Part shown: positions 1 through 64,000 of the stretch, piece by piece
How positions within the stretch are numbered: position 1 is the first letter of the stretch
How the letters are laid out: the number at the start of each line of letters is the position of its first letter
Assembly (NCBI GenBank): GCA_963674945.2
Contig: CAXXWQ010000002.1
Coordinates: 576,001-640,000 of the forward strand
Reading direction: 5' to 3'
Source: an uncultured Desulfosarcina sp.
GTDB taxonomy: Bacteria; Desulfobacterota; Desulfobacteria; Desulfobacterales; Desulfosarcinaceae
DNA length: 64,000 nt
Notes under the pieces: model-generated
The model's input: only the letters and a program-made list of their open reading frames with translations
The model's database searches: none
What the model was told of the DNA's origin: nothing
Position numbers and translations under genes: made by a program

Positions 1-13
1 ATATTTTGTCCAT
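1..13 (-). CDS. 5' end of a gene running off the window (M-D-K-I...)
   Basis: Minus strand reads GGGAGG-AAACGAA-ATG GAC AAA ATA: a strong RBS plus ATG at 13. Too short to identify; MDKI is a typical MurA start, but that is only a guess. Confidence 0.35.
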
Positions 14-313
14 TTCGTTTCCTCCCTATGGCGTAATGCTGATGTTTGAAGAACCGCCGGTCGCTTTTTACGGGGCGGTGGCCTCTACACGTTTATTTTG
101 TTTATTATTATGGTCCGACCGGGGTTATGTCAAGAAAAACAGGTTGTGCCAATATCGGCATAACCGATTGACATTTCAGTAGTTTTGGTCGTATGGGTCG
201 TCCGTTTTCCTTGAAGTGCGAAGAAGGGAAAAGCATGGGGAAAAACAACCAGAACGGACAGGCGAAACAGCAAAACGGCCCGAAAACCTGTCGTATGATT
301 GTTACAAGAATAT

Positions 314-360
314 AGGAGTCAGAATTCAGCGCCGCCGCTGAATACTCGATTCTGACTCCT
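314..360. repeat. Minimal heptamer-type inverted repeat
   Basis: AGGAGTCAGAAT (314-325) pairs with ATTCTGACTCCT (349-360); inner hairpin ATTCAGCG-ccgc-CGCTGAAT. Confidence 0.7.
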
Positions 361-432
361 GTTGGTTTCCGTAATTGCAGTGCCCCCTTCCAATGGGAGC
401 CCAAAGCCGAACACGTAGGGTCCGGATATCCA

Positions 433-1521
433 CTATCCGTTTTTTTGCTCGAATGTCTTCATGAAATCCACCAGTGCCTCCACCGCAGCAAGCGGTGTTG
501 GATTGTAGATGGAGGCCCTGCATCCACCCACGCTGCGATGGCCTTTAAGCCCGCCCAAGTCATTTTCCAGGGCTTGTGCCACGAAGTTCTTTTCCAGCTG
601 CTCACTGGGCAGACGGAACGTCACATTCATCCGGGATCGGCTCTCTTTTTCCGCCGTTGGTTGATAGAAATCGCTCTGATCCATGAAGTCGTAAAGAAGG
701 CTTGCCTTTTTGCGATTCAGTTCCACCATCCTGTCCAGCCCGCCAATGGTCTCTTCCAGCCATTTGAGCACCAATTGGACCGTGTAGATGGCAAAACACG
801 GTGGTGTGTTGAACATGGAATTTTTCTCCGCAAATGTGGTGTAGCGCAACATGGTGGGGATGTCCTTGGGGGTTCGGGCCAAAAGATCGTCGCGGATGAT
901 GGCGAGGCAGACGCCTGCAGGACCCATGTTTTTTTGGGCACCGGCGTAAATCAGTCCGAATTTTTCCATATCCAGCGGCCTGGAGAAGATGTCCGAGCTC
1001 ATGTCCGATACGATGGGGACGCCACTGGTATCGGGGAACTTTGCCCATTGGGTGCCCTTGATCGTATTGTTCGAGGTGATGTGGGCGAAAACGGCGTCCT
1101 TGTTGAATTCGATGGATTGTGGAATATAGGAAAAGTTCCGATCCTCGGAAGAGGCCACCACTTCGATGGACTTGCCCTGGATCTGCGCCTCCTTGATGGC
1201 CTTGGTCGACCAGGTACCGGTATTGACATAGTCGGCTTTGTCGCCGGGGCCGAGAAGGTTCATGGGCACCATGCAAAACTGCAGGCTGGCGCCTCCCTGC
1301 AGGAAGAGAACATGAAAGCGATCGTCCAGTTTGAGAATACGCTTAATTCGATCCACGGCATCATTGATCACTTCGTCGAACCACTTGGAGCGATGGCTGA
1401 TTTCGGTAACCGACATACCTGAACCGGCAAAATCGAGAAAGGATGCCTGTATCTCCTCCAAAACCGGCAGTGGCAAGGCAGCAGGACCCGCATTAAAATT
1501 GTGTATTCTTTTTGTCTTCAT
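433..1521 (-). CDS. serC: Phosphoserine aminotransferase
   Basis: HNFNAGPAALP, SHRS, FLQGGASLQF, DMSSDI, YAGAQKNMGPAG (PLP lysine), NTPP, GHRSVGGCRASIYN. Confidence 0.97.
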   Translation of the reverse strand: MKTKRIHNFNAGPAALPLPVLEEIQASFLDFAGSGMSVTEISHRSKWFDEVINDAVDRIKRILKLDDRFHVLFLQGGASLQFCMVPMNLLGPGDKADYVNTGTWSTKAIKEAQIQGKSIEVVASSEDRNFSYIPQSIEFNKDAVFAHITSNNTIKGTQWAKFPDTSGVPIVSDMSSDIFSRPLDMEKFGLIYAGAQKNMGPAGVCLAIIRDDLLARTPKDIPTMLRYTTFAEKNSMFNTPPCFAIYTVQLVLKWLEETIGGLDRMVELNRKKASLLYDFMDQSDFYQPTAEKESRSRMNVTFRLPSEQLEKNFVAQALENDLGGLKGHRSVGGCRASIYNPTPLAAVEALVDFMKTFEQKNG

Positions 1522-1745
1522 TTGCTATTTCCTCCATATGGTTGGCGCGATGGGCAGTGTGCGGTGTATTCATGGTAGTTGTCCGGATCGCCGTTAACAT
1601 CTTTCCGTTCCTGAAATTGTGCTATGGGGCACATACCTTATTACACACCGGACGATCAACCCTATATTTTTTTCAGACATTGACAAATCGTACGCTTCCA
1701 CCTTAAGGAACACCAACCAAACCCGAATCAAAAGGAAGCGCTTCC

Positions 1746-3062
1746 ATGAAAATTCTTACCTACCCCTCGCCATTGGCCGAAAAGAAGATGGGGTCCATCA
1801 TCGGCAGACAGATCGATTTCAACAAATCCGATGTCCAAGCCGTCACGCGGATCCTCAAGGATGTGAAAGAACACGGTGATGAAGCGATGGTCCGATACAG
1901 CAATAAGTTCGATGCGCCCCATATGACCGCAAAAGACCTTGTCGTGGGCCCCGAGGAGATAAGAGCCGCTACCGCAAAGGTTGACCGCGCCTTTGCAAAG
2001 GCGCTCAATCGAAGCGCTTCCCAAATCGAATCATTTCACCGGCAGCAGCTTCCCAAATCGTGGATCGATACGAGGCGTCCCGGGACTCTTCTCGGTCAAA
2101 TGGTCAATCCCGTCGACGCCGCCGGTGTTTACGTGCCCGGTGGGAAAAGCGGCGCCACGCCGCTCGTCTCCTCCGTGCTCATGGGAGCGATTCCCGCCAA
2201 GATCGCCGGTGTGCCCAAGGTTGTGATGGCGACGCCGCCCATGCCTTCGGGAGAGGTTTCTCCATACCTTATCGTGGCCGCGAAAAAGGCCGGGGTCGAT
2301 ACTATATATAAGGTGGGAAGCGCATGGGCCATTGCCGCTTTGGCATACGGCACACAGTCCATCGCCAAGGTCGATGTCATCGTCGGCCCCGGAAACATCT
2401 ATGTCACACTGGCGAAAAAGCTCGTATCCGGGGCGGTGGGCATCGACATGATTGCCGGACCCAGTGAGATTCTCGTCATTGCCGACAAGACGGCGAATCC
2501 GGATTTTACTGCCGCAGATCTTCTCAGCCAGGCGGAACATGACCCTCTGGCATCTGCCGTTTTGGTTACCGATTCCGCCCCTCTGGCAAAGCAGGTTCAG
2601 GAGGCCGTAAAGCGGCAACTGGAATCATTGGCGCGCGGGGAGATCGCCAGACAAAGTATTGCGACCTACGGCGTCATCATGGTCGTGGACAATATGGATG
2701 TCGCCATCGAACTGGCCAATTTTATCGCTCCCGAACATCTGGAACTGCAGGTGGAGGACCCCATGGCGCTGGCCCCAAGAATCAGAAATGCCGGCGCAAT
2801 TTTTCTGGGGCACTATACACCCGAGCCGGTCGGCGACTACATGGCCGGCCCCAACCATGTACTGCCAACGGCTGGAACCGCAAGATTCTCATCCGCTTTG
2901 TCGGTGCATCATTTTATGAAAAATACTAGCCTGATCCGCTATTCACAGAGGGCATTTCAACAAGAGGCCAAGGATATCATGTGTCTGGCAAATGTAGAAG
3001 GACTGGGGGCTCACGCCAATTCCGTCGGGATCCGTCTGAAAAAAAAGATCCCGAAAACTTAA
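1746..3062 (+). CDS. hisD: Histidinol dehydrogenase
   Basis: GVYVPGG, VGPGNIYV, GIDMIAGPSE, DLLSQAEHD, APEHLEL, GDYMAGPNHVLPT. Confidence 0.97.
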   Translation: MKILTYPSPLAEKKMGSIIGRQIDFNKSDVQAVTRILKDVKEHGDEAMVRYSNKFDAPHMTAKDLVVGPEEIRAATAKVDRAFAKALNRSASQIESFHRQQLPKSWIDTRRPGTLLGQMVNPVDAAGVYVPGGKSGATPLVSSVLMGAIPAKIAGVPKVVMATPPMPSGEVSPYLIVAAKKAGVDTIYKVGSAWAIAALAYGTQSIAKVDVIVGPGNIYVTLAKKLVSGAVGIDMIAGPSEILVIADKTANPDFTAADLLSQAEHDPLASAVLVTDSAPLAKQVQEAVKRQLESLARGEIARQSIATYGVIMVVDNMDVAIELANFIAPEHLELQVEDPMALAPRIRNAGAIFLGHYTPEPVGDYMAGPNHVLPTAGTARFSSALSVHHFMKNTSLIRYSQRAFQQEAKDIMCLANVEGLGAHANSVGIRLKKKIPKT

Positions 3063-3087
3063 AGAATGACGAGACCCTTAAAGGTGA

Positions 3088-3224
3088 GTTCAAAATGTTC
3101 AAATGTTCAATCGGGCTCAAGATAAAGGCGGGGTGAGGTGACCAACCGCAGACATACATGTAGTATTTCGAGGATTGGACAGCTCGGCCCAACACCGGTA
3201 TTGAGCCCGAGGGGACGTTTTGAA
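3088..3224. repeat. MITE/REP-like palindromic intergenic element
   Basis: Perfect inner inverted repeat TCGGGCTCAA (3111-3120) / TTGAGCCCGA (3201-3210); imperfect outer inverted repeat TTCAAAATGTTC / GGACGTTTTGAA. Confidence 0.55.
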
Positions 3225-3271
3225 AAAAAAGGCGACCTTCCGGCAATACCATCATATCCGGAAGGTCGCCT
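3223..3271 (-). terminator. Intrinsic terminator of the HU gene
   Basis: 14-bp stem AGGCGACCTTCCGG / CCGGAAGGTCGCCT followed on the minus strand by a T8 tract, about 20 nt after the HU stop. Confidence 0.85.
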
Positions 3272-3292
3272 GGGGAAATCGATGCGGCAGGT

Positions 3293-3565
3293 TTAGACGG
3301 ATTCTCTTAGTTTTTTTCCGGGTTTGAATTTCACCACGTTGGCCGCCTTAATTTTAATTACTTCTCCGGTCTGGGGGTTGCGACCTTTGCGGGCTTTGCG
3401 TCGAACCTTCATAAAGGTCCCGAAACCCACTAAGGTAACCTTGCCATCTTTCTTTTTCAATGCCTTGCCGATGTTGGCAGTGAAGGAGTCCAAAGCAGCT
3501 GCAGCAGCAACTTTGGTAATACCGGCTTCGTCTGCCATTTTCTCAACTAATTCAGCTTTTGTCAT
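3293..3565 (-). CDS. hup: DNA-binding protein HU
   Basis: MTKAELVEKMA...VTLVGFGTF...RKARKGRNPQTGEVIKI...FKPGKKL; start set at ATG 3565 behind an AGGAGG RBS. Confidence 0.95.
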   Translation of the reverse strand: MTKAELVEKMADEAGITKVAAAAALDSFTANIGKALKKKDGKVTLVGFGTFMKVRRKARKGRNPQTGEVIKIKAANVVKFKPGKKLRESV

Positions 3566-3696
3566 CGTTTCCTCCTTTTGATGGGTGTGAGTTTGGAACC
3601 TTTTACTATCGCTCATAGTTTGCCATTACAGCATATTTATAACCGTGTCAACAGGGAAACCGCATGAAATAAGGGTTTGGAGGAAGAATTTCGATT

Positions 3697-4947
3697 TTAA
3701 TGTTTAAAACTGCGCTGTCCGGTGTAGACCATGGCCACATCGGCTTCATTACAGGCCTCAATGGATTGGTAGTCATTGGTCGATCCTCCCGGTTGGACGA
3801 TTGCGCTTACCCCTTCGCGAATGCCCACATCCACCCCGTCCCGAAAGGGAAAGAAGGCATCACTGACCATGGAAGAACCGATGAGACCTCCTTTTTCTGC
3901 CGAGACGCGGGCGTCGATTTCCGCCCGTCGATCGGCATCTTTGAGGTCGTTGTAAGGGATCTGCCAGTTTTCAAAGCAATAGCGGTCGGCCAGTTTTCGA
4001 TATGCCTTGTCTCTGGCGATTTCCGCGACACCGACCCGGTCCTGCTCACCGGTGCCGATTCCCACGGTGACCAGGTCTTTTACATAGAGTACTGAATTGG
4101 AGGTGACACCCGACTCCACGAGCCAGCCGAAGAGTAGATCTTCCATTTCCCTGTCGGTGGGCATGCGTTTGATCGTGTATGTTTTTCCGTTCGCCTCGCA
4201 TTGGGCGGGTTTCATGTCCTGCCGGGTCCGGGTCTGGGGAACGAAAGACCATTGGGCGATGATACCACCGTCGATAAGGCTCTTGAACTCCACGCATCGT
4301 TTGCCCACAAAGGCCTGAAGTCTTTCGATGTTACCGATGCGGACCACTCGCAGGTTCTTCTTCTTCGAGAAGATATCCATGGTCCCCTCGTCGAACTCCG
4401 GTGCAACGATAACCTCTGCGTATTGGCTTGCGATGGCCTGGGCCGTGGCGATATCGACACTGCGGTTCACGGCGATACATCCGCCAAAGGCCGCCACGCG
4501 ATCGGCGAGGTTGGCCTTGACGTAAGCGTTCTCCAGCGTATCGGCCTGGGCAACGCCACAAGGATTGTTGTGTTTGACGATAACCACCGTCGGGCGGTCC
4601 GCAAAGTATCGCAGGATGTTGAGAGAATTGTCCGCGTCGGTGAGATTGGTCTTACCCGGATGTTTCCCGGACTGGAGCAGTTCGATATCCGATGCCAGGT
4701 ATTGGCCGGGTTGTATTGTCTCAATCTCTCCCAGTACGAGATTCCCGTTGACCATTCGGTATAGCGCCGCTTCCTGGCCGGGATTTTCACCGTAGCGCAA
4801 ACCCTTTTGCACGTTATCGATGTTCCAGGTGACTTTTTCGTAAAACAGGGTTTGCCGCTTATCGCCATCCACGAAGCTGATCTCCATTTTGCCGGGAAAG
4901 TGATCATCCATGATGGTGCGGTACATCTTCTTCAGATCTTCAGCCAT
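3697..4947 (-). CDS. purH: AICAR transformylase domain of PurH as a stand-alone protein
   Basis: LRYGENPGQEAA, VKHNNPCGVA, AFGG, EVIVAP, SNS, GIGTGEQDRV, SDAFFPFRDG, IVQPGGS, TGQRSFKH; own RBS GGAGA. Confidence 0.85.
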   Translation of the reverse strand: MAEDLKKMYRTIMDDHFPGKMEISFVDGDKRQTLFYEKVTWNIDNVQKGLRYGENPGQEAALYRMVNGNLVLGEIETIQPGQYLASDIELLQSGKHPGKTNLTDADNSLNILRYFADRPTVVIVKHNNPCGVAQADTLENAYVKANLADRVAAFGGCIAVNRSVDIATAQAIASQYAEVIVAPEFDEGTMDIFSKKKNLRVVRIGNIERLQAFVGKRCVEFKSLIDGGIIAQWSFVPQTRTRQDMKPAQCEANGKTYTIKRMPTDREMEDLLFGWLVESGVTSNSVLYVKDLVTVGIGTGEQDRVGVAEIARDKAYRKLADRYCFENWQIPYNDLKDADRRAEIDARVSAEKGGLIGSSMVSDAFFPFRDGVDVGIREGVSAIVQPGGSTNDYQSIEACNEADVAMVYTGQRSFKH

Positions 4948-4966
4948 GATGTTTCTCCTTATAATA

Positions 4967-5006
4967 AGGGGCCGAGGGGCCGAGGTTTCGAGGTTTCAAG
5001 GGGATT
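4967..5006. repeat. Five degenerate octamer repeats (single arm)
   Basis: AGGGGCCG AGGGGCCG AGGTTTCG AGGTTTCA AGGGGATT between the two purH halves. Confidence 0.6.
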
Positions 5007-5165
5007 CTAAATAACATGCTCTGAAATTGTATCCTACATTGAACGATTAGAAGCATAATTACAAAGAATAGCTGAAGCTTTGCGTGTGAACATCGAATCA
5101 TCGATAAATGCTCAACAGATAAAAGCCATCACCCAATTGCCGAAGGCCAACCGATTACCTTGGGC

Positions 5166-5852
5166 TCACCTTTCTTGGGGCTTGTACTCGTCGGCTACTG
5201 TAGAAAAAGGGGTGTCATTCAAATAGCCGGCGATGGCCGCGTCGTAGGCGGCCGTGTGTGCAAATGCCTTCCGGGCAAGGCGGTATCGGAGTGCGAGGGA
5301 TATTTGACCATCGCTTGCGGCCATCTCATCGATGATCGACTCGTAGTCGTTCGGATCCACCACCGATGCCACACGGATGAAATTCTTCGCCGCCGCACGA
5401 ATCATACAGGGCCCACCGATATCGATGTTGCCGCGCGCCTGCTCCGGTGTGGCGCCGGGCTGGGCGATGGTCTCTTGAAAGGGGTAAAGGTTCACCACCA
5501 CCATGTCGATGGGAACACCGCCGGTTCGTTTCAGGTCGGCCTGATGGGCGTCGTTGTAAGTTTCGGTGAGGAGTCCCAGATAGATCTTGAAATCCAGGGT
5601 TTTGACCAGACCACCCTGGGTCTCCGGTTGTCCGGTATAGTCGGATACCTGTGTGAGACAATCGCCGGCCCGTTCGGCCAGTATTTCCCCGAGTCGGGCA
5701 TATGTTCCGCCGGTGGAGAAAATTCGGATGTCGGGATTGGCCGAAAGCAGCTTGGGCACGAACGCTTCCAGTCCACTTTTATCGGAAACGCTGATAAGGA
5801 TATGGTTCACACGTAGCCGGTCGTCAATCTTTTCTACTTTGTTTATCGTCAT
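5166..5852 (-). CDS. IMP cyclohydrolase (N-terminal, MGS-like domain of PurH) as a stand-alone protein
   Basis: ILISVSDKSGL, IFSTGGT, VSDYTGQPE, GLVKTL, IDMVVVNLYPF, NIDIGGPCMIRAAAKN, AFAHTAAYDAAI. Confidence 0.88.
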   Translation of the reverse strand: MTINKVEKIDDRLRVNHILISVSDKSGLEAFVPKLLSANPDIRIFSTGGTYARLGEILAERAGDCLTQVSDYTGQPETQGGLVKTLDFKIYLGLLTETYNDAHQADLKRTGGVPIDMVVVNLYPFQETIAQPGATPEQARGNIDIGGPCMIRAAAKNFIRVASVVDPNDYESIIDEMAASDGQISLALRYRLARKAFAHTAAYDAAIAGYLNDTPFSTVADEYKPQER

Positions 5853-5857
5853 GGAAT

Positions 5858-6559
5858 TTACCTTTCTCCCTGGTACTCTTCTATCAAACGGTCGAAAAAA
5901 TCGGTCATGAATCGGTGGCGCTCCTCGGCGATCCGTCTGCCCGTGGCGGTGTGCATACGATCTTTGATTTTAATCAGTTTTACTTTGTATTCGCGGTAGC
6001 CCGTATCGTTTATACCATAGGAGGGCTCTCGGGTCACGTCCACCTCGGGACTGTGAAGCCGGGCACCCACTTCGCCGGCGAAGAGAAACGCCCGGGCCAC
6101 GCCGATGGCCCCGATGGCATCCAGCTTATCCGCATCGAAGAGAACGCGTGCCTCGACGGTCTTCGGAGATTCTCCCCTCCTGAACCGGTGGGAGGCGATA
6201 CAGTGAAGGATATTCTCTCTGCGACTGCCGGACAGGGGAAGGTCGGCGAGCATGTCGTTGGCCATTTCGGCACCCTTTTCGGCGTGGCAGGATTTGCCCC
6301 CCCCTCGGTCCTGATAGGAGCGTCCGATGTCATGCAGAAAAGCTGCGGCCTGGGTGACCAGCGGGTCCGAACCCTCTTGTGCGCCGATGCGCTGGCAAAG
6401 CCGGTGAACCCGCAGGCTGTGGTCCCAGTCATGGCTGCCTTTTACCCGAGAAAAGTGTGCTTGCGCCATCATGCGAATGTGTTGCAGCAGCAATGTATCG
6501 GATGTCTCTGTGATTGATGGACTGTCCGGCAAAAGATAGCCGACGCCTTGGTGCGTCAT
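5858..6559 (-). CDS. HD-domain metal-dependent phosphohydrolase
   Basis: SHDWDHSLRV, AFLHDIG, CHAEKGA, SHRF, LFDADKLDAIGAIGVAR; start uncertain. Confidence 0.88.
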   Translation of the reverse strand: MTHQGVGYLLPDSPSITETSDTLLLQHIRMMAQAHFSRVKGSHDWDHSLRVHRLCQRIGAQEGSDPLVTQAAAFLHDIGRSYQDRGGGKSCHAEKGAEMANDMLADLPLSGSRRENILHCIASHRFRRGESPKTVEARVLFDADKLDAIGAIGVARAFLFAGEVGARLHSPEVDVTREPSYGINDTGYREYKVKLIKIKDRMHTATGRRIAEERHRFMTDFFDRLIEEYQGER

Positions 6560-6669
6560 CGTCTTTTTTCTCCCAAATTGTCGCCGCCGTAGAAAAATTG
6601 TTTGATTTTCAAATTATGCTTCCCTTTGGGGCTGAAAAAAGGGGCGTGGTTTCAACTTATTCATAGATG

Positions 6670-6816
6670 GTGTCTATCCAGAAATGGTAGATCATGGGTT
6701 AAGGCCAAGGCCGCAGCGACGTCGGAACCGCAGGCGTAGCAGCAGCGCTGCGTTGAGGATTTCGACGGAGCGAGAACGCCGGCATGGGCCATGAGATGCC
6801 GTTTCTGGATGGGCAC
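6670..6816. mobile_element. MITE-like element, copy 1
   Basis: Terminal inverted repeats GTGTCTATCCAGAAA / TTTCTGGATGGGCAC; a closely similar second copy lies at 33294-33436. Confidence 0.75.
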
Positions 6817-7022
6817 TGATATGGATATAGTAAACTTTTGGTCGAGGCAATAAAAAAGAACATGCCAATGCTGGTAAGCGCAGGTCATTTTGCACCGTTC
6901 CGATCCGGGTAAGAAATGGATGGGACCTCCACTTTGCTCCCCTTCGGATTATTACCACTTTTTGTAATGTTAACTTTTATAAATTATTAATAAAATTTCT
7001 AGATTAACAACACCTTTTCCCC

Positions 7023-7086
7023 TTGACAGAATACCGTTTTTATACTTACTATTCAAATATTGTGGATTAAAGTGGATAAAATTGGT
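7023..7086 (+). promoter_or_regulatory. Putative mraZ/dcw promoter and MraZ operator repeats
   Basis: TTGACA (7023)-N18-TACTAT (7047); 10-bp-spaced GTGGA (7062), GTGGA (7072), TTGGT (7082) just before mraZ, the layout known for MraZ boxes. Confidence 0.7.
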
Positions 7087-7091
7087 GAAAA

Positions 7092-7538
7092 ATGTTTCGG
7101 GGAAGCTCCTTTCATACCATCGATGCCAAAGGCCGGATTATCATTCCGACCCGTTTCAGAGATGTGATCAAGGCCAGCGGCAAAGACAGTATCATGATCA
7201 CGCGCTTGGACAGCTGCCTTTTTGCCTATACCCACGATCAATGGAGCAAGCTTGAACAGAAGATACTTCAACTTCCCGTAAAAAGCGAGGAAATGCGTCG
7301 TTTTCAGCGTGTTTTTATTGGAAGCGCCCAAGATTGCCGATGCGATTCGCAGGGGCGTGTGCTGATACCGCCATTTTTGAAGCAGTACTCCGGTCTTGAA
7401 AAAGAGATCGTTTTGGTGGGCGTGCTGGAGCGTTTCGAGATCTGGGCGAAGGAAAACTGGGATCTCGAGAACGATCAGATGGAAAAGGACTTGGGCGACG
7501 ATCGATTCAGGCAAGAGATTGCCCAGTTGGGGCTATAG
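7092..7538 (+). CDS. mraZ: Transcriptional regulator MraZ
   Basis: MFRG...IDAKGRIIIP, second repeat DSQGRVLIP, FEIW; first gene of the dcw cluster. Confidence 0.96.
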   Translation: MFRGSSFHTIDAKGRIIIPTRFRDVIKASGKDSIMITRLDSCLFAYTHDQWSKLEQKILQLPVKSEEMRRFQRVFIGSAQDCRCDSQGRVLIPPFLKQYSGLEKEIVLVGVLERFEIWAKENWDLENDQMEKDLGDDRFRQEIAQLGL

Positions 7539-7541
7539 GAC

Positions 7542-8480
7542 TTGTCCGAGTATCATGTCACCGCCATGCTCGAACCGGCGGTAGAAATCCTGGGTTGCCG
7601 TCCCGGGAAAATCATCGTGGACGGCACGCTGGGTGGTGCAGGGCATGCCCGTCGGATTTGTGAACAGATTGCACCGAACGGCGTATTTATCGGTATCGAT
7701 CAGGATGCAGACGCCATTGCACGGTGTCGAAATGTCCTTTGGCCAAGTTCTGTCACGGTTCATGTCATCCACGGAAATTTCGTGGATCTGCCGTCGTTTC
7801 TTGACCGGCTGGGCATCGAGGCCGTGGATGGCATCCTCATCGATATCGGGCTTTCCCTTCACCAGATCGAGGCCAGTGGCCGCGGGTTCAGTTTTCTTCG
7901 CGACGAGCCGTTGGACATGCGAATGGATGTGAGGTCCACCGTTACCGCGAAAGATCTTTTGGCTTCCCTGGAAGAAGATGCGTTGGCGAAGTTATTCGAG
8001 CGATTCGGAGAGGAGCGATGGGCCGGACGTATCGCCCGAAAAATCGTACAGCAGCGAACGGTTGCACCGATTGCGACGAGCGGACAACTGGCCGAGCTGA
8101 TATCCGCCGCCGTGCCGGCGGGTGCTGCGCGAAAACAGAAGATTCATCCGGCAACGCGGGTTTTCATGGCCCTTCGGATCGCGGTAAACCGGGAGCTCGC
8201 CGTACTGGACGAATTCTTGACGAATGCCGTGCACCGACTCAAGTCGGGTGGCCGGCTGTGCGTGCTCTCCTTTCATTCTCTGGAAGACCGAATCGTCAAG
8301 CATCGTTTCCGGGAAATGGAACAGCCATGTGTCTGTCCGCCGGATTTTCCTCAATGTGTTTGCGGGCGTACGGCATTGGTACGACGGATTACACGCAAGG
8401 TGGTCCGGCCCACGAATGAGGAGATTCAAGAAAACCCCATGGCCCGAAGCACTCGGATGCGTGCAGTGGAGAAATTATGA
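7542..8480 (+). CDS. rsmH: 16S rRNA m4C1402 methyltransferase
   Basis: DGTLGGAGHA, GIDQD, RGFSF, PLDMRMD, HPATRVFMALRIAVN, SFHSLEDRIVK; TTG start. Confidence 0.97.
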   Translation: MSEYHVTAMLEPAVEILGCRPGKIIVDGTLGGAGHARRICEQIAPNGVFIGIDQDADAIARCRNVLWPSSVTVHVIHGNFVDLPSFLDRLGIEAVDGILIDIGLSLHQIEASGRGFSFLRDEPLDMRMDVRSTVTAKDLLASLEEDALAKLFERFGEERWAGRIARKIVQQRTVAPIATSGQLAELISAAVPAGAARKQKIHPATRVFMALRIAVNRELAVLDEFLTNAVHRLKSGGRLCVLSFHSLEDRIVKHRFREMEQPCVCPPDFPQCVCGRTALVRRITRKVVRPTNEEIQENPMARSTRMRAVEKL

Positions 8481-8839
8481 TAGCTTGTGCAAAACAAACC
8501 TCATTTCGGCTTCCGCACAAAAACAGAGGAGAGATGCCGACCAGTGCGGCGAATCGAAGGGTGCGGCCGGAAAGAAAGACAATGACAGGCCTCTGGATTG
8601 CGTTCATGGTCGTTTTTTTCTTTGAGGCCCTTTTTTATACCTGGTCCCGCGTACAATGTGTAAATGCCGAAGTGGGGATCGACCGGCAGACCCGTCATCA
8701 TCTGCGTCTGCTCAAGTCGAGAAATACACTTCGGATCGAATTGGCCCGGCTGAAATCTCCCGAACGAATCGAAACCATTGCCCGAACCCGCTTGGGACTG
8801 GTCATGCCCGATGCGAAGCAGACGGTGACACTGCCATGA
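8477..8839 (+). CDS. ftsL: Cell division protein FtsL
   Basis: Position between rsmH and ftsI, single TM segment, ELARLKSPERIETIARTRLGL; alternative start ATG 8534 has a GAGGAG RBS. Confidence 0.85.
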   Translation: MIACAKQTSFRLPHKNRGEMPTSAANRRVRPERKTMTGLWIAFMVVFFFEALFYTWSRVQCVNAEVGIDRQTRHHLRLLKSRNTLRIELARLKSPERIETIARTRLGLVMPDAKQTVTLP

Positions 8840-10575
8840 AAACCACGACAACATCAACACGAACACGCCTGCGCGCCGGCATTGTCGGCGTATTTTTCAT
8901 TGTTGCCCTTTTGGTTATCACCGCCCAGGCCGTTCGCCTTCACGTATTCGAGGGTGCCTGGCTTTCCGAGCGGGCCGCCAGGGAGTATGAGTGCGATACG
9001 GTGATTCAGGGGAAACGGGGGGCCATTACCGATCGGAACGAAAGTCCCCTGGCCATGAGCATCGACAGTACCTCGATTATCGCCAATCCCAGACAGATCG
9101 CCGATCGTTCTGCCGCGGCCAAGGCACTGGCCCGGGCGATGGACACAAAACGCAACGAGATTTACAAAAAATTGGACCCAAAACGCGGTTTCGTATGGCT
9201 GAATCGCCAGGCTACCCCCAGTCAGGTGGAAGCGGTACGTTCGCTGGAACTCGCCGGGGTGTCCTTCATCACGGAGCATAGTCGCCACTATCCCAGCAAG
9301 ACACTGGCCTCCCAGCTCGTTGGATTTTCCGGCATCGATGGACAGGGGCTGGAGGGCCTTGAGTTTTACTTCAACGATCAGCTTACGGGAAAAAAGCATC
9401 AGATCACCGTGCGTAGGGATGCGTTGGGCCGTCGGTTGGAAGGCGCCGACGTGCCGGCCAATCTGGCCGGCGGCAACAACGTCGTGCTGACCATCGATCA
9501 GACGGTTCAGCACATCGCACAAAAGGCGCTTGCGGCCGCCGTTAACGAGTATGTGGCCCAGTCGGGCATGGCCATCGTCATGGCGCCGTCTACAGGCGAA
9601 GTACTTGCCATGGCCCACTATCCCTTTTTCAACCCCAACCGGTATGGGGATTTTAAAAGGGAATATTGGCGGAATCGTTCGGTTACCGACTCCTTTGAAC
9701 CCGGATCCACCATGAAGATGTTCAGTGCCGCCGCTGCCATCGACAGCGGCATCTGTTCCCCGTCCACCATCTTCTTCTGCGAAAACGGGGAGTACCGTAT
9801 CGGCAGGAACACCATCCACGACACGAAGTCCCACGGTTGGCTCTCCTTGCAGCAGATCGTCAAGTACTCGAGCAATATCGGGGCGGTGAAGATGGCAGAG
9901 AAGTTGGGTGCGAGAGTGCTTCACGATTATCTGTGCGGCTTCGGTTTCGGCCAGCGCACCGGTATCACCTGTCCCGGAGAGACCACCGGCAGCCTGAGCG
10001 GTTTCAAGAGATGGTCCGCCATCGATGCGGGGGCCATCTCCTTTGGGCAGGGAATTTCCGTATCCGCCATCCAGTTGATCACGGCGGCTTCGGCCATCGC
10101 CAATGACGGAATTCTCATGAAACCACTTTTGGTCAAGGCCATCACAGACGGAAACGGGCACGTCGTCCAGCAATTCCATCCGGAAGAGGTACGGCGGGTG
10201 ATCGATGCCAAAACGGCCGCCACCGTCCGGCGAATTTTAAAGACCGTCATCACCGAGGGGGGAACGGGTGTAAACGCGGCTCTTGCCGGATATGCCGTGT
10301 GCGGAAAGACGGGGACGGCCCAGAAGATCGACGAGAGCGGTACCTACGCCAAAAATCGCTACCTCTCCTCTTTTTTGGGATTCGCGCCGGCCGAGCGTCC
10401 GGAACTGGCCATCCTGGTAATCGTCGATGAACCGAAGGTCCAGACTTACGGCGGCATCGTCGCCGCACCCGCGTTTCGTCAGATCGCGTTGGAGACCTTG
10501 ACCTTTCTCAACATTCCACCGGGAAACGAAGCGGATCGACTGCGGGTATCCCGGGGAGATCGGGCCAACGGATGA
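8836..10575 (+). CDS. ftsI: Septal peptidoglycan transpeptidase PBP3
   Basis: RGAITDRN, GLEGLE, FEPGSTMK (SxxK), SSN, GKTGTAQK; start ATG 8836 overlaps the ftsL stop. Confidence 0.95.
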   Translation: MKTTTTSTRTRLRAGIVGVFFIVALLVITAQAVRLHVFEGAWLSERAAREYECDTVIQGKRGAITDRNESPLAMSIDSTSIIANPRQIADRSAAAKALARAMDTKRNEIYKKLDPKRGFVWLNRQATPSQVEAVRSLELAGVSFITEHSRHYPSKTLASQLVGFSGIDGQGLEGLEFYFNDQLTGKKHQITVRRDALGRRLEGADVPANLAGGNNVVLTIDQTVQHIAQKALAAAVNEYVAQSGMAIVMAPSTGEVLAMAHYPFFNPNRYGDFKREYWRNRSVTDSFEPGSTMKMFSAAAAIDSGICSPSTIFFCENGEYRIGRNTIHDTKSHGWLSLQQIVKYSSNIGAVKMAEKLGARVLHDYLCGFGFGQRTGITCPGETTGSLSGFKRWSAIDAGAISFGQGISVSAIQLITAASAIANDGILMKPLLVKAITDGNGHVVQQFHPEEVRRVIDAKTAATVRRILKTVITEGGTGVNAALAGYAVCGKTGTAQKIDESGTYAKNRYLSSFLGFAPAERPELAILVIVDEPKVQTYGGIVAAPAFRQIALETLTFLNIPPGNEADRLRVSRGDRANG

Positions 10576-12116
10576 AACTATCCACCCTCACCCAGTCTTT
10601 GGACCGCGAGCCTGCCCATGGTTTCCCATCGTCCGTGGATCCGGAGGTGACGACCATTTGTTACGATTCCCGAAAGGCAGTACCGGGCGCCGTGTTCGTG
10701 GCCGTGGAGGGTGGGGTGACAGACGGTCACCGGTTCGTTGACGAGGCCGTGAGAAAAGGAGCCGTTGCCGTAGTATGCAGACGGCCCGTTTCCGTCGATG
10801 TACAGGTGATTCGCGTTCCTGACCCGCGGGCGGCCCTTGCGAAAATGGCATGCCGTTTTTTCGGCCATCCGGCCCGGCGGATGACCATGGTGGGCGTGAC
10901 GGGAACCAATGGCAAGACCACCGTCACCTACCTTATGGAAGAGATCCTGAAAAAAGCCGGATATCTTCCCGGTATCGTGGGAACGATCAATTGCCGGTAT
11001 GACGGCAAGGTGGCCGACAATCCGGTGACGACGCCGGAATCGGTGGATCTGCAGGGGATATTGAAGGAAATGGCCGATGGTGGCGTGACCCATGTGGTCA
11101 TGGAGGTTTCGTCCCATGCCCTGGATCAGTCCCGGGTGGATGGTGTCGACTATGACCTGGCCGTGTTCACCAATTTTACCCAGGATCACCTGGACTACCA
11201 CAAAGAGATGGATCGATACTGGACCTGTAAGAAAAGGCTCTTCTTCGAACATCTCAAGCCGATGACACCGGACAACCCACTTCGGGTGGTGGCAAATGTC
11301 GATGATCCCAAGGGTGCCGAATTGGCGGATATCTTCGGTCCCCTGCTCCTCAAAACATCGAGACGGGGAAACGCGGATGTCTACCCCATCGTGAGACAGC
11401 TGGATCATTCGGGGATTTTTGGCCGGATCGTCACGCCGGAGGGAGAGATCCCCCTGGCTTCGAAACTTGTGGGGGCGTTCAATCTGGAGAATATCCTCTG
11501 CGCCGCCGGCAGTGCCCTGGCCCTGGGGGTCTCGCCGGTTCACATCCAAGCCGGCATCTCGGCAGTGGCCTGTGTCCCCGGCCGCCTGGAATCCATCGTC
11601 GTGGATGACCGACCTGCGGTTTTCGTGGATTATGCCCATACGCCCGATGCCCTGGAGAATGCCTTGTCGACGCTACGGGAGCTGACAACCGGTCGATTGA
11701 TTACCGTTTTCGGCTGCGGCGGCGACCGGGACGAAAAGAAGCGTCCTCTCATGGGTGAAATCGCCGGCCGCATCAGCGACCTGGCGGTGATCACCTCGGA
11801 CAATCCGCGGTCGGAAAACCCGAAGGCCATCATCGAACAGGTGGAGGCGGGGGTTCGGCGGGCGTCCCCGAACCGCCTTCGTGCCGACGCGCTTCACAAT
11901 GGCTGGAAGGGAAAAGGATATCTGTCCGAGCCGGACCGGATGAAAGCCATCGAAACGGCTATCGGCGCGGCATCGGCAAAGGATATTGTTCTCATCGCCG
12001 GCAAGGGGCATGAAACCTATCAGATCCTGGGAAGCAAAACCATTCACTTCGACGATCGGGAGGCGGCCCGAAAAGTACTTTCTGCCGTGACATCGACAAA
12101 AAGGGGGGCGTCATGA
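10572..12116 (+). CDS. murE: UDP-MurNAc-dipeptide:meso-DAP ligase
   Basis: GVTGTNGKTT, MEVSSHAL, DHLDYH, VDYAHTPDAL, FGCGGDRD, DNPR, AGKGHE. Confidence 0.97.
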   Translation: MKLSTLTQSLDREPAHGFPSSVDPEVTTICYDSRKAVPGAVFVAVEGGVTDGHRFVDEAVRKGAVAVVCRRPVSVDVQVIRVPDPRAALAKMACRFFGHPARRMTMVGVTGTNGKTTVTYLMEEILKKAGYLPGIVGTINCRYDGKVADNPVTTPESVDLQGILKEMADGGVTHVVMEVSSHALDQSRVDGVDYDLAVFTNFTQDHLDYHKEMDRYWTCKKRLFFEHLKPMTPDNPLRVVANVDDPKGAELADIFGPLLLKTSRRGNADVYPIVRQLDHSGIFGRIVTPEGEIPLASKLVGAFNLENILCAAGSALALGVSPVHIQAGISAVACVPGRLESIVVDDRPAVFVDYAHTPDALENALSTLRELTTGRLITVFGCGGDRDEKKRPLMGEIAGRISDLAVITSDNPRSENPKAIIEQVEAGVRRASPNRLRADALHNGWKGKGYLSEPDRMKAIETAIGAASAKDIVLIAGKGHETYQILGSKTIHFDDREAARKVLSAVTSTKRGAS

Positions 12117-13540
12117 CGCCGTACCCCTGGACCGTGGACGACATCCTGTCCGCCACCGGCGGAACGCTGGTGTCGGGATCGGCGGATGCGTCGTTTGCCG
12201 GCATCGGCATCGATTCGCGAACGATCCTGCCCAGCCAGTTGTTCGTGGCCGTCACCGGCGAGGTGCACGATGGACACCGGTTCATCGAAGATGCGATCGA
12301 CGGTGGCGTCACGGGTGTATTGGCGGCCGATGCCAAATTGAGCGGCCTGCCTGTGGATCGAATGCGCAGCCAGGGTGTCGCATGCGTTTCGGTTCCGGAT
12401 ACGACGGTGGCCCTTGGAGAAATGGCCCGATTCAACCGAAACCGGAGAGACCTCAAGGTCGTGGCCATTACCGGTTCCAACGGGAAGACATCGACCCGGA
12501 AATTTACGGAGAAGGTGATGGCAACCCGTTTTTCCGTATTGGGCACCCGGGGCAACCTGAACAATCACATCGGTCTGCCCCTTACGCTTTTCGGCCTCTC
12601 TTCCGATCATCAGGCCGCCGTACTGGAATTGGGAATGAATCACCCGAAAGAGATCGACTACTTAGGTCGCATCTGCCAGCCGGATGTGGGGGTGATCACC
12701 AACGTCGGGCCGGCGCACCTGGAGGGACTGGGCACCATGGAGAACATTGCCATGGCAAAAGGAGAACTCTTACACACCATCCGTTCCGGTGGAACGGCCA
12801 TTCTCAACGGTGACGATGTCCGCGTGGCAAAGCTGGCCGATGCCGTGGACCAGCGGATTATCTTCTTCGGAACCGATCCAGCGGCACAGGTTCGGGCCAT
12901 TGACATCCGTTCGAATCGCAGCGAAACGGCTTTCACATTGGTTACACCATCGGGAAGTACACCCGTCACCCTTTCCACGCCGGCGCGGGTGATGGTGGCC
13001 AATGCGCTGGCGGCGGCGGCGGTCGGCGAGGCGATGGGGATCCCTGTGGAAAAAATCAAGGCGGGCCTGGAAGCATTTTCTCCCGGAGAAGGGCGCATGG
13101 GAATCGGCCAGCCGGGAAAAGGCGTCCTTCTCGTGGACGATACCTACAACGCCAACCCGGGCTCCATGGCGGCGGCCATCGAAACCCTGTCTGCCATCGG
13201 CGAAGATCGGCGCACCATCGCCGTACTCGGGGATATGCTGGAACTGGGGGAGAAATCGGCATCTCTTCACGAAGAGATCGGCCGAAAGGTCGGTGCGTTT
13301 CAAATCGACAGGCTCTTTGTTGCCGGCGGATTTGCCAGTGCCGTTGCAAAGGGCGCCATGGACGAAAAGATGGCACAGGATTGCATCGTTACCGGCGATA
13401 AGCAGCAGATCGTCTTTCACTTGATTCGGCAGCTTCGCCCCGGGGATTGTATCTTGGTCAAGGGTTCCCGGGGCATGGGCATGGAGACGGTGGTGCAGGA
13501 CATAGAAAAATGGGCAAAAGAGGCGGACAATGAATCGTAG
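12113..13540 (+). CDS. murF: UDP-MurNAc-tripeptide:D-Ala-D-Ala ligase
   Basis: ITGSNGKTST, NNHIGLPLT, ELGMNH, DTYNANP, LGDMLELG, VKGSRG. Confidence 0.97.
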   Translation: MTPYPWTVDDILSATGGTLVSGSADASFAGIGIDSRTILPSQLFVAVTGEVHDGHRFIEDAIDGGVTGVLAADAKLSGLPVDRMRSQGVACVSVPDTTVALGEMARFNRNRRDLKVVAITGSNGKTSTRKFTEKVMATRFSVLGTRGNLNNHIGLPLTLFGLSSDHQAAVLELGMNHPKEIDYLGRICQPDVGVITNVGPAHLEGLGTMENIAMAKGELLHTIRSGGTAILNGDDVRVAKLADAVDQRIIFFGTDPAAQVRAIDIRSNRSETAFTLVTPSGSTPVTLSTPARVMVANALAAAAVGEAMGIPVEKIKAGLEAFSPGEGRMGIGQPGKGVLLVDDTYNANPGSMAAAIETLSAIGEDRRTIAVLGDMLELGEKSASLHEEIGRKVGAFQIDRLFVAGGFASAVAKGAMDEKMAQDCIVTGDKQQIVFHLIRQLRPGDCILVKGSRGMGMETVVQDIEKWAKEADNES

Positions 13541-13568
13541 AAGATTTGCGTTCTCATAAGATGAAAGA

Positions 13569-13691
13569 AGAATTCAGGAGTCAGGAGCCAGAATAAAAAA
13601 GGATTTCGCTTCACTCCGACGATTCTAAAAAAGGAACATCGCCGAAGGCATTTCCTTCTTCTGAATTCTAAATTCTGGCTCCTGGATTCTG
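13569..13691 (-). repeat. Empty heptamer inverted-repeat element, reverse orientation, between murF and mraY
   Basis: AGAATTC AGGAGTC AGGAGCC AGAAT ... TTCGCTTCACTCC ... GCCGAAGGC ... TTCTGAA TTCTAAA TTCTGGC TCCTGGA TTCTG. Confidence 0.85.
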
Positions 13692-13726
13692 TAAAAAATT
13701 TTAACAGGCAGTAAAGATATCATCAG

Positions 13727-14806
13727 ATGATCTACCACCTCCTATACCCGCTGCATACGGTTTTTGCGGCCTTCAATGTTTTTCGGTACATCACTTTCCG
13801 GACCATTTATGCCGGCCTGACGGCATTTCTCATCTGCTTCTTTCTGGGACCCTGGATGATACGCAAGCTGACCATGATGCAGGTGGGACAGTATATCCGG
13901 GAAGATGGACCCAAAGATCACCAGAAGAAGGCGGGAACACCCACCATGGGCGGTGTATTGATCATCTTCGCAGTGGTCGGTGCCGCCTTGCTGTGGGCGG
14001 ACCTGACCAATCGTTTCGTGTGGATTGCTCTTTTGTCCACCTTCGGGTTCGGTCTCATCGGTTTCGCAGACGACTACCTGATGCAGGTGAAAAAGCGCAA
14101 TCTGGGGCTGACCGTCCGGCAAAAGCTGGCATTCCAGTTCGGCCTGGCGTTGATCGTGGGACTGTTGGCCTATTTGGTGCCTGAGTTCTCAACCAAGCTG
14201 AGTGTACCTTTTTTCAAGAATTTTCAACCCGATCCGGGTTGGGGGTATATCTTTTTCGCGGCTTTCGTCATCGTCGGGGCATCCAATGCCGTGAACCTGA
14301 CCGACGGCCTGGACGGCCTTGCCATCGGGCCGGTAACCATCGCCGCGGCCACCTATATGATATTTGCCTATGTGGCCGGACACGCCAATATTGCGGAGTA
14401 TCTTCAGATCACGCCGGTGTCCGGTTGCGGTGAAATCACCGTCTTCTGCGGTGCCGTGGCAGGCGCCGGTCTGGGATTCTTGTGGTTCAATGCCTACCCG
14501 GCCCAGGTGTTCATGGGGGACGTGGGGTCTTTGTCCATGGGGGCCACCTTGGGCACCGTGGCCGTCATTACGAAGCAGGAGATTTTGCTGGTGTTGGTGG
14601 GGGGCCTGTTTGTCATCGAGGCACTGTCCGTCATTTTTCAGGTGGGATTTTTCAAGGTGACCAAGGGGCGACGAATTTTTCGCATGGCGCCTCTCCATCA
14701 CCATTTCGAACTCAAAGGGTGGCCGGAACCCAAAGTGATCGTCCGGTTCTGGATTATCGCCATCGCCCTGGCATTGATCTCCATGAGTACATTGAAGATG
14801 AGATAG
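13727..14806 (+). CDS. mraY: Phospho-MurNAc-pentapeptide transferase
   Basis: [41 protein letters not shown]. Confidence 0.98.
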
Positions 14807-14810
14807 TACG

Positions 14811-16172
14811 ATGGATCTTGGCAGCAAACATATCGTGGTGGTGGGGCTGGGACGCTCTGGTGTGGCGGCTGCCCGTTTCCTCGCAAACCGGGGTGCCCGG
14901 GTAACGGTCACGGACAGGGCTCCTGAAAGTGACCTGAAGGACGCCGTCGCGGCCCTCGCGGATCTGCCGGTCCGGATGACGCTGGGACGGCACGATGCCG
15001 GGGATTTTGCGACCGCCGACATGGTGGTGTTAAGTCCCGGGGTTCCCCATACCCTGCCCATGCTTGAGCCGGCCTGGGCCAACGGCATTCCCGTAATCGG
15101 TGAGATGGAACTGGCCGCAGCCTTTATCGAGGAACCGATCCTGGCCATCACCGGCACCAACGGGAAGACCACGACGACGACCCTGGTGGGTGAGATGCTG
15201 AAAAAAAGCGGCAAACGGGTATTCGTGGGGGGAAACATCGGAACGCCGCTTATCGGATATGCGGATGGCGGGCACACCCGGGCGGACGTATTGGTGGTCG
15301 AGACCAGCAGTTTTCAATTGGACACCATCGCCGAATTTCGACCGGATACGGCGGTGATGCTCAATATCACCGACGATCACCTGGACCGCTATCCCGGTTT
15401 TTCCGCCTACGCCCAGTCCAAGTGGCGCATCTTCGAAAATCAGCAATCGGGTGATATCGCCATCATAAACGCCATGGATACTGCTGCGAAAGCCATGATG
15501 GAAAAGTATCCGCCACGGGCACGAAAGCGTGTCTATTCGGACCGGGCCGTGGCGGACGGTGCCCAGATTATAGGAGACGAAATCCGGATTTTCGAAGACG
15601 GTCGGGAAACCGGTCGCTTCTCACTGAAAAAAACCATCTGTGCCGAACCCCACAACCGAGAGAACATGGCTGCGGCATGCCTGGCCGCCCTGTCCCACGG
15701 TGCACCCTATGAGGCGGTCCAGCAGACCATCGACGATTTCAAGGGGCTGGCCCATCGCATGGAACCGGCGGGAACGATCAGGGGCGTTTATTTCGTGAAT
15801 GATTCCAAAGCCACCAACGTGGACGCGGTAAAACGGGCCCTGGCCAGTTTTTCCACCCCGGTGGTGTTGATCATGGGCGGTCAGAACAAAAAAGGGGACT
15901 TTACCGGGTTGAAATCGGCGGTACGAGAAAAGGTGCGGACACTGGTGGCCATGGGGCAGGCCAAAGACGAGATCGTCACCGCCCTGGCCGGTGATCCGGA
16001 AAATAACGTTATCGAGGCAGACTCCATGGAGGAAGCGGTCGAAGCGGCATTGGATGCTGCATTGCCGGGTGATACCGTACTGCTCTCCCCGGCCTGTGCC
16101 AGTTTCGATATGTTCGACAGTTATGTGCACCGGGGCAACCGATTTCGGGAAATCGTTAAAGGTCTGACATGA
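14811..16172 (+). CDS. murD: UDP-MurNAc-L-Ala:D-Glu ligase
   Basis: GLGRSG, LSPGVP, ITGTNGKTTTT, GGNIG, SSFQL, DHLDRY, NDSKATN, SPACASFD. Confidence 0.97.
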   Translation: MDLGSKHIVVVGLGRSGVAAARFLANRGARVTVTDRAPESDLKDAVAALADLPVRMTLGRHDAGDFATADMVVLSPGVPHTLPMLEPAWANGIPVIGEMELAAAFIEEPILAITGTNGKTTTTTLVGEMLKKSGKRVFVGGNIGTPLIGYADGGHTRADVLVVETSSFQLDTIAEFRPDTAVMLNITDDHLDRYPGFSAYAQSKWRIFENQQSGDIAIINAMDTAAKAMMEKYPPRARKRVYSDRAVADGAQIIGDEIRIFEDGRETGRFSLKKTICAEPHNRENMAAACLAALSHGAPYEAVQQTIDDFKGLAHRMEPAGTIRGVYFVNDSKATNVDAVKRALASFSTPVVLIMGGQNKKGDFTGLKSAVREKVRTLVAMGQAKDEIVTALAGDPENNVIEADSMEEAVEAALDAALPGDTVLLSPACASFDMFDSYVHRGNRFREIVKGLT

Positions 16173-17308
16173 TTCGTTCTTCGAAAAAAGAAACGAAAAA
16201 AAAGGAGAAGAAACCGGTCGCTTACGACCTCGGTCTCCTGTTTCCCGTTTTGCTTCTGGTGGGTATGGGAATCGTCATGGTCTACAGTGCCAGCTCCGCT
16301 CTCGCCCTGAAAAAGTTTGGCAGTGACTACTATTTTCTGGAGAAACAGGCCTTCTTCTCCCTTATCGGCATCGTGGTGCTGGTGGCCTTCCGATACATCC
16401 CTTTTGGGCTTTACCGGTCCCTGGTCTATCCGGTAATGATTACGGCCCTTGCCATGCTGGCCCTGGTGGCCTTTACCAATTTGGGAGCAAGTGCCGGCGG
16501 TGCCTCCCGATGGTTGAAGATCGGACCGATCCGGTTTCAACCCTCTGAGTTGGCACGCCTGGCACTGGTCATCTACCTGGCCTACTCCATGAGTAAAAAG
16601 GACGAGCAGGTACGGGATTTTTATGTGGGATTCCTGCCCCATTTTCTGGTGCTGGGTCTTTTTGTCTGTCTCTTGATGGCCCAGCCCGATTTCGGATCCG
16701 TCGTCATCTTTTCCGCCTTGACCTGGATCATGCTTTTCGTTGGTGGTTGCCGCATCTCTCACCTTCTTGGTGTCTTCGTCGTACTCACGCCATTTGCCTG
16801 TTTGGTCATGTACCAGGCCGAGTACCGTGTGAAGCGATGGATGAGTTTTCTGGATCCCTGGCAGTACTCGGCCAATGAAGGATACCAGATCGTTCACTCC
16901 CTTATGGCGTTCGGTACCGGAGGCGTCACGGGTGCGGGTCTGGGTATGGGATACCAGAAGTTGTTTTATCTTCCCGAGCCCCATACGGATTTCATCTTCT
17001 CCGTCGTTGGGGAAGAGCTGGGACTCATCGGCGTCATGGTGGTCATTGTGCTGTACACCATCATGCTCATGCGTGGCATCCGGATTGCCCGCAATGCCCG
17101 TGATCCCTTCGGCGCTTATCTGGCAATGGGAATTTCGGTGATGCTGGGACTTCAGGTGTGTATCAACATGGGCGTCGCCTTGGGGCTCTTGCCCACCAAA
17201 GGGTTGACGTTGCCTTTTCTCAGCTATGGCGGAACGAGTCTGTTGATGAACATGGCCGCCGTGGGGATCATGATGAACATCGGAGCACGGGATGCACGAT
17301 ACGGATAA
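16169..17308 (+). CDS. ftsW: SEDS peptidoglycan glycosyltransferase FtsW
   Basis: MVYSAS, GASRW, FQPSE, QPDFG, LPEPHTDFIF, PTKGLTLPFLSYGG. Confidence 0.97.
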   Translation: MIRSSKKETKKKEKKPVAYDLGLLFPVLLLVGMGIVMVYSASSALALKKFGSDYYFLEKQAFFSLIGIVVLVAFRYIPFGLYRSLVYPVMITALAMLALVAFTNLGASAGGASRWLKIGPIRFQPSELARLALVIYLAYSMSKKDEQVRDFYVGFLPHFLVLGLFVCLLMAQPDFGSVVIFSALTWIMLFVGGCRISHLLGVFVVLTPFACLVMYQAEYRVKRWMSFLDPWQYSANEGYQIVHSLMAFGTGGVTGAGLGMGYQKLFYLPEPHTDFIFSVVGEELGLIGVMVVIVLYTIMLMRGIRIARNARDPFGAYLAMGISVMLGLQVCINMGVALGLLPTKGLTLPFLSYGGTSLLMNMAAVGIMMNIGARDARYG

Positions 17309-18422
17309 AGCACAAAAGGGCAGTTGGCCACCCCTTTCCGTGGTTATCGCCGGTGGCGGCACCGGTGGTCATCTGTTTCCCGGCATTGCCGTGGCCAACG
17401 CCTTCGTCGCGAGAAATCCGAAGAGCCGCATTCTCTTCGTGGGATCCGGGCGTCCACTGGAAAAGGAGGCCCTGCAGCGTGCCGGGTTCGAGAGACGTAC
17501 CATCCATGTGGAAGGGATCAAGGGACGCGGTATAATGGCGAAGTGTCGCGCCTTTTGTAAAATCCCCGGTTCTTTGGTGCGATCTGCCGGCATCTTGTCC
17601 GATGTGCGGGCGCAAATCGTGGTAGCGGTGGGCGGATATGCGGCGGGGCCGGTTGCCCTTGCCGCGTGGATCAGGAGGATCCCCCTGGTTGTATGTGAGC
17701 AGAACACGGTGCCCGGTATTACCAATCGACTGCTCTTTCCGCTGGCTCGTCGGGTCTATGTCAGTTTTGAAGATACGACCGGGCGGATCAATCCGGATAA
17801 AATCCGTTTTTCCGGCAATCCGGTCCGGCGGCAAATCTTGAAACTGCGGGAAACGGAACCGGAAAAAAGAGAAACGTTTACCGTGATGATCGTGGGGGGA
17901 AGCCAGGGTGCCCACGCCATCAATCTGGCCGTCATGGATGCGCTCTCGCATTTTGCCGCGCCCAGCCGTCTGTTTTTCATCCACCAGACCGGAGCGGCGG
18001 ATCAGGACGCGGTGGCCCGTGCCTATGCCGATGCGGGCATCGATGCCGAGGTTCAGGCGTTCTTTCACGACATGGCATCCCGATACAAGCAGGCCGATCT
18101 CGTGGTCTGCCGTGCCGGCGCTACCACGGTGGCCGAACTGACGGTGCTGGGAAAAGCGGCGCTGTTTGTTCCCTTCCCCCATGCCGCCGACGATCACCAG
18201 GTGGTAAACGCCCGCGCCGTGGTGGATCGTGGCGCGGCCTTGATGATACAGCAGCGGGATCTGACCGGAGCAGGGCTGGCCGAAACCATCGAGCGGCTTT
18301 CCGGGCATCCGGAGCTTCTTTTGAAGATGGCGGCCCGATCCCGGCAGTTGGGAAAACCCGAAGCGGCACAGTTCATCGTGGATGATTGCTATCAGTTGGT
18401 TAAAGGCGAATCATGTATCTGA
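17292..18422 (+). CDS. murG: Lipid II GlcNAc transferase
   Basis: GGGTGGHLFP, GGY, EQN, GNPVR, GGSQGA, RAGATTVAE, DDHQ. Confidence 0.97.
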   Translation: MHDTDKAQKGSWPPLSVVIAGGGTGGHLFPGIAVANAFVARNPKSRILFVGSGRPLEKEALQRAGFERRTIHVEGIKGRGIMAKCRAFCKIPGSLVRSAGILSDVRAQIVVAVGGYAAGPVALAAWIRRIPLVVCEQNTVPGITNRLLFPLARRVYVSFEDTTGRINPDKIRFSGNPVRRQILKLRETEPEKRETFTVMIVGGSQGAHAINLAVMDALSHFAAPSRLFFIHQTGAADQDAVARAYADAGIDAEVQAFFHDMASRYKQADLVVCRAGATTVAELTVLGKAALFVPFPHAADDHQVVNARAVVDRGAALMIQQRDLTGAGLAETIERLSGHPELLLKMAARSRQLGKPEAAQFIVDDCYQLVKGESCI

Positions 18423-19780
18423 AGAAATACCATATTCACTTCGTCGGGATCGGCGGTATCGGCATGAGCGGCATCGCCGAACTTTTGCTGAACCTGGGGT
18501 ACCGGGTCTCCGGATCCGACCTGAGGGCCTCGGAGATCACGGCCAATCTGGCGCGTCTCGGCGGAAGCATCCACGTCGGCCATCGGGCCGAGCAGATCCA
18601 GGGGGCGGATGTGGTGGTGGTTTCTTCCGCCATCGATCCGGCGAATCCGGAGGTCGTCGCCGCAGGTCAATCCGCCATACCGGTGATTCCCAGGGCCGAG
18701 ATGCTGGCCGAACTGATGCGGCTGAAGTACTCCGTTGCCATTGCCGGCGCCCATGGAAAGACCTCCACCACTTCCCTGGTGGCCAATGTTCTCGCCGGCG
18801 GCGGCCTGGATCCGACGGTGGTGATCGGTGGCAAACTGAAAGGCGTCGGTCGTAATGCGGTGTTGGGAAAAGGAGACTTCATCGTGGCCGAGGCGGACGA
18901 GAGTGATGGCTCTTTCCTGAAATTCTCTCCTGCCATTGCCGTCGTGACCAATCTCGACCGTGAGCACCTGGACTTCTACAAAGACCTGGATGCCATCAAA
19001 AAGGCGTTTCTCGATTTTATCGATCGCATTCCCTTTTACGGCCTGGCGGTACTCTGCCTGGACAACGCACCGCTGCAGAGTATTTTGCCCCATATCAAAA
19101 AGCGGTTTACCACCTATGGCCTCAGCGCACAGGCCGACTACCAGGCGCGGGAGATCGTTTTCGGGGAGATGAAAAGCCGGTTTTCCGTCGTCCATCGCGA
19201 TGCCGGTCTCGGCGAATTTCAGCTGGCCATGCCGGGGATGCACAATGTGACCAATGCCCTTGCCGCCATTGCCGTGGGGTGTGAGCTGGACATCCCACTG
19301 GATACCATCAAGCGGTCCCTTGCCGAAGCCGTCGGCGTGCAACGCAGACTGGAGATCAAAGGGGAGGCGGGCGGCGTGACGGTGGTGGATGACTACGGGC
19401 ACCATCCCACGGAGATTCAGGTGACACTTTTGGCCGTGAAGAGCAATTGGCCGGATCGCCGGAAGGTGGTGGTTTTCCAGCCCCATCGCTATACGCGGAC
19501 CCAGGCCCTGCTCACGGATTTTACCCGGTCGTTTAACGACAGTGATATTTTGATCCTGCTTCCCATTTACGCGGCAAGCGAGTCTCCCATCGATGGTGTG
19601 GATGCGGTGCTGTTGCAAGAGGGGATACGGGCCCACGGCCACCGGAACGTCACCTGTGTCGAGGGAATCGCGTCCTGTGTGGACCATCTTACGAAGATTC
19701 TCACACCCGGCGACCTGTTGTTGACCTTGGGCGCCGGTGATGTCTATCGGGTGGGAGAATTGATGTTGGAACAGCTGTGA
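18413..19780 (+). CDS. murC: UDP-MurNAc:L-Ala ligase
   Basis: HFVGIGGIGMSGIA, GAHGKTSTT, EADESDGSF, DDYGHHPTE, FQPHRYTRT. Confidence 0.98.
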   Translation: MYLKKYHIHFVGIGGIGMSGIAELLLNLGYRVSGSDLRASEITANLARLGGSIHVGHRAEQIQGADVVVVSSAIDPANPEVVAAGQSAIPVIPRAEMLAELMRLKYSVAIAGAHGKTSTTSLVANVLAGGGLDPTVVIGGKLKGVGRNAVLGKGDFIVAEADESDGSFLKFSPAIAVVTNLDREHLDFYKDLDAIKKAFLDFIDRIPFYGLAVLCLDNAPLQSILPHIKKRFTTYGLSAQADYQAREIVFGEMKSRFSVVHRDAGLGEFQLAMPGMHNVTNALAAIAVGCELDIPLDTIKRSLAEAVGVQRRLEIKGEAGGVTVVDDYGHHPTEIQVTLLAVKSNWPDRRKVVVFQPHRYTRTQALLTDFTRSFNDSDILILLPIYAASESPIDGVDAVLLQEGIRAHGHRNVTCVEGIASCVDHLTKILTPGDLLLTLGAGDVYRVGELMLEQL

Positions 19781-20631
19781 TGAAAACGACACGAAAGAAC
19801 AAATTCAAACGTAAAACACCGGTTCGCAAAGGGTGGCTGCGCCGGCATGCCGGCCACATGCTTGCCATTTTTTCCGGTGCGATAGCCGTGGTGGTGACGA
19901 GTTGTGCATTTATTTTCGTTCACGACTGCTTCACCCAGGCCCGCCACTTTACGGCGCGGCAAGTCATCGTGAGCGGAAACCAGCGATTGGATCGGCAAAC
20001 GATTCTCACGACTTCTGAAATCCAGAAGGGAACGAACATCCTTGCCGTCAACCTGGCCAAGGCCCGCAAAAAGTTGTTGGCACATCCGTGGATCGCCGAT
20101 GCGACGGTAGGTCGAAAGATCCCGTCGACCATTACCATTACGGTCGTGGAAGAAAAAGCCCTGGCGATTCTGGATTTGGACGGTGATCAGGATTTTGTCA
20201 TCAACACCCGGGGTGAGGTGTTCAAGCGTGCCGACGGCTCGGAAAACGCCGCCCTTGTCCGGATCCAGGGTCTTACCGCCGGCGATCTGCCTGTTCCCGG
20301 CATGCCGGCCACCCGGATCTTTCGATCCGTTATGGTCCTTTTGCGCCTTACCGGGAAAGACGAAAGTGCGATGCCCCTTTCCGGTGTTCGACGGATCCAT
20401 CTGGATCGGGAAATCGGGGCGACGGTTTACATGGGAGAGAAGGATCGCGCCGTAAAGCTGGGGTTCGGTCATTATGAAGAAAAAATCGCCGCACTGCACC
20501 AGTTGATGGAGCGCTATGATGGGGACAACCGGTTGACCTGCTTTCGGGTCATCGATCTTTTTGACATCAATCGGATCGTCGTTACGCCGGCTTCGGCCGA
20601 ACCGTCCGTAGACGATCACGAGGAGGTGTAA
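19777..20631 (+). CDS. ftsQ: Cell division protein FtsQ/DivIB
   Basis: Basic N-terminus, TM segment, POTRA-like region (VSGN...HPWIADATVGRKIPSTITITVVE); lies directly before ftsA. Confidence 0.88.
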   Translation: MMKTTRKNKFKRKTPVRKGWLRRHAGHMLAIFSGAIAVVVTSCAFIFVHDCFTQARHFTARQVIVSGNQRLDRQTILTTSEIQKGTNILAVNLAKARKKLLAHPWIADATVGRKIPSTITITVVEEKALAILDLDGDQDFVINTRGEVFKRADGSENAALVRIQGLTAGDLPVPGMPATRIFRSVMVLLRLTGKDESAMPLSGVRRIHLDREIGATVYMGEKDRAVKLGFGHYEEKIAALHQLMERYDGDNRLTCFRVIDLFDINRIVVTPASAEPSVDDHEEV

Positions 20632-20632
20632 G

Positions 20633-21865
20633 TTGCAGCAACCTAGAGAAGGAGCGATTGTCGTCGGACTGGACATCGGAACGACAAAAATCTGCGCCGT
20701 GGTCGGCGAGGTGATCGGAAAGGATATCAACATTATCGGAATTGGGACGCATCCCTCCATCGGGTTGCGAAAAGGGGTGGTGGTCAACATCGAATCCACG
20801 GTGGAGTCCATCAAGAAAGCCGTGGAAGAGGCCGAGTTGATGGCCGGTTGCGAGATATCTTCCGTTTATGCCGGAATCGCCGGTGGCCACATCACCGGTT
20901 TCAACAGCCGGGGCATCGTGGCCATCAAGGGATCGGAAATCACGGAACTGGATGTGGAACGGGTTATCGATGCGGCCAGGGCCGTGGCCATTCCCATGGA
21001 CAGGGAAGTGATCCACGTACTTCCCCAGGAGTATATCGTGGACGATCAGACCGGTATTCAAAATCCGGTGGGTATGGCCGGCGTCCGGCTGGAGGCGAAG
21101 ATTCACATCGTCACCGGCGCCGTCACGTCGGCTCACAACATCGTCAAATGCGCCAATCGTGCGGGATTGGATGTGTGTGACATCGTCCTGGAGAGCCTTG
21201 CCTCGGGCGAAGCGGTTCTCGCCGACGAAGAGAAACAGCTCGGAACGGGGCTGATCGACTTAGGCGGGGGGACCAGTGACCTGGCCATCTTCTCCGGAAA
21301 AAATATCAAGCATACCTTCGTTCTCGCTCTGGGGGGAGACAACCTCACAAACGATATCGCCATCGGCGTACGGGCCCCGCTGAACGAGGCGGAGCGGATC
21401 AAGCGCAAATACGGCACCTGTCTGGGCGGAGAGATCAGTCCCGAGGAGACCATCGAGGTGCCCGGCATGGGGGGGCGTTCGCCTCGAAAGATGCCACGGC
21501 AAATTTTGGGGGAAATTCTGGAACCCCGCATGGAGGAGATTTTCACCCTTCTGCAGCGAGAAATATTCAGGGCCGGAATGGAGAACATGATCGCATCGGG
21601 TATGGTGCTCACCGGCGGAACTTCCCTTCTGGAAGGTGCCGCCGAGATCGCCGAGTCGATTTTCGGGGTTCCCACCCGGCTGGGGCGTCCCCAGGGCATC
21701 AGCGGCCTTACCGACGTGGTAAACAATCCCATGTACGCCACGGGCGTAGGGCTGGTGATATATGGGGCAAAAAAGGAACCGGAGCGAAAGTTTCGCATCC
21801 GGGACAAAAACATCTTCAACAGCATTATCGCAAGGATGAAGAAATGGTTCAGGGACGTTCTTTGA
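20633..21865 (+). CDS. ftsA: Cell division protein FtsA
   Basis: GLDIGTTKI, GLRKGVVVNI, DLGGGT, VLTGG, P.YATGVGL, C-terminal amphipathic helix. Confidence 0.97.
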   Translation: MQQPREGAIVVGLDIGTTKICAVVGEVIGKDINIIGIGTHPSIGLRKGVVVNIESTVESIKKAVEEAELMAGCEISSVYAGIAGGHITGFNSRGIVAIKGSEITELDVERVIDAARAVAIPMDREVIHVLPQEYIVDDQTGIQNPVGMAGVRLEAKIHIVTGAVTSAHNIVKCANRAGLDVCDIVLESLASGEAVLADEEKQLGTGLIDLGGGTSDLAIFSGKNIKHTFVLALGGDNLTNDIAIGVRAPLNEAERIKRKYGTCLGGEISPEETIEVPGMGGRSPRKMPRQILGEILEPRMEEIFTLLQREIFRAGMENMIASGMVLTGGTSLLEGAAEIAESIFGVPTRLGRPQGISGLTDVVNNPMYATGVGLVIYGAKKEPERKFRIRDKNIFNSIIARMKKWFRDVL

Positions 21866-21940
21866 TTCAACGGTGAAAATGTCCCTTTCCGTTGCAAAAA
21901 AAACAGGTTGGATGCAAAAAGGCGGTTGCATTTTTTTTAA

Positions 21941-21989
21941 CCACAACATATAGTCTGATACATCCCATCTATACACCTATATAATGTGG
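21941..21989. promoter_or_regulatory. Tandem NrdR-box-like palindromes upstream of ftsZ
   Basis: CCACAACATATAGTCT (21941) and CACCTATATAATGTGG (21974), 33 bp apart; resemble the consensus acaCwAtATaTwGtgt. Confidence 0.5.
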
Positions 21990-22104
21990 TAGCAGCCAAT
22001 TTTTTGGGCATATGTCAAATCCATCGGGCACGACGAAAAATAAAAGGGCAACCCGGACGCTTCGGCAAGCGTCTTTATGGGCCGACCAAGAAAAGGGGGA
22101 GCGT

Positions 22105-23316
22105 ATGACGGATATGTTCAAGTATGTTGAGAATGAAAATTCGGCAAAAATCAAAGTTATCGGTGTTGGTGGGGCGGGCGGGAATGCGATCAACAACATG
22201 ATCGAGAGTGGTTTGCAGGGCGTAAAATTTATCACCGCCAACACCGATGCACAGGCACTGCAAATCGCCAAGGCAGAGACACGGATCCAGTTGGGATCTC
22301 AGATTACCGAGGGCCTTGGCGCCGGTGCCAATCCGCAGGTGGGCCGGGATTCCGCCCTGGAGAATGCCGAGATGCTCAAGGAAGCCCTGGCCGACTCCCA
22401 CATGGTCTTCATCACCGCTGGATTTGGCGGCGGCACGGGAACCGGCGCGGCACCGGTCATCGCAAGGCTCTGCAAAGAGATGGGCATTTTGACCGTGGCC
22501 GTGGTGACCCGTCCCTTCTCATTCGAGGGAAGAAAGCGTGCCAAGCAGGCAGATGAGGGTCTCGCCGAATTGAGAAAGGCGGCAGATACGGTCATTACCA
22601 TTCCCAATGACCGGCTTCGCGGTCTGGCCAAAAAGAATGCCAAAATGGTGGAAATGTTCAAGAAGGCCGATGAGATCCTGCTCCACTCGGTCAAGGGGAT
22701 CACCGACCTGATCATGATGCCCGGCCTGGTCAATCTGGACTTCGCCGACGTGAAAACCACCATGTCCCGGGCCGGCATGGCCATCATGGGGATCGGCATC
22801 GCCAGCGGCGATAATCGGGCACTGGAGGCAGCCGAACGTGCCATTTCCCATCCGCTTTTGGAAGACATCAACATCACCGGTGCCAAGGGCGTGTTGATGA
22901 ACATCACCTCCAGCAGCGATCTCACAATGGAAGAGATGACCGAAGCCAGCGAACGCATTTACAACGAGGTGGGAGACGATGCGGAGATCATCTGGGGTGC
23001 GGTAATCGACGACAGTATCGGCGACGAGATGCGCGTCACCGTCATCGCCACCGGAATCGGCGGCAGGGAGGAAGAGACCCGTCCCGTGAAAGATACCGTC
23101 GTCAAGGTAGTGGATCCCACCTATGGTGGGAAGGTGCGTGACATCACCCCGGCGGATTTGGCCCGGTCCCCCGAATTGGATCAACCCACCTTCATTCGCC
23201 GTCGCAAGAGTTCCGATGAGAAAAGGGCAAGTGAGGTTTACCGGGAGTATAAGGGGATCGTCATCGATAATGACGACCTGGATGTCCCCACCTTCTTGCG
23301 GAGAAAAGCCGACTGA
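22105..23316 (+). CDS. ftsZ: Cell division protein FtsZ
   Basis: GVGGAGGNA, GGGTGTG, NLDFADV, C-terminal DLDVPTFLR; start set at ATG 22105 behind AGGGGGAG. Confidence 0.98.
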   Translation: MTDMFKYVENENSAKIKVIGVGGAGGNAINNMIESGLQGVKFITANTDAQALQIAKAETRIQLGSQITEGLGAGANPQVGRDSALENAEMLKEALADSHMVFITAGFGGGTGTGAAPVIARLCKEMGILTVAVVTRPFSFEGRKRAKQADEGLAELRKAADTVITIPNDRLRGLAKKNAKMVEMFKKADEILLHSVKGITDLIMMPGLVNLDFADVKTTMSRAGMAIMGIGIASGDNRALEAAERAISHPLLEDINITGAKGVLMNITSSSDLTMEEMTEASERIYNEVGDDAEIIWGAVIDDSIGDEMRVTVIATGIGGREEETRPVKDTVVKVVDPTYGGKVRDITPADLARSPELDQPTFIRRRKSSDEKRASEVYREYKGIVIDNDDLDVPTFLRRKAD

Positions 23317-23344
23317 TCGGGGCCGGAACCGTCAGGGGCACGAA

Positions 23345-25057
23345 ATGGTGGAGCGCGGTGTAATCCGAAAATCCGCCGCCGGTCGATGTCGCGTCGCCCT
23401 GGTCTATCCCCATCACTACGCCGTGGGGATGTCCAACTTGGGATTCCAGACCGTTTACCGGCTTCTCAACGACATCGACCACGTGGCCTGTGAACGGGCC
23501 TTTTTGCCGCAGCCCGATGGCGGCAAAAAAAATCGGGTGGTGACGGTTGAATCGGAAACGCCCATCCGGGACTTCGACATCATCGCTTTTTCCATCTCCT
23601 ACGAAAACGACGCGCCTTTTGTTCTGGAAATCTTGAATGCAGCAGGACTCCCCCTGCCAGCCGCCCGGCGTGAAAAAACGCTCCCCCTCGTGCTGGCAGG
23701 GGGAGTCTTTTGTTTTCTCAATCCCGAAACCCTCGCCCCCTTCGTCGATGTGTTCCTTCTGGGGGAAGCCGAGGGAATGGTAAACGATTTTTTCCGGATC
23801 TTCGATCCCTCGGCCGATAGAAGGCGGAATTTACTGGAACTCAGCCGCCGGGTTCCCGGCGTTTACGTTCCTGCATTCTATCGGCCCCGATACGCCAAGG
23901 ACGGGACTCTGGCAGAATTCGTTCCCACAGCGGATGTGCCGGCCACGGTCCGGCGTCAGATGGTGTCGGACCTTTCCGGCCTGCCCACGGCAAGCACGGT
24001 CCTCACCTCCGATACCGCCTTTTCCGACACCTATCTCATCGAAGTCTCCCGTGGGTGCCCCCATGGATGTCGATTTTGCAGTGCCGGCTATATCTACCGT
24101 CCCCCCCGCTTTCGTCCACTGGCGTTGCTCGATCGCCAGGTGGACGAAGGTTGCCTGCTCTCCGACAGCATCGGCCTTGTGGGGGCCGCCGTATCGGACC
24201 TGCCCGGCATCAAAGAGCTGTGCGGGCGCCAACGTCAGCGTGAGATTCGATTCTCCTTTTCCAGTCTTCGCGCGGACGCCCTGGATGGACCGTTGATCGA
24301 TGCCTTGAAAAAAAGCAGGGTCAAGACCGCCACCATTGCTCCGGATGCGGGTTCGGCGCGAATGCGGCGGGTGATCAACAAGGGTATCGAAGAAGAACAT
24401 GTGATCGCGGCGGCACGGAAACTGGTATCCGCCGGCATTCCCAACCTGAAGGTCTATTTTATGGTGGGGCTTCCCACGGAAACCGAAGATGATGTTTTCG
24501 CTATCCCGACGCTGGTGAAAAAAATCAAAGGCCAATTTCTCACAACCAGTCGGAAAAAGGGGTACATGGGAGAGATTATCGTCAGCCTCGGTTCGTTCGT
24601 TCCCAAGCCCTTTACCCCGTTTCAATGGGCTGCCATGGACCCGATCAAAACCCTGAAACGAAAAATCAAGATGGTAAAGGCGGGATTGAGAACCACGGCC
24701 AATGTGACTGTCCGTGCCGACCTGCCCCGTTGGGCCTATCTGCAGGCCCTCATTGCCCGGGGTGACCGGCGGGTAGCCGATATCCTGGTACTGGCCAACG
24801 AGAACCGGGGCAATTGGCCCCAAACCTTCAAGGCGTCACCCATCGATCCCCATTTCTATGTTCTTCGCGAGAGGGATGCCGACGAACGATTCCCTTGGGA
24901 TTTCATCGATTCGAGGATCGACAAATCCTATTTGTGGCGGGAATACCAACGGGCATTGGATGCCCGAACCTCCGCCCCTTGTCCCGCCGATCCTGCCAGG
25001 TGCTCCATTTGCGGGGTGTGTGAAGGGGCGAGGGGCGATAGGCGAGGGGAAAGATGA
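23345..25057 (+). CDS. Radical SAM protein of unknown function
   Basis: YPHHYAVGMSNLG N-terminal motif, EVSRGCPHGCRFC (CxxxCxxC), YFMVGLPTE, FVPKPFTPFQW, C-terminal Cys cluster; start set at ATG 23345. Confidence 0.88.
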   Translation: MVERGVIRKSAAGRCRVALVYPHHYAVGMSNLGFQTVYRLLNDIDHVACERAFLPQPDGGKKNRVVTVESETPIRDFDIIAFSISYENDAPFVLEILNAAGLPLPAARREKTLPLVLAGGVFCFLNPETLAPFVDVFLLGEAEGMVNDFFRIFDPSADRRRNLLELSRRVPGVYVPAFYRPRYAKDGTLAEFVPTADVPATVRRQMVSDLSGLPTASTVLTSDTAFSDTYLIEVSRGCPHGCRFCSAGYIYRPPRFRPLALLDRQVDEGCLLSDSIGLVGAAVSDLPGIKELCGRQRQREIRFSFSSLRADALDGPLIDALKKSRVKTATIAPDAGSARMRRVINKGIEEEHVIAAARKLVSAGIPNLKVYFMVGLPTETEDDVFAIPTLVKKIKGQFLTTSRKKGYMGEIIVSLGSFVPKPFTPFQWAAMDPIKTLKRKIKMVKAGLRTTANVTVRADLPRWAYLQALIARGDRRVADILVLANENRGNWPQTFKASPIDPHFYVLRERDADERFPWDFIDSRIDKSYLWREYQRALDARTSAPCPADPARCSICGVCEGARGDRRGER

Positions 25058-25306
25058 GAACGTTGAACATCGAATGGTGTGGCAGCAGACATATAGGAAA
25101 AGAATTCAAGGGTCAGAATTCAGCGCTGCCGCCGGCTTTCAACCGGTTTGAACTAAAACCCGACTTCGGGAAAATGAAGTCAGATACGAGAATCCAGAAG
25201 TTTGATTCGTCTTCGGCTCAGTCGGTAAAAGGATTAGAAATAAAGCAGACGTACTATCTAAAAATAGATAGAGCGTAGCGACACCTTCTCCTGGCTCCTG
25301 GCTCCT
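25058..25306 (+). repeat. Degenerate composite heptamer elements
   Basis: GAACGTT GAACATC GAA arm; AGAATTC AAGGGTC AGAATTC; AGAATCC AGAAG-TTTGATTCGTCTTCGGCTCA ... GAGCGTAGCGACACCTT CTCCTGG CTCCTGG CTCCT. Confidence 0.75.
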
Positions 25307-25311
25307 CTTTC

Positions 25312-26079
25312 CTATTGATAGATCTTCTTCAACTCCTCGTTCGCCTCGACGGCCAGTTCTCCGTCTTCGGTGTATGTGATCGCGCCTTTTAAAGCCAAAA
25401 TGGCGTTATTGTAGTCTCCGAGCAACCGATATGTCTTGCCCAGTTCGAGGAGCAATATCGGATTTTTCGGTTGGGTTTTGGCGGCTTTCTCAAACAGGGC
25501 CAGCGCACTGTGCAGATGACCGGTGGCGAGGTCCGTCCTGCCTAAGTTGAGTTGGGCAAGAAAAAAATCAGGCTGCAAGTCCAATGCTTTATTCAAATAC
25601 TCCCGGGCTTTTTGATAATCTCCCTTGTTATAGTAGGCCCAGCCCAGGTTGGTCAGGGGGAAATGAGGGGTGGCATACAACAGGTCTCCGACGACCGACT
25701 CCAGTACCGGGATCGCTTTGTCCCATTCTTCGCGTATCAAATAGGCGCTTCCCAAATTGTTCTTGGCGACCGAGTAGTCCGGGTTGAGTTCCACTGCTTT
25801 TTCGAACTGTGCCGTGGCCAGATCGATTTTCTCCTTGGCCATGTAAACCAGTCCCAGGTCGTTGTACAGAATCGGGTCTTGGGGATCCAGTTTTTCCGAC
25901 TTGAGAAACTCGGAAAGAGCCCCGTTCACATTGCCGTCGCCGAGGTAAGCCTCTCCCAGGTTTCGGGCGGCGACAGCTTTCTTTTTATCTTCCGGGGATA
26001 CGCCCGATGTGGCACAGGCCACGAGGGTCCAAATGGCAAATAGCAAAAGAATGATCGCCCTGGTTCGCGATTTTTTCAT
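25312..26079 (-). CDS. TPR-repeat lipoprotein (PilF/PilW-like)
   Basis: Signal peptide with lipobox LVAC, multiple TPRs (NLGEAYL, NDLGLVY, NNLGSAYL, NLGWAYY), YATP motif. Confidence 0.85.
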   Translation of the reverse strand: MKKSRTRAIILLLFAIWTLVACATSGVSPEDKKKAVAARNLGEAYLGDGNVNGALSEFLKSEKLDPQDPILYNDLGLVYMAKEKIDLATAQFEKAVELNPDYSVAKNNLGSAYLIREEWDKAIPVLESVVGDLLYATPHFPLTNLGWAYYNKGDYQKAREYLNKALDLQPDFFLAQLNLGRTDLATGHLHSALALFEKAAKTQPKNPILLLELGKTYRLLGDYNNAILALKGAITYTEDGELAVEANEELKKIYQ

Positions 26080-26174
26080 GGATGGTTCTCCTGTTATCGT
26101 CTGTCAAATTGTAACACCCAAATTTTTATCACAAATAGATTACAATGAACAAAGATTCAAAAAACAGATTAAAG

Positions 26175-26397
26175 AGAATTCAGGAGCCAGGAGTAAGAAT
26201 CCAGAATGCGGATTCGCCTTCGGCTCAGCCGATTTGAAACAACCACAGAGGACACAGAGAGCACAGAGAACAATTTAGACCGTATTTCTCTGTGACCTCT
26301 TTGCTCTCTGTGGTGAAAGGATGTTATCTGAAAAAACAAGTTTCTTAAAATTAAAAGGAGCGAAGCGGCAACATCACGATTCTAACTTCTGACTCCT
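26175..26397 (+). repeat. Heptamer inverted element with nested 9-mer inverted element
   Basis: Five-heptamer left arm, motif L, ACCACAGAG GACACAGAG AGCACAGAG (26242) ... CTCTGTGAC CTCTTTGCT CTCTGTGGT (26314), motif R, right arm TTCTAAC TTCTGAC TCCT. Confidence 0.88.
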
Positions 26398-26470
26398 ACC
26401 TTCCGTATTTTTGTTATTCGGTGCTCGTAATCTGGAATTTTACATCGACTCCGTGAATTCCCAAGCGATC

Positions 26471-28330
26471 TCAAATATCGGTCTCGGCAACTTGCTTCTT
26501 GTCGTTTACATTCAGTGTCGCATTGCCCTGGATCCGGGCCTGGCGAATACCCTGGTCCGTCAGAAAAACACGAATCGGTTCCGGGATATCCAGCGTGGTG
26601 AACAGCCGCTGCTGCCCGGTTTGGGTTTTCACAAGGATACCGGCAACCGAAATGGTGGTGTTGTACTCGGATGGGCGTTTCGCTCCGTACCAGTAAGGAT
26701 TCAGGGTATACTCCATGCCCACAAAACCCATCAATTGCTTGATGATATCCACCGGACCGGCATCTGCATCGATCTGGAGAATTTGGAGTCCCGTCTGACG
26801 AATGGCTTTGATGGCGTCGCCGTAAAGGTCTCCGAAATCGATGAGAATTTCATTTCCTGAGCCAAAGGACAGCAGGTTGGAAAGGGCCTGGACCTGTATC
26901 CCGGCGTAGGGAAAGCTGATGCTGATGTTCGGTGAATAGGTGAACCCCATGATCCGTGAAAACGATGCGACAAATGTCTTTTGGTCACTGCCGTCGATAC
27001 GATCCACCTGAATTCGTTGTGGTGCTGCGTACTCCGGTTGTGTTGGCTGCTCACCACCGGTGAGAATATCCTTGATGAGGATGTCGTTTTGGTCCAGATA
27101 GCGCACGATGGCGCCATGGGTCTGCTGGGCAACGGACCCGATCGGTGTAATACAGGTGTGGCGTATGCTGCTGCCATCCGAGGCGGGTTTGCTGCTGATC
27201 CACTTGGCGCTCACCTGGATGGAGACACCCTGTTCTTCGAAGGCCAGCCGATCCGGGGTGCCTTTGCCGGATGCGGAGGACAATACCGCCTCCATCACTT
27301 CCGTGTACGAACCATCTTCCGGCACCTTCACAAACTGAACATCTTCCCTGAAGGAGCCGATTTCAGAGAGGTCTACATCCATGATCCGGTCTTTGGATGT
27401 CAAGATGATTTTGGATCCGTTCTCCATGTCGATCATGGGATATTGCGAAAGATCCAATTCGAAATCCTCTCCCTGCCTCGTTGGAAGAAACAGGGTCCCT
27501 TTCCTGATCAGCCGACCACCGATGGCGGCCGCCGTTTTCATTGCCGAGGCTTCGAGAGGGTTCCTCGGCTCCGAATCGGTTTCGGTCCACTGCCTTGCAG
27601 GTGGTGCCGCCGGAGCGGGGCGCGAAGCGGTCGTCTCTTCTCCCTGGGATTCAGATGGAGCCTTTTCGTCCACGATATTGCCGTCTTCATCGAAGAGACT
27701 TTCGTACCAGTTTTTTTCCCGTATGGATGGGTCGGGCATGTGGACCTTCTGGCCGGCGTAGATGCGATTGATATCTTTGATATGGGGGTTGGCCGCCAAA
27801 AACAGCTTCACCCCCTGGTTGTACAAGTTGTCGCCGTATTTTCCACCGAACCGTTTGGAAATAAGGGTGGAAACGGTGTCACCTTTCTGAACGGTGTATT
27901 CAGTTGAATGCTTTTCGATTGTCTCTTTCGTACTGGAGATCATGACAAATGGAATGGAGACGATGCCCGTGTCCTGACCGGGGAGGTTGCCCGGCGCCAA
28001 TTTCTTGATGGGAATGTCCACCACTTGCCCGGGTCGAATCCGGTCGATATCTTTTACATGCGGGTTGAGACGTTCAAAAATGCCGAGAAATTCCCTGAAG
28101 TCCTCGTGGGCGATTTCGCCTTTTTGCCGAAAGATTTTCAACACCCAATCACCGGCCTCGACCCGGTACGGGTCGCACAGAATGTCCCAACCCCGGTCGT
28201 ACCGGACCACGTAGTTTTTGTAGAGCATGGCGCCATTGACAACGACGGCGCCAAGCAAAATGGCAAGGATCGGGAAAAGGAAAAAAAGAGTTCGGATGAG
28301 TCGCGGATGGAAAGAATTGGGAAAAATCAT
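26471..28330 (-). CDS. LysM-domain exported protein
   Basis: N-terminal hydrophobic segment and two LysM-like repeats (YRVEAGD...LNPHVKDIDRIRPGQ; YTVQKGDTVS...ANPHIKDINRIYAGQ); start ATG 28330 overlaps the thrC stop. Confidence 0.82.
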   Translation of the reverse strand: MIFPNSFHPRLIRTLFFLFPILAILLGAVVVNGAMLYKNYVVRYDRGWDILCDPYRVEAGDWVLKIFRQKGEIAHEDFREFLGIFERLNPHVKDIDRIRPGQVVDIPIKKLAPGNLPGQDTGIVSIPFVMISSTKETIEKHSTEYTVQKGDTVSTLISKRFGGKYGDNLYNQGVKLFLAANPHIKDINRIYAGQKVHMPDPSIREKNWYESLFDEDGNIVDEKAPSESQGEETTASRPAPAAPPARQWTETDSEPRNPLEASAMKTAAAIGGRLIRKGTLFLPTRQGEDFELDLSQYPMIDMENGSKIILTSKDRIMDVDLSEIGSFREDVQFVKVPEDGSYTEVMEAVLSSASGKGTPDRLAFEEQGVSIQVSAKWISSKPASDGSSIRHTCITPIGSVAQQTHGAIVRYLDQNDILIKDILTGGEQPTQPEYAAPQRIQVDRIDGSDQKTFVASFSRIMGFTYSPNISISFPYAGIQVQALSNLLSFGSGNEILIDFGDLYGDAIKAIRQTGLQILQIDADAGPVDIIKQLMGFVGMEYTLNPYWYGAKRPSEYNTTISVAGILVKTQTGQQRLFTTLDIPEPIRVFLTDQGIRQARIQGNATLNVNDKKQVAETDI

Positions 28331-29832
28331 TTTTTTCTCTTTAGCTTTAGGTCCGATGCGATCTCGCTGCAAACCGCTTCAACAAATTTTGAAAAATCTT
28401 CGGGATTTAGTGGCCTGCCCGGCTCCGGTACCCGTTCTAACTGTTCGGGGCGTACCAGTTTGGGAAGATTGATCAGCTGCGGGTCGGGGCGAACGGCAAA
28501 TTCATCGGGAAAGTCATTTTGAAAGTACATGTCCTGGAAACCCGAGAACTTGAGGGCATGGGCCGTGGAGTCCACGATGGCCGTTTCGCTTGGGGACACG
28601 AAACCTTTTTCCACGGCCGAATGCAGTCCGGCCAAAGACTCGCCGCCGTGGGTACATGCGATGTGGCCGTTTCGATTCGCCGTCAACTGCCAGTCCATGA
28701 TCGCCTGTTCGACCACCTCGACGAAGAAAACGCGCTGGCACCCGGCCGTCTGGTTGTATTGATCCACCAGATGCATCACACGGGGCATGGAAACCGGGTT
28801 GCCGATCATGGCGGCCTGGGCAACACTGGGTTTGACGGTCATGGGTGTAAAACGCCGCTGCGCCGAATCCGGCTCCTCATAGTATCGGACCACCGGGTTG
28901 GCATGAACGGATTGTACACCCAATATTTTGGGCAACGTGTCGATAACGCCGACATCGAAGAATTTAAGGAAGCCGTTCATGACGGCGGTGATGTTGCCCG
29001 CGTTGCCGATGGGGACCACCACCACCTTGTCATTCATTTCATACTCGAACTCCTGCGCGATTTCGTAGGAGTAAGACTCCTGACCCAATATCCGCCATGC
29101 GTTTTTCGAGTTGAGCAGTGCCACGTTGTACTCGTCGGACAGGCGTTCGACCACCTTCATGCAATCGTCGAATACGCCGGGAATTTCAAACACGTCTGCA
29201 CCGCTGCCCAGCGGTTGGGAGAGCTGCTGGGGGGTCACCTTTTTATGGGGCAGCAGCACCGCCGATGCGATGTGGGGTTTCAGGTACGCGGCATACAGCG
29301 CCGCCGCGGCACTGGTGTCTCCGGTGGAGGCGCAAATGGAGAGCACCCGGTCGATTACACCCCGTTGGATGAGAAAATGGATATAGCTCAAGGCACTGGC
29401 CATCCCACGATCCTTGAAGGATGCACTGGGATTCTGTCCGTCGTTTTTGAAAAAGAACCGGATGCCCGCCTTTTTTGCAAGACGTGCGTTGGCTTCCACC
29501 ACGGGCGTATGGCCTTCGCCCAGGTAAATGATGGATTCCAAGGGGATTACCGGACCGATGAATTCGTGATACCGGTAGATCCCCTTCAATGCCGGGATCT
29601 TCAACATGCGGCGATAATCGAAGATCTGTCGCCACATCTTGCCATCGATGGCCTTTAACCGGTCGAATTGTGTATCGTGGATCAAAAGTACCTGGCCGCA
29701 GTCCGGGCAGGTGTACAACAAGGACTCGATACCATGCTCGGTGCCGCACCCCAGACATCGATAGATCTGCTTTCCACCGGGTTCGGGAATCAGGTACGGT
29801 TGCACCTTTTCGGGAAATTGGTCGATTCTCAC
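28327..29832 (-). CDS. thrC: Threonine synthase
   Basis: N-terminal CxxC...Cxx[19 protein letters not shown] (PLP lysine), [20 protein letters not shown]. Confidence 0.9.
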
Positions 29833-31103
29833 GGGACGATTTTCTCCATATTTTCCATATAGGGCCTAAGCGCCTTCGGGATGATCACGCTGCCGTCTTC
29901 CTGTTGGTTGTTCTCCAACAGTGCCGCGAGGGTCCGGCCGACGGCCAGCCCGCTGCCGTTTAAGGTGTGGACCAGACGCGTGCCCTTTTTCCCCTTCTCC
30001 TTACACCGGATATTGGCGCGGCGGGCCTGGAAATCTTCGAAGTTGCTGCAAGAGGAGATCTCCCGGTACACTCCCTGGGACGGCATCCATACCTCGATGT
30101 CGTAGGTTTTTGCGGCGGAGAATCCCAGATCCCCCGTGCACAAGGTGATAATCCGATAGGGAAGTTCCAGGCGTCGAAGAACGGCCTGTGCATTGTCCAG
30201 AAGGGTTTCCAGCTCATCGTAGGATGTCTCCGGGCGGGTGAACTTGACCAGCTCCACCTTATTGAATTGGTGTTGCCGGATCAGGCCCCGGGTGTCCTTT
30301 CCATAGCTGCCGGCCTCGGACCGGAAACAAGGGGTATACGCCGTATATTTGATGGGCAGTTGGGATGCGTCCAGAATTTCCGCCTGGTAGATGTTGGTCA
30401 CGGGTACTTCCGCCGTGGGAATGAGAAAATAGTCCAGTCCTTCCAGTTTGAACAGGTCCTCTTCGAATTTGGGAAGCTGGCCCGTACCGGTCATGGTTTT
30501 TCGATTGACGATGAAAGGTGGCAACACCTCTGTGTATCCATGTTCACCGGTGTGCAGATCCAGCATGAAGTTGATCAGCGCACGTTCCAGCCGAGCTCCC
30601 AATCCCAGGTAGAGGGGAAACCGTGCACCGGCGATTTTGGCGGCACGGGCAAAATCCAGAATGCCCAGACGTTCGCCGATGGTCCAGTGGGGCAGGGGGG
30701 GGGCATCGAATGTTGTTGGCGTGCCGACGGTTTTCACCACGGGATTATCCGTTTCGTCCTTTCCCACCGGTACGGTCTCATGGGGAATGTTGGGCATGGC
30801 CATGACCATTTCATCGATTGCCGATTCGCTTTCCGTCAGGGATGTTTCCAAGTCCTTTATGGTCGTGGACACCTCCCGCATGTTCGCGATGATGGACGCT
30901 GCGTTTTCTCCGGCACGCTTCATTTCGGCCACCTGTTCGGATACACGGTTGCGTTTTTGCCGGAGCGCCTCTATCTCGGAAAGCAATTCCTTGCGCCTTG
31001 CATCCCGGGCTTGAAATGCTTCCCAATCAAAGGCCGTGCCACGGTTTTTCATGGCGGTTTTGACGAGTTCCAAATTTTCTCTGATGAGCTTGATTTCCAG
31101 CAT
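29829..31103 (-). CDS. serS: Seryl-tRNA synthetase
   Basis: [61 protein letters not shown]; start set at ATG 31103. Confidence 0.98.
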
Positions 31104-31439
31104 AATTGTCCTTACTATTTCACTGTCGTGTGTATCGGGGCCATGCATCGGATTGCAGGCAGCGGTGAAAATTTTCGGAAGTGGTGGGCGGCGATACGGA
31201 TAATTGGCGGCCACCGAAGGCGAAACCAGCCAAAATTTATCCCAAGTGGCCCAATTAGTCAATGATTATTGCCGGTTGAACCGCGATAGAGAGACGGTCT
31301 CCCTGAAATTCCATCTTGGGACAAGACAATCGACACCCGAAATAAGACGATGCCGCCATTGAACGAAAGAGGATGCCAATCGTCGTAAGTGTGCGGGACA
31401 TTGCGGTAATATGGCAAAAACCGAAAGGTGGAAATGGCA

Positions 31440-32027
31440 ATGGATGAAGTGCGGGAAAAAAAGCAGGAAATCAGAAATGAAATGTCGACCTATGTTTGCT
31501 CACTTTCAAGTGAGGTCTGCCGGGAGAATACAGCAATCATCGAAAATCGGCTTTTTGAATTTGCCAACTTTCTCGAGTCCAAGATTGTCATGTTGTACGC
31601 GAATGCCGAGTGCGAAGTCGCAACCGACGCGATCATCAAACGGGCGTATGACTTTGGAAAAATCGTCGTGCTGCCCACCTTTGACGCCGCCAAGTTCACC
31701 ATGACGCCCATGAAGGTCGATAATCCGGAAAAGGACCTGGTTACCGGCGCGCGGGGGATACTGGAACCGGATCCGGCCAAATGCAAAACGGTTCCCTTTG
31801 ATTGCATCGATATCGCCATCATCCCCGGCATCGCCATGGATGAAAAGGGAGGGCGAATCGGCTCCGGAGAGGGCTTTTACGACCGTATGATCCCCAACTT
31901 GCCCATGACGACGCGAAAGGTGGGACTGGTGTTCGAAGGCCAGCTGGTCCCCCAGATACCCATGGAGTCCCATGATAAACACGTGGATATCATTATCACC
32001 GAAAAACGGGTGATCTATAAGATTTAA
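31440..32027 (+). CDS. 5-formyltetrahydrofolate cyclo-ligase
   Basis: KQEIR, GILEP, IPGIAMDEKGGRIGSGEGFYDR, ESHDKHVDIIITE; start uncertain (31428/31434/31440). Confidence 0.92.
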   Translation: MDEVREKKQEIRNEMSTYVCSLSSEVCRENTAIIENRLFEFANFLESKIVMLYANAECEVATDAIIKRAYDFGKIVVLPTFDAAKFTMTPMKVDNPEKDLVTGARGILEPDPAKCKTVPFDCIDIAIIPGIAMDEKGGRIGSGEGFYDRMIPNLPMTTRKVGLVFEGQLVPQIPMESHDKHVDIIITEKRVIYKI

Positions 32028-32055
32028 ACCGGTTTCTGCAAGATCATGAAACGCG

Positions 32056-32084
32056 AAGCGCCCTGTCTTGGGGCGCTTTTTTTT
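32056..32084 (+). terminator. Intrinsic terminator
   Basis: AAGCGCCC-loop-GGGCGCTT running into a T8 tract, about 30 nt after the stop. Confidence 0.85.
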
Positions 32085-32113
32085 GGTGTTGCCAAGCCGT
32101 GCATTCCAATGAA

Positions 32114-32344
32114 AAATTCCAAATCACTAAACAACAGAAGTCAGAATGGCGATGTTGTCGCTGCGCTCCATCGTTTTTTTTCACATCGGCTGAGCCGAAG
32201 GCGAACCCAAATTCTGGATTCTGGCCCCTGACGCCTGGATACTTTTTCTAATTTGTGATTTGGAATTTGTGTATTGGGATTTCTTCTTCAATGATGGAGC
32301 GAAGCGACAGCATCGCCATTCCGGCTCCTGACGCCTGGATTCTC
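32114..32344. repeat. Nested heptamer elements
   Basis: AAATTCC AAATCAC ... GTGATTT GGAATTT encloses a reverse-oriented empty element (GTCGCTGCGCTCC ... GAGCCGAAGGCGAA); an extra motif R plus right arm follows at 32296-32344. Confidence 0.82.
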
Positions 32345-32488
32345 TTCCCTCATGTCTCCGTGCCGTCATCCATCCACACCTATACTAGCTTGACCAGATT
32401 CTTCTTTATTGATAGACACTTGCTTGAACTTACGCTGGGCGTCTCAAAATAAAATTGAAACGCACAGTTCCCGTTGGAGAAGAGGTCG

Positions 32489-33133
32489 ATGAAATACCAG
32501 CGTCTGAGAAATCAAATGGTCACCAATCAGATCATCGCACGTGGGATCAACGATCCACACGTGCTGTCGGCCATGAGAACGGTACCGCGGCATCTGTTTG
32601 TCAGTGAGGCAATGATGGATCAAGCCTATGGGGATTTTCCCCTGCCCATCGGCGAACAGCAGACGATCTCCCAACCATACATCGTCGCGGAGATGACACA
32701 GGCGCTTCAGGTGACACCGGAAGATCGGGTATTGGAGATCGGCACCGGTTCCGGTTATCAGGCGGCGATCCTCGCCCAAATCGCCTTTCGGGTCTACACG
32801 GTCGAACGCATTTATTCGCTCTACGCCAGAAGCCGAAAATTGTTCGATCAGCTTCGTTACCACAACATCGTCACGCGCTATTCCGACGGCACCACCGGCT
32901 GGCAGGAACACAGTCCCTACGACGCCATTATCGTAACCGCAGGGGCACCCGAGATCCCTTCGGTTCTGGTAAACCAGTTGGCCATGGGCGGACGACTCGT
33001 GATTCCGGTGGGCGATCATCACAGCCAGGACCTGGTCAAGCTGTATCGTGACGAGAAGGGGATCCACCGGACCAATCTGGGGGGGTGCCGCTTCGTGAAG
33101 TTAATAGGCGAACATGGTTGGGATGCACCATAG
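32489..33133 (+). CDS. pcm: Protein-L-isoaspartate O-methyltransferase
   Basis: VPRHLFV, QTISQPYIVA, VLEIGTGSGYQAA, PYDAIIVTA, GGRLVIPVG; start set at ATG 32489. Confidence 0.96.
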   Translation: MKYQRLRNQMVTNQIIARGINDPHVLSAMRTVPRHLFVSEAMMDQAYGDFPLPIGEQQTISQPYIVAEMTQALQVTPEDRVLEIGTGSGYQAAILAQIAFRVYTVERIYSLYARSRKLFDQLRYHNIVTRYSDGTTGWQEHSPYDAIIVTAGAPEIPSVLVNQLAMGGRLVIPVGDHHSQDLVKLYRDEKGIHRTNLGGCRFVKLIGEHGWDAP

Positions 33134-33287
33134 TTGACGGCTTCGTAAAAAGTCCGATATCTGCGTTACGCTTCACCCCTCGTCACTGCGACGTATCATT
33201 AATACGCCTCATTCCTCGGGGTTCGCAAGCCTTGATCTCGAACTTTTTACGAAGCCGTCCGAAACCCGACTTCTTACGAGTTCATCA
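33134..33287. mobile_element. MITE-like palindromic element (second family)
   Basis: Perfect 18-bp inverted repeat GACGGCTTCGTAAAAAGT (33136-33153) / ACTTTTTACGAAGCCGTC (33242-33259), plus a second degenerate right end GACTTCTTACGAGTTCATCA. Confidence 0.75.
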
Positions 33288-33293
33288 TAGTTC

Positions 33294-33436
33294 GTGTCCA
33301 TCCAGAAATGGTAGATCATGGCGCAGGCCAAGGCCGCAGAGACGTTGAAACCGGAGGCGTAGCAGCGCTACGTTGAGGATTTCGACGGAGCGAGAACGCC
33401 GGCATGGGCCATGAGATGCCGTTTCTGGATGGACAC
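33294..33436. mobile_element. MITE-like element, copy 2
   Basis: Terminal inverted repeats GTGTCCATCCAGAAA / TTTCTGGATGGACAC; closely similar to 6670-6816. Confidence 0.78.
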
Positions 33437-33451
33437 TCGTTAGGACACGAT

Positions 33452-34030
33452 ATGAGGCGACTATACGACTGGGTCCTCCACTGGGCGGCCACTCCCTATG
33501 GCACTTGGGCACTCTTTCTTCTGGCATTCGCCGAATCTTCCTTTTTTCCCATACCGCCCGATGTGCTTTTAATCGCCATGTGTGTCGCCCGGCCCGAGCG
33601 ATCCTTTCGATTCGCCCTGGTTTGTTCCGTCGGATCGGTGCTGGGGGGATGCCTGGGGTATTTGATCGGCTGGCAGTTCATGGCATCGCTGGGGAGCCGG
33701 ATCGTCGATTTTTACGGATTGACCGAAAAGGTGACGTACATCGAGAACCTTTACAGCACCTACGACGCCTGGGCTGTGGGCATTGCCGGCTTCACCCCGA
33801 TTCCGTACAAGGTGTTCACGATCGCCGCCGGCATGTTCAAGATCGATTTCGCGGTGTTCGTTTTGGCCTCGGCGGCTTCCCGGTCGGCCCGTTTCTTTCT
33901 TGTGGGGGGGCTGATCCGGGTGTTCGGGCCGCAGATCCAACGCTTCATCGATCGCTATTTCGATATCCTTGCCGTCTCCTTCACCGTTTTGCTGGTCGGT
34001 GGTTTTGTCTTGTTCAAATACCTTTTTTAA
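33452..34030 (+). CDS. YqaA/DedA-like membrane protein
   Basis: MRRLYDWVL, FAESSFFPIPPD, GFTPIPYKVFTIAAG, SRSARFF; start ATG 33452 (the upstream in-frame part lies in the MITE). Confidence 0.92.
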   Translation: MRRLYDWVLHWAATPYGTWALFLLAFAESSFFPIPPDVLLIAMCVARPERSFRFALVCSVGSVLGGCLGYLIGWQFMASLGSRIVDFYGLTEKVTYIENLYSTYDAWAVGIAGFTPIPYKVFTIAAGMFKIDFAVFVLASAASRSARFFLVGGLIRVFGPQIQRFIDRYFDILAVSFTVLLVGGFVLFKYLF

Positions 34031-34102
34031 GGGGCAGAATATGGATCTGCGGAATCGAGGATCCAAGGGGGACAAGGGAACGATCCAAAAATATGCAGGA
34101 TT

Positions 34103-34348
34103 AGAATCCAGGAGTCAGAATTCAGAATACAGAAGTTGGCCCCGCCTTCGGCGCAGCCGAAAAGAATGTAACCACAGAGGACGCAAAAGAGCACAGAGAA
34201 AGAATCAAATTGCAGTTCTCTGTGGCCTCTGAATAAAGCATTACCTGAAAAGGTAGGCATCTTTACATTAGAAGGAGCGCAACGAAAAAATCGTCGTTCT
34301 GATTTCTGCTGTTCCGTAATTCGTTCCTTATTCAACGTTCGATGTTGA
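34103..34348 (+). repeat. Heptamer element with nested 9-mer element (degenerate right half)
   Basis: Five-heptamer left arm, CGCCTTCGGCGCA, ACCACAGAG GACGCAAAA GAGCACAGAG ... TTCTCTGTGG, GGAGCGCAACGA, then TTCAACG TTCGATG TTGA. Confidence 0.8.
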
Positions 34349-34424
34349 GAACGCCGGCCACAACATCATCGAGACCGCGTCTGCCTACTGGCAGGCCATC
34401 AACGAATATTCGGCACCACGATAG
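34347..34424 (+). pseudogene. Possible 3' remnant of an alpha/beta hydrolase gene
   Basis: Reads ENAGHNIIETASAYWQAINEYSAPR* with host-like codon usage and no start; AGHN resembles the catalytic His motif. Confidence 0.35.
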
Positions 34425-34486
34425 TCGAATTCATGTGGCCGCACGGGACTGACAGTCGTTTTGGCCAGGAAATTACATAGTTGGGG

Positions 34487-34515
34487 TTGCCATCCGGCGC
34501 AAAGTAACGTATAAA
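34487..34515 (+). promoter_or_regulatory. Candidate sigma70 promoter of the capsule locus
   Basis: TTGCCA-N17-TATAAA about 170 nt upstream of kdsB. Confidence 0.4.
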
Positions 34516-34681
34516 TAATCCGGCTGCGATAAAATCGTCAGCGTTTCCTTTTTCCATGCGAAAAGAGCGATCCTTCTAACAGTTTATCATATTCTTTTTG
34601 TGTCATTCGGTCCGAATGGTGATTTCGTCCGATGAACGACGCAAATCCGAAACGGCGTTGGATGAGGATTAGATTTATCAT

Positions 34682-35437
34682 ATGAAGATCGTTATTGTGA
34701 TTCCGGCGCGATATCAATCGTCTCGTTTTCCGGGGAAACCCCTTGCCAATATTTTAGGCAAACCCATGATTCAGCATGTCTACGAGAGATCCTGCCTGGC
34801 GACATGCGCGAGCCGGATCCTGGTCGCCACCGATGACCGCCGCATTGCCGATGTCGTCGAGGGATTTGGCGGAGAGGTCATGATGACAGACCCGGATCAT
34901 CCGTCGGGAACGGATCGGGTCGTCGAAGTGGCCAGGCGAATTCCGGCGGATATCTACGTCAACGTTCAGGGCGATGAGCCATTGATTCGACCGGCGGATA
35001 TCGATCGCCTGGCCCATGCCCTGGTCCATTGCGGCTCGGTTGATGTGGCGACCCTTTGCCACCCCATCTCCGTCAAGGAGGCCCTGGATCTCAATACCGT
35101 GAAACTGATCAAATCCCACAACGATAACGCCCTGTACTTCAGCCGCAATCCCATCCCCTATGTTTCGGAACAGACGAAAGTGGCAAACGTCTACTGGAAA
35201 CACATCGGCGTTTACGCCTATCGGTCAAAACTCCTGTCCCGTTACAACGAACTGCCCGAATCCGATCTGGAACAATGGGAGTGTCTGGAACAACTGCGAT
35301 TGCTCCAGGCGGACATCGCCATCAAGGCCGTACCCACCCATCCCACCGGCCCGGGTGTGGATACCCCCGCCTGTTTGAAGCGGGTGATCGAGATCATGGC
35401 CAGAGAACAAACGTATGGACCGACCCTGGCCAACTAA
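34682..35437 (+). CDS. kdsB: CMP-Kdo synthetase (KdsB/KpsU)
   Basis: IPARYQSSRFPGKPLA, VATDD, SGTDR, VNVQGDEP, ALYFSR, HIGVYAY, LEQLR, GVDTP. Confidence 0.95.
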   Translation: MKIVIVIPARYQSSRFPGKPLANILGKPMIQHVYERSCLATCASRILVATDDRRIADVVEGFGGEVMMTDPDHPSGTDRVVEVARRIPADIYVNVQGDEPLIRPADIDRLAHALVHCGSVDVATLCHPISVKEALDLNTVKLIKSHNDNALYFSRNPIPYVSEQTKVANVYWKHIGVYAYRSKLLSRYNELPESDLEQWECLEQLRLLQADIAIKAVPTHPTGPGVDTPACLKRVIEIMAREQTYGPTLAN

Positions 35438-36242
35438 AGTCTCGGGCAACCTTTCCCTTCGCCGCACCCCCTGGCAGATCCACCGCGCCGTGGTCTTCGC
35501 CCTGATCATGCGGGAGATGAAGACGCGTTTTGGTGCCAAGAAGTTCGGTTACTTCTGGGGGTTCCTGCAGCCCATGCTGTTCCTGCTCATTTTCTGGGTG
35601 ATGATTTCACTTGCCCTTCGGGGCTCAAGGAGCGGGACCGGCCTGGATTTTCGCATGTATCTGCTCACCGGGTTTCTTCCCTACGGCCTGTTTCGAACCA
35701 TCGTCAACAGCTCCATGAACGCCTATACTGCCAACCAGGGGCTGTTCAGTTACCGTCAGGTCAAACCCATCGACACCCTGGTCTCCCGGTGTATCGTGGA
35801 ATGTATCGTGAACCTGTTCGGTTTTGTTTTTTTGGGATTTGTCGCCATGGCCCTGGGATTCGGTTCACCCGTCCACGACATGCTCTTATTGATGTGGACA
35901 CTTTTTCTGCTGGTGTGGTTTTCTTTTTGTTTAGGGCTTTTTTTTTCCGTGATTGGAACCTTTTCGGAAACTTTTCCGAATGTCGTCAGCGTCCTCTTAA
36001 CCCCACTGTTCTGGCTCTCGGGGGTAATGATCCCAATTACCTCCCTTCCAGAAAAATATCAGAGTTGGCTGTTTTTTAATCCTCTATTACACTTCATGGA
36101 ACTGATACGTGTTGCCTATTTCGAGGGGTATTATAGTCCGTTGGCCAGTTATGGGTACATCACATGCTGGACAATCGGTTTTTCTTTTTTGGGGCTGTGG
36201 TTGTACACTCGTTTGAAAAACAGGATCATCTTGTCGCTATGA
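35415..36242 (+). CDS. kpsM: Capsule ABC transporter permease
   Basis: VFALIMREMKTRFG...GYFW, YRQVKPID, NPLLH; multiple TM segments. Confidence 0.93.
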   Translation: MDRPWPTKVSGNLSLRRTPWQIHRAVVFALIMREMKTRFGAKKFGYFWGFLQPMLFLLIFWVMISLALRGSRSGTGLDFRMYLLTGFLPYGLFRTIVNSSMNAYTANQGLFSYRQVKPIDTLVSRCIVECIVNLFGFVFLGFVAMALGFGSPVHDMLLLMWTLFLLVWFSFCLGLFFSVIGTFSETFPNVVSVLLTPLFWLSGVMIPITSLPEKYQSWLFFNPLLHFMELIRVAYFEGYYSPLASYGYITCWTIGFSFLGLWLYTRLKNRIILSL

Positions 36243-36895
36243 TTCGGCTGCAAAACGTAACCAAATACTTCGAGACCAAAGGGGACCGAAAATACATCCT
36301 CAAGGATGTGACCCTGACCATCCCCAGCAGGACAAATCTGGGTATTCTGGGGCTCAACGGAACCGGCAAGTCCACCCTGCTGCGCATGTTGGGCGGTATC
36401 GATTTTCCCAACCGGGGGCGCATCGAATCCGATATGAATTTTTCCTGGCCCCTGGCTTTGGGAAGCGGTTTTCAGGGCAGCCTTACGGGAAAGGAAAATG
36501 CCCAGTTCGTCTGCCGAATCTACGACCTGTCAGAGGCCGAGATAAAACAGACAATGGATTTCATCCTCGAATTCACCGAACTGGGGGACTACTTTCACAT
36601 GCCCGTGAAGACCTATTCGTCTGGTATGAAATCCCGACTCAATTTTGCCACGAGTCTTGCCTTTGATTTCGATTGCTATCTCATCGACGAGGTCCTCAGC
36701 GTGGGGGATCCGAAATTCCGGGAAAAGGCCAATGCGGCATTGAAAGATCTGATGCATCGCCGCAACTTCCTGCTGGTGAGCCATAGCTTGCCGGTACTCA
36801 GGGAGATGTGCGACAGCGGTATCGTCCTTTCCGACGGCCGGCTCTCCTATTTCGAGGATGTCAAAGAGGCCATTGGATACTATCAGTCACTATGA
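36239..36895 (+). CDS. kpsT: Capsule ABC transporter ATPase
   Basis: MIRLQNVTKYF, GLNGTGKST, YSSGMKSRL, YLIDE, VSH; start ATG 36239 overlaps the kpsM stop. Confidence 0.95.
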   Translation: MIRLQNVTKYFETKGDRKYILKDVTLTIPSRTNLGILGLNGTGKSTLLRMLGGIDFPNRGRIESDMNFSWPLALGSGFQGSLTGKENAQFVCRIYDLSEAEIKQTMDFILEFTELGDYFHMPVKTYSSGMKSRLNFATSLAFDFDCYLIDEVLSVGDPKFREKANAALKDLMHRRNFLLVSHSLPVLREMCDSGIVLSDGRLSYFEDVKEAIGYYQSL

Positions 36896-38046
36896 ATCGC
36901 ATTGAATTGGAATCAAAACCCATGGGTGGTATAAAGAAAGTCATCGGGCCCCGGATGTGGAAAATTGTCAAGGCCCACGGCATGAAGCTGATCGTAATGG
37001 CGGTGCCGTTGGCGGTTTTTCTTATCTATATCGCCTTTTTCGCCGTGGAGAAATACCGCTCCGAATCCATTTATGTCATCCGGGATCTGGCTACCCAACA
37101 GAGTCTGGGCGTGGACTTGAGTCTCTTCGGAGGGGGCAGTTCCAGCTCTCAGCTGGATTCAAAGATCGTCGTCAATTACCTGCAGTCCATGGATATCTTC
37201 AATCGTGTGGACCGGTGGTTCAACCTGACCGCCCGATACCGCAGCGAAAAGACCGATATCCTGGACCGGCTTATTTTCAATCCCACCGCAGAGGATTATC
37301 TGGATCTGTTTCGCAAGAACCTGAAGATCGTTTCCGATGAGGCCAGCGGCATCACCACCATCTCCTTCGACTGCTCCGACCCGGAACTGGCCCAATCCAT
37401 CCTTCGGTATCTGCTGACCGCCGGCGAAGCCTTTTTGAACCAGTTGAACCACAACACGGCGGAAAAGAAGATCGCCTTTCTCACCGAACAGCTGGCGGAC
37501 AACAAGGCCAAGTGGGACGATGCCGTGCAGGCGATGGAAGTATTTCAAAACAAGCACCGGCTGGTGGACCCGTCCGCATCCCTTTCCACCTACCACAACA
37601 TCATCGCCGGCATCGAGATGGAGATCGCCAAAAAAACCTCCGAATACAATCAGCTTCTGCGCTACATGTCTCCCGACACCATGGAGGCGAGCAAATTGAA
37701 AAATGAGATCGAGGAGCAAAAGGCCGCGCTGGACAAAATGAAAAACCGGTTGTCCGGTCCGGAAAAACAGCATCTCAACGATCTGATCTTCGAATACCAG
37801 CGGTTGCAGTCCGTTGTGGATTTTGCCAGCGAGGTTTACAAAAACACGCTGGTGCAGTACGAAATGAACAAGATGGAGGCATTGCAGGAGTCCAAGGTGT
37901 TCGAAGTGATCGCCGTTCCTTCGCTGCCGGACGGTCATGTGTATCCCAAACGCATCCGCATGACCCTAACGGCCATTGTCCTGATTTTCCTTTTTTATCG
38001 CGTCGTAATGTTAGTATGGATTGTTATTCGAGACCATAAGGATTGA
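36892..38046 (+). CDS. kpsE: Capsule export co-polymerase
   Basis: Two terminal TM segments, YRSES, YLQSMD, periplasmic coiled coil, PSLPD...YPKR; lies between kpsT and kpsD. Confidence 0.92.
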   Translation: MNRIELESKPMGGIKKVIGPRMWKIVKAHGMKLIVMAVPLAVFLIYIAFFAVEKYRSESIYVIRDLATQQSLGVDLSLFGGGSSSSQLDSKIVVNYLQSMDIFNRVDRWFNLTARYRSEKTDILDRLIFNPTAEDYLDLFRKNLKIVSDEASGITTISFDCSDPELAQSILRYLLTAGEAFLNQLNHNTAEKKIAFLTEQLADNKAKWDDAVQAMEVFQNKHRLVDPSASLSTYHNIIAGIEMEIAKKTSEYNQLLRYMSPDTMEASKLKNEIEEQKAALDKMKNRLSGPEKQHLNDLIFEYQRLQSVVDFASEVYKNTLVQYEMNKMEALQESKVFEVIAVPSLPDGHVYPKRIRMTLTAIVLIFLFYRVVMLVWIVIRDHKD

Positions 38047-38050
38047 GAGC

Positions 38051-39727
38051 ATGAAACGAACCGTTTTTGCCTGTTTCGCCGCCGCCGTACTTCTTTTTTC
38101 ATTAACACCGCCATCCATCTTCGCCGCCGATATCTCCATCGGGGATGCGGTCATCCCCGAGTCGGAACTGGCGGAGTCCGGCCTGACGGGGGGGGACACG
38201 CCATCCACACCGGAGAACAGGGCTGCCGAAACGGGTCGGGAATCCGTATTCGGTCAAAATCTATTTCAGGGCCAATTCAGCCAGAAGGCACAGCCCTACT
38301 TCAACCCTGCCTACAAGGTCGCCATCGGTGATGTCATCAATCTGAAAATTTGGGGTGCCTTCGAACTGGAGATCAATGCGCCGGTGGATTCCCAGGGAAA
38401 TATCTTCATCCCAAAACTGGGAACGGTGGCCGTTGCCGGCGTGGCCAACAAGGACCTGGTGCGCGTCATCACGGCAAAGGTCTCCCAGTCCTACAAACAG
38501 AAGATTAACGTCTATGCCAACGTTGCCAGTTATCAGCCGGTTTGGGTGTTCGTCACCGGAAACGTCCATAAACCGGGATTATACCAGGGTATGGCGTCGG
38601 ATTCCGTTTTGCAGTTCATCGACAAGGCGAGGGGAATCAATCTGAAATACGGAAGTTTTCGGAAAATTTCCATTGTCCGTGACAATAAGGTGATCCGAAG
38701 AATCGATCTGTACGGCTTTCTTACCGAAGGGAAATTGGAGCTGTTTCAGTTTCACGACGGCGATTCCATCGTCATCGGCGATCTTGCCTACCGCATCACC
38801 ACGACCGGGGACGTGCAACGTCCTTTCATGTTCGAATTCACCGCTTCCCAAGTTCCCCTGCGGGAAGTACTGGACCTGGCGATGCCCAATGTGACGGCGA
38901 ACAACCTTACATTGACCCGATGGACACCGGACAACAAAAGAGAACTCCATGCGTATTCCTTCTCCGAAATCGATCAGGTGATGGTGCAGTCCGGCGACCA
39001 GATCGAAGTCTACTCCGATCATACGGAGAATTCGAACAAGATCACCATTGTCGGAGAGCACAAGGGGCCCCACACCTTCGTCGTTCCCAAGAACTACACC
39101 CTTTCCGAACTGATGAACAAAGTCATCGTTACCGACCTGTCGGACGTCGAATCCATGCAGTTGTTCCGAAAAAGTGTCGCCGAGAGGCAAAAACAGCTTC
39201 TGGATGCAAAACTCGACGAACTGGAAAAACTGGTGTTGACCAGCTCGGCGGTGACCAAGGACGAAGCCCTGATGCGCAGCCAGGAAAGCAAATCGATTCT
39301 GACCTTCATCGACCGGGCCAGGCGGCTGGAACCCAAAGGGCGGGTCATTATTCACGACCGCCAGGGATTTTCCGATATCTTCTTGGAAGATGGCGACCAG
39401 CTGTACATTCCCCGGAAGAACAACATCGTTCAAATCCAAGGGGAAGTCTCCTTTCCGGGCGCCCATACCTATATTGCGAAAAGTACCGTCGGCGATTATA
39501 TCAAGCTGGCCGGTGATTTCGGGGAGCGGGCCGATAAGGACCGGGTTCTGTTGATTCGAAAAAACGGTACCGTGGTGAAATGCGATGGAGAGAATGAATT
39601 GGTCGAAAAAGGCGACTCGATTCTGGTATTTCCCAAGCTGGAAGGAAAAACCATTCAGCTGACCAGGGATCTTACCCAGATACTGTACCAGATGGCCATC
39701 ACGTTCGGTGTCTTTTTGTCGATATAG
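38051..39727 (+). CDS. kpsD: Capsule outer-membrane export protein
   Basis: Signal peptide, FGQNLFQGQF, NPAYKVAIGD, VDSQGNIFIP, SLBB repeats, TQILYQMA. Confidence 0.93.
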   Translation: MKRTVFACFAAAVLLFSLTPPSIFAADISIGDAVIPESELAESGLTGGDTPSTPENRAAETGRESVFGQNLFQGQFSQKAQPYFNPAYKVAIGDVINLKIWGAFELEINAPVDSQGNIFIPKLGTVAVAGVANKDLVRVITAKVSQSYKQKINVYANVASYQPVWVFVTGNVHKPGLYQGMASDSVLQFIDKARGINLKYGSFRKISIVRDNKVIRRIDLYGFLTEGKLELFQFHDGDSIVIGDLAYRITTTGDVQRPFMFEFTASQVPLREVLDLAMPNVTANNLTLTRWTPDNKRELHAYSFSEIDQVMVQSGDQIEVYSDHTENSNKITIVGEHKGPHTFVVPKNYTLSELMNKVIVTDLSDVESMQLFRKSVAERQKQLLDAKLDELEKLVLTSSAVTKDEALMRSQESKSILTFIDRARRLEPKGRVIIHDRQGFSDIFLEDGDQLYIPRKNNIVQIQGEVSFPGAHTYIAKSTVGDYIKLAGDFGERADKDRVLLIRKNGTVVKCDGENELVEKGDSILVFPKLEGKTIQLTRDLTQILYQMAITFGVFLSI

Positions 39728-39916
39728 CAATGCGTTCGGGCGAGATGATCGTAAGAAAAATGAGCTGAAAAAGAATCAAGACGTCAGGGAGGCAACACCT
39801 AACAAAATTCCAAATCACAAAATAGAAAGAGAATTCAGGAGTCAGAAGTCAGAATCCAGGAGTTGGATTCGCCTTCGGCTCAATCGCCAAACAAAGCTGT
39901 AAATTCAGAATGTTGG

Positions 39917-40048
39917 GTGGAATAACCACCGGCATAAAAATTTCAAGACTTGATTGTATGGCAAAAAACTCATCAATTTGTTCTGGTTGTGCATCGCTAT
40001 AGTGAATCATTCCCTAAACATGAGATTTATGGGCTGACCTCACAATTA
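39917..40048 (+). pseudogene. Four-helix-bundle gene, 5' fragment
   Basis: ...FQDLIVWQKTHQFVLVVHRYSESFPKHEIYGLTSQL, then joined directly to motif R; 5' end degenerate. Confidence 0.85.
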
Positions 40049-40226
40049 TGAAACGAAGCGACAACATAGCCATTCTGAATTCTGACTCCTGGATTCTGGC
40101 TTCTGTAATTTTGGAATTTGGATATTGGTATTTTTCTTCTTCGAATAGCTCTTTCTAATGTTCGACGTTCGATTTTCAGCGTTCATTTTGTGCTTGACGG
40201 TTGGACTTTGTCGAGCTTTTCATCCT

Positions 40227-40303
40227 TAAGCTCTAAGCTCTAAGCTCTAAGCTCTAAGCTCTAAGCTCTAAGCTCTAAGCTCTAAGCTCTAAGCTCTAAG
40301 CTC
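40227..40303. repeat. (TAAGCTC)11 tandem array
   Basis: 77 bp, 11 perfect units counted. Confidence 0.97.
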
Positions 40304-40402
40304 TTGGATTCTGTATTCTGTAGTTTTACCATGACATAATCTACAATTACTGTTATAATTGCAAAAATTCTTGATTAATCTAAAATCCAAATCACATACC
40401 CT

Positions 40403-43093
40403 ATGAGTCGTTTCATCGAAAAAAATTTTTGTCGGTGTTCGGTTCTGGTGTTGGAAACGATCGCTCATCTCCTGTCGATTGTCGGGCTGGGAAAATATTA
40501 CCGCTATTTCACTGCCGCGCTGATACGACAAAGCGGTCTATTTGATGATGCCTATTATCTGAAGAACAATCCCGACGTGGAGAAGGACGGATACGATCCG
40601 TTGCGGCATTATGTCGCCTATGGGGACAGGGAGAATCGTCTTCCCATGCCCCTTTTCGACCCGGCCTATTATCGTCGAAATGCCATTCAAAATCGTCCCG
40701 GTAATGTCAATACCCTGCTTCACTACAGGCTGGTGGGCCGGTTTCGGGGCATACCGACCAGTCCCTGGTTCGACACCGCCTACTATCTTTCCACGAATCG
40801 GGATGTAAAATTCAAGGGGGTAGACCCGCTCTCCCATTACCTGAAATATGGCGGGCGGGAGGGTCGGTCACCCTGCGCCACATTCGATGGCGCCAATTAT
40901 CTGCTGTCCCATCCTGATGTTGCCAGGGCGGGCGTCAATCCGCTGTTTCACCATTTGGGTTGCACCCAGGTGAAACAGGAGTCGACGTCGGAACTGCCGG
41001 TTGTGAAGATCTGTCGCGACCACAGTGGTGAACCTCCATCTGCGTTTCAGTGGAAAGTGCTCTCACCACTGAGAATCCATGGCCGACCGCTTGTCGATAT
41101 TATCGTTCCCGTTTACAAGGGGCGAACCGAGACGTTGCGCTGTATCTTCAATGTATTGCGCTTTGTTCAGAAAACCCCCTTCGCATTGGTGGTGATCAAC
41201 GATGCCAGTCCGGACCGGCGCCTTGCCGCCGAATTGGCCGATTTGTCCCGAACCCATGGATTTACCTGCATCGAAAACAAGACGAATATGGGATACGTCC
41301 GATCGGTGAACATGGGAATGAAGCTTCATCCGAAGCGGGACGTGGTATTGCTCAACGCCGATACGCAACCGTGCAACGACTGGTTGGACCGTCTTCGGAC
41401 CGCTGCCGATCGGGATCCTCGCATCGCCACGGTTACCCCGTTGTCCAACAATGCCACGATTTGCAGCTATCCGGTATTTGACAGCGACAATCCCTGTCCC
41501 ATCGAGATTTCCAGTGCCCACCTCGATCATATTGCCCGGAATGCCAATCCCGGCGTTTCCATCGAGACGCCAACGGCCGTGGGGTTCTGCATGTACATCA
41601 AGCGGGCCTGTCTGGACGACATCGGGCTCTTCGACGAATCGGCGTTTTCACGCGGATACGGGGAAGAGAACGACTTTTGTCAACGCGCCATCCGTTCCCG
41701 TTGGAAGCATGTGATCGCGACGGATGTCTTCGTCTGGCACTGGGGGGCACGATCTTTCAAGGGCCAGAAGGGGCGCCGGATCAGAAAAGCCCTCAAGATC
41801 CTGAAACGGCGATATCCCAACTACATGTCGGATGTCGCCGCATTCGTGGCCAAAGATCCCCTGCTGCCTGCCAGGCGGAGAATGGACGAGGCGCGCCTTT
41901 CCCAACAGATTGAAAAACAAAACGTTTTGGTGATTACCCACAACCGGGGCGGGGGAACACAGCGTAGCATCATCGAAAACGGCCAGCGTTTGCAAGACAA
42001 AGGCATGGGACTGTTTTTCTTAACGCCCTCGGGCGGTCGCCATCAGGCAAGGTTGTCATCCGTTCATGCCTGTCTTCTGCCGAATCTTCCACCCGTCGAC
42101 TTTCGCAAACCCAGCTCCTTTTTTTACGTTCTAAAAAGGTTTCAAATCACTCATATCCACGTTCACCAGCTGGTGGATCTGGGCGACGCCGCGCCTCGGG
42201 TCATTGCCGCCTGTGCCGATCAGGCAGGAGTACAACTGGATGTGTTTGTTCATGATTATCAGTCCATATGTCCCCGCATCAATATGGTCGATTCCACCGG
42301 TGTCTACTGTAAGAGTCCGGCGGAAAACATGTGCAATGCCTGTTTGAAGAAAAAAACGCCGGATGTGTTTTTCCGGCGGCGGGTTGATATTCTCACCTGG
42401 CGAAATGGATACGGCCGTTTGTTTGAAGCCGCTTCGGCGGTGAATGTCCCCAATGAGGATGTAAAGGACCGTTTGAATCACTGGTTTCCAACGGTACCGA
42501 TACATGTTCGGCCGCCGGAACCACCGATCCTTTTGCCTCGGACAAAATTGCACCGTTCCATTCGACCGGGAACTTCCATTCGCATCGTCGTTGTGGGGGC
42601 CATCGTGCCCATCAAAGGCTTTTATGTTCTCAAGGCCTGTGCCAAGGATGCTTTCAGGCGCCATCTTCCCATCGAATATGTCGTCATGGGGTTTACCAAG
42701 GACGACGCTTCATTGAAAAGAGTCGGCGTCACCATAACCGGCCGGTATATGGACCATGAAGGCGTACAAACCCTTCAGTCCCTGTCTCCCGATTTGGTCT
42801 GGCTGCCTTCCATATGGCCGGAAACCTATTCATACACCCTGAGCCTGGCCCTTTCCGCCGGTGCCGACATCGCCGCCTTTGATCTTGGTGCCATCCCCCG
42901 CCGATTACGGGCGGCCGGAAAAGGGGAATTTTTGCAGCCGCTGGATTGGATTCGACGGCCGTTCCGGATCAACGACGAGTTTGTAACGATCAGAAGCAGA
43001 AGGATCCGGGAAAATCTGGTCAGACTCTCCTTTTTTAATTCTTCCGGAAACGATCATGAGGCCCGCGCGTATGCCAAGGGGGTGGGGATGTGA
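40403..43093 (+). CDS. Multidomain glycosyltransferase (N-terminal repeats + GT2 + GT-B-like domain)
   Basis: FDxxYYLxxNPDV...PLxHY repeats, VDIIVPVY, INDAS, LLNAD, GFCMYI, GYGEENDFC, C-terminal PSIWPETYSYTLS. Confidence 0.88.
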   Translation: MSRFIEKNFCRCSVLVLETIAHLLSIVGLGKYYRYFTAALIRQSGLFDDAYYLKNNPDVEKDGYDPLRHYVAYGDRENRLPMPLFDPAYYRRNAIQNRPGNVNTLLHYRLVGRFRGIPTSPWFDTAYYLSTNRDVKFKGVDPLSHYLKYGGREGRSPCATFDGANYLLSHPDVARAGVNPLFHHLGCTQVKQESTSELPVVKICRDHSGEPPSAFQWKVLSPLRIHGRPLVDIIVPVYKGRTETLRCIFNVLRFVQKTPFALVVINDASPDRRLAAELADLSRTHGFTCIENKTNMGYVRSVNMGMKLHPKRDVVLLNADTQPCNDWLDRLRTAADRDPRIATVTPLSNNATICSYPVFDSDNPCPIEISSAHLDHIARNANPGVSIETPTAVGFCMYIKRACLDDIGLFDESAFSRGYGEENDFCQRAIRSRWKHVIATDVFVWHWGARSFKGQKGRRIRKALKILKRRYPNYMSDVAAFVAKDPLLPARRRMDEARLSQQIEKQNVLVITHNRGGGTQRSIIENGQRLQDKGMGLFFLTPSGGRHQARLSSVHACLLPNLPPVDFRKPSSFFYVLKRFQITHIHVHQLVDLGDAAPRVIAACADQAGVQLDVFVHDYQSICPRINMVDSTGVYCKSPAENMCNACLKKKTPDVFFRRRVDILTWRNGYGRLFEAASAVNVPNEDVKDRLNHWFPTVPIHVRPPEPPILLPRTKLHRSIRPGTSIRIVVVGAIVPIKGFYVLKACAKDAFRRHLPIEYVVMGFTKDDASLKRVGVTITGRYMDHEGVQTLQSLSPDLVWLPSIWPETYSYTLSLALSAGADIAAFDLGAIPRRLRAAGKGEFLQPLDWIRRPFRINDEFVTIRSRRIRENLVRLSFFNSSGNDHEARAYAKGVGM

Positions 43094-43152
43094 GTGTGGG
43101 GAACAGATGAACGTTGACCATTGAATGTTGTGATCGCAAGCATTTTGACAAG

Positions 43153-43300
43153 AGAATTCAGGAGACGAAAATCAGAATCCAGGAGTCAGAAGTCAGAATC
43201 CAGAATGTGGATTCGCCTTCGGCTCAATCGATTTAAATAACGATGGAGCGAAGCGACAACCTATCTATTCTGGCTTCTGACTCCTGGATTCTGTATTCTG
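43153..43300 (+). repeat. Empty heptamer inverted-repeat element
   Basis: Left arm, TCGCCTTCGGCTCAATCG-ATTTAAATAA-CGATGGAGCGAAGCGA, right arm TTCTGGC TTCTGAC TCCTGGA TTCTGTA TTCTG. Confidence 0.92.
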
Positions 43301-43306
43301 GTTTTT

Positions 43307-44374
43307 ATGCCTCTTTCACCCCGATATCCTTCGATAACTTCGCCTTTCCGTTCCCTGCTTTCCCGATTTTTCGAAACCGTCGCCGGCGGCAAGGGCCTTC
43401 TTCGGCCGCTTTCGGGTCGTGGCGATCTAAGGCCGAAACGTGTCGTGATTCTATCACCGGGCGCAATCCCCACCACGGACATCTACCTCACGAAACGGTT
43501 CCGGGGAAATTTCGTCGATACCGTTCGAACCGTGGATACGCTGCTCCAGCGGCCGGCGGCGGTTGTTGTCGGCGAAACGCCCATCATGATCGTGGTGGTC
43601 CGATACGCTCCGTTGCCATGGCTCAGATGGGTGGCGCGACGCCAGGCGGCAGGTGACTTCGTGGTCTATTTTATGGATGACGACATGCCCATGACCACCC
43701 GTTCACCCGAACTCCCCTTCTCCTATGCCGTGAAAACCGGTTGGCGGTATGCCATGACAAAAAGATCCCTGTGCCGCCATTGCAATGAGATTTGGCTCTC
43801 AACCGCCGCGTTGGCGCGGCGATATCCCGAATCTGCGGCACGGGTCATAGAACCGGTTTTTATGGTTCCCGGAGAAACGAATACCAACGGGCCGGTCTAT
43901 TTTTACCATGGTACCAGGGCGCATCGATGGGAGATGCAATGGCTTGTACCGGTGGTAAAGGCCGTACAGCAGGAGTCTCCCCATGCGTGGTTTGAAATCA
44001 TGGGGAACCATCGGGTCCGGCGACTCTTCAAGGGGATTCCCCGGGTTCGGGTGATTCATCCCATGCCTTGGCCGGATTATCTTGAATACACCGGTTGCTG
44101 CCGTTTTCAGGTCGGTCTGGCACCGTGTATGGATACATCCTTCAACCGGGGACGCTCTCACACGAAGGTATTCGATATCACGCGCATGGGGGCTGCCGGC
44201 ATTTATTCGTCGGGGATTGTCTATGGTAATACGGTGGTTCATGGACAGACCGGCCTTCTATGCAGAAATCACCAAAAAAGATGGGTCGCGGCAATCCTTT
44301 TGTTGTTCGCGGATCCGTCGCTGCGGGATCGCCTGTATCGCGGGGCGCTGGAGTGGTGTGAGGAACGACAGTAA
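43307..44374 (+). CDS. Putative glycosyltransferase (GT-B-like)
   Basis: VVYFMDDD, YHGT..H, VGLAP...FNRGRS.TK, VVHGQTGLL; capsule context. Confidence 0.72.
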   Translation: MPLSPRYPSITSPFRSLLSRFFETVAGGKGLLRPLSGRGDLRPKRVVILSPGAIPTTDIYLTKRFRGNFVDTVRTVDTLLQRPAAVVVGETPIMIVVVRYAPLPWLRWVARRQAAGDFVVYFMDDDMPMTTRSPELPFSYAVKTGWRYAMTKRSLCRHCNEIWLSTAALARRYPESAARVIEPVFMVPGETNTNGPVYFYHGTRAHRWEMQWLVPVVKAVQQESPHAWFEIMGNHRVRRLFKGIPRVRVIHPMPWPDYLEYTGCCRFQVGLAPCMDTSFNRGRSHTKVFDITRMGAAGIYSSGIVYGNTVVHGQTGLLCRNHQKRWVAAILLLFADPSLRDRLYRGALEWCEERQ

Positions 44375-44479
44375 CAAAAAATTCCAATAAACAAATTCCA
44401 AATCACAAATAAATTCCAATGACCAAATAACAAAACAGCAGAATTCAGGAGTCAGAAGTCAGAATCCAGAAGGTGGATT

Positions 44480-44605
44480 AGTTGTATTCAAACCGGGTGC
44501 TTTGCACCCGGAATCACCCCGAACGATGAAAGCACTAACGTGCTTTTGGATATCCGGCCCATGGCCGAATATCCAAGTCACCCGCTTTGCGGGTGATCGT
44601 TGACG
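44480..44605. repeat. 126-bp multi-hairpin insert, copy 1
   Basis: Four hairpins; identical to 55463-55588; absent from the other element copies. Confidence 0.85.
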
Positions 44606-44653
44606 CGCCTTTGGCTCAATCATAAATAAAGAGCTGGAAATCCAGAATGTAGA

Positions 44654-45017
44654 ATGAAACGAGCACCGGCAAAAATTTTCAGGACTTGATTGTATGGCAA
44701 AAAGCGCATCAATTTGTTTTGGCTGTGTATCGCTATAGTGAATCATTCCCTAAGAATGAGATTTATGGGCTGACTTCACAATTGAGAAGATCCGCTGTTT
44801 CAATTCCAGCGAACATCGCAGAAGGATTCAAGAAAAAGACCAGGCCAGACAAGGCAAGGTTTTTAAATATAGCACAGGGCTCCCTTGAAGAGACACGGTA
44901 CTATCTATTTTGGCAGCAGATCTCGGTTATGGTGAAAATGTTGAATTGGCAAACCAACTTCGGGAGATCAGTAAATTGCTGGAAGGTTACCTTTCTTCCA
45001 TTTTGCATTCTGTATAG
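44654..45017 (+). pseudogene. Four-helix-bundle protein (23S rRNA IVS/Avd-like), two frameshifts
   Basis: LIVWQKAH...FPKNEIYGLTSQLRRSAVSIPANIAEG...FLNIAQGSLEETRYY; A5 instead of A6 at 44671 and a 1-nt deletion near 44905. Confidence 0.9.
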
Positions 45018-45060
45018 AGGCAACGGTAATATTCAAATTGAAGGAGCGAAGCGACACCTT

Positions 45061-45249
45061 CTCCTGGCTCCTGGCTCCTGGCTCCTGGCTCCTGGCTCCT
45101 GGCTCCTGGCTCCTGGCTCCTGGCTCCTGGCTCCTGGCTCCTGGCTCCTGGCTCCTGGCTCCTGGCTCCTGGCTCCTGGCTCCTGGCTCCTGGCTCCTGG
45201 CTCCTGGCTCCTGGCTCCTGGCTCCTGGCTCCTGGCTCCTGGCTCCTGG
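45061..45249. repeat. (CTCCTGG)27 tandem array
   Basis: 189 bp, 27 perfect units. Confidence 0.97.
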
Positions 45250-45319
45250 ATTCTGACTCCTGGATTCTGAATTCTACAGTTTTGTGGTTAAAAAAAGTTA
45301 CCTGAAAACACAATCAATC

Positions 45320-47401
45320 ATGGAAAATAATAACAGTCCCACTCCCATCATCGGCACCTTTTCACGGGGGCTTGTTACTAGACGGCACCTCGGCGCCGCA
45401 TTGGGCGGCCGGGTCCTGCGATTGGGAAGGCATAACGACGGTACTGCCCTGTCTGCCGTTGTTGGCTGGGGACGAAAGGACAACACGAATCGGGCAAGGA
45501 GTTTCGCAGCCAACGCCGGTTTGCCGTACATCTGTATCGAAGACGGGTTTATTCGATCCATCGGCCTGGGTGTGAACAATGCACAGCCATTCGGCTTCAT
45601 CGTCGATACATCCGCCATCTACTACGATGCGACCCGGCCATCGGACCTGGAAATCCTCATTCAAAGCAACGGCGAGGGGGGGGGGGACCTTGATCGCGCA
45701 CGCAGGCTCATGGCCCGCATCGTGAAGGAACAGATCTACAAGTACAACCACGTCTGGGACAGCGTTCGTCTGCCACAGACCCGTCGACCACGAATCCTCC
45801 TCATTGACCAGACCCGGGGTGACCTCTCCGTCACGTATGGGATGGCCGGCGCCGACAGCTTCCGGCAAATGCTGGATTCTGCCAGAAAGCGATATCCGGA
45901 TGGCGCCTTTTTCGTCAAGACGCATCCGGACGTCATTGCGGGAAAGAAAAAGGGGTATCTGCTCGATGACCTGCCGGCCGATGTCATGCGAATCGGAGAT
46001 GACTGTAACCCCTACGCCCTGCTCCATCAGGTTGACCACGTCTATACGGTGTCCAGCCAGATGGGATTCGAAGCGCTCCTGGCGGGAAAACCGGTGACAT
46101 GTTTCGGAATGCCCTTCTACGCCGGATGGGGGGTGACGGAGGATCGGGTTCACTGTGCGCGCAGGGGCGTCACCCGTTCCATGGAAGCGCTTTTTGACGC
46201 CGCCTATCTGAAGTACGTTCGATACGTGGATCCGTTGACAGGGGATCCTTGCGAGCTGGAGCAGATTCTCGACAGAATCGTTTTTCACAAACAGGTGGCA
46301 CTGGAAAACAAAGGCAAGGTGTTTTGTTTCGGGTTTCGTTTCTGGAAAAGGGGGATCATCAACCGGTTTCTGGATGCATCCGATGCCGATGTCCGGTTTA
46401 CGAGGCGTCCGGAGACGGCCGAACGGACAGGACTCGATGGCGAGAGTCGCATCGCCGTCTGGGGCCTTCGCAATGATACCGGTGTCATGAAACTGGCCAC
46501 GCGCCATGGGATTCGGGTGGAGCGGATCGAGGACGGGTTTATCCGATCCGTCGGTTTGGGATCCGATTTCGCTCCTCCCTCGTCCCTTATCGTGGATCGT
46601 CGGGGCATCTATTTCGATCCCCGTCGTCCCAGCGAGTTGGAGAACCTTCTCAACACGGTGGTCCTCGATGGAAACGCCAGAAAAGCGGCCCGTCGATTGC
46701 GGCGATCCATCATTGCATTGGGGATGAGCAAATACAACACGGGCTGCAATGAACCGCTGCACGTGGACGCGCAACCGGACCAACCGGTCGTCCTCGTTCC
46801 CGGGCAGGTGGAAGACGATGCCTCCATCCAGGCGGGCTGCGTGGATATTCGGACCAACATCGGCCTCCTCAAAGCGGTCCGCCGCCAATCTCCCGATGCA
46901 TACATCATTTACAAACCCCATCCCGATGTCCTGGCGGGCAATCGTCGCGGGTTCATTCCCAAGGATCGTGCGCTTTCCCATTGTGACAGAATTGTGACAG
47001 ACCGGAATATCATCCAATGTCTGGATCGTGTTGACCAGGTCCATACCCTGACCTCCCTGACGGGGTTCGAGGCGCTGTTACGGGATAAGGCCGTTTTCAC
47101 TTACGGGCGTCCCTTCTATTCCGGATGGGGGCTCACCGTTGACCGTCATCCCTCACCGCGCCGCACACGTAGTTTGACCATAGATGAACTGGTTTATTGC
47201 AGTCTGATTCTTTATCCGCGCTACTACGATTGGGATGCCCGCTGTTTCGTTCAGGCGGAGGATGTCGTCGAAAAACTTCGCAAACAACTGCTCAGCCGCG
47301 ACCTTTCCATCAAACCATCCGTGCACCGGCATCTTCGCCGCAAGGCCCTGTTTCTTATGGAGGATCTGCGCGAGGCAATGGGGACGATACGGATCAAATG
47401 A
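45320..47401 (+). CDS. kpsC: Capsule biosynthesis beta-Kdo transferase KpsC
   Basis: Two homologous domains: GWGRK, IEDGFIRS (twice), KYN (twice), KTHPD/KPHPD, GFEALL, PFY.GWG; start set at ATG 45320. Confidence 0.95.
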   Translation: MENNNSPTPIIGTFSRGLVTRRHLGAALGGRVLRLGRHNDGTALSAVVGWGRKDNTNRARSFAANAGLPYICIEDGFIRSIGLGVNNAQPFGFIVDTSAIYYDATRPSDLEILIQSNGEGGGDLDRARRLMARIVKEQIYKYNHVWDSVRLPQTRRPRILLIDQTRGDLSVTYGMAGADSFRQMLDSARKRYPDGAFFVKTHPDVIAGKKKGYLLDDLPADVMRIGDDCNPYALLHQVDHVYTVSSQMGFEALLAGKPVTCFGMPFYAGWGVTEDRVHCARRGVTRSMEALFDAAYLKYVRYVDPLTGDPCELEQILDRIVFHKQVALENKGKVFCFGFRFWKRGIINRFLDASDADVRFTRRPETAERTGLDGESRIAVWGLRNDTGVMKLATRHGIRVERIEDGFIRSVGLGSDFAPPSSLIVDRRGIYFDPRRPSELENLLNTVVLDGNARKAARRLRRSIIALGMSKYNTGCNEPLHVDAQPDQPVVLVPGQVEDDASIQAGCVDIRTNIGLLKAVRRQSPDAYIIYKPHPDVLAGNRRGFIPKDRALSHCDRIVTDRNIIQCLDRVDQVHTLTSLTGFEALLRDKAVFTYGRPFYSGWGLTVDRHPSPRRTRSLTIDELVYCSLILYPRYYDWDARCFVQAEDVVEKLRKQLLSRDLSIKPSVHRHLRRKALFLMEDLREAMGTIRIK

Positions 47402-47406
47402 TATAT

Positions 47407-47623
47407 AAATCTCAAATCACAAGCAACAAATAGCAAACAAACGCCAAATTTCAATGACCAAACAACAAACGGATCACATAACTAAATATGAAATTTTCAT
47501 CTTACCGATCGGGTTGTTTGGAATTTGAAAAATTGTTTATTGGGATTTGTTTGTGATTTGGAATTTGGTTATTGTGATTTCTTTATAGCGGAGCGCAGCG
47601 ACAGCATAGCCATCCTGGCTCCT
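47407..47623. repeat. CAAAT-family heptamer inverted element plus orphan motif R
   Basis: AAATCTC AAATCAC AAGCAAC AAATAGC AAACAAA ... TTTGTTT GTGATTT GGAATTT GGTTATT GTGATTT, then GGAGCGCAGCGAC...CCTGGCTCCT. Confidence 0.85.
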
Positions 47624-47702
47624 TTTCCCTTGAGGAAGTCGGATCGGATGTGGTAAAGATACCGTTTGGTAATTTTTTATAGAGCAGCGCATTTCCCGAA
47701 AA

Positions 47703-48911
47703 GTGAATGAATGCATGATCGGATCGGTCAAAAATAAAAATTGTCTGCTGCTGCAAGGGCCCATGGGCCCTTTTTTTCGCAAGTTGGACAAGGAACTTCG
47801 CCGCCGCGGCGCAAATGTGCACCGCATCTGCTTCAATGGCGGTGACTTTCTGTATGCCAACAAGGACAATTGCCGCAACTTTACCGGAACCCCGGAGAAA
47901 TGGCCCTTTTTTATTGCCCGTTTCCTGAAAAAACACCGTATCCAAATGATTTTTCTTTACGGGGACTGCCGGTACTATCACAAACAGGCCAAATTGGCTG
48001 CCGCCGGATTGGGTATAGACGTCTATGTGTTCGAAGAGGGGTATGTCCGTCCCAATTTCATCACCCTCGAAAAGGGTGGGGTGAATGCCCACAGCAGCAT
48101 GCCGGCCGAGGCTGACGATTATCGCAACGATACGCCATCAAAACCCGTCGTCCATAACCAGGATGTCGGCAGATACGCTTTTCAGAACTGGACCCTTTGT
48201 ACAATCGCCTACTATGTGGCCATGCGGCTTCTCTTCTGGTACTATCCCGGCTACCGTCATCACCGCGACGATTCCGTTTTAAAGGAAGCCTTTTACGGCA
48301 TTCGAAACGGCTGTCGGAAGATCGCCCACGGCATCGTGGAGCGGAATCTGGCTGCCTTCATATCGACAAAGCTTACCAAACGGTACTTTTTCGTACCCCT
48401 GCAGACCATCGGTGATTTCCAGATCAGCGAATATTCCCCCTTCGTCGATATGAAGGACTTTATCGGGGTCGTGATGCGATCATTCGCCGTCCATGCGCCC
48501 AAAGATCTGTTTTTAATCATCAAGCACCATCCCTTGGACCGGGGGCGTGTCAACTACAATGCCCATATCCGAAAGGCCGCCAAAAGCCTGGGCATCGCCG
48601 ACCGTGTCCTCTCCATCCATGACGTGCATCTTCCCACCTGCCTGATGCATGCCATTGGAACGGTTACCGTCAACAGTACCGTGGGAATCGCCTCCCTGTT
48701 TCACGAAACGCCGACAATCGTATTGGGAAAGGCACTTTACGATATTGACGGGCTCACCTGCAAGGGAATGGCCCTTGAGCGATTCTGGACCCGGTGCCGA
48801 ACTCCCGAAAAGCAGCTGTTCAACCGTTTTCGAGCCCGCCTCATCGAACAGACCCAGTGCAAGGGGTCTTTCTACAGTGGCTTTCCCGGAACTCTTTTTA
48901 AAAGCGTATGA
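47703..48911 (+). CDS. kpsS: Capsule biosynthesis beta-Kdo transferase KpsS
   Basis: LLLQGPMGPFF, FNGGD, GDCR, FEEGYVRP, VPLQ..D.Q, KHHPLDRG, VNSTVG. Confidence 0.95.
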   Translation: MNECMIGSVKNKNCLLLQGPMGPFFRKLDKELRRRGANVHRICFNGGDFLYANKDNCRNFTGTPEKWPFFIARFLKKHRIQMIFLYGDCRYYHKQAKLAAAGLGIDVYVFEEGYVRPNFITLEKGGVNAHSSMPAEADDYRNDTPSKPVVHNQDVGRYAFQNWTLCTIAYYVAMRLLFWYYPGYRHHRDDSVLKEAFYGIRNGCRKIAHGIVERNLAAFISTKLTKRYFFVPLQTIGDFQISEYSPFVDMKDFIGVVMRSFAVHAPKDLFLIIKHHPLDRGRVNYNAHIRKAAKSLGIADRVLSIHDVHLPTCLMHAIGTVTVNSTVGIASLFHETPTIVLGKALYDIDGLTCKGMALERFWTRCRTPEKQLFNRFRARLIEQTQCKGSFYSGFPGTLFKSV

Positions 48912-51457
48912 ACACAAACCAGAGAAACGAGGAAACCGGCCGCGACACCGACGAACAAAAACGGCGGTTGGATCTCTATGAACGAAAAATCCGCGAACTG
49001 CAAGCCCAGGTCTCTCATGTTGAGACATTATCCGATACCATCTCCCGTAAAGAAGAGGAGATTTCCTACCTGAAAGGGCTCGTTCAGGATCAGGCCAATA
49101 CCATTGACGCCCTTCGAAATGGGCTCTTGTGGCGATCCACACTGCCATTTCGGCGATTGGGGAAAAAGGTTCGGCGACTTGTTTTCAAAAAGGATGGATT
49201 CGAAACCAACGACTGGATTTCCGCGGGCCGGGTGGCATTCAAACTCACCGCCGTCCACGAGCTGGAAGTGGATATCTCCTTGCGGAACCACTGGCGATCA
49301 TTGGGGGATGACCCCCATTTCCATTTGACGCCCCATCGCGCAAGGTCCTTTCGCGGGTGGTACATGGTCGAAGTCGCGGTCACCGGATCGTTGCCCCATG
49401 CGCTGGCCCGTTTCTATTTCGACGCCGGCAACGGCTATTCAGAGCGCCGAAGTATTGCGATTCCCTATCGTAACGGACAACTCACCAAACGGCTCTGCTG
49501 GTTCGATACATCACCCGTTGGCATTCGTTTCGATCCCATGGATTGCAAGGGATCTTTTCGAATCGACCATCTCGATTTCGTCAAGGTGCCCGGTTGGTTC
49601 GCCGTCAATCGAATGCTTCGGAAAATCCGGGCGACCAACGACGCGTATCTGGGAAAAAACCTGTCCGAGATTCGACAGGGGATCCAGCAGCAGGCCAGGG
49701 AAGAAGGGATTTCTTTTACCGAGGCCGTCAACAAGTTATATTCCCAATATTTTAAAGCCTCTACCAGAAGTTACGAGCAGTGGATCGAAACCGTCGAGGA
49801 ACCGGTATTTTCTGACTTCGTCGCCATTGAGAAAAGCATCGAAGGTTTTCGGCAAAAGCCCCTGATTTCGGTGATTGTACCGGTATACAACACCCGGCCA
49901 AGGCTCCTTCGCCGATGCATCGAATCGGTCATCGGACAGTCCTACTCCCACTGGGAGCTTTGCATCGCAGACGATGCCTCCACGGATGCCGCCATCGGCG
50001 AGATATTGTTATCCTATGCCCAACGCGATGCACGCATCAAGGTCGTGAGAAGACGGGAAAACGGGCACATCAGCGCGGCCTCGAACAGTGCCTTGCGATT
50101 GGCAACCGGTGACTTCATTGCCTTGCTCGATCACGATGATGAATTGGCCGAGCATGCCTTTTTTTTCGTAGCCAGGGCCGTCAATGAAAATCCCCGGACA
50201 AAAATCATCTACACGGATGAGGACAAGATCGACGAGAGCGGTCGCCGAAGCGATCCCCACTTCAAATCCGATTGGAACCCGGATCTTCTTTTTTCCCAGA
50301 ATTACATTTCTCATCTGGGCGTCTACCATCGGGATGTGGTCAATGCGGTCGGGGGGTTTCGTTTGGGCGTCGAAGGCAGTCAGGACTATGATTTTCTGTT
50401 GAGATGCGCCGCATCGGCGGATGGCGACGAGATCGTTCATATTCCCCTCGTGCTGTATCACTGGCGGACCGTCGAAGGGTCGACGGCCCAGGCCGCCCAT
50501 GAAAAAAGCTATACCACGGAAGCGGGCATCAAGGCGCTGGAGCACATCATTCCGATTCATCAATGGGATGCGGATGTGACACAAGGGATGCTGCCCAACA
50601 CATATCGGGTGATCCATCGCATCGCCGATCCGGAACCGCTGGTTACCCTGATCATCCCCACCCGCGATGGATTCGAGGTTCTTTCCCGCTGCATTTCGAG
50701 TATCCGGGAAAAGACCACTTATGGTAACTATGAGATCCTGATCGTGGACAACCAGAGCCGGGACCCCGAGACCCTCGATTATCTGCAGGCGATACAGGAT
50801 GGTGAAAAAATCCGGGTCGTCTCCTTCGATCACCCCTTTAATTTTTCGGCCATCAATAACTACGGAGCAAAACAGGCACGGGGAGATGTGCTCGGGTTGC
50901 TCAATAACGATATCGAAGTGATTACCCCGGATTGGCTGACGGAGATGGTCTCCCAGGCACTTCGGCCGAAAAGGGGGTGTGTGGGCGCCAAGCTGTACTA
51001 TCCGGACGGCAGAATCCAGCACGCCGGCGTGATTCTGGGCATCGGCGGCGTGGCCGGACACTCCCACAAATACTTCAACAAGTCCAGCCCGGGCTATTTC
51101 AGTCGTCTGATGCTGATTCAGAATGTATCCGCGGTGACCGCCGCCTGCCTGGTCGTTCGAAAAAAGATCTACCAGCAGGTCGACGGCCTGGACGAAAAGA
51201 ACCTTACCGTGGCATTCAACGATGTGGATTTTTGTTTAAAGGTACGCATGGCCGGGTACAAAAACGTGTGGACCCCTTACGCCGAGCTGGTGCATCACGA
51301 ATCCGTGAGCCGCGGTGTGGAAGATTCCACCGACAAAATTGAACGCTTCAATCGCGAAACCCGCTTCATGAAAGAGAAATGGAACGCGGTGCTTTCGTGC
51401 GATCCCTATTACAGCCCGCATCTTTCCATGGAGAAGGAGGATTTTTCCATTGGGTGA
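48908..51457 (+). CDS. Glycosyltransferase with two GT2 domains
   Basis: N-terminal coiled coil; ISVIVPVYNT, ADDAST, LLDHDD, YTDED, GSQDYD; second domain IIPTRD, LLNNDIE, VTAAC, FNDVDFCL. Confidence 0.93.
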   Translation: MNTNQRNEETGRDTDEQKRRLDLYERKIRELQAQVSHVETLSDTISRKEEEISYLKGLVQDQANTIDALRNGLLWRSTLPFRRLGKKVRRLVFKKDGFETNDWISAGRVAFKLTAVHELEVDISLRNHWRSLGDDPHFHLTPHRARSFRGWYMVEVAVTGSLPHALARFYFDAGNGYSERRSIAIPYRNGQLTKRLCWFDTSPVGIRFDPMDCKGSFRIDHLDFVKVPGWFAVNRMLRKIRATNDAYLGKNLSEIRQGIQQQAREEGISFTEAVNKLYSQYFKASTRSYEQWIETVEEPVFSDFVAIEKSIEGFRQKPLISVIVPVYNTRPRLLRRCIESVIGQSYSHWELCIADDASTDAAIGEILLSYAQRDARIKVVRRRENGHISAASNSALRLATGDFIALLDHDDELAEHAFFFVARAVNENPRTKIIYTDEDKIDESGRRSDPHFKSDWNPDLLFSQNYISHLGVYHRDVVNAVGGFRLGVEGSQDYDFLLRCAASADGDEIVHIPLVLYHWRTVEGSTAQAAHEKSYTTEAGIKALEHIIPIHQWDADVTQGMLPNTYRVIHRIADPEPLVTLIIPTRDGFEVLSRCISSIREKTTYGNYEILIVDNQSRDPETLDYLQAIQDGEKIRVVSFDHPFNFSAINNYGAKQARGDVLGLLNNDIEVITPDWLTEMVSQALRPKRGCVGAKLYYPDGRIQHAGVILGIGGVAGHSHKYFNKSSPGYFSRLMLIQNVSAVTAACLVVRKKIYQQVDGLDEKNLTVAFNDVDFCLKVRMAGYKNVWTPYAELVHHESVSRGVEDSTDKIERFNRETRFMKEKWNAVLSCDPYYSPHLSMEKEDFSIG

Positions 51458-51467
51458 CAGGAAAACC

Positions 51468-51839
51468 AGAATACAGGAGTCAGGAGTCAGAATCCAGAAG
51501 TTGGATTTGCCTTCGGCTCAATCATAAAAATGAGTTGGGGATCCATACGTTAGAATGAAACGACCACCGGCAAAAAATTTTCAAGACTTGATTGTGTGGC
51601 AAAAAGCGCATCAATTTGTTTTGGCTGTGTATCGCTATGGTAAAAATGTTGAATTGACAAATCAACTCCAGGATGTCAGCAAATTTTTGGAAGGTGACCT
51701 TTCTTCCATTTTGCAAACAGAAAATAGGTAATGCTAATATTTATATTAATAGATGGAGCGAAGCGACAACATCGCCATTCTGACTCCTGACTCCTGACTT
51801 CTGGATTCTGAATTCTGTATTTTTGTGATTTGGAATTTA
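51468..51839 (+). mobile_element. Heptamer element carrying an internally deleted four-helix-bundle gene
   Basis: Five-heptamer left arm, motif L, gene, motif R, right arm TTCTGAC TCCTGAC TCCTGAC TTCTGGA TTCTGAA TTCTGTA. Confidence 0.85.
51555..51731 (+). pseudogene. Four-helix-bundle gene with in-frame internal deletion (58 aa)
   Basis: MKRPPAKNFQDLIVWQKAHQFVLAVYRY fused to GKNVELTNQLQDVSKFLEGDLSSILQTENR*. Confidence 0.88.
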
Positions 51840-51886
51840 TATATGAGCTTAGCAACACATTCTCCTGGTTCTTCACGGTTTTGATA

Positions 51887-52894
51887 ATGCTTCCCATGAT
51901 CTTCATCCATATTCCAAAGACCGCCGGAACGAGCTTTCGACTCGGTGCCAGGGCCTATTTCGGCCCCGAATATGAGATCAAGGATTATGGACCCAGAGTG
52001 GAAGCCACTTCACCCATGGTAAGAAAAATCATTTACCAACAAAACGATTTCGAACGATTTCGAAAGGTCATCGATAATCGTGAAATCAAATTTGTCACGG
52101 GACATTTCCCATCGGAAAAATATCTGGCATACTTCGATATGGGCACATTTGTCACGTTCGTCAGAGACCCGGTGCAACGGGTGGTCTCGGAGTACAAACA
52201 CGCGGTGCGGGTCAACGGATTCAACGGTACGCTCCGTGAATTTTGCCGACGACCGCGCAATATCAACCGGCAGTGGGAGGCCGTTCGGGTCATCGGGATT
52301 GAAAACATGGCCTTCGTCGGCCTCACGGAACAATACGAAACATCACTTTCTGCCATCAACGCCATCTTCGGTACCGATATCATGGCGTTGAAGAAAAATA
52401 TCGGTAAGGAGACGTTGCATGAACAGCATCCTATCGATCCGCCGGATGTCGATTTCATCAAAACCCTGAACCATGCCGATGTGGCGCTTTACGAAGAGGT
52501 AACGGATCGTTTTACAAAAGCCGATAAACCATTTTCCGTTGTCTGCAGGGATGACCAGTATAAAGGAAATGTCGGCGGGATAAGGGACGGGAAAATCTTT
52601 GGGTGGGCGGTAAACGAGACACGGGAGGCCCCCGTCGTTCTCAATATCCTGATCAATGGCGAAATGGTGGCAGAGGTCATCGCCAATCGGTATCGGCCGC
52701 ACTTGAAGGACGTGGGAATCACACGTTCCGGCTGCGCCGGCGTTCTCTTCGACCTCGGAAGCCGATCCGTGCGCAGCGGTGACATCATCGCCTTTCAGGT
52801 CGTAAAAACCGGGCAGGTGCTGGGAACCCGGCGCGTCACGGCGGAGATGGTCGAAGGGGGAAAGAACATTGAACGTCCTACATCGAACAATTAA
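51887..52894 (+). CDS. Sulfotransferase-family protein
   Basis: FIHIPKTAGTS (5'-PSB-like), FVRDPVQRVVSEY (3'-PB-like), FVGLTE; C-terminal GWA...R..L...G domain; start ATG 51887 or 51896. Confidence 0.85.
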   Translation: MLPMIFIHIPKTAGTSFRLGARAYFGPEYEIKDYGPRVEATSPMVRKIIYQQNDFERFRKVIDNREIKFVTGHFPSEKYLAYFDMGTFVTFVRDPVQRVVSEYKHAVRVNGFNGTLREFCRRPRNINRQWEAVRVIGIENMAFVGLTEQYETSLSAINAIFGTDIMALKKNIGKETLHEQHPIDPPDVDFIKTLNHADVALYEEVTDRFTKADKPFSVVCRDDQYKGNVGGIRDGKIFGWAVNETREAPVVLNILINGEMVAEVIANRYRPHLKDVGITRSGCAGVLFDLGSRSVRSGDIIAFQVVKTGQVLGTRRVTAEMVEGGKNIERPTSNN

Positions 52895-52934
52895 CTACAA
52901 CTCCCAATGGCTAAATTCCAAACCATGAATGAAA

Positions 52935-53174
52935 AGAATTCAGGAGTCAGGAGTCAGAATCCAGAAGTCGGATCCGCCTTCGGCGCATCCGAAAAAAGGT
53001 AACCAAAGAGGACACAAAAGAGTACAGAGAACGAATCAAATTGTAGTTCTCTGTGTACTCTACTGCTCTCTGTAGTGAATAACGCATTGCCTGAAAAGGC
53101 AGGTGTCTTTACATTAGAAAGAGCGAAGCGATAACAACGCCATTCTGACTACTGACTCCTGGATTCTGGCTTCT
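52935..53174 (+). repeat. Heptamer element with nested 9-mer element
   Basis: Five-heptamer arm, CGCCTTCGGCGCA, ACCAAAGAG GACACAAAA GAGTACAGAG ... CTCTGTGTA...CTCTCTGTAG, GAGCGAAGCGA, right arm. Confidence 0.88.
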
Positions 53175-53195
53175 TTCGTTTCGAAATGAAATATT

Positions 53196-54146
53196 ATGAC
53201 GAAAAACATAGAACCACTGATCAATACCGGTATCCATCTTTTAAACCCGGATGATGAACGCGCGCATCAACCGCGAAAAACCATCATCGTCTCCGGGGTG
53301 GCGCGAAGCGGAACTTCCCTGGTGGCCGGAGTCCTTTCAAAGTTGGGCGTCTTTTTGGGAGATACCGCATGTCCCCCGGTCTATGAGGATACGGAACTCG
53401 GTCGTGCCATGGAAAACCGGGAACTCGCGGCGGCCAAGGCGATTATCGGCCGATACGATGAAAAACACGCGATTTGGGGATGGAAGCGACCGTCTTCCAT
53501 CGGGTATCTTGATGAGGTCGACGCGGTTTTCTCCAATCCCATTTACGTTTTTATTTTCAAGGATATTTTTTCCATAGCAAAACGAAACGAGATCTCCATG
53601 CATGCGGATCTGATAAAAAATATGCGAAGCGTCTATAAACAACAGGGAAAAATCATCGACTTCATCGAGGAAAGAAATCCCGTTGCCATGCTTGTCGCAT
53701 ATGATAAGGCATTGGTGGAGAAGGATCGATTCGTCCGCGCCCTTTGTGAATTGGCCGGAATCGAGGCGTCGGCCGACCAATTCAATGCCGCCGTGGAATT
53801 TATCACACCCAATCCGCCCGACTACCTGGATGCATCCCGGATCACCAAGGCAAGAGGGAGCGTGGGGATGATAAAGGAAAATTGCGTGGTGGGTTGGGCC
53901 CGGGCGGTTTACAATGACACGCCCATTCATGTAGAATTGTATGTGAATGAAAGACTTGTCGCCGTAACGATGGCCAATCTTCTTCGAGAGAATCTCGTGG
54001 AAAAGGGCCTTCACCCCACCGGTCATGCGGGATTTCGTTTCGACCTCGATGAAGACACGAAACTTCAAAAAGGGGACGTCATACGGGTACGCGCGGAAAA
54101 CGAGGTGAATGACCTTGGCAATTGTCCGTTGGTGTTTGGGGAATAA
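53196..54146 (+). CDS. Sulfotransferase-like P-loop protein
   Basis: IIVSGVARSGTSLVA, WGWKRP; C-terminal domain homologous to that of 51887-52894. Confidence 0.7.
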   Translation: MTKNIEPLINTGIHLLNPDDERAHQPRKTIIVSGVARSGTSLVAGVLSKLGVFLGDTACPPVYEDTELGRAMENRELAAAKAIIGRYDEKHAIWGWKRPSSIGYLDEVDAVFSNPIYVFIFKDIFSIAKRNEISMHADLIKNMRSVYKQQGKIIDFIEERNPVAMLVAYDKALVEKDRFVRALCELAGIEASADQFNAAVEFITPNPPDYLDASRITKARGSVGMIKENCVVGWARAVYNDTPIHVELYVNERLVAVTMANLLRENLVEKGLHPTGHAGFRFDLDEDTKLQKGDVIRVRAENEVNDLGNCPLVFGE

Positions 54147-54153
54147 AAAAAAG

Positions 54154-54238
54154 GGAATTCAGTAGTCAGGAGTCAGAATCCAGAATGTGGATTTGCCTTC
54201 GGCTCATTCGATCAATAAACAGCAAGAAACCACAGAGA
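54154..54238 (+). repeat. Left half of heptamer element
   Basis: GGAATTC AGTAGTC AGGAGTC AGAATCC AGAAT, GGATTTGCCTTCGGCTCA, one ACCACAGAG unit; no right arm before gmd. Confidence 0.8.
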
Positions 54239-54270
54239 TAAGTCACCAACAAAATAGCGGGGATAACCAA

Positions 54271-55359
54271 ATGAAAAAAAAATGTGCATTGATCACCGGT
54301 GTTACAGGACAAGATGGCGCCTATCTTGCCGAGTTTCTGCTGGGAAAGGGCTACGAGGTGCATGGGCTCAAACGGCGAACCTCGCTGATTAATACCGATC
54401 GAATCGATCACCTTTATCAGGACCCCCACGAAGAAGACCGGAGTTTTATTTTACATTACGGGGATCTGACCGATTCCTCCAGCCTGATCCATGTGATCGA
54501 AAAGGTCAAACCCGACGAAATTTACAACCTGGCTGCCCAGTCCCATGTGGCGGTTTCCTTTGAAGAGCCGGAATATACGGCCAATGCGGACGGCATCGGT
54601 GCATTACGGATCCTGGAAGCCATTCGGATCTTGGGCCTGACGAAAAAAACGAGGTTCTATCAGGCCTCCACTTCCGAGCTTTACGGACTCGTACAGGAAA
54701 TTCCCCAAACCGAGAAAACCCCCTTTTACCCCCGATCACCCTATGCGGTGGCCAAACTATACGCCTATTGGATAACGGTAAATTATCGGGAGGCCTATGA
54801 CATCTACGCATGCAACGGCATCCTGTTCAATCATGAGTCGCCCATTCGCGGGGAGACCTTTGTTACCCGGAAAATCACCCGAGGACTGGCCCGGATCAAG
54901 GCCGGGCTTCACGATTGTTTGTATATCGGAAATTTGAATGCGAAACGGGATTGGGGGCATGCAAAGGATTACGTGGAGATGCAGTGGCTTATGCTGCAGC
55001 AGGAAAAGGCCGCGGATTTCGTGATCGCGACCGGTGAGCAGCACAGCGTGCGGGAATTCATCTCGGTTGCCGCCGACCAGTTGGATATGTCCATCACCTG
55101 GGAAGGTGCCGGACCCGATGAGAAGGGATTTGATGAAAAGGGGCGGTGCATCGTTCGCGTCGATCCACGATATTTCCGCCCCACGGAGGTGGAGACGCTT
55201 CTGGGGGATGCGACGAAGGCGAAAGAGAAGTTGGGATGGACCCCCAAAATAACCTTCAAGGAGATGGTCGAAGAGATGGTGGCGGAGGATCTCAAAACCG
55301 CACAGCGGGACGAACTGGTCATGCGGCATGGGTTTCAGATCCACAATCATCATGAATAG
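54271..55359 (+). CDS. gmd: GDP-mannose 4,6-dehydratase
   Basis: [57 protein letters not shown]; start ATG 54271. Confidence 0.98.
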
Positions 55360-55462
55360 GGTGGCAGAATCAGAAGGTCGAACAATTAAATACAAATTCC
55401 AATATCCAAATAACAAAACAGCAGAATTCAGGAGTCAGAAGTCAGAATCCAGAAGGTGGATT

Positions 55463-55588
55463 AGTTGTATTCAAACCGGGTGCTTTGCACCCGGAATCAC
55501 CCCGAACGATGAAAGCACTAACGTGCTTTTGGATATCCGGCCCATGGCCGAATATCCAAGTCACCCGCTTTGCGGGTGATCGTTGACG
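55463..55588. repeat. 126-bp multi-hairpin insert, copy 2
   Basis: Identical to 44480-44605. Confidence 0.85.
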
Positions 55589-55636
55589 CTCCTTTGGCTC
55601 AATCATAAATAAAGAGCTGGAAATCCAGAATGTAGA

Positions 55637-56001
55637 ATGAAACGAGCACCGGCAAAAATTTTCAGGACTTGATTGTTTGGCAAAAAGCGCATCGATTCGT
55701 ATTAGGTATGTATTGCTATACTGAATCATTTCCTAAAAGTGAGATTTATGGTTTGACATCACAATTGAGAAGATCATCCGTATCCATTCCAGCTAATATT
55801 GCAGAAGGCTTTAAAAAAAAGACGGTGCCTGATAAGGCAAAGTTTATGAACATAGCGCAAGGTTCTCTTGAAGAGACACGGTACTATCTCATTTTGGCGG
55901 CGGATCTTGGTTATGGTGAAAATGTTGAATTGACGAAGCAACTTCGGGAGGTCAGTAAATTGTTGGAAGGTTACCTTTCTTCTATTTTGCATTCTGTATA
56001 G
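55637..56001 (+). CDS. Four-helix-bundle protein (23S rRNA IVS/Avd-like); ATG out of frame by one base
   Basis: Open from TTG 55669: IVWQKAH...EIYGLTSQLRRSSVSIPANIAEG...IAQGSLEETRYYLILAADLGY. ATG 55637 is disconnected by A5 versus A6 at 55654, so this may be a pseudogene. Confidence 0.8.
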
Positions 56002-56044
56002 AGGCAACGGTAATATTCAAATTGAAGGAGCGAAGCGACACCTT

Positions 56045-56324
56045 CTCCTGGCTCCTGGCTCCTGGCTCCTGGCTCCTGGCTCCTGGCTCCTGGCTCCTGG
56101 CTCCTGGCTCCTGGCTCCTGGCTCCTGGCTCCTGGCTCCTGGCTCCTGGCTCCTGGCTCCTGGCTCCTGGCTCCTGGCTCCTGGCTCCTGGCTCCTGGCT
56201 CCTGGCTCCTGGCTCCTGGCTCCTGGCTCCTGGCTCCTGGCTCCTGGCTCCTGGCTCCTGGCTCCTGGCTCCTGGCTCCTGGCTCCTGGCTCCTGGCTCC
56301 TGGCTCCTGGCTCCTGGCTCCTGG
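56045..56324. repeat. (CTCCTGG)40 tandem array
   Basis: 280 bp, 40 perfect units plus a partial unit. Confidence 0.97.
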
Positions 56325-56384
56325 CTCCTCTCGTTTGTCTTTCTTGTAGTGGAAAACCATTACTCGACAAGGTAAGGTTCAACT

Positions 56385-57548
56385 ATGCAAAAAAACAGCA
56401 AGATCTACGTCGCCGGCCACAGGGGGCTCGTGGGATCGGCACTCATGCGAACGCTTCAAGCGCAGGGATATGGTAATATCGTCACCCGCACCCATGCCGA
56501 ACTGGATTTATGCGATCAAGCCGCCGTTCGAGATTTTTTCCAACAGGAGCAACCGGAATATGTCTTCCTTGCCGCGGCCAAGGTCGGCGGCATCTGGGCG
56601 AACAACACCTTTCCGGCGGAATTCCTCTATCAGAATATCAGCATCCAGAGCAATGTCATCCATTTTGCGAAACAAACCGGAGTTCGTCGTCTCCTGTTTC
56701 TCGGCTCCTCCTGCATTTACCCCCGCGATTGTCCCCAGCCGATGAAGGAGTCGTACCTGTTGACCGGACCGCTGGAATCAACCAATCGGCCCTATGCGGT
56801 GGCGAAGATCGCCGGTATCGAGATGTGCTGGTCGTACAATCGGCAATATGGAACGAAATACCTGGCCGTGATGCCGACAAACCTTTACGGTCCCAACGAT
56901 AGCTATGATCTGACAAATTCCCATGTGCTGCCCGCATTGATACGAAAGATTCACCTGGCGAAGCTGGCGAAAAATGGGGATCTGGAGGGGATTCGACAAG
57001 ACAGGGACCGAAGAGGGGATATACCCGTAGACGTGTTGCAAACCATCGGCGTTTCCGAAGATCTCTCGGCTTCCATCTCCGATGATGTGAAACTCGTCGT
57101 GTGGGGCACCGGATCTCCAAAGAGAGAGTTTTTGTACAGCGACGATATGGCCAGGGCGAGCCTGTTTCTGATGTCCCTTCCCGACAAGGAATTTGACAAT
57201 CTGGTAAGGGCCGAAGCGCTTCCGCTGATCAACATCGGGTGTGGCTATGATCTGACGATCAGAAAACTGGCTGAAACGATCCAGGACGTGCTCGGTTTTT
57301 CCGGGGAAATCATCTGGGACAAGAACAAGCCGGATGGTACGCCCCAAAAGCTATTGGATGTCGGCAACCTCTTTTCCCTGGGATGGAAACCAACCGTAAA
57401 TCTCGAAGCGGGCATCGCGGCGGCGTATGAGGATTACCTGAACGAAAGAATTCAGGAGCCGGAAGTCGGAATCCGGAAATCGCGGGTTTTATCGCCACAG
57501 ACACACACAGACGCACACAGACGAAATAGAGCCGATTCCAATTTTTAG
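56385..57548 (+). CDS. fcl: GDP-L-fucose synthase
   Basis: IYVAGHRGLVGSA, AAAKVGGI, LGSSCIYP, YAVAK, PTNLYGP, SHVLPAL, VWGTG, KPDGTP; the last 33 aa come from repeat sequence. Confidence 0.96.
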   Translation: MQKNSKIYVAGHRGLVGSALMRTLQAQGYGNIVTRTHAELDLCDQAAVRDFFQQEQPEYVFLAAAKVGGIWANNTFPAEFLYQNISIQSNVIHFAKQTGVRRLLFLGSSCIYPRDCPQPMKESYLLTGPLESTNRPYAVAKIAGIEMCWSYNRQYGTKYLAVMPTNLYGPNDSYDLTNSHVLPALIRKIHLAKLAKNGDLEGIRQDRDRRGDIPVDVLQTIGVSEDLSASISDDVKLVVWGTGSPKREFLYSDDMARASLFLMSLPDKEFDNLVRAEALPLINIGCGYDLTIRKLAETIQDVLGFSGEIIWDKNKPDGTPQKLLDVGNLFSLGWKPTVNLEAGIAAAYEDYLNERIQEPEVGIRKSRVLSPQTHTDAHRRNRADSNF

Positions 57549-57718
57549 CTCATTACACATCACTCATTACTGATCACTGATTTTTCCTCCGCGTCTCAGC
57601 GTGCTCGAGCAAAGCGGGCGAGAAAAAGATCAGCGAAGCGACAACTTCGCCATTCTGACTCCTGGCTTCTGCAGTTGCAGTTCTCTGTGGTGAATAACGA
57701 ATTACCTGAAAAGGCAGG
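57447..57718 (+). repeat. Heptamer element with 10-mer and TCAT/TGAT-heptamer cargo
   Basis: AGAATTC AGGAGCC GGAAGTC GGAATCC GGAAA ... AGCGAAGCGACAAC...TTCTGAC TCCTGGC TTCTG, then a 9-mer-element right end. Confidence 0.78.
57492..57604 (+). repeat. 113-bp direct repeat, left copy
   Basis: Identical to 58375-58487. Confidence 0.95.
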
Positions 57719-57729
57719 AACAATTAAAC

Positions 57730-57764
57730 TTGATAGTACTAAAAAATGTACTATAATACGTACA
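57730..57764 (+). promoter_or_regulatory. Toxin-antitoxin promoter with palindromic operator
   Basis: TTGATA-N16-TATAAT; TGTAC-N8-GTACA brackets the -10 box. Confidence 0.7.
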
Positions 57765-57789
57765 AAATAAACATGCATGCGGGTGCAAT

Positions 57790-58071
57790 ATGCAAAGAAT
57801 AAAAATTGATCAGGATATTAAGCCCTTGTCGGAAGTTAGGACCGGAATTGCAAACTTCATAAAACAAGTTCATGATACAAAACGCCCATTGGTCATTACA
57901 CAGCATGGAAAAGGCGTGGCCGTGCTAATCGATGTTCATGAATATGAAGCGATCCAAAATCGGCTTGAGCTTTTGACAGATATCCAGTTAGGGCTGAACC
58001 AGATTGAAAACGGACAAGGAATCGATCAAGAAAATGCAAAGCAGATGGTTATCCAGCGAGCCTTACAATGA
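57790..58071 (+). CDS. Phd/YefM-family antitoxin
   Basis: DIKPLSEVR...KRPLVITQHGKGVAVLIDVHEYE; overlaps the toxin start. Confidence 0.92.
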   Translation: MQRIKIDQDIKPLSEVRTGIANFIKQVHDTKRPLVITQHGKGVAVLIDVHEYEAIQNRLELLTDIQLGLNQIENGQGIDQENAKQMVIQRALQ

Positions 58072-58364
58072 AAATTGTATGGTCTCCTCTTGCGATAGAG
58101 CGGACTTCAGAAATCGCGGGTTTTATTGCCAGAGACAAACCATCCGCTGCAGAAGAATGGATCGATACCGTTTTTCTGAAGGTCGAACAGCTATTGGACT
58201 CACCTGAGATCGGTAGGATTGTGCCCGAAATAAACAACAAGCAGTTTCGAGAGATAATTTATGGTAACTATCGAATTATTTATCGTGTCGAAATAAAGCG
58301 GATTTCAATTCTTACGATCCAACATGGGAACCAGATATTACCAATAAAGGAAATCTTGACATAA
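58068..58364 (+). CDS. RelE/ParE-family toxin
   Basis: MKIVWSPLA...IAGFIARDKPSAA...PEIGRIVPE...REIIYGNYRIIYR...ILTIQHG. Confidence 0.92.
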   Translation: MKIVWSPLAIERTSEIAGFIARDKPSAAEEWIDTVFLKVEQLLDSPEIGRIVPEINNKQFREIIYGNYRIIYRVEIKRISILTIQHGNQILPIKEILT

Positions 58365-58374
58365 CAACATCTTT

Positions 58375-58487
58375 TCGCCACAGACACACACAGACGCACA
58401 CAGACGAAATAGAGCCGATTCCAATTTTTAGCTCATTACACATCACTCATTACTGATCACTGATTTTTCCTCCGCGTCTCAGCGTGC
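58375..58487 (+). repeat. 113-bp direct repeat, right copy
   Basis: Identical to 57492-57604. Confidence 0.95.
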
Positions 58488-58549
58488 AAAATTATATCAT
58501 AATTGTAATTATGCATTGCATTGTTACAAATTCATTGTATGATAGCACC

Positions 58550-59731
58550 ATGAAAACCAAATTCGTACCACGATTGCTTCGGATCCCCAATTATTCTTTT
58601 TTTCTTTTTGGTCCACGCGGTGTAGGGAAAACAACGGTTTTACGTAAGGTTTTGCCTGATGCCATTTTTTTTGATTTGCTTGAATCTTCATTGTATCTTG
58701 AATTATCACAAAATCCCGAAAACATAGAGGCCCTTATCGGAGATGCCGATAAGGGCGACTGGATCGTCATTGATGAAATTCAAAAAGTTCCTACCCTTTT
58801 GGATGAGGTTCACCGTTTAATTGAAAATAGAGACTGGAATTTTGCCCTATGCGGGTCATCAGCCAGAAAACTTCGGCAAGGTGGTGTGAATCTTTTGGCA
58901 GGTCGTGCCGTTACTCGAAACCTTGACGCATTTTCATTCAAGGAATTGGGCGACGACTTTGACTTAGATTTTTCTTTGGAATGGGGTCTCCTTCCAATAG
59001 TCCAGACCCATCGAAGGAATCCTTCTGATTTTTTAAGCGCTTACGTAGATACCTATCTTAAGGAGGAAATCAAAGAAGAGGGGATTGTTCGCCGTTTACC
59101 GCCCTTTTTACGATTTTTAAATATTGCCGGACAACTTAATGGTCAAATAGTAAATGCACAAAATATTGCCAGAGAGGCAAGCATACCCAGGAGTACGGTT
59201 GATGTTTATTTTTCCATTTTAGAAGATACGCTGCTGGGACACTTTCTGCCGGCCTATCGACCGGGTTTAAAAGTGCGAGAGCAGGCGCATCCAAAATTTT
59301 TTTGGTTCGATTCCGGGGTTTCTAGAGCGGCCTCAGGCCTTCTATTTGATCCGGTAGACCGCATTTGGAAAGGATCAAGCCTGGAGACACTGATTCTGCA
59401 CGAACTGAAAGTATACAACCATACGCAAGAAAAACATCGGGACATTTATTATTACAGAACAGGCAGTGGTGTTGAAATTGATTTTATAATTGAAACGCAA
59501 AAACGTCAGCAAACAAACCACCCACATGTGGTATGCATGGAAGTCAAACTGGCGGAAAAATGGGATCGACGGTGGGAGAAACCGATGCGTTCATTCAATG
59601 AAAATAAAAAAATTCACGTAGAACGGATGATTGGTGTTTATACGGGGTCCAGAAGTTATCATTTTGATGGCATAGATGTCCTGCCGGTTGATGCTTTCCT
59701 GAAGCAACTGCATTCAGGTAAAGTGTTTTAG
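58550..59731 (+). CDS. AAA+ ATPase with DUF4143-like / PD-(D/E)xK-like C-terminus
   Basis: GPRGVGKTT, IDEIQK, GSSARKL, LLAGRA, PKFFWFDSG, YYR...EIDF...EVK; start set at ATG 58550. Confidence 0.88.
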   Translation: MKTKFVPRLLRIPNYSFFLFGPRGVGKTTVLRKVLPDAIFFDLLESSLYLELSQNPENIEALIGDADKGDWIVIDEIQKVPTLLDEVHRLIENRDWNFALCGSSARKLRQGGVNLLAGRAVTRNLDAFSFKELGDDFDLDFSLEWGLLPIVQTHRRNPSDFLSAYVDTYLKEEIKEEGIVRRLPPFLRFLNIAGQLNGQIVNAQNIAREASIPRSTVDVYFSILEDTLLGHFLPAYRPGLKVREQAHPKFFWFDSGVSRAASGLLFDPVDRIWKGSSLETLILHELKVYNHTQEKHRDIYYYRTGSGVEIDFIIETQKRQQTNHPHVVCMEVKLAEKWDRRWEKPMRSFNENKKIHVERMIGVYTGSRSYHFDGIDVLPVDAFLKQLHSGKVF

Positions 59732-59742
59732 TTTGGTTCCTT

Positions 59743-60108
59743 ATTCGACGTTCAATGTTGGGCGTTCGATGTTCGACGTTCATTCTTTGTTGGCTCCCTG
59801 TTCCCTGCTCCGAGATTTTTCCTATTTAGTGGTTGAAATCACACCCCCATCCAAGATATAGTGCCTGCATTCTAATGTAATCTGAGTGTTTCCCATGTTG
59901 CATTCGTTTAAATGTGTTGCAAAAATAATGAGTTATTTAAATACTATCCGTCCAATTCCATATTCCCGGAAATCACTTTTCTTAAGGCATAGATCCTTGT
60001 TTGCATTTTGACTATTGGGATTTGGAATTTATTTGTAATTTGGTGCTTGTGATTTGGAATTTTATTTATCGATTTGTTCCTAATTCGATGTTGAATGTTC
60101 GACGTTTA
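59743..60108. repeat. Stacked right arms of GAAC- and CAAAT-family heptamer repeats
   Basis: TTCGACG TTCAATG TTGGGCG TTCGATG TTCGACG TTCA (59744-59782); GGGATTT GGAATTT ... GTGATTT GGAATTT (about 60017-60062); TTCGATG TTGAATG TTCGACG (60084). Confidence 0.8.
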
Positions 60109-60165
60109 TTGGTAATTGGCGCCTGTTTTCTGACATCTTATAACTATTTTTTGAGATCTAAATTC

Positions 60166-63147
60166 ATGACTGAAAAACAACCCATCGATTGTCTGTTGAT
60201 TACGGGAATGCACCGAAGCGGTATGTCGGTGTTGTTGGAATGCCTCGATCTTCTCGGCGTGAGTATCGGGAAAAGCAAATCAGGCAAATATTCCGGCAAT
60301 GGCGCACAGACGACTGCCACGAATGAGATCACAACCACACACGACGTCCTGCTCAGAGATCTGGGGTGCAAGTGGGACATGGTCGGGGCCTTGCCCGGAG
60401 ATTGGATGGAGACCCGGGCGGCCAAGAACGCCAGGGAACGTGTCCGAAACATTATCAAGAACAATTTTTCCAAAAATGGACTCTGGGCCGTTGCCGATCC
60501 GCGATTGAGCCGGCTCATGCCCCTATGGCAGTCCGTGCTGCAAGAGATGAATTTGACCCCGGGATTCTTGTTGACCATACGCCACCCCTGGGAAGTCGCG
60601 CAATCATTGAAGAAGAACTGCCGGATGGATATCGGGCATGGCCATCTGCTTTGGCTGGCGCTAAACAAGGAAGCCTTTGATCTGTGCCAATCAAGCCCGT
60701 ACACGGTCACCACATATGACCAGCTGCTTGCAGATCCTTCGGCCATCTTAAACGATATCGCATCCCAGTTCGGTCTGTCCTTTCCGAATCCTCTGCAGAA
60801 ACAGATCTATCAGATATTGGATGTTGTCAGGCCGGAACACAAGCATCACCATCTGAGCGGATTTGACCGATCCGGTGACGATTGGGCATCATTTTCTCCT
60901 TTTTCATGGCTTTATGAACAGATTTCAAGCCATCGATCCGCCTTGAAGCTGCTTGTCCATGAAACCCCTGAGGATGTCGATGCAGATGCCATCACACGTG
61001 AAGCCATGCCGGCCCGTTTGTACCCGACGCCTCTTCCGATTGTCAGCCAGAACGCCGCAGTTCAAAAAGAGTCCAATCAGCAGGGCAACCGTTTATTCTA
61101 CCATTTCCTGCACCTGATCGGACAATATGAGCGTGAGCAACGGGACCTGGAGCTGAAAAAGATGCACCGGATCTTGCGCAGCACACGTGTTGAAGAGACC
61201 CTCTTTGCCAGACTCTGCATCCCATCCGAAGATGAGAACGCAAATGGTTTGAAGACAAGCGCCGAATCCCTTCTGCTAAAAAATGAATGGCAAAAGGTTC
61301 GTTTTTCCATTCCGAAACCAGAGCTGTTGCAAGCATCCAATCTCGAATTTGCTCCCATTAACACAAGGGGCGTCGTTTCCATATCAAAGATGACTCTGAT
61401 CAATGTTGCCACGGATGCGGAATACTGGAACGCATCCACCGAGGAAGGCTTCCAGTCAATCAAATTGAAGGACGCCATTCGGCTGCCCGGAAATGGTGCC
61501 TTCCAGGTAATGACCACAGGTGATAACGCAATACTCTCTTTGCCGGAGTTGCCTGATCTGCCGGATTGTCCGATTGCCTTTCAGGCATGGATAAAGGTGG
61601 ACACCAGCCAGAACATCGTCAACACCGCATGGCAAACCCTCCTGAATGAAAAGGATCAATTGGCAGCCAAGTTGGAAGGAGCCATGGCTGACCAACAGGC
61701 GATTGCAGCGAGGTTGAAAGAAAAAGAGCGTGAACTGGTGGCGGTATCGGAAAATAACGAAGCGAGCCGGTCTGCCTTGAAAAAGGAACGCGATACCCAT
61801 AAAGCCAAATCTGATCAACTTTCCAATGAACTGGAGAAAGTTCGACATGACCTCGATGCGCGAAATGCGGAAAACATTAAAATTCAACAAACTCTGGAAG
61901 AGCAAAGAAAAAAGGTACAATCTTTACAAGACGCATTATCCGAAAAAAACGGGACCAACGAGGCTTTATCCAAAAAGGTTGTAGAAATGGAGGAAGCTAA
62001 AAAAGCCTACACGCAAGCCCTTCGGGAGCGGGAATCGGAGAACGATAGTTACTGGCAGGCGCAAAGACGCCATGTAAAAGAAGTCGCCCTTCTTGAGAAG
62101 AAGGTCGGAGAGTTGGAGCGTGCTCTCGGTGCAGCCAAGGAAAATGTGGGTACTCGATTCAAGGAGCTTTCCATCATTACCCATTTATTGAAGGAACGAG
62201 AAGATGATGTAAACCAAAAAGAGGTCCAGTTGACTTCGCTGAAGAGGCAATTGGACCAGTCTTCCGACGAATTGGCGGCAAAAAACAGGCAACTCAACCA
62301 GTCTTCCGACGAATTGGCGGCAAAAGACAGGCAACTCGATTCATCCAGGGATCAGATCAAACATTTACAGCAGAATTTGGCCGGAATGTCCGCTTCGCTG
62401 AAAACCGCCAATGAGGAAAAGAAACTGCTGCACCGTAAACTTGTGCAACGGGACAAATCCATTCAAGCAAAAGATATCGTGATCGATCTGCAGCGCAAAC
62501 AGATGGAAAAGATCAAGGACTCGGCAACGTGGAAGGTAATGGCACCAGTCCGCGGATTGTCACGTCCCTTTAAAAAGTCCTCTCGAAGAATGGAACCAAT
62601 CGATGAGCAGATCGAGCAGATCCGGCAGTCGGACCTGTTCGATGCGAATTGGTATTTGGAGCAATATCCCGATGTGGCGGAGCATGGTTTGGATCCGGCG
62701 GAACACTATTTTCACTTCGGTGTATCCGAAGGAAGAGATCCCGGACCGGATTTTGATACGATCTGGTACATGAAGACATATCCGGATGTATCGGAAACGG
62801 GATTTAATCCTCTGGTGCATTACGTGAAATATGGAAAGGAAGAGGGGCGGCGTCCCAATGCGGGCAAACCCTTTGATGAACAAATAGGATTGGTAAAACA
62901 GTCTGAATTGTTCGATGCTTCCTGGTATCTGGAGCGATACCCAGATGTGGCAAGTCATAAATTGGATCCGGTGGAACACTATTTTTATTTTGGCGCTTCC
63001 GAAGGCAGGAATCCCGGACCGAATTTTAACACAGCCTGGTATGTGAAAACCTATCCGGACGTATCGGAGGCGGGGATGAATCCGTTGGTGCACTACTTGA
63101 CATTTGGGGAAAAGGAAGGGCGGAAGATTCAGCCGAACCAAAAATAA
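60166..63147 (+). CDS. Sulfotransferase-like domain + long coiled coil + C-terminal YPDV repeats
   Basis: LITGMHRSGMS, DPR, RHPWEVAQSL; roughly 300-aa heptad region; four FDxxWYxxxYPDV...PxxHY...G..EGR repeats; start ATG 60166. Confidence 0.82.
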   Translation: MTEKQPIDCLLITGMHRSGMSVLLECLDLLGVSIGKSKSGKYSGNGAQTTATNEITTTHDVLLRDLGCKWDMVGALPGDWMETRAAKNARERVRNIIKNNFSKNGLWAVADPRLSRLMPLWQSVLQEMNLTPGFLLTIRHPWEVAQSLKKNCRMDIGHGHLLWLALNKEAFDLCQSSPYTVTTYDQLLADPSAILNDIASQFGLSFPNPLQKQIYQILDVVRPEHKHHHLSGFDRSGDDWASFSPFSWLYEQISSHRSALKLLVHETPEDVDADAITREAMPARLYPTPLPIVSQNAAVQKESNQQGNRLFYHFLHLIGQYEREQRDLELKKMHRILRSTRVEETLFARLCIPSEDENANGLKTSAESLLLKNEWQKVRFSIPKPELLQASNLEFAPINTRGVVSISKMTLINVATDAEYWNASTEEGFQSIKLKDAIRLPGNGAFQVMTTGDNAILSLPELPDLPDCPIAFQAWIKVDTSQNIVNTAWQTLLNEKDQLAAKLEGAMADQQAIAARLKEKERELVAVSENNEASRSALKKERDTHKAKSDQLSNELEKVRHDLDARNAENIKIQQTLEEQRKKVQSLQDALSEKNGTNEALSKKVVEMEEAKKAYTQALRERESENDSYWQAQRRHVKEVALLEKKVGELERALGAAKENVGTRFKELSIITHLLKEREDDVNQKEVQLTSLKRQLDQSSDELAAKNRQLNQSSDELAAKDRQLDSSRDQIKHLQQNLAGMSASLKTANEEKKLLHRKLVQRDKSIQAKDIVIDLQRKQMEKIKDSATWKVMAPVRGLSRPFKKSSRRMEPIDEQIEQIRQSDLFDANWYLEQYPDVAEHGLDPAEHYFHFGVSEGRDPGPDFDTIWYMKTYPDVSETGFNPLVHYVKYGKEEGRRPNAGKPFDEQIGLVKQSELFDASWYLERYPDVASHKLDPVEHYFYFGASEGRNPGPNFNTAWYVKTYPDVSEAGMNPLVHYLTFGEKEGRKIQPNQK

Positions 63148-63171
63148 ATGACACAGAGAGCATAGAGAAAG

Positions 63172-63630
63172 ATGACTTCCAAATACGAAAATGAAATAAA
63201 AAAAATCGAAGAATCCGGCCTGTTTGACCCCGTTTGGTATCAAGCCGAATACCCCGATACACAATTTCTCAACATGACCCCCATCGAACACTATTTATGG
63301 CTGGGTGCAACATTGGGGCGCAATCCCTCTCCGAAATTCGATGTCGCCTTTTATTTAAAATCCTATCCGGAGGCAGCCAATTCCGGCATTAATCCATTGC
63401 TCTATTTCATTGAAAAGGGAAGGGCAGCAGGACACGAAACGGTTTCACCTGATGAAAAAGAAGAGAAAGAGTCGACTTATAAATCAGTTGATCTCCTTAT
63501 TGAGGAAGAAGAATTAAGGGAAGAAAATGAATTATTATTGCTCCAACTTCATCAGGTCCAGGAGGAACTGGAAACCTATTATCTGAAGTATCAGGAGCTG
63601 AAGAATCGTGTGGAAGAGAAGGAAGGGTGA
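63172..63630 (+). CDS. Small protein with YPD/YPE repeats and coiled-coil tail
   Basis: SGLFDPVWYQAEYPD...PIEHY...GRNPSPKFD..FYL..YP; tail ENELLLLQLHQVQEELETYY. Confidence 0.8.
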   Translation: MTSKYENEIKKIEESGLFDPVWYQAEYPDTQFLNMTPIEHYLWLGATLGRNPSPKFDVAFYLKSYPEAANSGINPLLYFIEKGRAAGHETVSPDEKEEKESTYKSVDLLIEEEELREENELLLLQLHQVQEELETYYLKYQELKNRVEEKEG

Positions 63631-63637
63631 AGAAAGA

Positions 63638-64000
63638 GAACGTCGAACATCGAACGTCCAACATCGAATATCGGATGATGTGGGTGCAAGCATACTGGGA
63701 GAGAATCCAGGAGTCAGGAGTCAGAATTCAGAATGTGGATTCACCTTCGGCTCAATCATAAAAATGAGTTGGGGATCCATACGTTAGAGTGAAACGACCA
63801 CCGGCAAAAAATTTTCAAGACTTGATTGTGTGGCAAAAAGCGCATCAATTTGTTTTGGCTGTGTATCGCTATAGTGAATCGTTCCCTAAGAATGAGATTT
63901 ATGGGTTGACCTCACAATTGAGAAGATCCGCTGTTTCAATCCCAGCGGACATTACAGAAGGCTTCAAGAAAAAGACGAAGCCTGACAAGGCAAGGTTTTT
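63638..64000 (+). mobile_element. Heptamer element, left part, running off the window
   Basis: GAACGTC GAACATC GAACGTC CAACATC GAATATC arm, five-heptamer arm at 63702, motif L, gene start. Confidence 0.85.
63789..64000 (+). CDS. Four-helix-bundle protein, open to the window end
   Basis: GTG start, KRPPAKNFQDLIVWQKAHQFVLAVYRYSESFPKNEIYGLTSQLRRSAVSIPADITEGFKKKTKPDKARF; A6 keeps the frame. Confidence 0.85.
   Translation, partial: MKRPPAKNFQDLIVWQKAHQFVLAVYRYSESFPKNEIYGLTSQLRRSAVSIPADITEGFKKKTKPDKARF

Follow-up and report, generated by a model that had tools for sequence, protein, structure and literature searches.

Inverted repeat arms around PF05635/TIGR02436 genes most often carry five motifs, a putative one-per-subunit site of a likely pentamer

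Introduction

The 64,000-nt stretch of an uncultured Desulfosarcina sp. genome analyzed here (the window) carries many short arrays of heptamers, and these raise a simple question: why do so many of the arrays hold five units? A preliminary description of this DNA proposed that the left arms keep five heptamers, in contrast to variable right arms, and that each subunit of a pentameric protein may read one heptamer there, with RNA among the possible substrates. To our knowledge, PF05635 proteins have no assigned function, although pentamer structures have been solved since 2006–2007. Our literature search, conducted mostly outside subscription papers, found no paper proposing repeat-per-subunit binding.

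Repeat arms of the window

The features to which the text refers are as follows.

4967..5006, plus strand: octamer arm, five units, between two purH pieces
13569..13596, plus strand: right arm, four units, of the murF-mraY element
13656..13690, minus strand: left arm, five units; gene-less element between murF and mraY
26175..26209, plus strand: left arm, five AG-core heptamers, then GCCTTCGGC mini-hairpin; gene-less element, also covered by independent contigs
26377..26397, minus strand: right arm, three units
32209..32243, minus strand: left arm, five partly degenerate units
34103..34137, plus strand: left arm, five units
39830..39864, plus strand: left arm, five units, nested within other heptamer arm types
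39914..40050, plus strand: remnant of a TIGR02436 four-helix-bundle gene
40070..40104, minus strand: right arm, five units
43153..43208, plus strand: left arm, five units (43174–43208) and three extra in-phase units
43265..43299, minus strand: right arm, five units; 43174–43303 is a predicted hairpin (z −8.7)
44440..44474, plus strand: left arm, five units; twin cassette 1
44654..45017, plus strand: TIGR02436 gene, two frameshifts
45059..45275, minus strand: right arm grown to 31 units (29 near-identical CTCCTGG on the plus strand)
51468..51502, plus strand: left arm, five units
51555..51730, plus strand: TIGR02436 gene, large internal deletion
51775..51823, minus strand: right arm, six to seven units
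52935..52969, plus strand: left arm, five units; gene-less
53140..53174, minus strand: right arm, five units
54154..54188, plus strand: left arm, five units; no right arm seen ahead of gmd
55423..55457, plus strand: left arm, five units; twin cassette 2, between gmd and fcl
55637..56001, plus strand: TIGR02436/PF05635 gene, frameshift directly after ATG; long open frame with a predicted fold like 2GSC
56043..56329, minus strand: right arm grown to 41 units
57447..57481, plus strand: degenerate left arm, five units, enclosing a GxxExxY-type 10-mer arm
57643..57670, minus strand: right arm, three to four units
63638..63672, plus strand: GAAC-type heptamer arm, five units
63702..63736, plus strand: left arm, five units
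63789..64000, plus strand: TIGR02436 gene, open frame from GTG continuing past the window end

All ten plus-strand left arms reported earlier lie where they had been placed, and both minus-strand ones are present, the one given at 13691 starting at 13690. Each of these 12 arms is a run of five AG[AG]A[GT][TC]C-like heptamers in a common phase, and the 3′ end of the fifth is free; the arm at 57447 is degenerate, with GG in units 3–5, and those at 54154 and 32243 each have 2–3 units with one core change. Also borne out were the three additional in-phase units at 43153–43173 (one degenerate), after which a normal arm begins at 43174, and the five units in each of two other arm types, GAAC at 63638 and octamer at 4967; no partner arm or gene was seen for the octamer arm. 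Right arms had been said to range from about 3 to more than 40 units: the wide spread stands, and the recounted limits are 2 and 41. The right arms that reach 31 and 41 units lie in twin cassettes 92% identical to each other, and a two-unit left arm exists inside the window (25206). The gene at 63789 has Asp in place of the otherwise invariant Asn of NIAEG, and a five-unit right arm lies downstream of it in the genome, beyond the window. AG-heptamer arrays are far above chance, with 120 in the real genome and 0 in a shuffled one. The 26175 arm is spanned by independent contigs with zero differing letters, and so is not an assembly artefact.

Copies within the genome

The elements of the window lie between protein genes (dcw, capsule, and sugar operons). 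In this genome they are short, multi-copy, and bounded by inverted ends, mostly without a gene, and where a gene is present the layout is arm-gene-arm. Presence is patchy at one orthologous junction: the murF-mraY element is found in 2 of 25 loci, with one further locus unresolvable and one holding a different element, and the empty sites are too divergent to place the element ends for a target-site duplication. No excision joint was found among the 15 of 144 joints listed, and no transposase cognate to the elements was identified.

The units-per-arm histogram proposed in the preliminary description does peak at five genome-wide, yet this is no proof of a binding site, as the copies share descent; five units occur in 35 of 59 left arms and 41 of 71 right arms, and the supposed contrast between the sides disappears. 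The in-genome count is weak evidence because the arms are copies of one element. Each unit has position-specific letters (mutual information 1.58, against a permutation maximum of 0.415, among the in-genome copies), and common descent therefore accounts for the window's copies. Most copies in this genome lack a gene and the genes in the window are in decay, so the five units of the window arms are best seen as inherited. The GAAC family is broader, with 3–8 units over 36 arrays and a mode of 6 under a lenient count.

The in-genome copies are what would be expected if five were neutral, that is, if slippage and gene conversion held a steady-state size and each family kept its founder's count. 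Such a process fully accounts for the in-genome copies, with their position-specific units and an anchor spacing of 43–50 nt in 36 of 47 paired elements, and the long homogeneous expansions show slippage at work. We nonetheless think it quite improbable as the general explanation: across taxa some 200 distinct units, of two periods, show the same count and its abrupt lower limit, another family (GxxExxY) has three, and units outlast silent-site saturation.

Family, fold, and oligomer

The protein scores 122 and 125 bits against PF05635 (cut-off 33.8) and 115.9 against TIGR02436 (cut-off 24). The open frame at 55637 has a predicted fold of four helices (pLDDT 96), with TM 0.87 to 2GSC, 0.78 to 2RLD, and 0.75 to Avd, and 2GSC is a five-chain structure matching the window protein at E 1.8e-20. 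That the family is pentameric, as claimed earlier, agrees with the five chains of the solved members 2GSC and 2RLD, and the pentamer state is also stated in PMC4990558. By homology, the protein of the window copy is likely a pentamer as well. The profile of Avd from diversity-generating retroelements (DGRs), PF22296, gave 22.6 and 25.3 bits, below its cut-off of 40, and an NCBIfam scan of the 48 window proteins found no reverse transcriptase; the neighbors are sugar, capsule, and cell-wall genes.

Repeat number across taxa

Our survey of PF05635/TIGR02436 loci sampled 337 genes, or 329 after removal of 8 redundant ones, with partial genes dropped. Inverted repeat arms occur at 250 of the 329 genes, with 201 distinct consensus units; these 250 loci with matched arms form the main count, and 79 unpaired genes were left out of it. 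The loci span many phyla, and the mode on both sides is five motifs (four periods plus 2–4 nt). Exactly five are present in 231 of 500 arms (107 of 250 5′ arms and 124 of 250 3′ arms), fewer in 84, and more in 185, so that 416 of 500 have five or more. When one locus was drawn from each of the 110 clusters at 60% identity, the mode was five in all 500 draws. The proposed match between five units and a pentamer thus holds across 110 clusters with unrelated units and periods, and is not supported by the window copies, for which shared descent suffices. An alternative count of exact trinucleotides gave a mode of four in 200 of 200 draws, so the choice between four and five depends on the counting rule.

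A first array finder with a fixed mismatch penalty undercounted or missed 6 of the 12 window arms; a leave-one-out profile method tested by simulation then took its place, although the first finder's pairing still defines the 250 loci. The new estimator recovers planted lengths within about 1–2 nt; planted 28-nt arrays gave a median estimate of 28.5, unlike the observed data. Arm lengths fall off sharply below four periods plus 2 nt and trail away slowly toward higher values, a distribution to be read with the under-detection of short arms, as arrays of 17–21 nt were missed in 49–58 of 70 simulations compared with 21 of 70 at 31 nt. Among the 158 flanks of unpaired genes, 77 are without an array and the remainder again peak at five (32 of 81); when those 77 are counted as three units or fewer, five is still commonest (263 vs. 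116 of 658).

The conserved part of the unit is neither the whole heptamer nor AG[A/G]A, as had been suggested, and is instead a core of 2–4 nt (AG in 87, GG in 29, and GT in 28 of 250) present five times with four spacers. Arrays tend to begin and finish on a core, and periods range from 6 to 10 among clades. The arms sit a median of 24–25 nt from the gene, which leaves no room for an enzyme gene. The arm-length mode is 31.5 nt for 7-mers (bootstrap 31–32) and 38.5 nt for 8-mers (bootstrap 35.5–42.5; a small class of 31 loci in 18 clusters), and within the 22–50 nt range, lengths of 30–33 nt account for 45% of 7-mer arms vs. 4% of 8-mer arms. A crude fit of length to period gives a slope of 2.5 ± 0.6, less than the expected 4, and the 9-mer class (9 loci, bootstrap 27.5–54) is too wide to inform. 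Because arm length rises with period, it is motif count and not length that is conserved. Repeat number equals subunit number independently of spacer length, as a mode and apparent minimum and not as a fixed value. In one locus of a viral collection (L493), a single case, one arm has four full units plus a flanking C/G and the other has five.

This shift in length bears on the idea that the arms are selected as an RNA or single-stranded DNA stem of about three helical turns, in the style of 23S rRNA intervening sequences (IVS) and RNase III, five heptamers being simply that length. In Coxiella, RNase III indeed cuts the 28-bp terminal stem of the IVS, and heptamer repeats precede the S23p ORF (PMC4990558). 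In addition, four full-element window folds are strong (z −4.9 to −8.7), five units occur in both arms, and the arms of the control family GxxExxY are similar in length, mostly 24–32 nt. However, length moves with period, from 31.5 to 38.5 nt, and a stem requires neither tandem periodicity nor a protein-linked unit. The two arms of a locus are no more identical than after shuffling of the units (0.839 vs. 0.841, 138 loci), indicating no fine pairing selection, and there is no G.U bias in arm pairing (112 vs. 137). None of the 337 genes lies beside any of three 23S motifs, although rRNA is often unassembled. We regard selection for a stem as unlikely.

G-quadruplexes, which need four G-tracts, have been proposed for the Xanthomonas and Nostoc heptamers, with in vitro formation and a four-unit mode described in PMC4692102, and on the strand toward the gene G exceeds C in 208 of 250 5′ arms. 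However, GGG occurs in just 37 of 250 units, whose mode is five (38 of 74 arms), and the 131 units without even GG still peak at five (120 of 262 arms). The window units are without GGG and cannot form a G-quadruplex. The five-motif peak of non-GGG units excludes quadruplexes as a general cause, and we give this explanation very little credence.

A further alternative is that the pentamer binds over a hairpin with flipped-out bases, as Avd does, using the GCCTTCGGC/GCTTCGC motif or the paired arms, while the repeats serve another partner. Avd's RNA site is an 11-bp UNCG-capped stem-loop with no tandem repeat; all five protomers touch it, equivalent residues on different protomers grip flipped-out bases, and about 30 nt are protected (bioRxiv 10.1101/2023.10.23.563531; PMC6182149). 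The predicted fold matches Avd, and both arm types in the Desulfosarcina genome are followed by a TTCG-type mini-hairpin. Across taxa, though, a mini-hairpin lies within the arms at only 9 of 250 loci, and the five-core mode and unit-protein linkage are left unexplained. We consider Avd-like hairpin binding quite unlikely.

Proposed recognition of the arms

We think it moderately probable that the arms are the inverted ends of an element around a PF05635/TIGR02436 gene and that the five motifs are the putative site of the likely pentamer, one per subunit. Sequence-specific binding of the arms by the ring protein is thus a candidate activity, in which each subunit of the five-membered ring would read one short core. 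The substrate may be single-stranded, because duplex DNA does not have a helical repeat of 7 and the period varies from 6 to 10 among clades. The ring would recognize both ends on opposite strands, probably as DNA, since the cores of the 3′ arm sit on the antisense strand and the arms show no fine pairing selection. Neither RNA as substrate nor the left arm as sole site, both raised in the earlier proposal, is supported: the 3′ cores are antisense, and a Wilcoxon comparison of 5′ with 3′ arms shows no difference (p = 0.41). The ring would impose five as a minimum, with longer arms arising through slippage, and the ring may be an adaptor recruiting an enzyme encoded elsewhere, by analogy with Avd. 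In favor of this recognition, equivalent residues of different Avd protomers hold flipped-out bases; counting against it are the variable number of motifs, the stem-loop site of Avd, and the pairing of the arms as a stable predicted hairpin that would hide the cores in RNA.

The repeat unit tracks protein clade beyond silent-site saturation, a linkage that indirectly favors the putative reading of one core per protomer. At 55–75% protein identity, four-fold sites are saturated (0.28–0.29), and units differ by at most one base in 15–43% of pairs; at 35–45% identity, units are within one base in 1.4% of pairs. Mutual information of protein columns with core or period was inseparable from phylogeny, and no specificity residues were isolated. 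Very close relatives of 2GSC and 2RLD were searched for, and clade-level relatives only were found: both arms have five at L141, L317, and L183 (2GSC-like) and at L283, L257, and L250 (2RLD-like), and at the other 12 of 18 loci with these clade motifs the arms are longer, shorter, or unpaired.

In GxxExxY, the control family, 17 of 24 arms carry three cores. A three-copy model of its protein is predicted to assemble head-to-tail, with a score of 0.63 vs. 0.26 for the best control, which does not tell a ring from an open chain; 20 of 30 solved pairs attained this mark, as did 1 of 23 single chains. The search for a solved relative of this protein found none (best E 0.019).

Comparison with known systems

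The TRAP protein of Bacillus is a ring whose subunits each bind one short purine core of a single strand, with n cores and n−1 spacers. TRAP is a beta-rich 11-mer and a ligand-gated regulator acting on RNA, and is unrelated to the window family, which by homology is helical and five-membered and has putative sites on both strands. MITEs and REP-REPIN elements with their RAYT transposase combine gene-less palindromic copies with rarer gene-carrying ones, have cognate ends, and are intergenic and patchy. The window elements likewise include gene-less and rarer gene-carrying copies with inverted ends and are patchy among relatives; they differ in that their cargo is no known nuclease or transposase and their ends are tandem arrays.

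The 23S rRNA IVS encoding S23p/PF05635 proteins (PMC4990558) shares the protein family, an ORF between complementary ends, and heptamers before the ORF, and the window elements resemble it in their terminal complementary stem (predicted hairpins). However, the window elements lie between protein genes with many gene-less copies; no 23S rRNA insertion was encountered, and the window scan gave no Rfam match. ORF-bearing IVS are known in Coxiella and, by citation, in Leptospira and Brucella, and the sections of PMC4990558 used here assign no binding role to the heptamer repeats. Avd of the Bordetella phage DGR (4DWL, 8UBx) shares the fold and the likely pentamer and is a nucleic-acid binder, with equivalent pockets on different protomers, and a non-catalytic adaptor; it has one stem-loop beside a reverse transcriptase, whereas the window family has a putative tandem-array site at both ends.

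The Xanthomonas GGGAATC and Nostoc GGGGA(C/T)T arrays (Rehm et al. 2015, PMC4692102) are intergenic, with many convergent pairs and a short spacer, and likewise show a preferred copy number with a long tail. They differ in being counted as four full units and interpreted as G-quadruplexes. A GGGAATC array overlaps the start of XCC0516 (S2 row 15), and a text search of the available portion found no mention of a four-helix-bundle or S23 protein. These arrays are probably gene-less copies of the window's element type; a Xanthomonas-type array pattern for a recount was found in 0 of 151 and 0 of 261 genomes.

Significance

A wider reading, which taken jointly we regard as possible rather than probable, is that these are widespread minimal selfish elements in which a small oligomer counts end motifs, one per subunit (five for PF05635, three for GxxExxY nucleases), with clade-specific motif codes. 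Gene-less copies would then make up much of the bacterial heptamer excess, including the Xanthomonas and Nostoc arrays, and the rRNA IVS and the DGR protein Avd would represent secondary uses of such elements. PMC4692102 calls the bacterial excess of 7-nt repeats unexplained. If the ring reads five cores, the function of PF05635 and this excess would both be testable in one binding assay, with a predicted binding step at five cores, and the family would supply many natural protein-repeat pairs, as about 200 units have been seen. Reading one motif per subunit would give the orphan PF05635 family a function and, if true, would be a likely origin for Avd's role as a nucleic-acid adaptor.

Shared descent of the arms in this genome

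Within the window lie a dcw cluster and a kps capsule and sugar locus, and the intergenic arms claimed in the preliminary description were found where it had placed them. Such arrays number 120 in the real genome versus none in shuffled genomes. In an anchor-based census of this genome, with two long expansions (31 and 41 units) counted separately, five units were present in 35/59 left arms and 41/71 right arms. Letter preferences differ from one unit position to the next (mutual information 1.58 vs. a permutation maximum of 0.415), anchor spacing is fixed at 43–50 nt in 36 of 47 paired elements, and the arms of this genome are copies of one gene-less element of ~130 nt. This element is an insertion, since 2 of 25 murF-mraY junctions of the genus carry it; no mobility machinery was found, and the joints listed (15 of 144) include no excision joint. 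Because the window arms are one element's copies, their five units are inherited and are no test of the idea that each subunit of a pentameric protein reads one heptamer. The proposed genome-wide histogram does have five as its commonest count, but common descent explains it, and the pentamer argument fails when drawn from the window's copies alone. The contrast between fixed left and variable right arms was based on the twin cassettes at 44440 and 55423, which are 92% identical to each other.

Other repeats and side features accompany these arms:

26245–26312 and 57496–57523: gene-less arms of the type found at GxxExxY genes (an unrelated repeat-flanked family), nested within heptamer elements
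39790–40320, 44379–44440, 47380–47620, and 63638–63740: nested or stacked arm types (AAATTCC-like, AG, GAAC, TAAGCTC x11) at the same capsule-locus gene junctions
44475–44640 and 55458–55625: short-hairpin insert of ~150 nt, the same in the twin cassettes, interrupting the GCCTTCGGC motif region
6644–6820 and 33290–33440: first palindromic MITE-like family
33130–33290: second palindromic MITE-like family
3697–4947 and 5166–5852, minus strand: purH split in two ORFs, with a five-unit octamer arm in the gap
57497–57609 and 58380–58486: direct repeat of ~110 nt flanking a phd-parE toxin-antitoxin pair (57790–58364), within an arm-bounded region

The nested arm types look as if elements had inserted into one another. 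A relative of the second MITE-like family lies in the murF-mraY junction of another locus (L473), and in a relative's genome (G018, locus L463) murF reads into the element's arm, which supplies its end, with a TGA stop within the fifth unit.

The enclosed protein family

TIGR02436/PF05635 genes or their remains lie inside five of the window's arm pairs, and all five copies are altered: two are frameshifted, one is internally deleted, one is a remnant, and one, at 63789, is open, with Asp replacing the otherwise invariant Asn of NIAEG. The window protein is predicted to fold into four helices (pLDDT 96), with a TM of 0.87 to 2GSC and 0.78 to 2RLD, solved relatives with five chains each, and of 0.75 to Avd, the DGR pentamer homologue. 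The 2RLD protein is BT_0352 of commensal Bacteroides, and intact relatives of the window's protein occur at loci L026 and L080. A 2474-aa protein (P0050), without a PF05635 match, gave 19 matches to query residues 35–82, probably a repetitive artefact.

Five cores per arm across taxa

Loci were drawn from relatives, the phylum, GTDB, viral and metagenome collections, and 25 further genomes, giving 337 full genes, or 329 after 90% dereplication. Arms were located by a sequence-blind periodicity finder and then paired as inverted arms, at 250 of the 329 genes; these comprise 201 distinct units, with periods of 7 (205 loci), 8 (31), 9 (9), 6 (4), and 10 (1). Because the first finder undercounted, lengths were re-estimated with a leave-one-out profile, verified on planted arrays.

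Heptamer arms concentrate at 30–34 nt, with a sharp lower edge, and octamer arms at 34–40 nt; bootstrapping over protein clusters places the modes at 31.5 (31–32) and 38.5 (35.5–42.5) nt, respectively. Consensus match in the 7-mers holds at 0.80–0.89 across the first four units and two bases into the fifth, then drops within that unit, and the 8-mer profile has the same shape but is noisier. From these length pile-ups and the loss of match within unit five, the typical arm is five short cores and four spacers. Five is the commonest count on both sides (107/250 5′ arms, 124/250 3′ arms), in all 500 draws that took a single locus from each of the 110 clusters, and within every data source taken separately. 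Short arms are under-detected by the method, and the mode is unmoved even with all 77 array-less flanks scored as short; an exact three-base counting rule moves it to four. The count is variable, with 84/500 arms below five and 185/500 above. At loci with 2GSC- or 2RLD-clade motifs, 6 of 18 have five units in both arms, and the other 12 are longer, shorter, or unpaired.

Heptamer arrays have been reported before in Xanthomonas and Nostoc: Rehm et al. describe 186 arrays, 70 convergent pairs among them, most often of four full units and interpreted as G-quadruplexes (PMC4692102). Four full units and a partial fifth would score as five by the present count, which may apply to their arrays. Row 15 of their supplementary S2 Table A has a GGGAATC x4 array overlapping the start of XCC0516, entered there merely as a conserved protein (PMC4692102); XCC0516 is the gene of a solved pentamer. 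G-quadruplexes are ruled out as a general cause, as the peak is still five among the 131 of 250 units that have no GG.

Selection, strand, and proposed mode of binding

Under neutrality, a repeat consensus is expected to turn over at the mutation rate. Among protein pairs of 55–75% identity, four-fold sites stand at 0.28–0.29 and the unit is kept within one base in 15–43%, compared with 1.4% of distant pairs. Since units persist past four-fold-site saturation, sequence comparison implies that they are kept by selection tied to the protein.

In both arms the cores lie on the strand that reads toward the gene, and an mRNA would therefore have cores at its 5′ arm only. This polarity is not universal, because some clades lack G on that strand (19/500 arms, e.g., loci L314, L310, L426, and L258) and 37/250 5′ arms are C-rich. 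The arms at 43174–43303 are able to pair (predicted fold z −8.7), as in an RNA stem. Because arms resemble each other just as much as after unit shuffling (identity 0.839 vs. 0.841) and differences compatible with G.U pairing show no excess (112 vs. 137), arms maintained as separate sites, each on its own strand, would fit better than a tuned stem. The 5′ arm, whose median distance to the gene start is 25 nt, might conceivably be bound in nascent RNA. In Avd, the best-known homologue, all five protomers are described as covering an 11-bp UNCG stem-loop, with flipped-out bases held by equivalent residues on different protomers (bioRxiv 10.1101/2023.10.23.563531; PMC6182149), a site unlike the tandem-core arms here.

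Core number is family-specific, as 17 of 24 arms in the unrelated GxxExxY family carry three cores. GxxExxY genes (PF13366, PD-(D/E)XK; L333–L381) have their own arms of 8–10-nt units in either orientation, paired at 12 of 49 genes. Their three-copy model is predicted to be head-to-tail (score 0.63 vs. 0.26 for the best control), closed ring and open chain being indistinguishable; at least 95% of contacts agree between runs, with pLDDT of at least 87. Of 30 solved pairs, 20 reached the score mark, as did 1 of 23 single chains.

Literature searches returned no proposal of one-repeat-per-subunit binding. The predicted count of five passes the cross-taxon test, being kept over unrelated units and scaling with period, and we lean modestly toward putative binding of the arms by the pentamer with one core per subunit.

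Follow-up and report, generated by a model that had tools for sequence, protein, structure and literature searches.

The window, i.e., the whole stretch of DNA analysed here (64,000 nt; G000:C2:576001-640000, where G000 is the genome studied, an assembly of four contigs), contains a kps-type capsule locus from position 34682 onward, and many gaps between its genes hold repeats that share one scaffold: an arm of heptamers (AG[AG]ANNC), a motif L, a loop, a motif R and a reverse-complement arm (Table 1). The overlapping junctions among the kps export genes are free of it; of the 13 non-overlapping junctions from kpsD on, ten hold the scaffold or part of it and seven the complete succession from arm to arm, in agreement with the initial annotation, which had described almost every such junction as occupied. 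L is present nine times and R eight times, compared to means of 0.00 and 0.13 in shuffled sequence, and triple AG[AG]ANNC arm units number 92 compared to 0 in shuffles, all three being far above chance; the scaffolds lie at the coordinates given in that annotation. The loop contents it gave (nothing at 43153, a 9-mer element at 52935, 26175 and 34103) were recovered as well. Read contigs are identical to the assembly over 51719-55435 and 55647-56013; joints seen in DNA read contigs over 45290-56045 most probably stem from further copies of the repeats, in this genome or in the community, and are not taken as excision. An Rfam scan gave no match anywhere in the window.

Pure heptamer expansions, with lengths taken from the assembly, lie directly upstream of kpsC (GGCTCCT x26, 45066-45247), of fcl (GGCTCCT x40, 56050-56329) and of a glycosyltransferase gene (AGCTCTA x10, 40229-40298), and are candidates for length variation. 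Between 26411 and 31265, the + strand ORFs have no Pfam match, and the gene caller favours three long - strand genes (26471-31103).

Table 1. Scaffolds, inserted elements and selected genes of the window (positions counted from its first nucleotide).
Feature	Position	Strand	Remarks
Gene-less arm-L-R-arm scaffold, murF-mraY junction	13569..13690	-	in 1/26 measurable genus relatives
Scaffold, left arm carrying an inserted 67-bp hairpin element	25102..25306	+	67-bp element: 5 genome copies
Scaffold, 9-mer-armed hairpin element within L-R loop	26175..26405	+	
Composite: reversed scaffold, AAATTCC-type heptamer arms, second R	32135..32345	.	
Degenerate scaffold with 9-mer element	34103..34310	+	upstream of kps genes
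kps export genes: cytidylyltransferase, ABC-2 permease, ATPase, KpsE-like, KpsD-like	34682..39727	+	
Scaffold with start-less, internally deleted four-helix-bundle remnant	39830..40104	+	remnant ~39917-40049
Gene-less scaffold: arm, L 43209, 18-bp loop, R 43245, arm	43153..43299	+	one long predicted hairpin, z = -8.7
Scaffold, split L, frameshifted four-helix-bundle gene, R 45043	44440..45275	+	gene 44654-45017; right arm of 30 units
126-bp multi-hairpin element within L	44479..44604	+	3' of TGGAT, no target duplication; likely IS200/IS605-type PATE
kpsC-kpsS junction: AAATTCC-type heptamer hairpin, R, short arm	47401..47625	+	no L
Scaffold with in-frame-deleted four-helix-bundle mini-ORF	51468..51816	+	mini-ORF 51555-51731, 58 aa
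Scaffold, 9-mer element in loop	52935..53174	+	
Scaffold, left half only	54154..54240	+	upstream of gmd
gmd-fcl junction: scaffold, split L, four-helix-bundle gene, R 56027	55423..56329	+	gene 55637-56001; (GGCTCCT)40 arm
126-bp element, second copy, inside L	55462..55587	+	
Arm and R-like remnant; yefM-parE between direct repeats	57447..58487	+	yefM-parE 57790-58364; repeats 57492-57604, 58375-58487
Scaffold with sole full-length four-helix-bundle gene	63702..64000	+	GTG start 63789; gene end G000:C2:640157

The repeats are real, and they form three layers rather than a single unit: a gene with its heptamer arms, an L-R hairpin, and carriers. The pile-up in the capsule locus is made of an undescribed class of cassette, a hairpin found mainly at the level of the genus, and miniature transposons of known kinds. 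The scaffold is not specific to the capsule locus, since about 79 sites are spread across the genome (one duplicate removed; the script missed some window copies). Likewise, its orientation was said to be always that of the operon, which is true within the capsule operon and fails elsewhere: the scaffolds at 13569 and 32157-32208 are reversed, and dispersed copies are mostly antisense (34 against the gene direction compared to 11 with it in tandem gene context).

The cargo gene belongs to PF05635/TIGR02436, as the initial annotation stated, with TIGR02436 scores of 118 and 115 bits (curated cut-off 24) and a PF05635 score of 119 bits (cut-off 33.8). Of the five four-helix-bundle genes claimed for the window, all are of this family and a single one, at 63789, has its full length, encoding 122 aa from its GTG start with the sequence NIAEG changed to DITEG and ending beyond the window. 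The copy at 39917 has lost its start codon and a large internal part, the one at 51555 is reduced to 58 aa by an in-frame deletion, and those at 44654 and 55637 lose the frame 11 codons past ATG, the former a second time further on; from a TTG at 55669, 110 aa would be possible in the latter. Nine of the ten four-helix-bundle hits in the genome lie within or beside two polysaccharide-gene regions, and most other glycosyltransferase clusters of G000 contain none. A four-helix-bundle gene is interrupted by a larger insertion at G000:C2:360382-362363 and likewise in another genome (G010:C1:5252192, locus L054); the former insertion looks like a copy of the IS at C4:2277100-2278740. The only GxxExxY (PF13366) gene of G000 (C2:376509-376850, L062) sits amid inverted 9/10-mer arrays, which are related to the repeats beside yefM-parE.

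Conservation of the innermost layer was assessed in 80 close homologues of the cargo gene (65-86% identity), 77 of which have sufficient flanking sequence. A left arm was found at 62 of these, a right arm at 62 and both at 58, throughout of the same heptamer type, compared to 0/75 and 0/66 in control windows, which supports the proposed association of arms and gene across genomes. L is found beside one of the 77 and R beside none; the three closest homologues in the genus carry their arms directly on the gene and have neither motif. The unit proposed initially, which comprised gene, arms, L and R, is thus supported for gene and arms and not supported for L and R. The homologues bear 16 phylum labels, an internal stop is present in 2/80, and median dN/dS is 0.125 (55 pairs); judging from these sequences, purifying selection acts on the four-helix-bundle genes. 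Different heptamers accompany the other paralogues of G000 and its relatives, so that the arm type tracks the protein clade. In 25/80 homologues the start codon emerges straight from the arm, and the left and right arms of one cassette share unit variants above chance (0.229 vs 0.134). Open branches in a quick protein tree (43 of 77 inner ones) are the reason why it was not used to name donors. Two MAGs with different phylum labels contain the same protein with near-identical flanks (L115, L116), reflecting either bin contamination or very recent transfer.

The genes next to these homologues are varied (cas4-cas1, mutase-meaB, hom-lysC, ABC transporters and similar) and, according to crude ORF calls, co-directional with them in 67/75 cases upstream and 66/77 downstream. 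Of 152 neighbours, 90 were scanned against Pfam after thinning by hand of near-duplicates and apparent shadow ORFs; among the 66 that were annotated there is no glycosyltransferase, nucleotide-sugar epimerase or capsule exporter, which gives no support to a capsule-specific role of the cassette. Three homologous cassettes (L145, L160, L121) adjoin cas1 in CRISPR operons, in at least one locus within the cas4-cas1 gap. The target duplication sought at the arm borders of 57 cassettes was not seen, since permuted pairs gave direct repeats of equal length, and no target motif was found at the cassette borders.

The second layer is a wrapper: L and R form an imperfect inverted pair and lengthen the stem of the arms. 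The scaffold was matched in 18/24 genus relatives and weakly in 3/16 other genomes of the order, and the exact R-plus-arm pattern in 0/400 other genomes of the phylum. Among 74 non-duplicate metagenome matches, many of them from few samples, L lies at most 35 bp from R in 57, and the four-helix-bundle gene is present within 1.5 kb upstream in none, which does not support the view that the empty form is simply a gene-less derivative of the gene cassette. The gene-less hairpin of arm, L, loop, R and arm is rather the usual form of the wrapper, mainly in this genus. A search of viral sequences gave four pattern matches, none with the gene. Scaffold sites between divergent genes are rare (3/69). 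In G000 the L-R loop contains nothing, the gene, the 9-mer element or an AAATTCC-type element, and the most economical sequence of events starts from a hairpin lacking the gene, into whose loop other armed elements were taken up. Alternatively, the gene might have been deleted from a filled ancestral L-R unit, for which deletion intermediates exist at 39917 and 51555. Small dispersed repeats have reportedly been described within cyanobacterial heptamer tracts, which may bear on the L/R layer.

Outside the window, the conserved flanks of scaffold sites match both ends of an IS200 tnpA element (C4:213568-213999), as well as the ends of related IS200 elements across the order (E to 2e-11): a left-flank profile finds the upstream end of 17/22 tnpA loci at E < 0.01, and the right-flank profile finds downstream ends with a best E of 8e-11. 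Such IS200-type ends are present at 57/67 scaffold sites outside the window, at none of the 12 sites detected inside, and at 37/57 metagenome scaffolds. Spread without a transposase, as the initial annotation had considered, is thus not supported for the dispersed empty copies, which these ends flank. Three copies of one IS (in G162) set the borders at TTTAG on the left and TTTAC/T on the right, with no terminal inverted repeat; those of the dispersed MITE of about 270 bp (TTTAN and TTTAC) are looser. Besides the tnpA element itself, this miniature family occupies about 84 dispersed sites. Its one intact tnpA in G000 has ends that are related, not identical, to those of the MITE, whose copies are old (68% pairwise identity), some having lost their core through internal deletion; among 12 genus loci checked for arms, no IS200 carries both tnpA and a heptamer scaffold. 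PATEs are gene-less derivatives of IS200/IS605 elements according to PMC7290912, and insertion at the template of the lagging strand is described for IS200/IS605 in PMC5027513. The orientation of the scaffold sites fits the latter: 55/75 lie on the leading strand, as deduced from local GC skew in the four-contig assembly, compared to 501/879 sampled genes (p = 0.005 against the gene bias). In addition, 28 of 54 MITE right ends, placed by profile-anchored distances because direct mapping is imprecise, fall within a 16-base window around the stop codon of a gene pointing toward them, presumably since a TAA in antisense frequently provides the TTTA target. Where the right end of such a miniature is the stop codon of the converging gene, insertion would restore the stop.

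Two other families of miniature elements accompany the hairpins. The 126-bp element, which splits L in the cassettes at both 44654 and 55637, has 59 copies in G000, 36 of them near-full, with a (T)TGAT-like left flank, GTTGAC at the right end and no duplication, and 28/42 are on the leading strand. Its asymmetric hairpin ends, fixed left target and lack of duplication are those of a PATE, and it is likely a second family of the IS200/IS605 type. A second carrier encloses five of the 80 homologous cassettes (L132, L133, L135, L143, L153) between GTAACTAYTCAG inverted ends with 8-bp flanking repeats, of which 7/8 bases are equal in three. The same ends have perfect 8-bp duplications in another genome (G161, loci L330-L335), and no transposase was recognised by eye between them in the loci inspected. 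We take this combination of ends and 8-bp duplication to indicate an IS66-type MITE, as a putative family label. It carries four-helix-bundle cassettes as well as 9-mer elements, and gene-less examples exist (L138/L314). Four of the five enclosed cassettes form one branch that spans four phylum labels. Most homologues, however, have no recognisable carrier ends.

Comparison of orthologous junctions bears out the expectation that sites differ by presence and absence, as seen at gmd-fcl, GT-sulfotransferase, fcl-orf1048 and murF-mraY; the relatives are too distant for exact insertion borders. Elsewhere in the family, gmd immediately precedes fcl at 22 of 24 fcl loci, and none of these 22 junctions contains the four-helix-bundle gene; the closest, in G058, retains a decayed arm and L. 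In this relative (G058:C29), the same six genes are found in the same order, GT-sulfotransferase-orf316-gmd-fcl-orf1048, and the repeats are almost absent: the GT-sulfotransferase gap is empty at about 14 bp compared to 373 bp in G000, and the fcl-orf1048 gap measures about 42 bp compared to 2.4 kb, yefM-parE and the following AAA_14/DUF4143 gene being missing from it. The kpsC-kpsS gap is short and empty in the one comparable relative. At murF-mraY (28 loci, two dropped as unmeasurable), the scaffold is shared by one of 26 relatives; another has an insert of unrelated sequence, and the gaps of the remaining 24 are short.

Within the capsule locus, the cassette at 44440 is a mosaic: its two flanks, with insert and frameshift, correspond to the cassette at 55423, and most of the coding part corresponds to the one at 63702. 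The coding parts in the window differ by a dS of 0.4-1.07 at a dN of 0.02-0.07, which suggests that diverged functional alleles were shuffled within common wrappers and died recently. Since the window cassettes have no IS200 ends, it is this mosaicism that points to local spread by recombination. The yefM-parE pair is bracketed by two direct repeats, identical and about 113 bp long, that consist of 9-mer and heptamer units; such a bracketing is the footprint expected from a circle integrating by recombination. Period-7 tracts peak in the capsule locus, with 22 per 50 kb compared to a mean of 1.8; the second-highest density is found at G000:C3:2.05-2.10 Mb (17 per 50 kb). Enrichment of heptamers and gene at polysaccharide regions is real in G000 and is not a family-wide trait.

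The explanation that we favour, and consider somewhat better than even, is that these are nested selfish hairpins, probably multiplied by riding along with the ends of transposons and by recombination of their shared repeats, and not for the benefit of the capsule. The dispersed copies would owe their distant spread in time to an IS200-family TnpA acting in trans; a single entry of the gene into the L-R loop might have taken place in this lineage, after which arm-to-arm recombination might have copied the composite of gene and wrapper between junctions. The four-helix-bundle protein could bind its own arm repeats and thereby aid insertion. Such elements are likely to last only in gaps between genes, where nothing is broken, and cutting of mRNA stems by RNase III may occur as a side effect. 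Several observations count against this explanation: the lack of IS200 ends on the window's own cassettes, the age of the MITE copies, the ends of the intact tnpA element, which are related and not identical to those of the MITE, and the absence of target duplication or motif at the cassette borders, which leaves it without a primary insertion step. Purifying selection and co-orientation with the operon also fit a host-useful, a self-mobilising or an mRNA-intervening role.

A self-mobilising role is the strongest of the alternatives. The gene with its arms might be an autonomous, transposase-free element, whose product, an Avd-like pentamer, binds the heptamers and recruits a reverse transcriptase or host enzyme to operon junctions, the carriers being incidental. 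That the arm sequence follows the protein clade and not the host, that a selected gene occupies many different insertion sites across phyla, that many start codons emerge straight out of the arm and that most homologues lack carrier ends would all be expected. The DGR Avd model (NF033474), however, scores 26 and 23 bits, under its cut-off of 80; no reverse transcriptase is found beside the cassettes, the three hits in G000 being distant (C3:2.19 Mb and C4:1.50 Mb), duplication or conversion has affected dead copies no less readily than live ones, and the literature consulted, including PMC4990558 and PMC10053308, describes no enzymatic activity for the family. We therefore regard an autonomous element as unlikely. 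In a bolder version, to which we assign a slightly better, still low chance, the genes with their clade-specific inverted arms would represent a cross-phylum, transposase-free mobile class: the Avd-like pentamer would bind the repeats of its own cassette in single-stranded nucleic acid and steer new copies to operon junctions and to the loops of other hairpins, and piled copies would then serve as a recombination platform by which capsule loci are remodelled. If true, this would jointly explain heptamer repeats, ORF-bearing rRNA intervening sequences and an orphan protein family.

The second alternative places the function in RNA: the cassettes could be mRNA intervening sequences, kept because RNase III cutting of their stems segments or tunes the capsule transcript. 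Long stems are predicted for the folded arms (z = -6.6 and -8.7), and terminal complementarity encloses the ORF with a mean stem of 28 bp in 62 homologues; co-direction in the operon and the sharing of unit variants between arms would also be in line with this. In the Coxiella burnetii rRNA intervening sequence (PMC4990558), the same gene is preceded by heptamers and enclosed by a 28-bp stem that is cut by RNase III. By analogy, stem cutting is plausible here as a side effect. The cassettes, by contrast, lie outside rRNA genes with protein genes as neighbours, and an excess of G·U over A·C pairs is absent from gene-cassette arms (n = 62; 59 vs 52, p = 0.57), from dispersed copies and from IS-free metagenome scaffolds, leaving selection at the RNA level unsupported; of five sets, only the metagenome scaffolds in IS200 ends have such an excess (39 vs 17, p = 0.005), and a few related genomes dominate it. 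Moreover, at the orthologous capsule junctions G058 has nothing or a decayed remnant, the dispersed copies run mostly against the neighbouring genes, and most other glycosyltransferase clusters of G000 do without the gene, all of which makes a retained mRNA function quite improbable. Finally, the junction repeats might be a domesticated, integron-like recombination platform by which capsule modules are added, lost and swapped, as the period-7 peak, the mosaic cassettes, the repeat-bounded yefM-parE and the clustering of gene hits at two polysaccharide regions could suggest, which we consider very doubtful since G058 keeps its gene order though nearly repeat-free, cassettes elsewhere lie outside polysaccharide loci and no recombinase gene was recognised in the capsule locus.

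The evidence ties together two common and unexplained features of bacterial genomes, TIGR02436 proteins and heptamer repeats, in one unit, which can now be separated from the layers that carry it; the carriers are the new contribution. Miniature elements of the IS200 and TIR types can move such hairpins and genes, apparently between phyla, and a capsule operon can gather ten or more nested elements with its gene order unchanged. A literature search of main texts found no paper in which genes of this family are connected with inverted heptamer arms inside mRNA operons, and the four-helix-bundle domain is called functionally uncharacterised in a preprint (bioRxiv 2024.02.27.582315).

Each layer has a counterpart among known systems. 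The cargo protein is closest in sequence to the XCC0516 pentamer (PDB 2GSC, E 3e-21) and has a weak match to DGR Avd, from which it differs by its score under the cut-off and the lack of an adjacent reverse transcriptase. Like REP dimers or REPINs (PMC3733652), L and R mirror each other imperfectly across a loop of about 20 bp, lie between genes and are rare where these diverge; unlike REPINs, they have heptamer arms and no GTAG/CGTC tag, and a RAYT is not supported as their mover, none of the L, R or arm sites listed being near the RAYT-like gene (C3:1.896 Mb). The element of about 270 bp resembles the IS200/IS605 PATEs (PMC7290912, PMC5027513) in its left and right hairpin ends, TTTAN/TTTAC borders, missing terminal inverted repeat and leading-strand bias, and the 126-bp element behaves like a PATE, too; the difference is that the copies in the capsule locus are without IS200 ends and that elsewhere a heptamer hairpin rides as passenger in the place of tnpA. 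The gene cassette itself resembles the ORF-bearing 23S rRNA intervening sequence (S23p/PF05635) of Coxiella burnetii (PMC4990558), with which it shares the protein family, heptamers before the start, an ORF in decay and complementary termini that give a stem of about 28 bp, whereas here it lies between mRNA genes, in many copies and inside a second hairpin.
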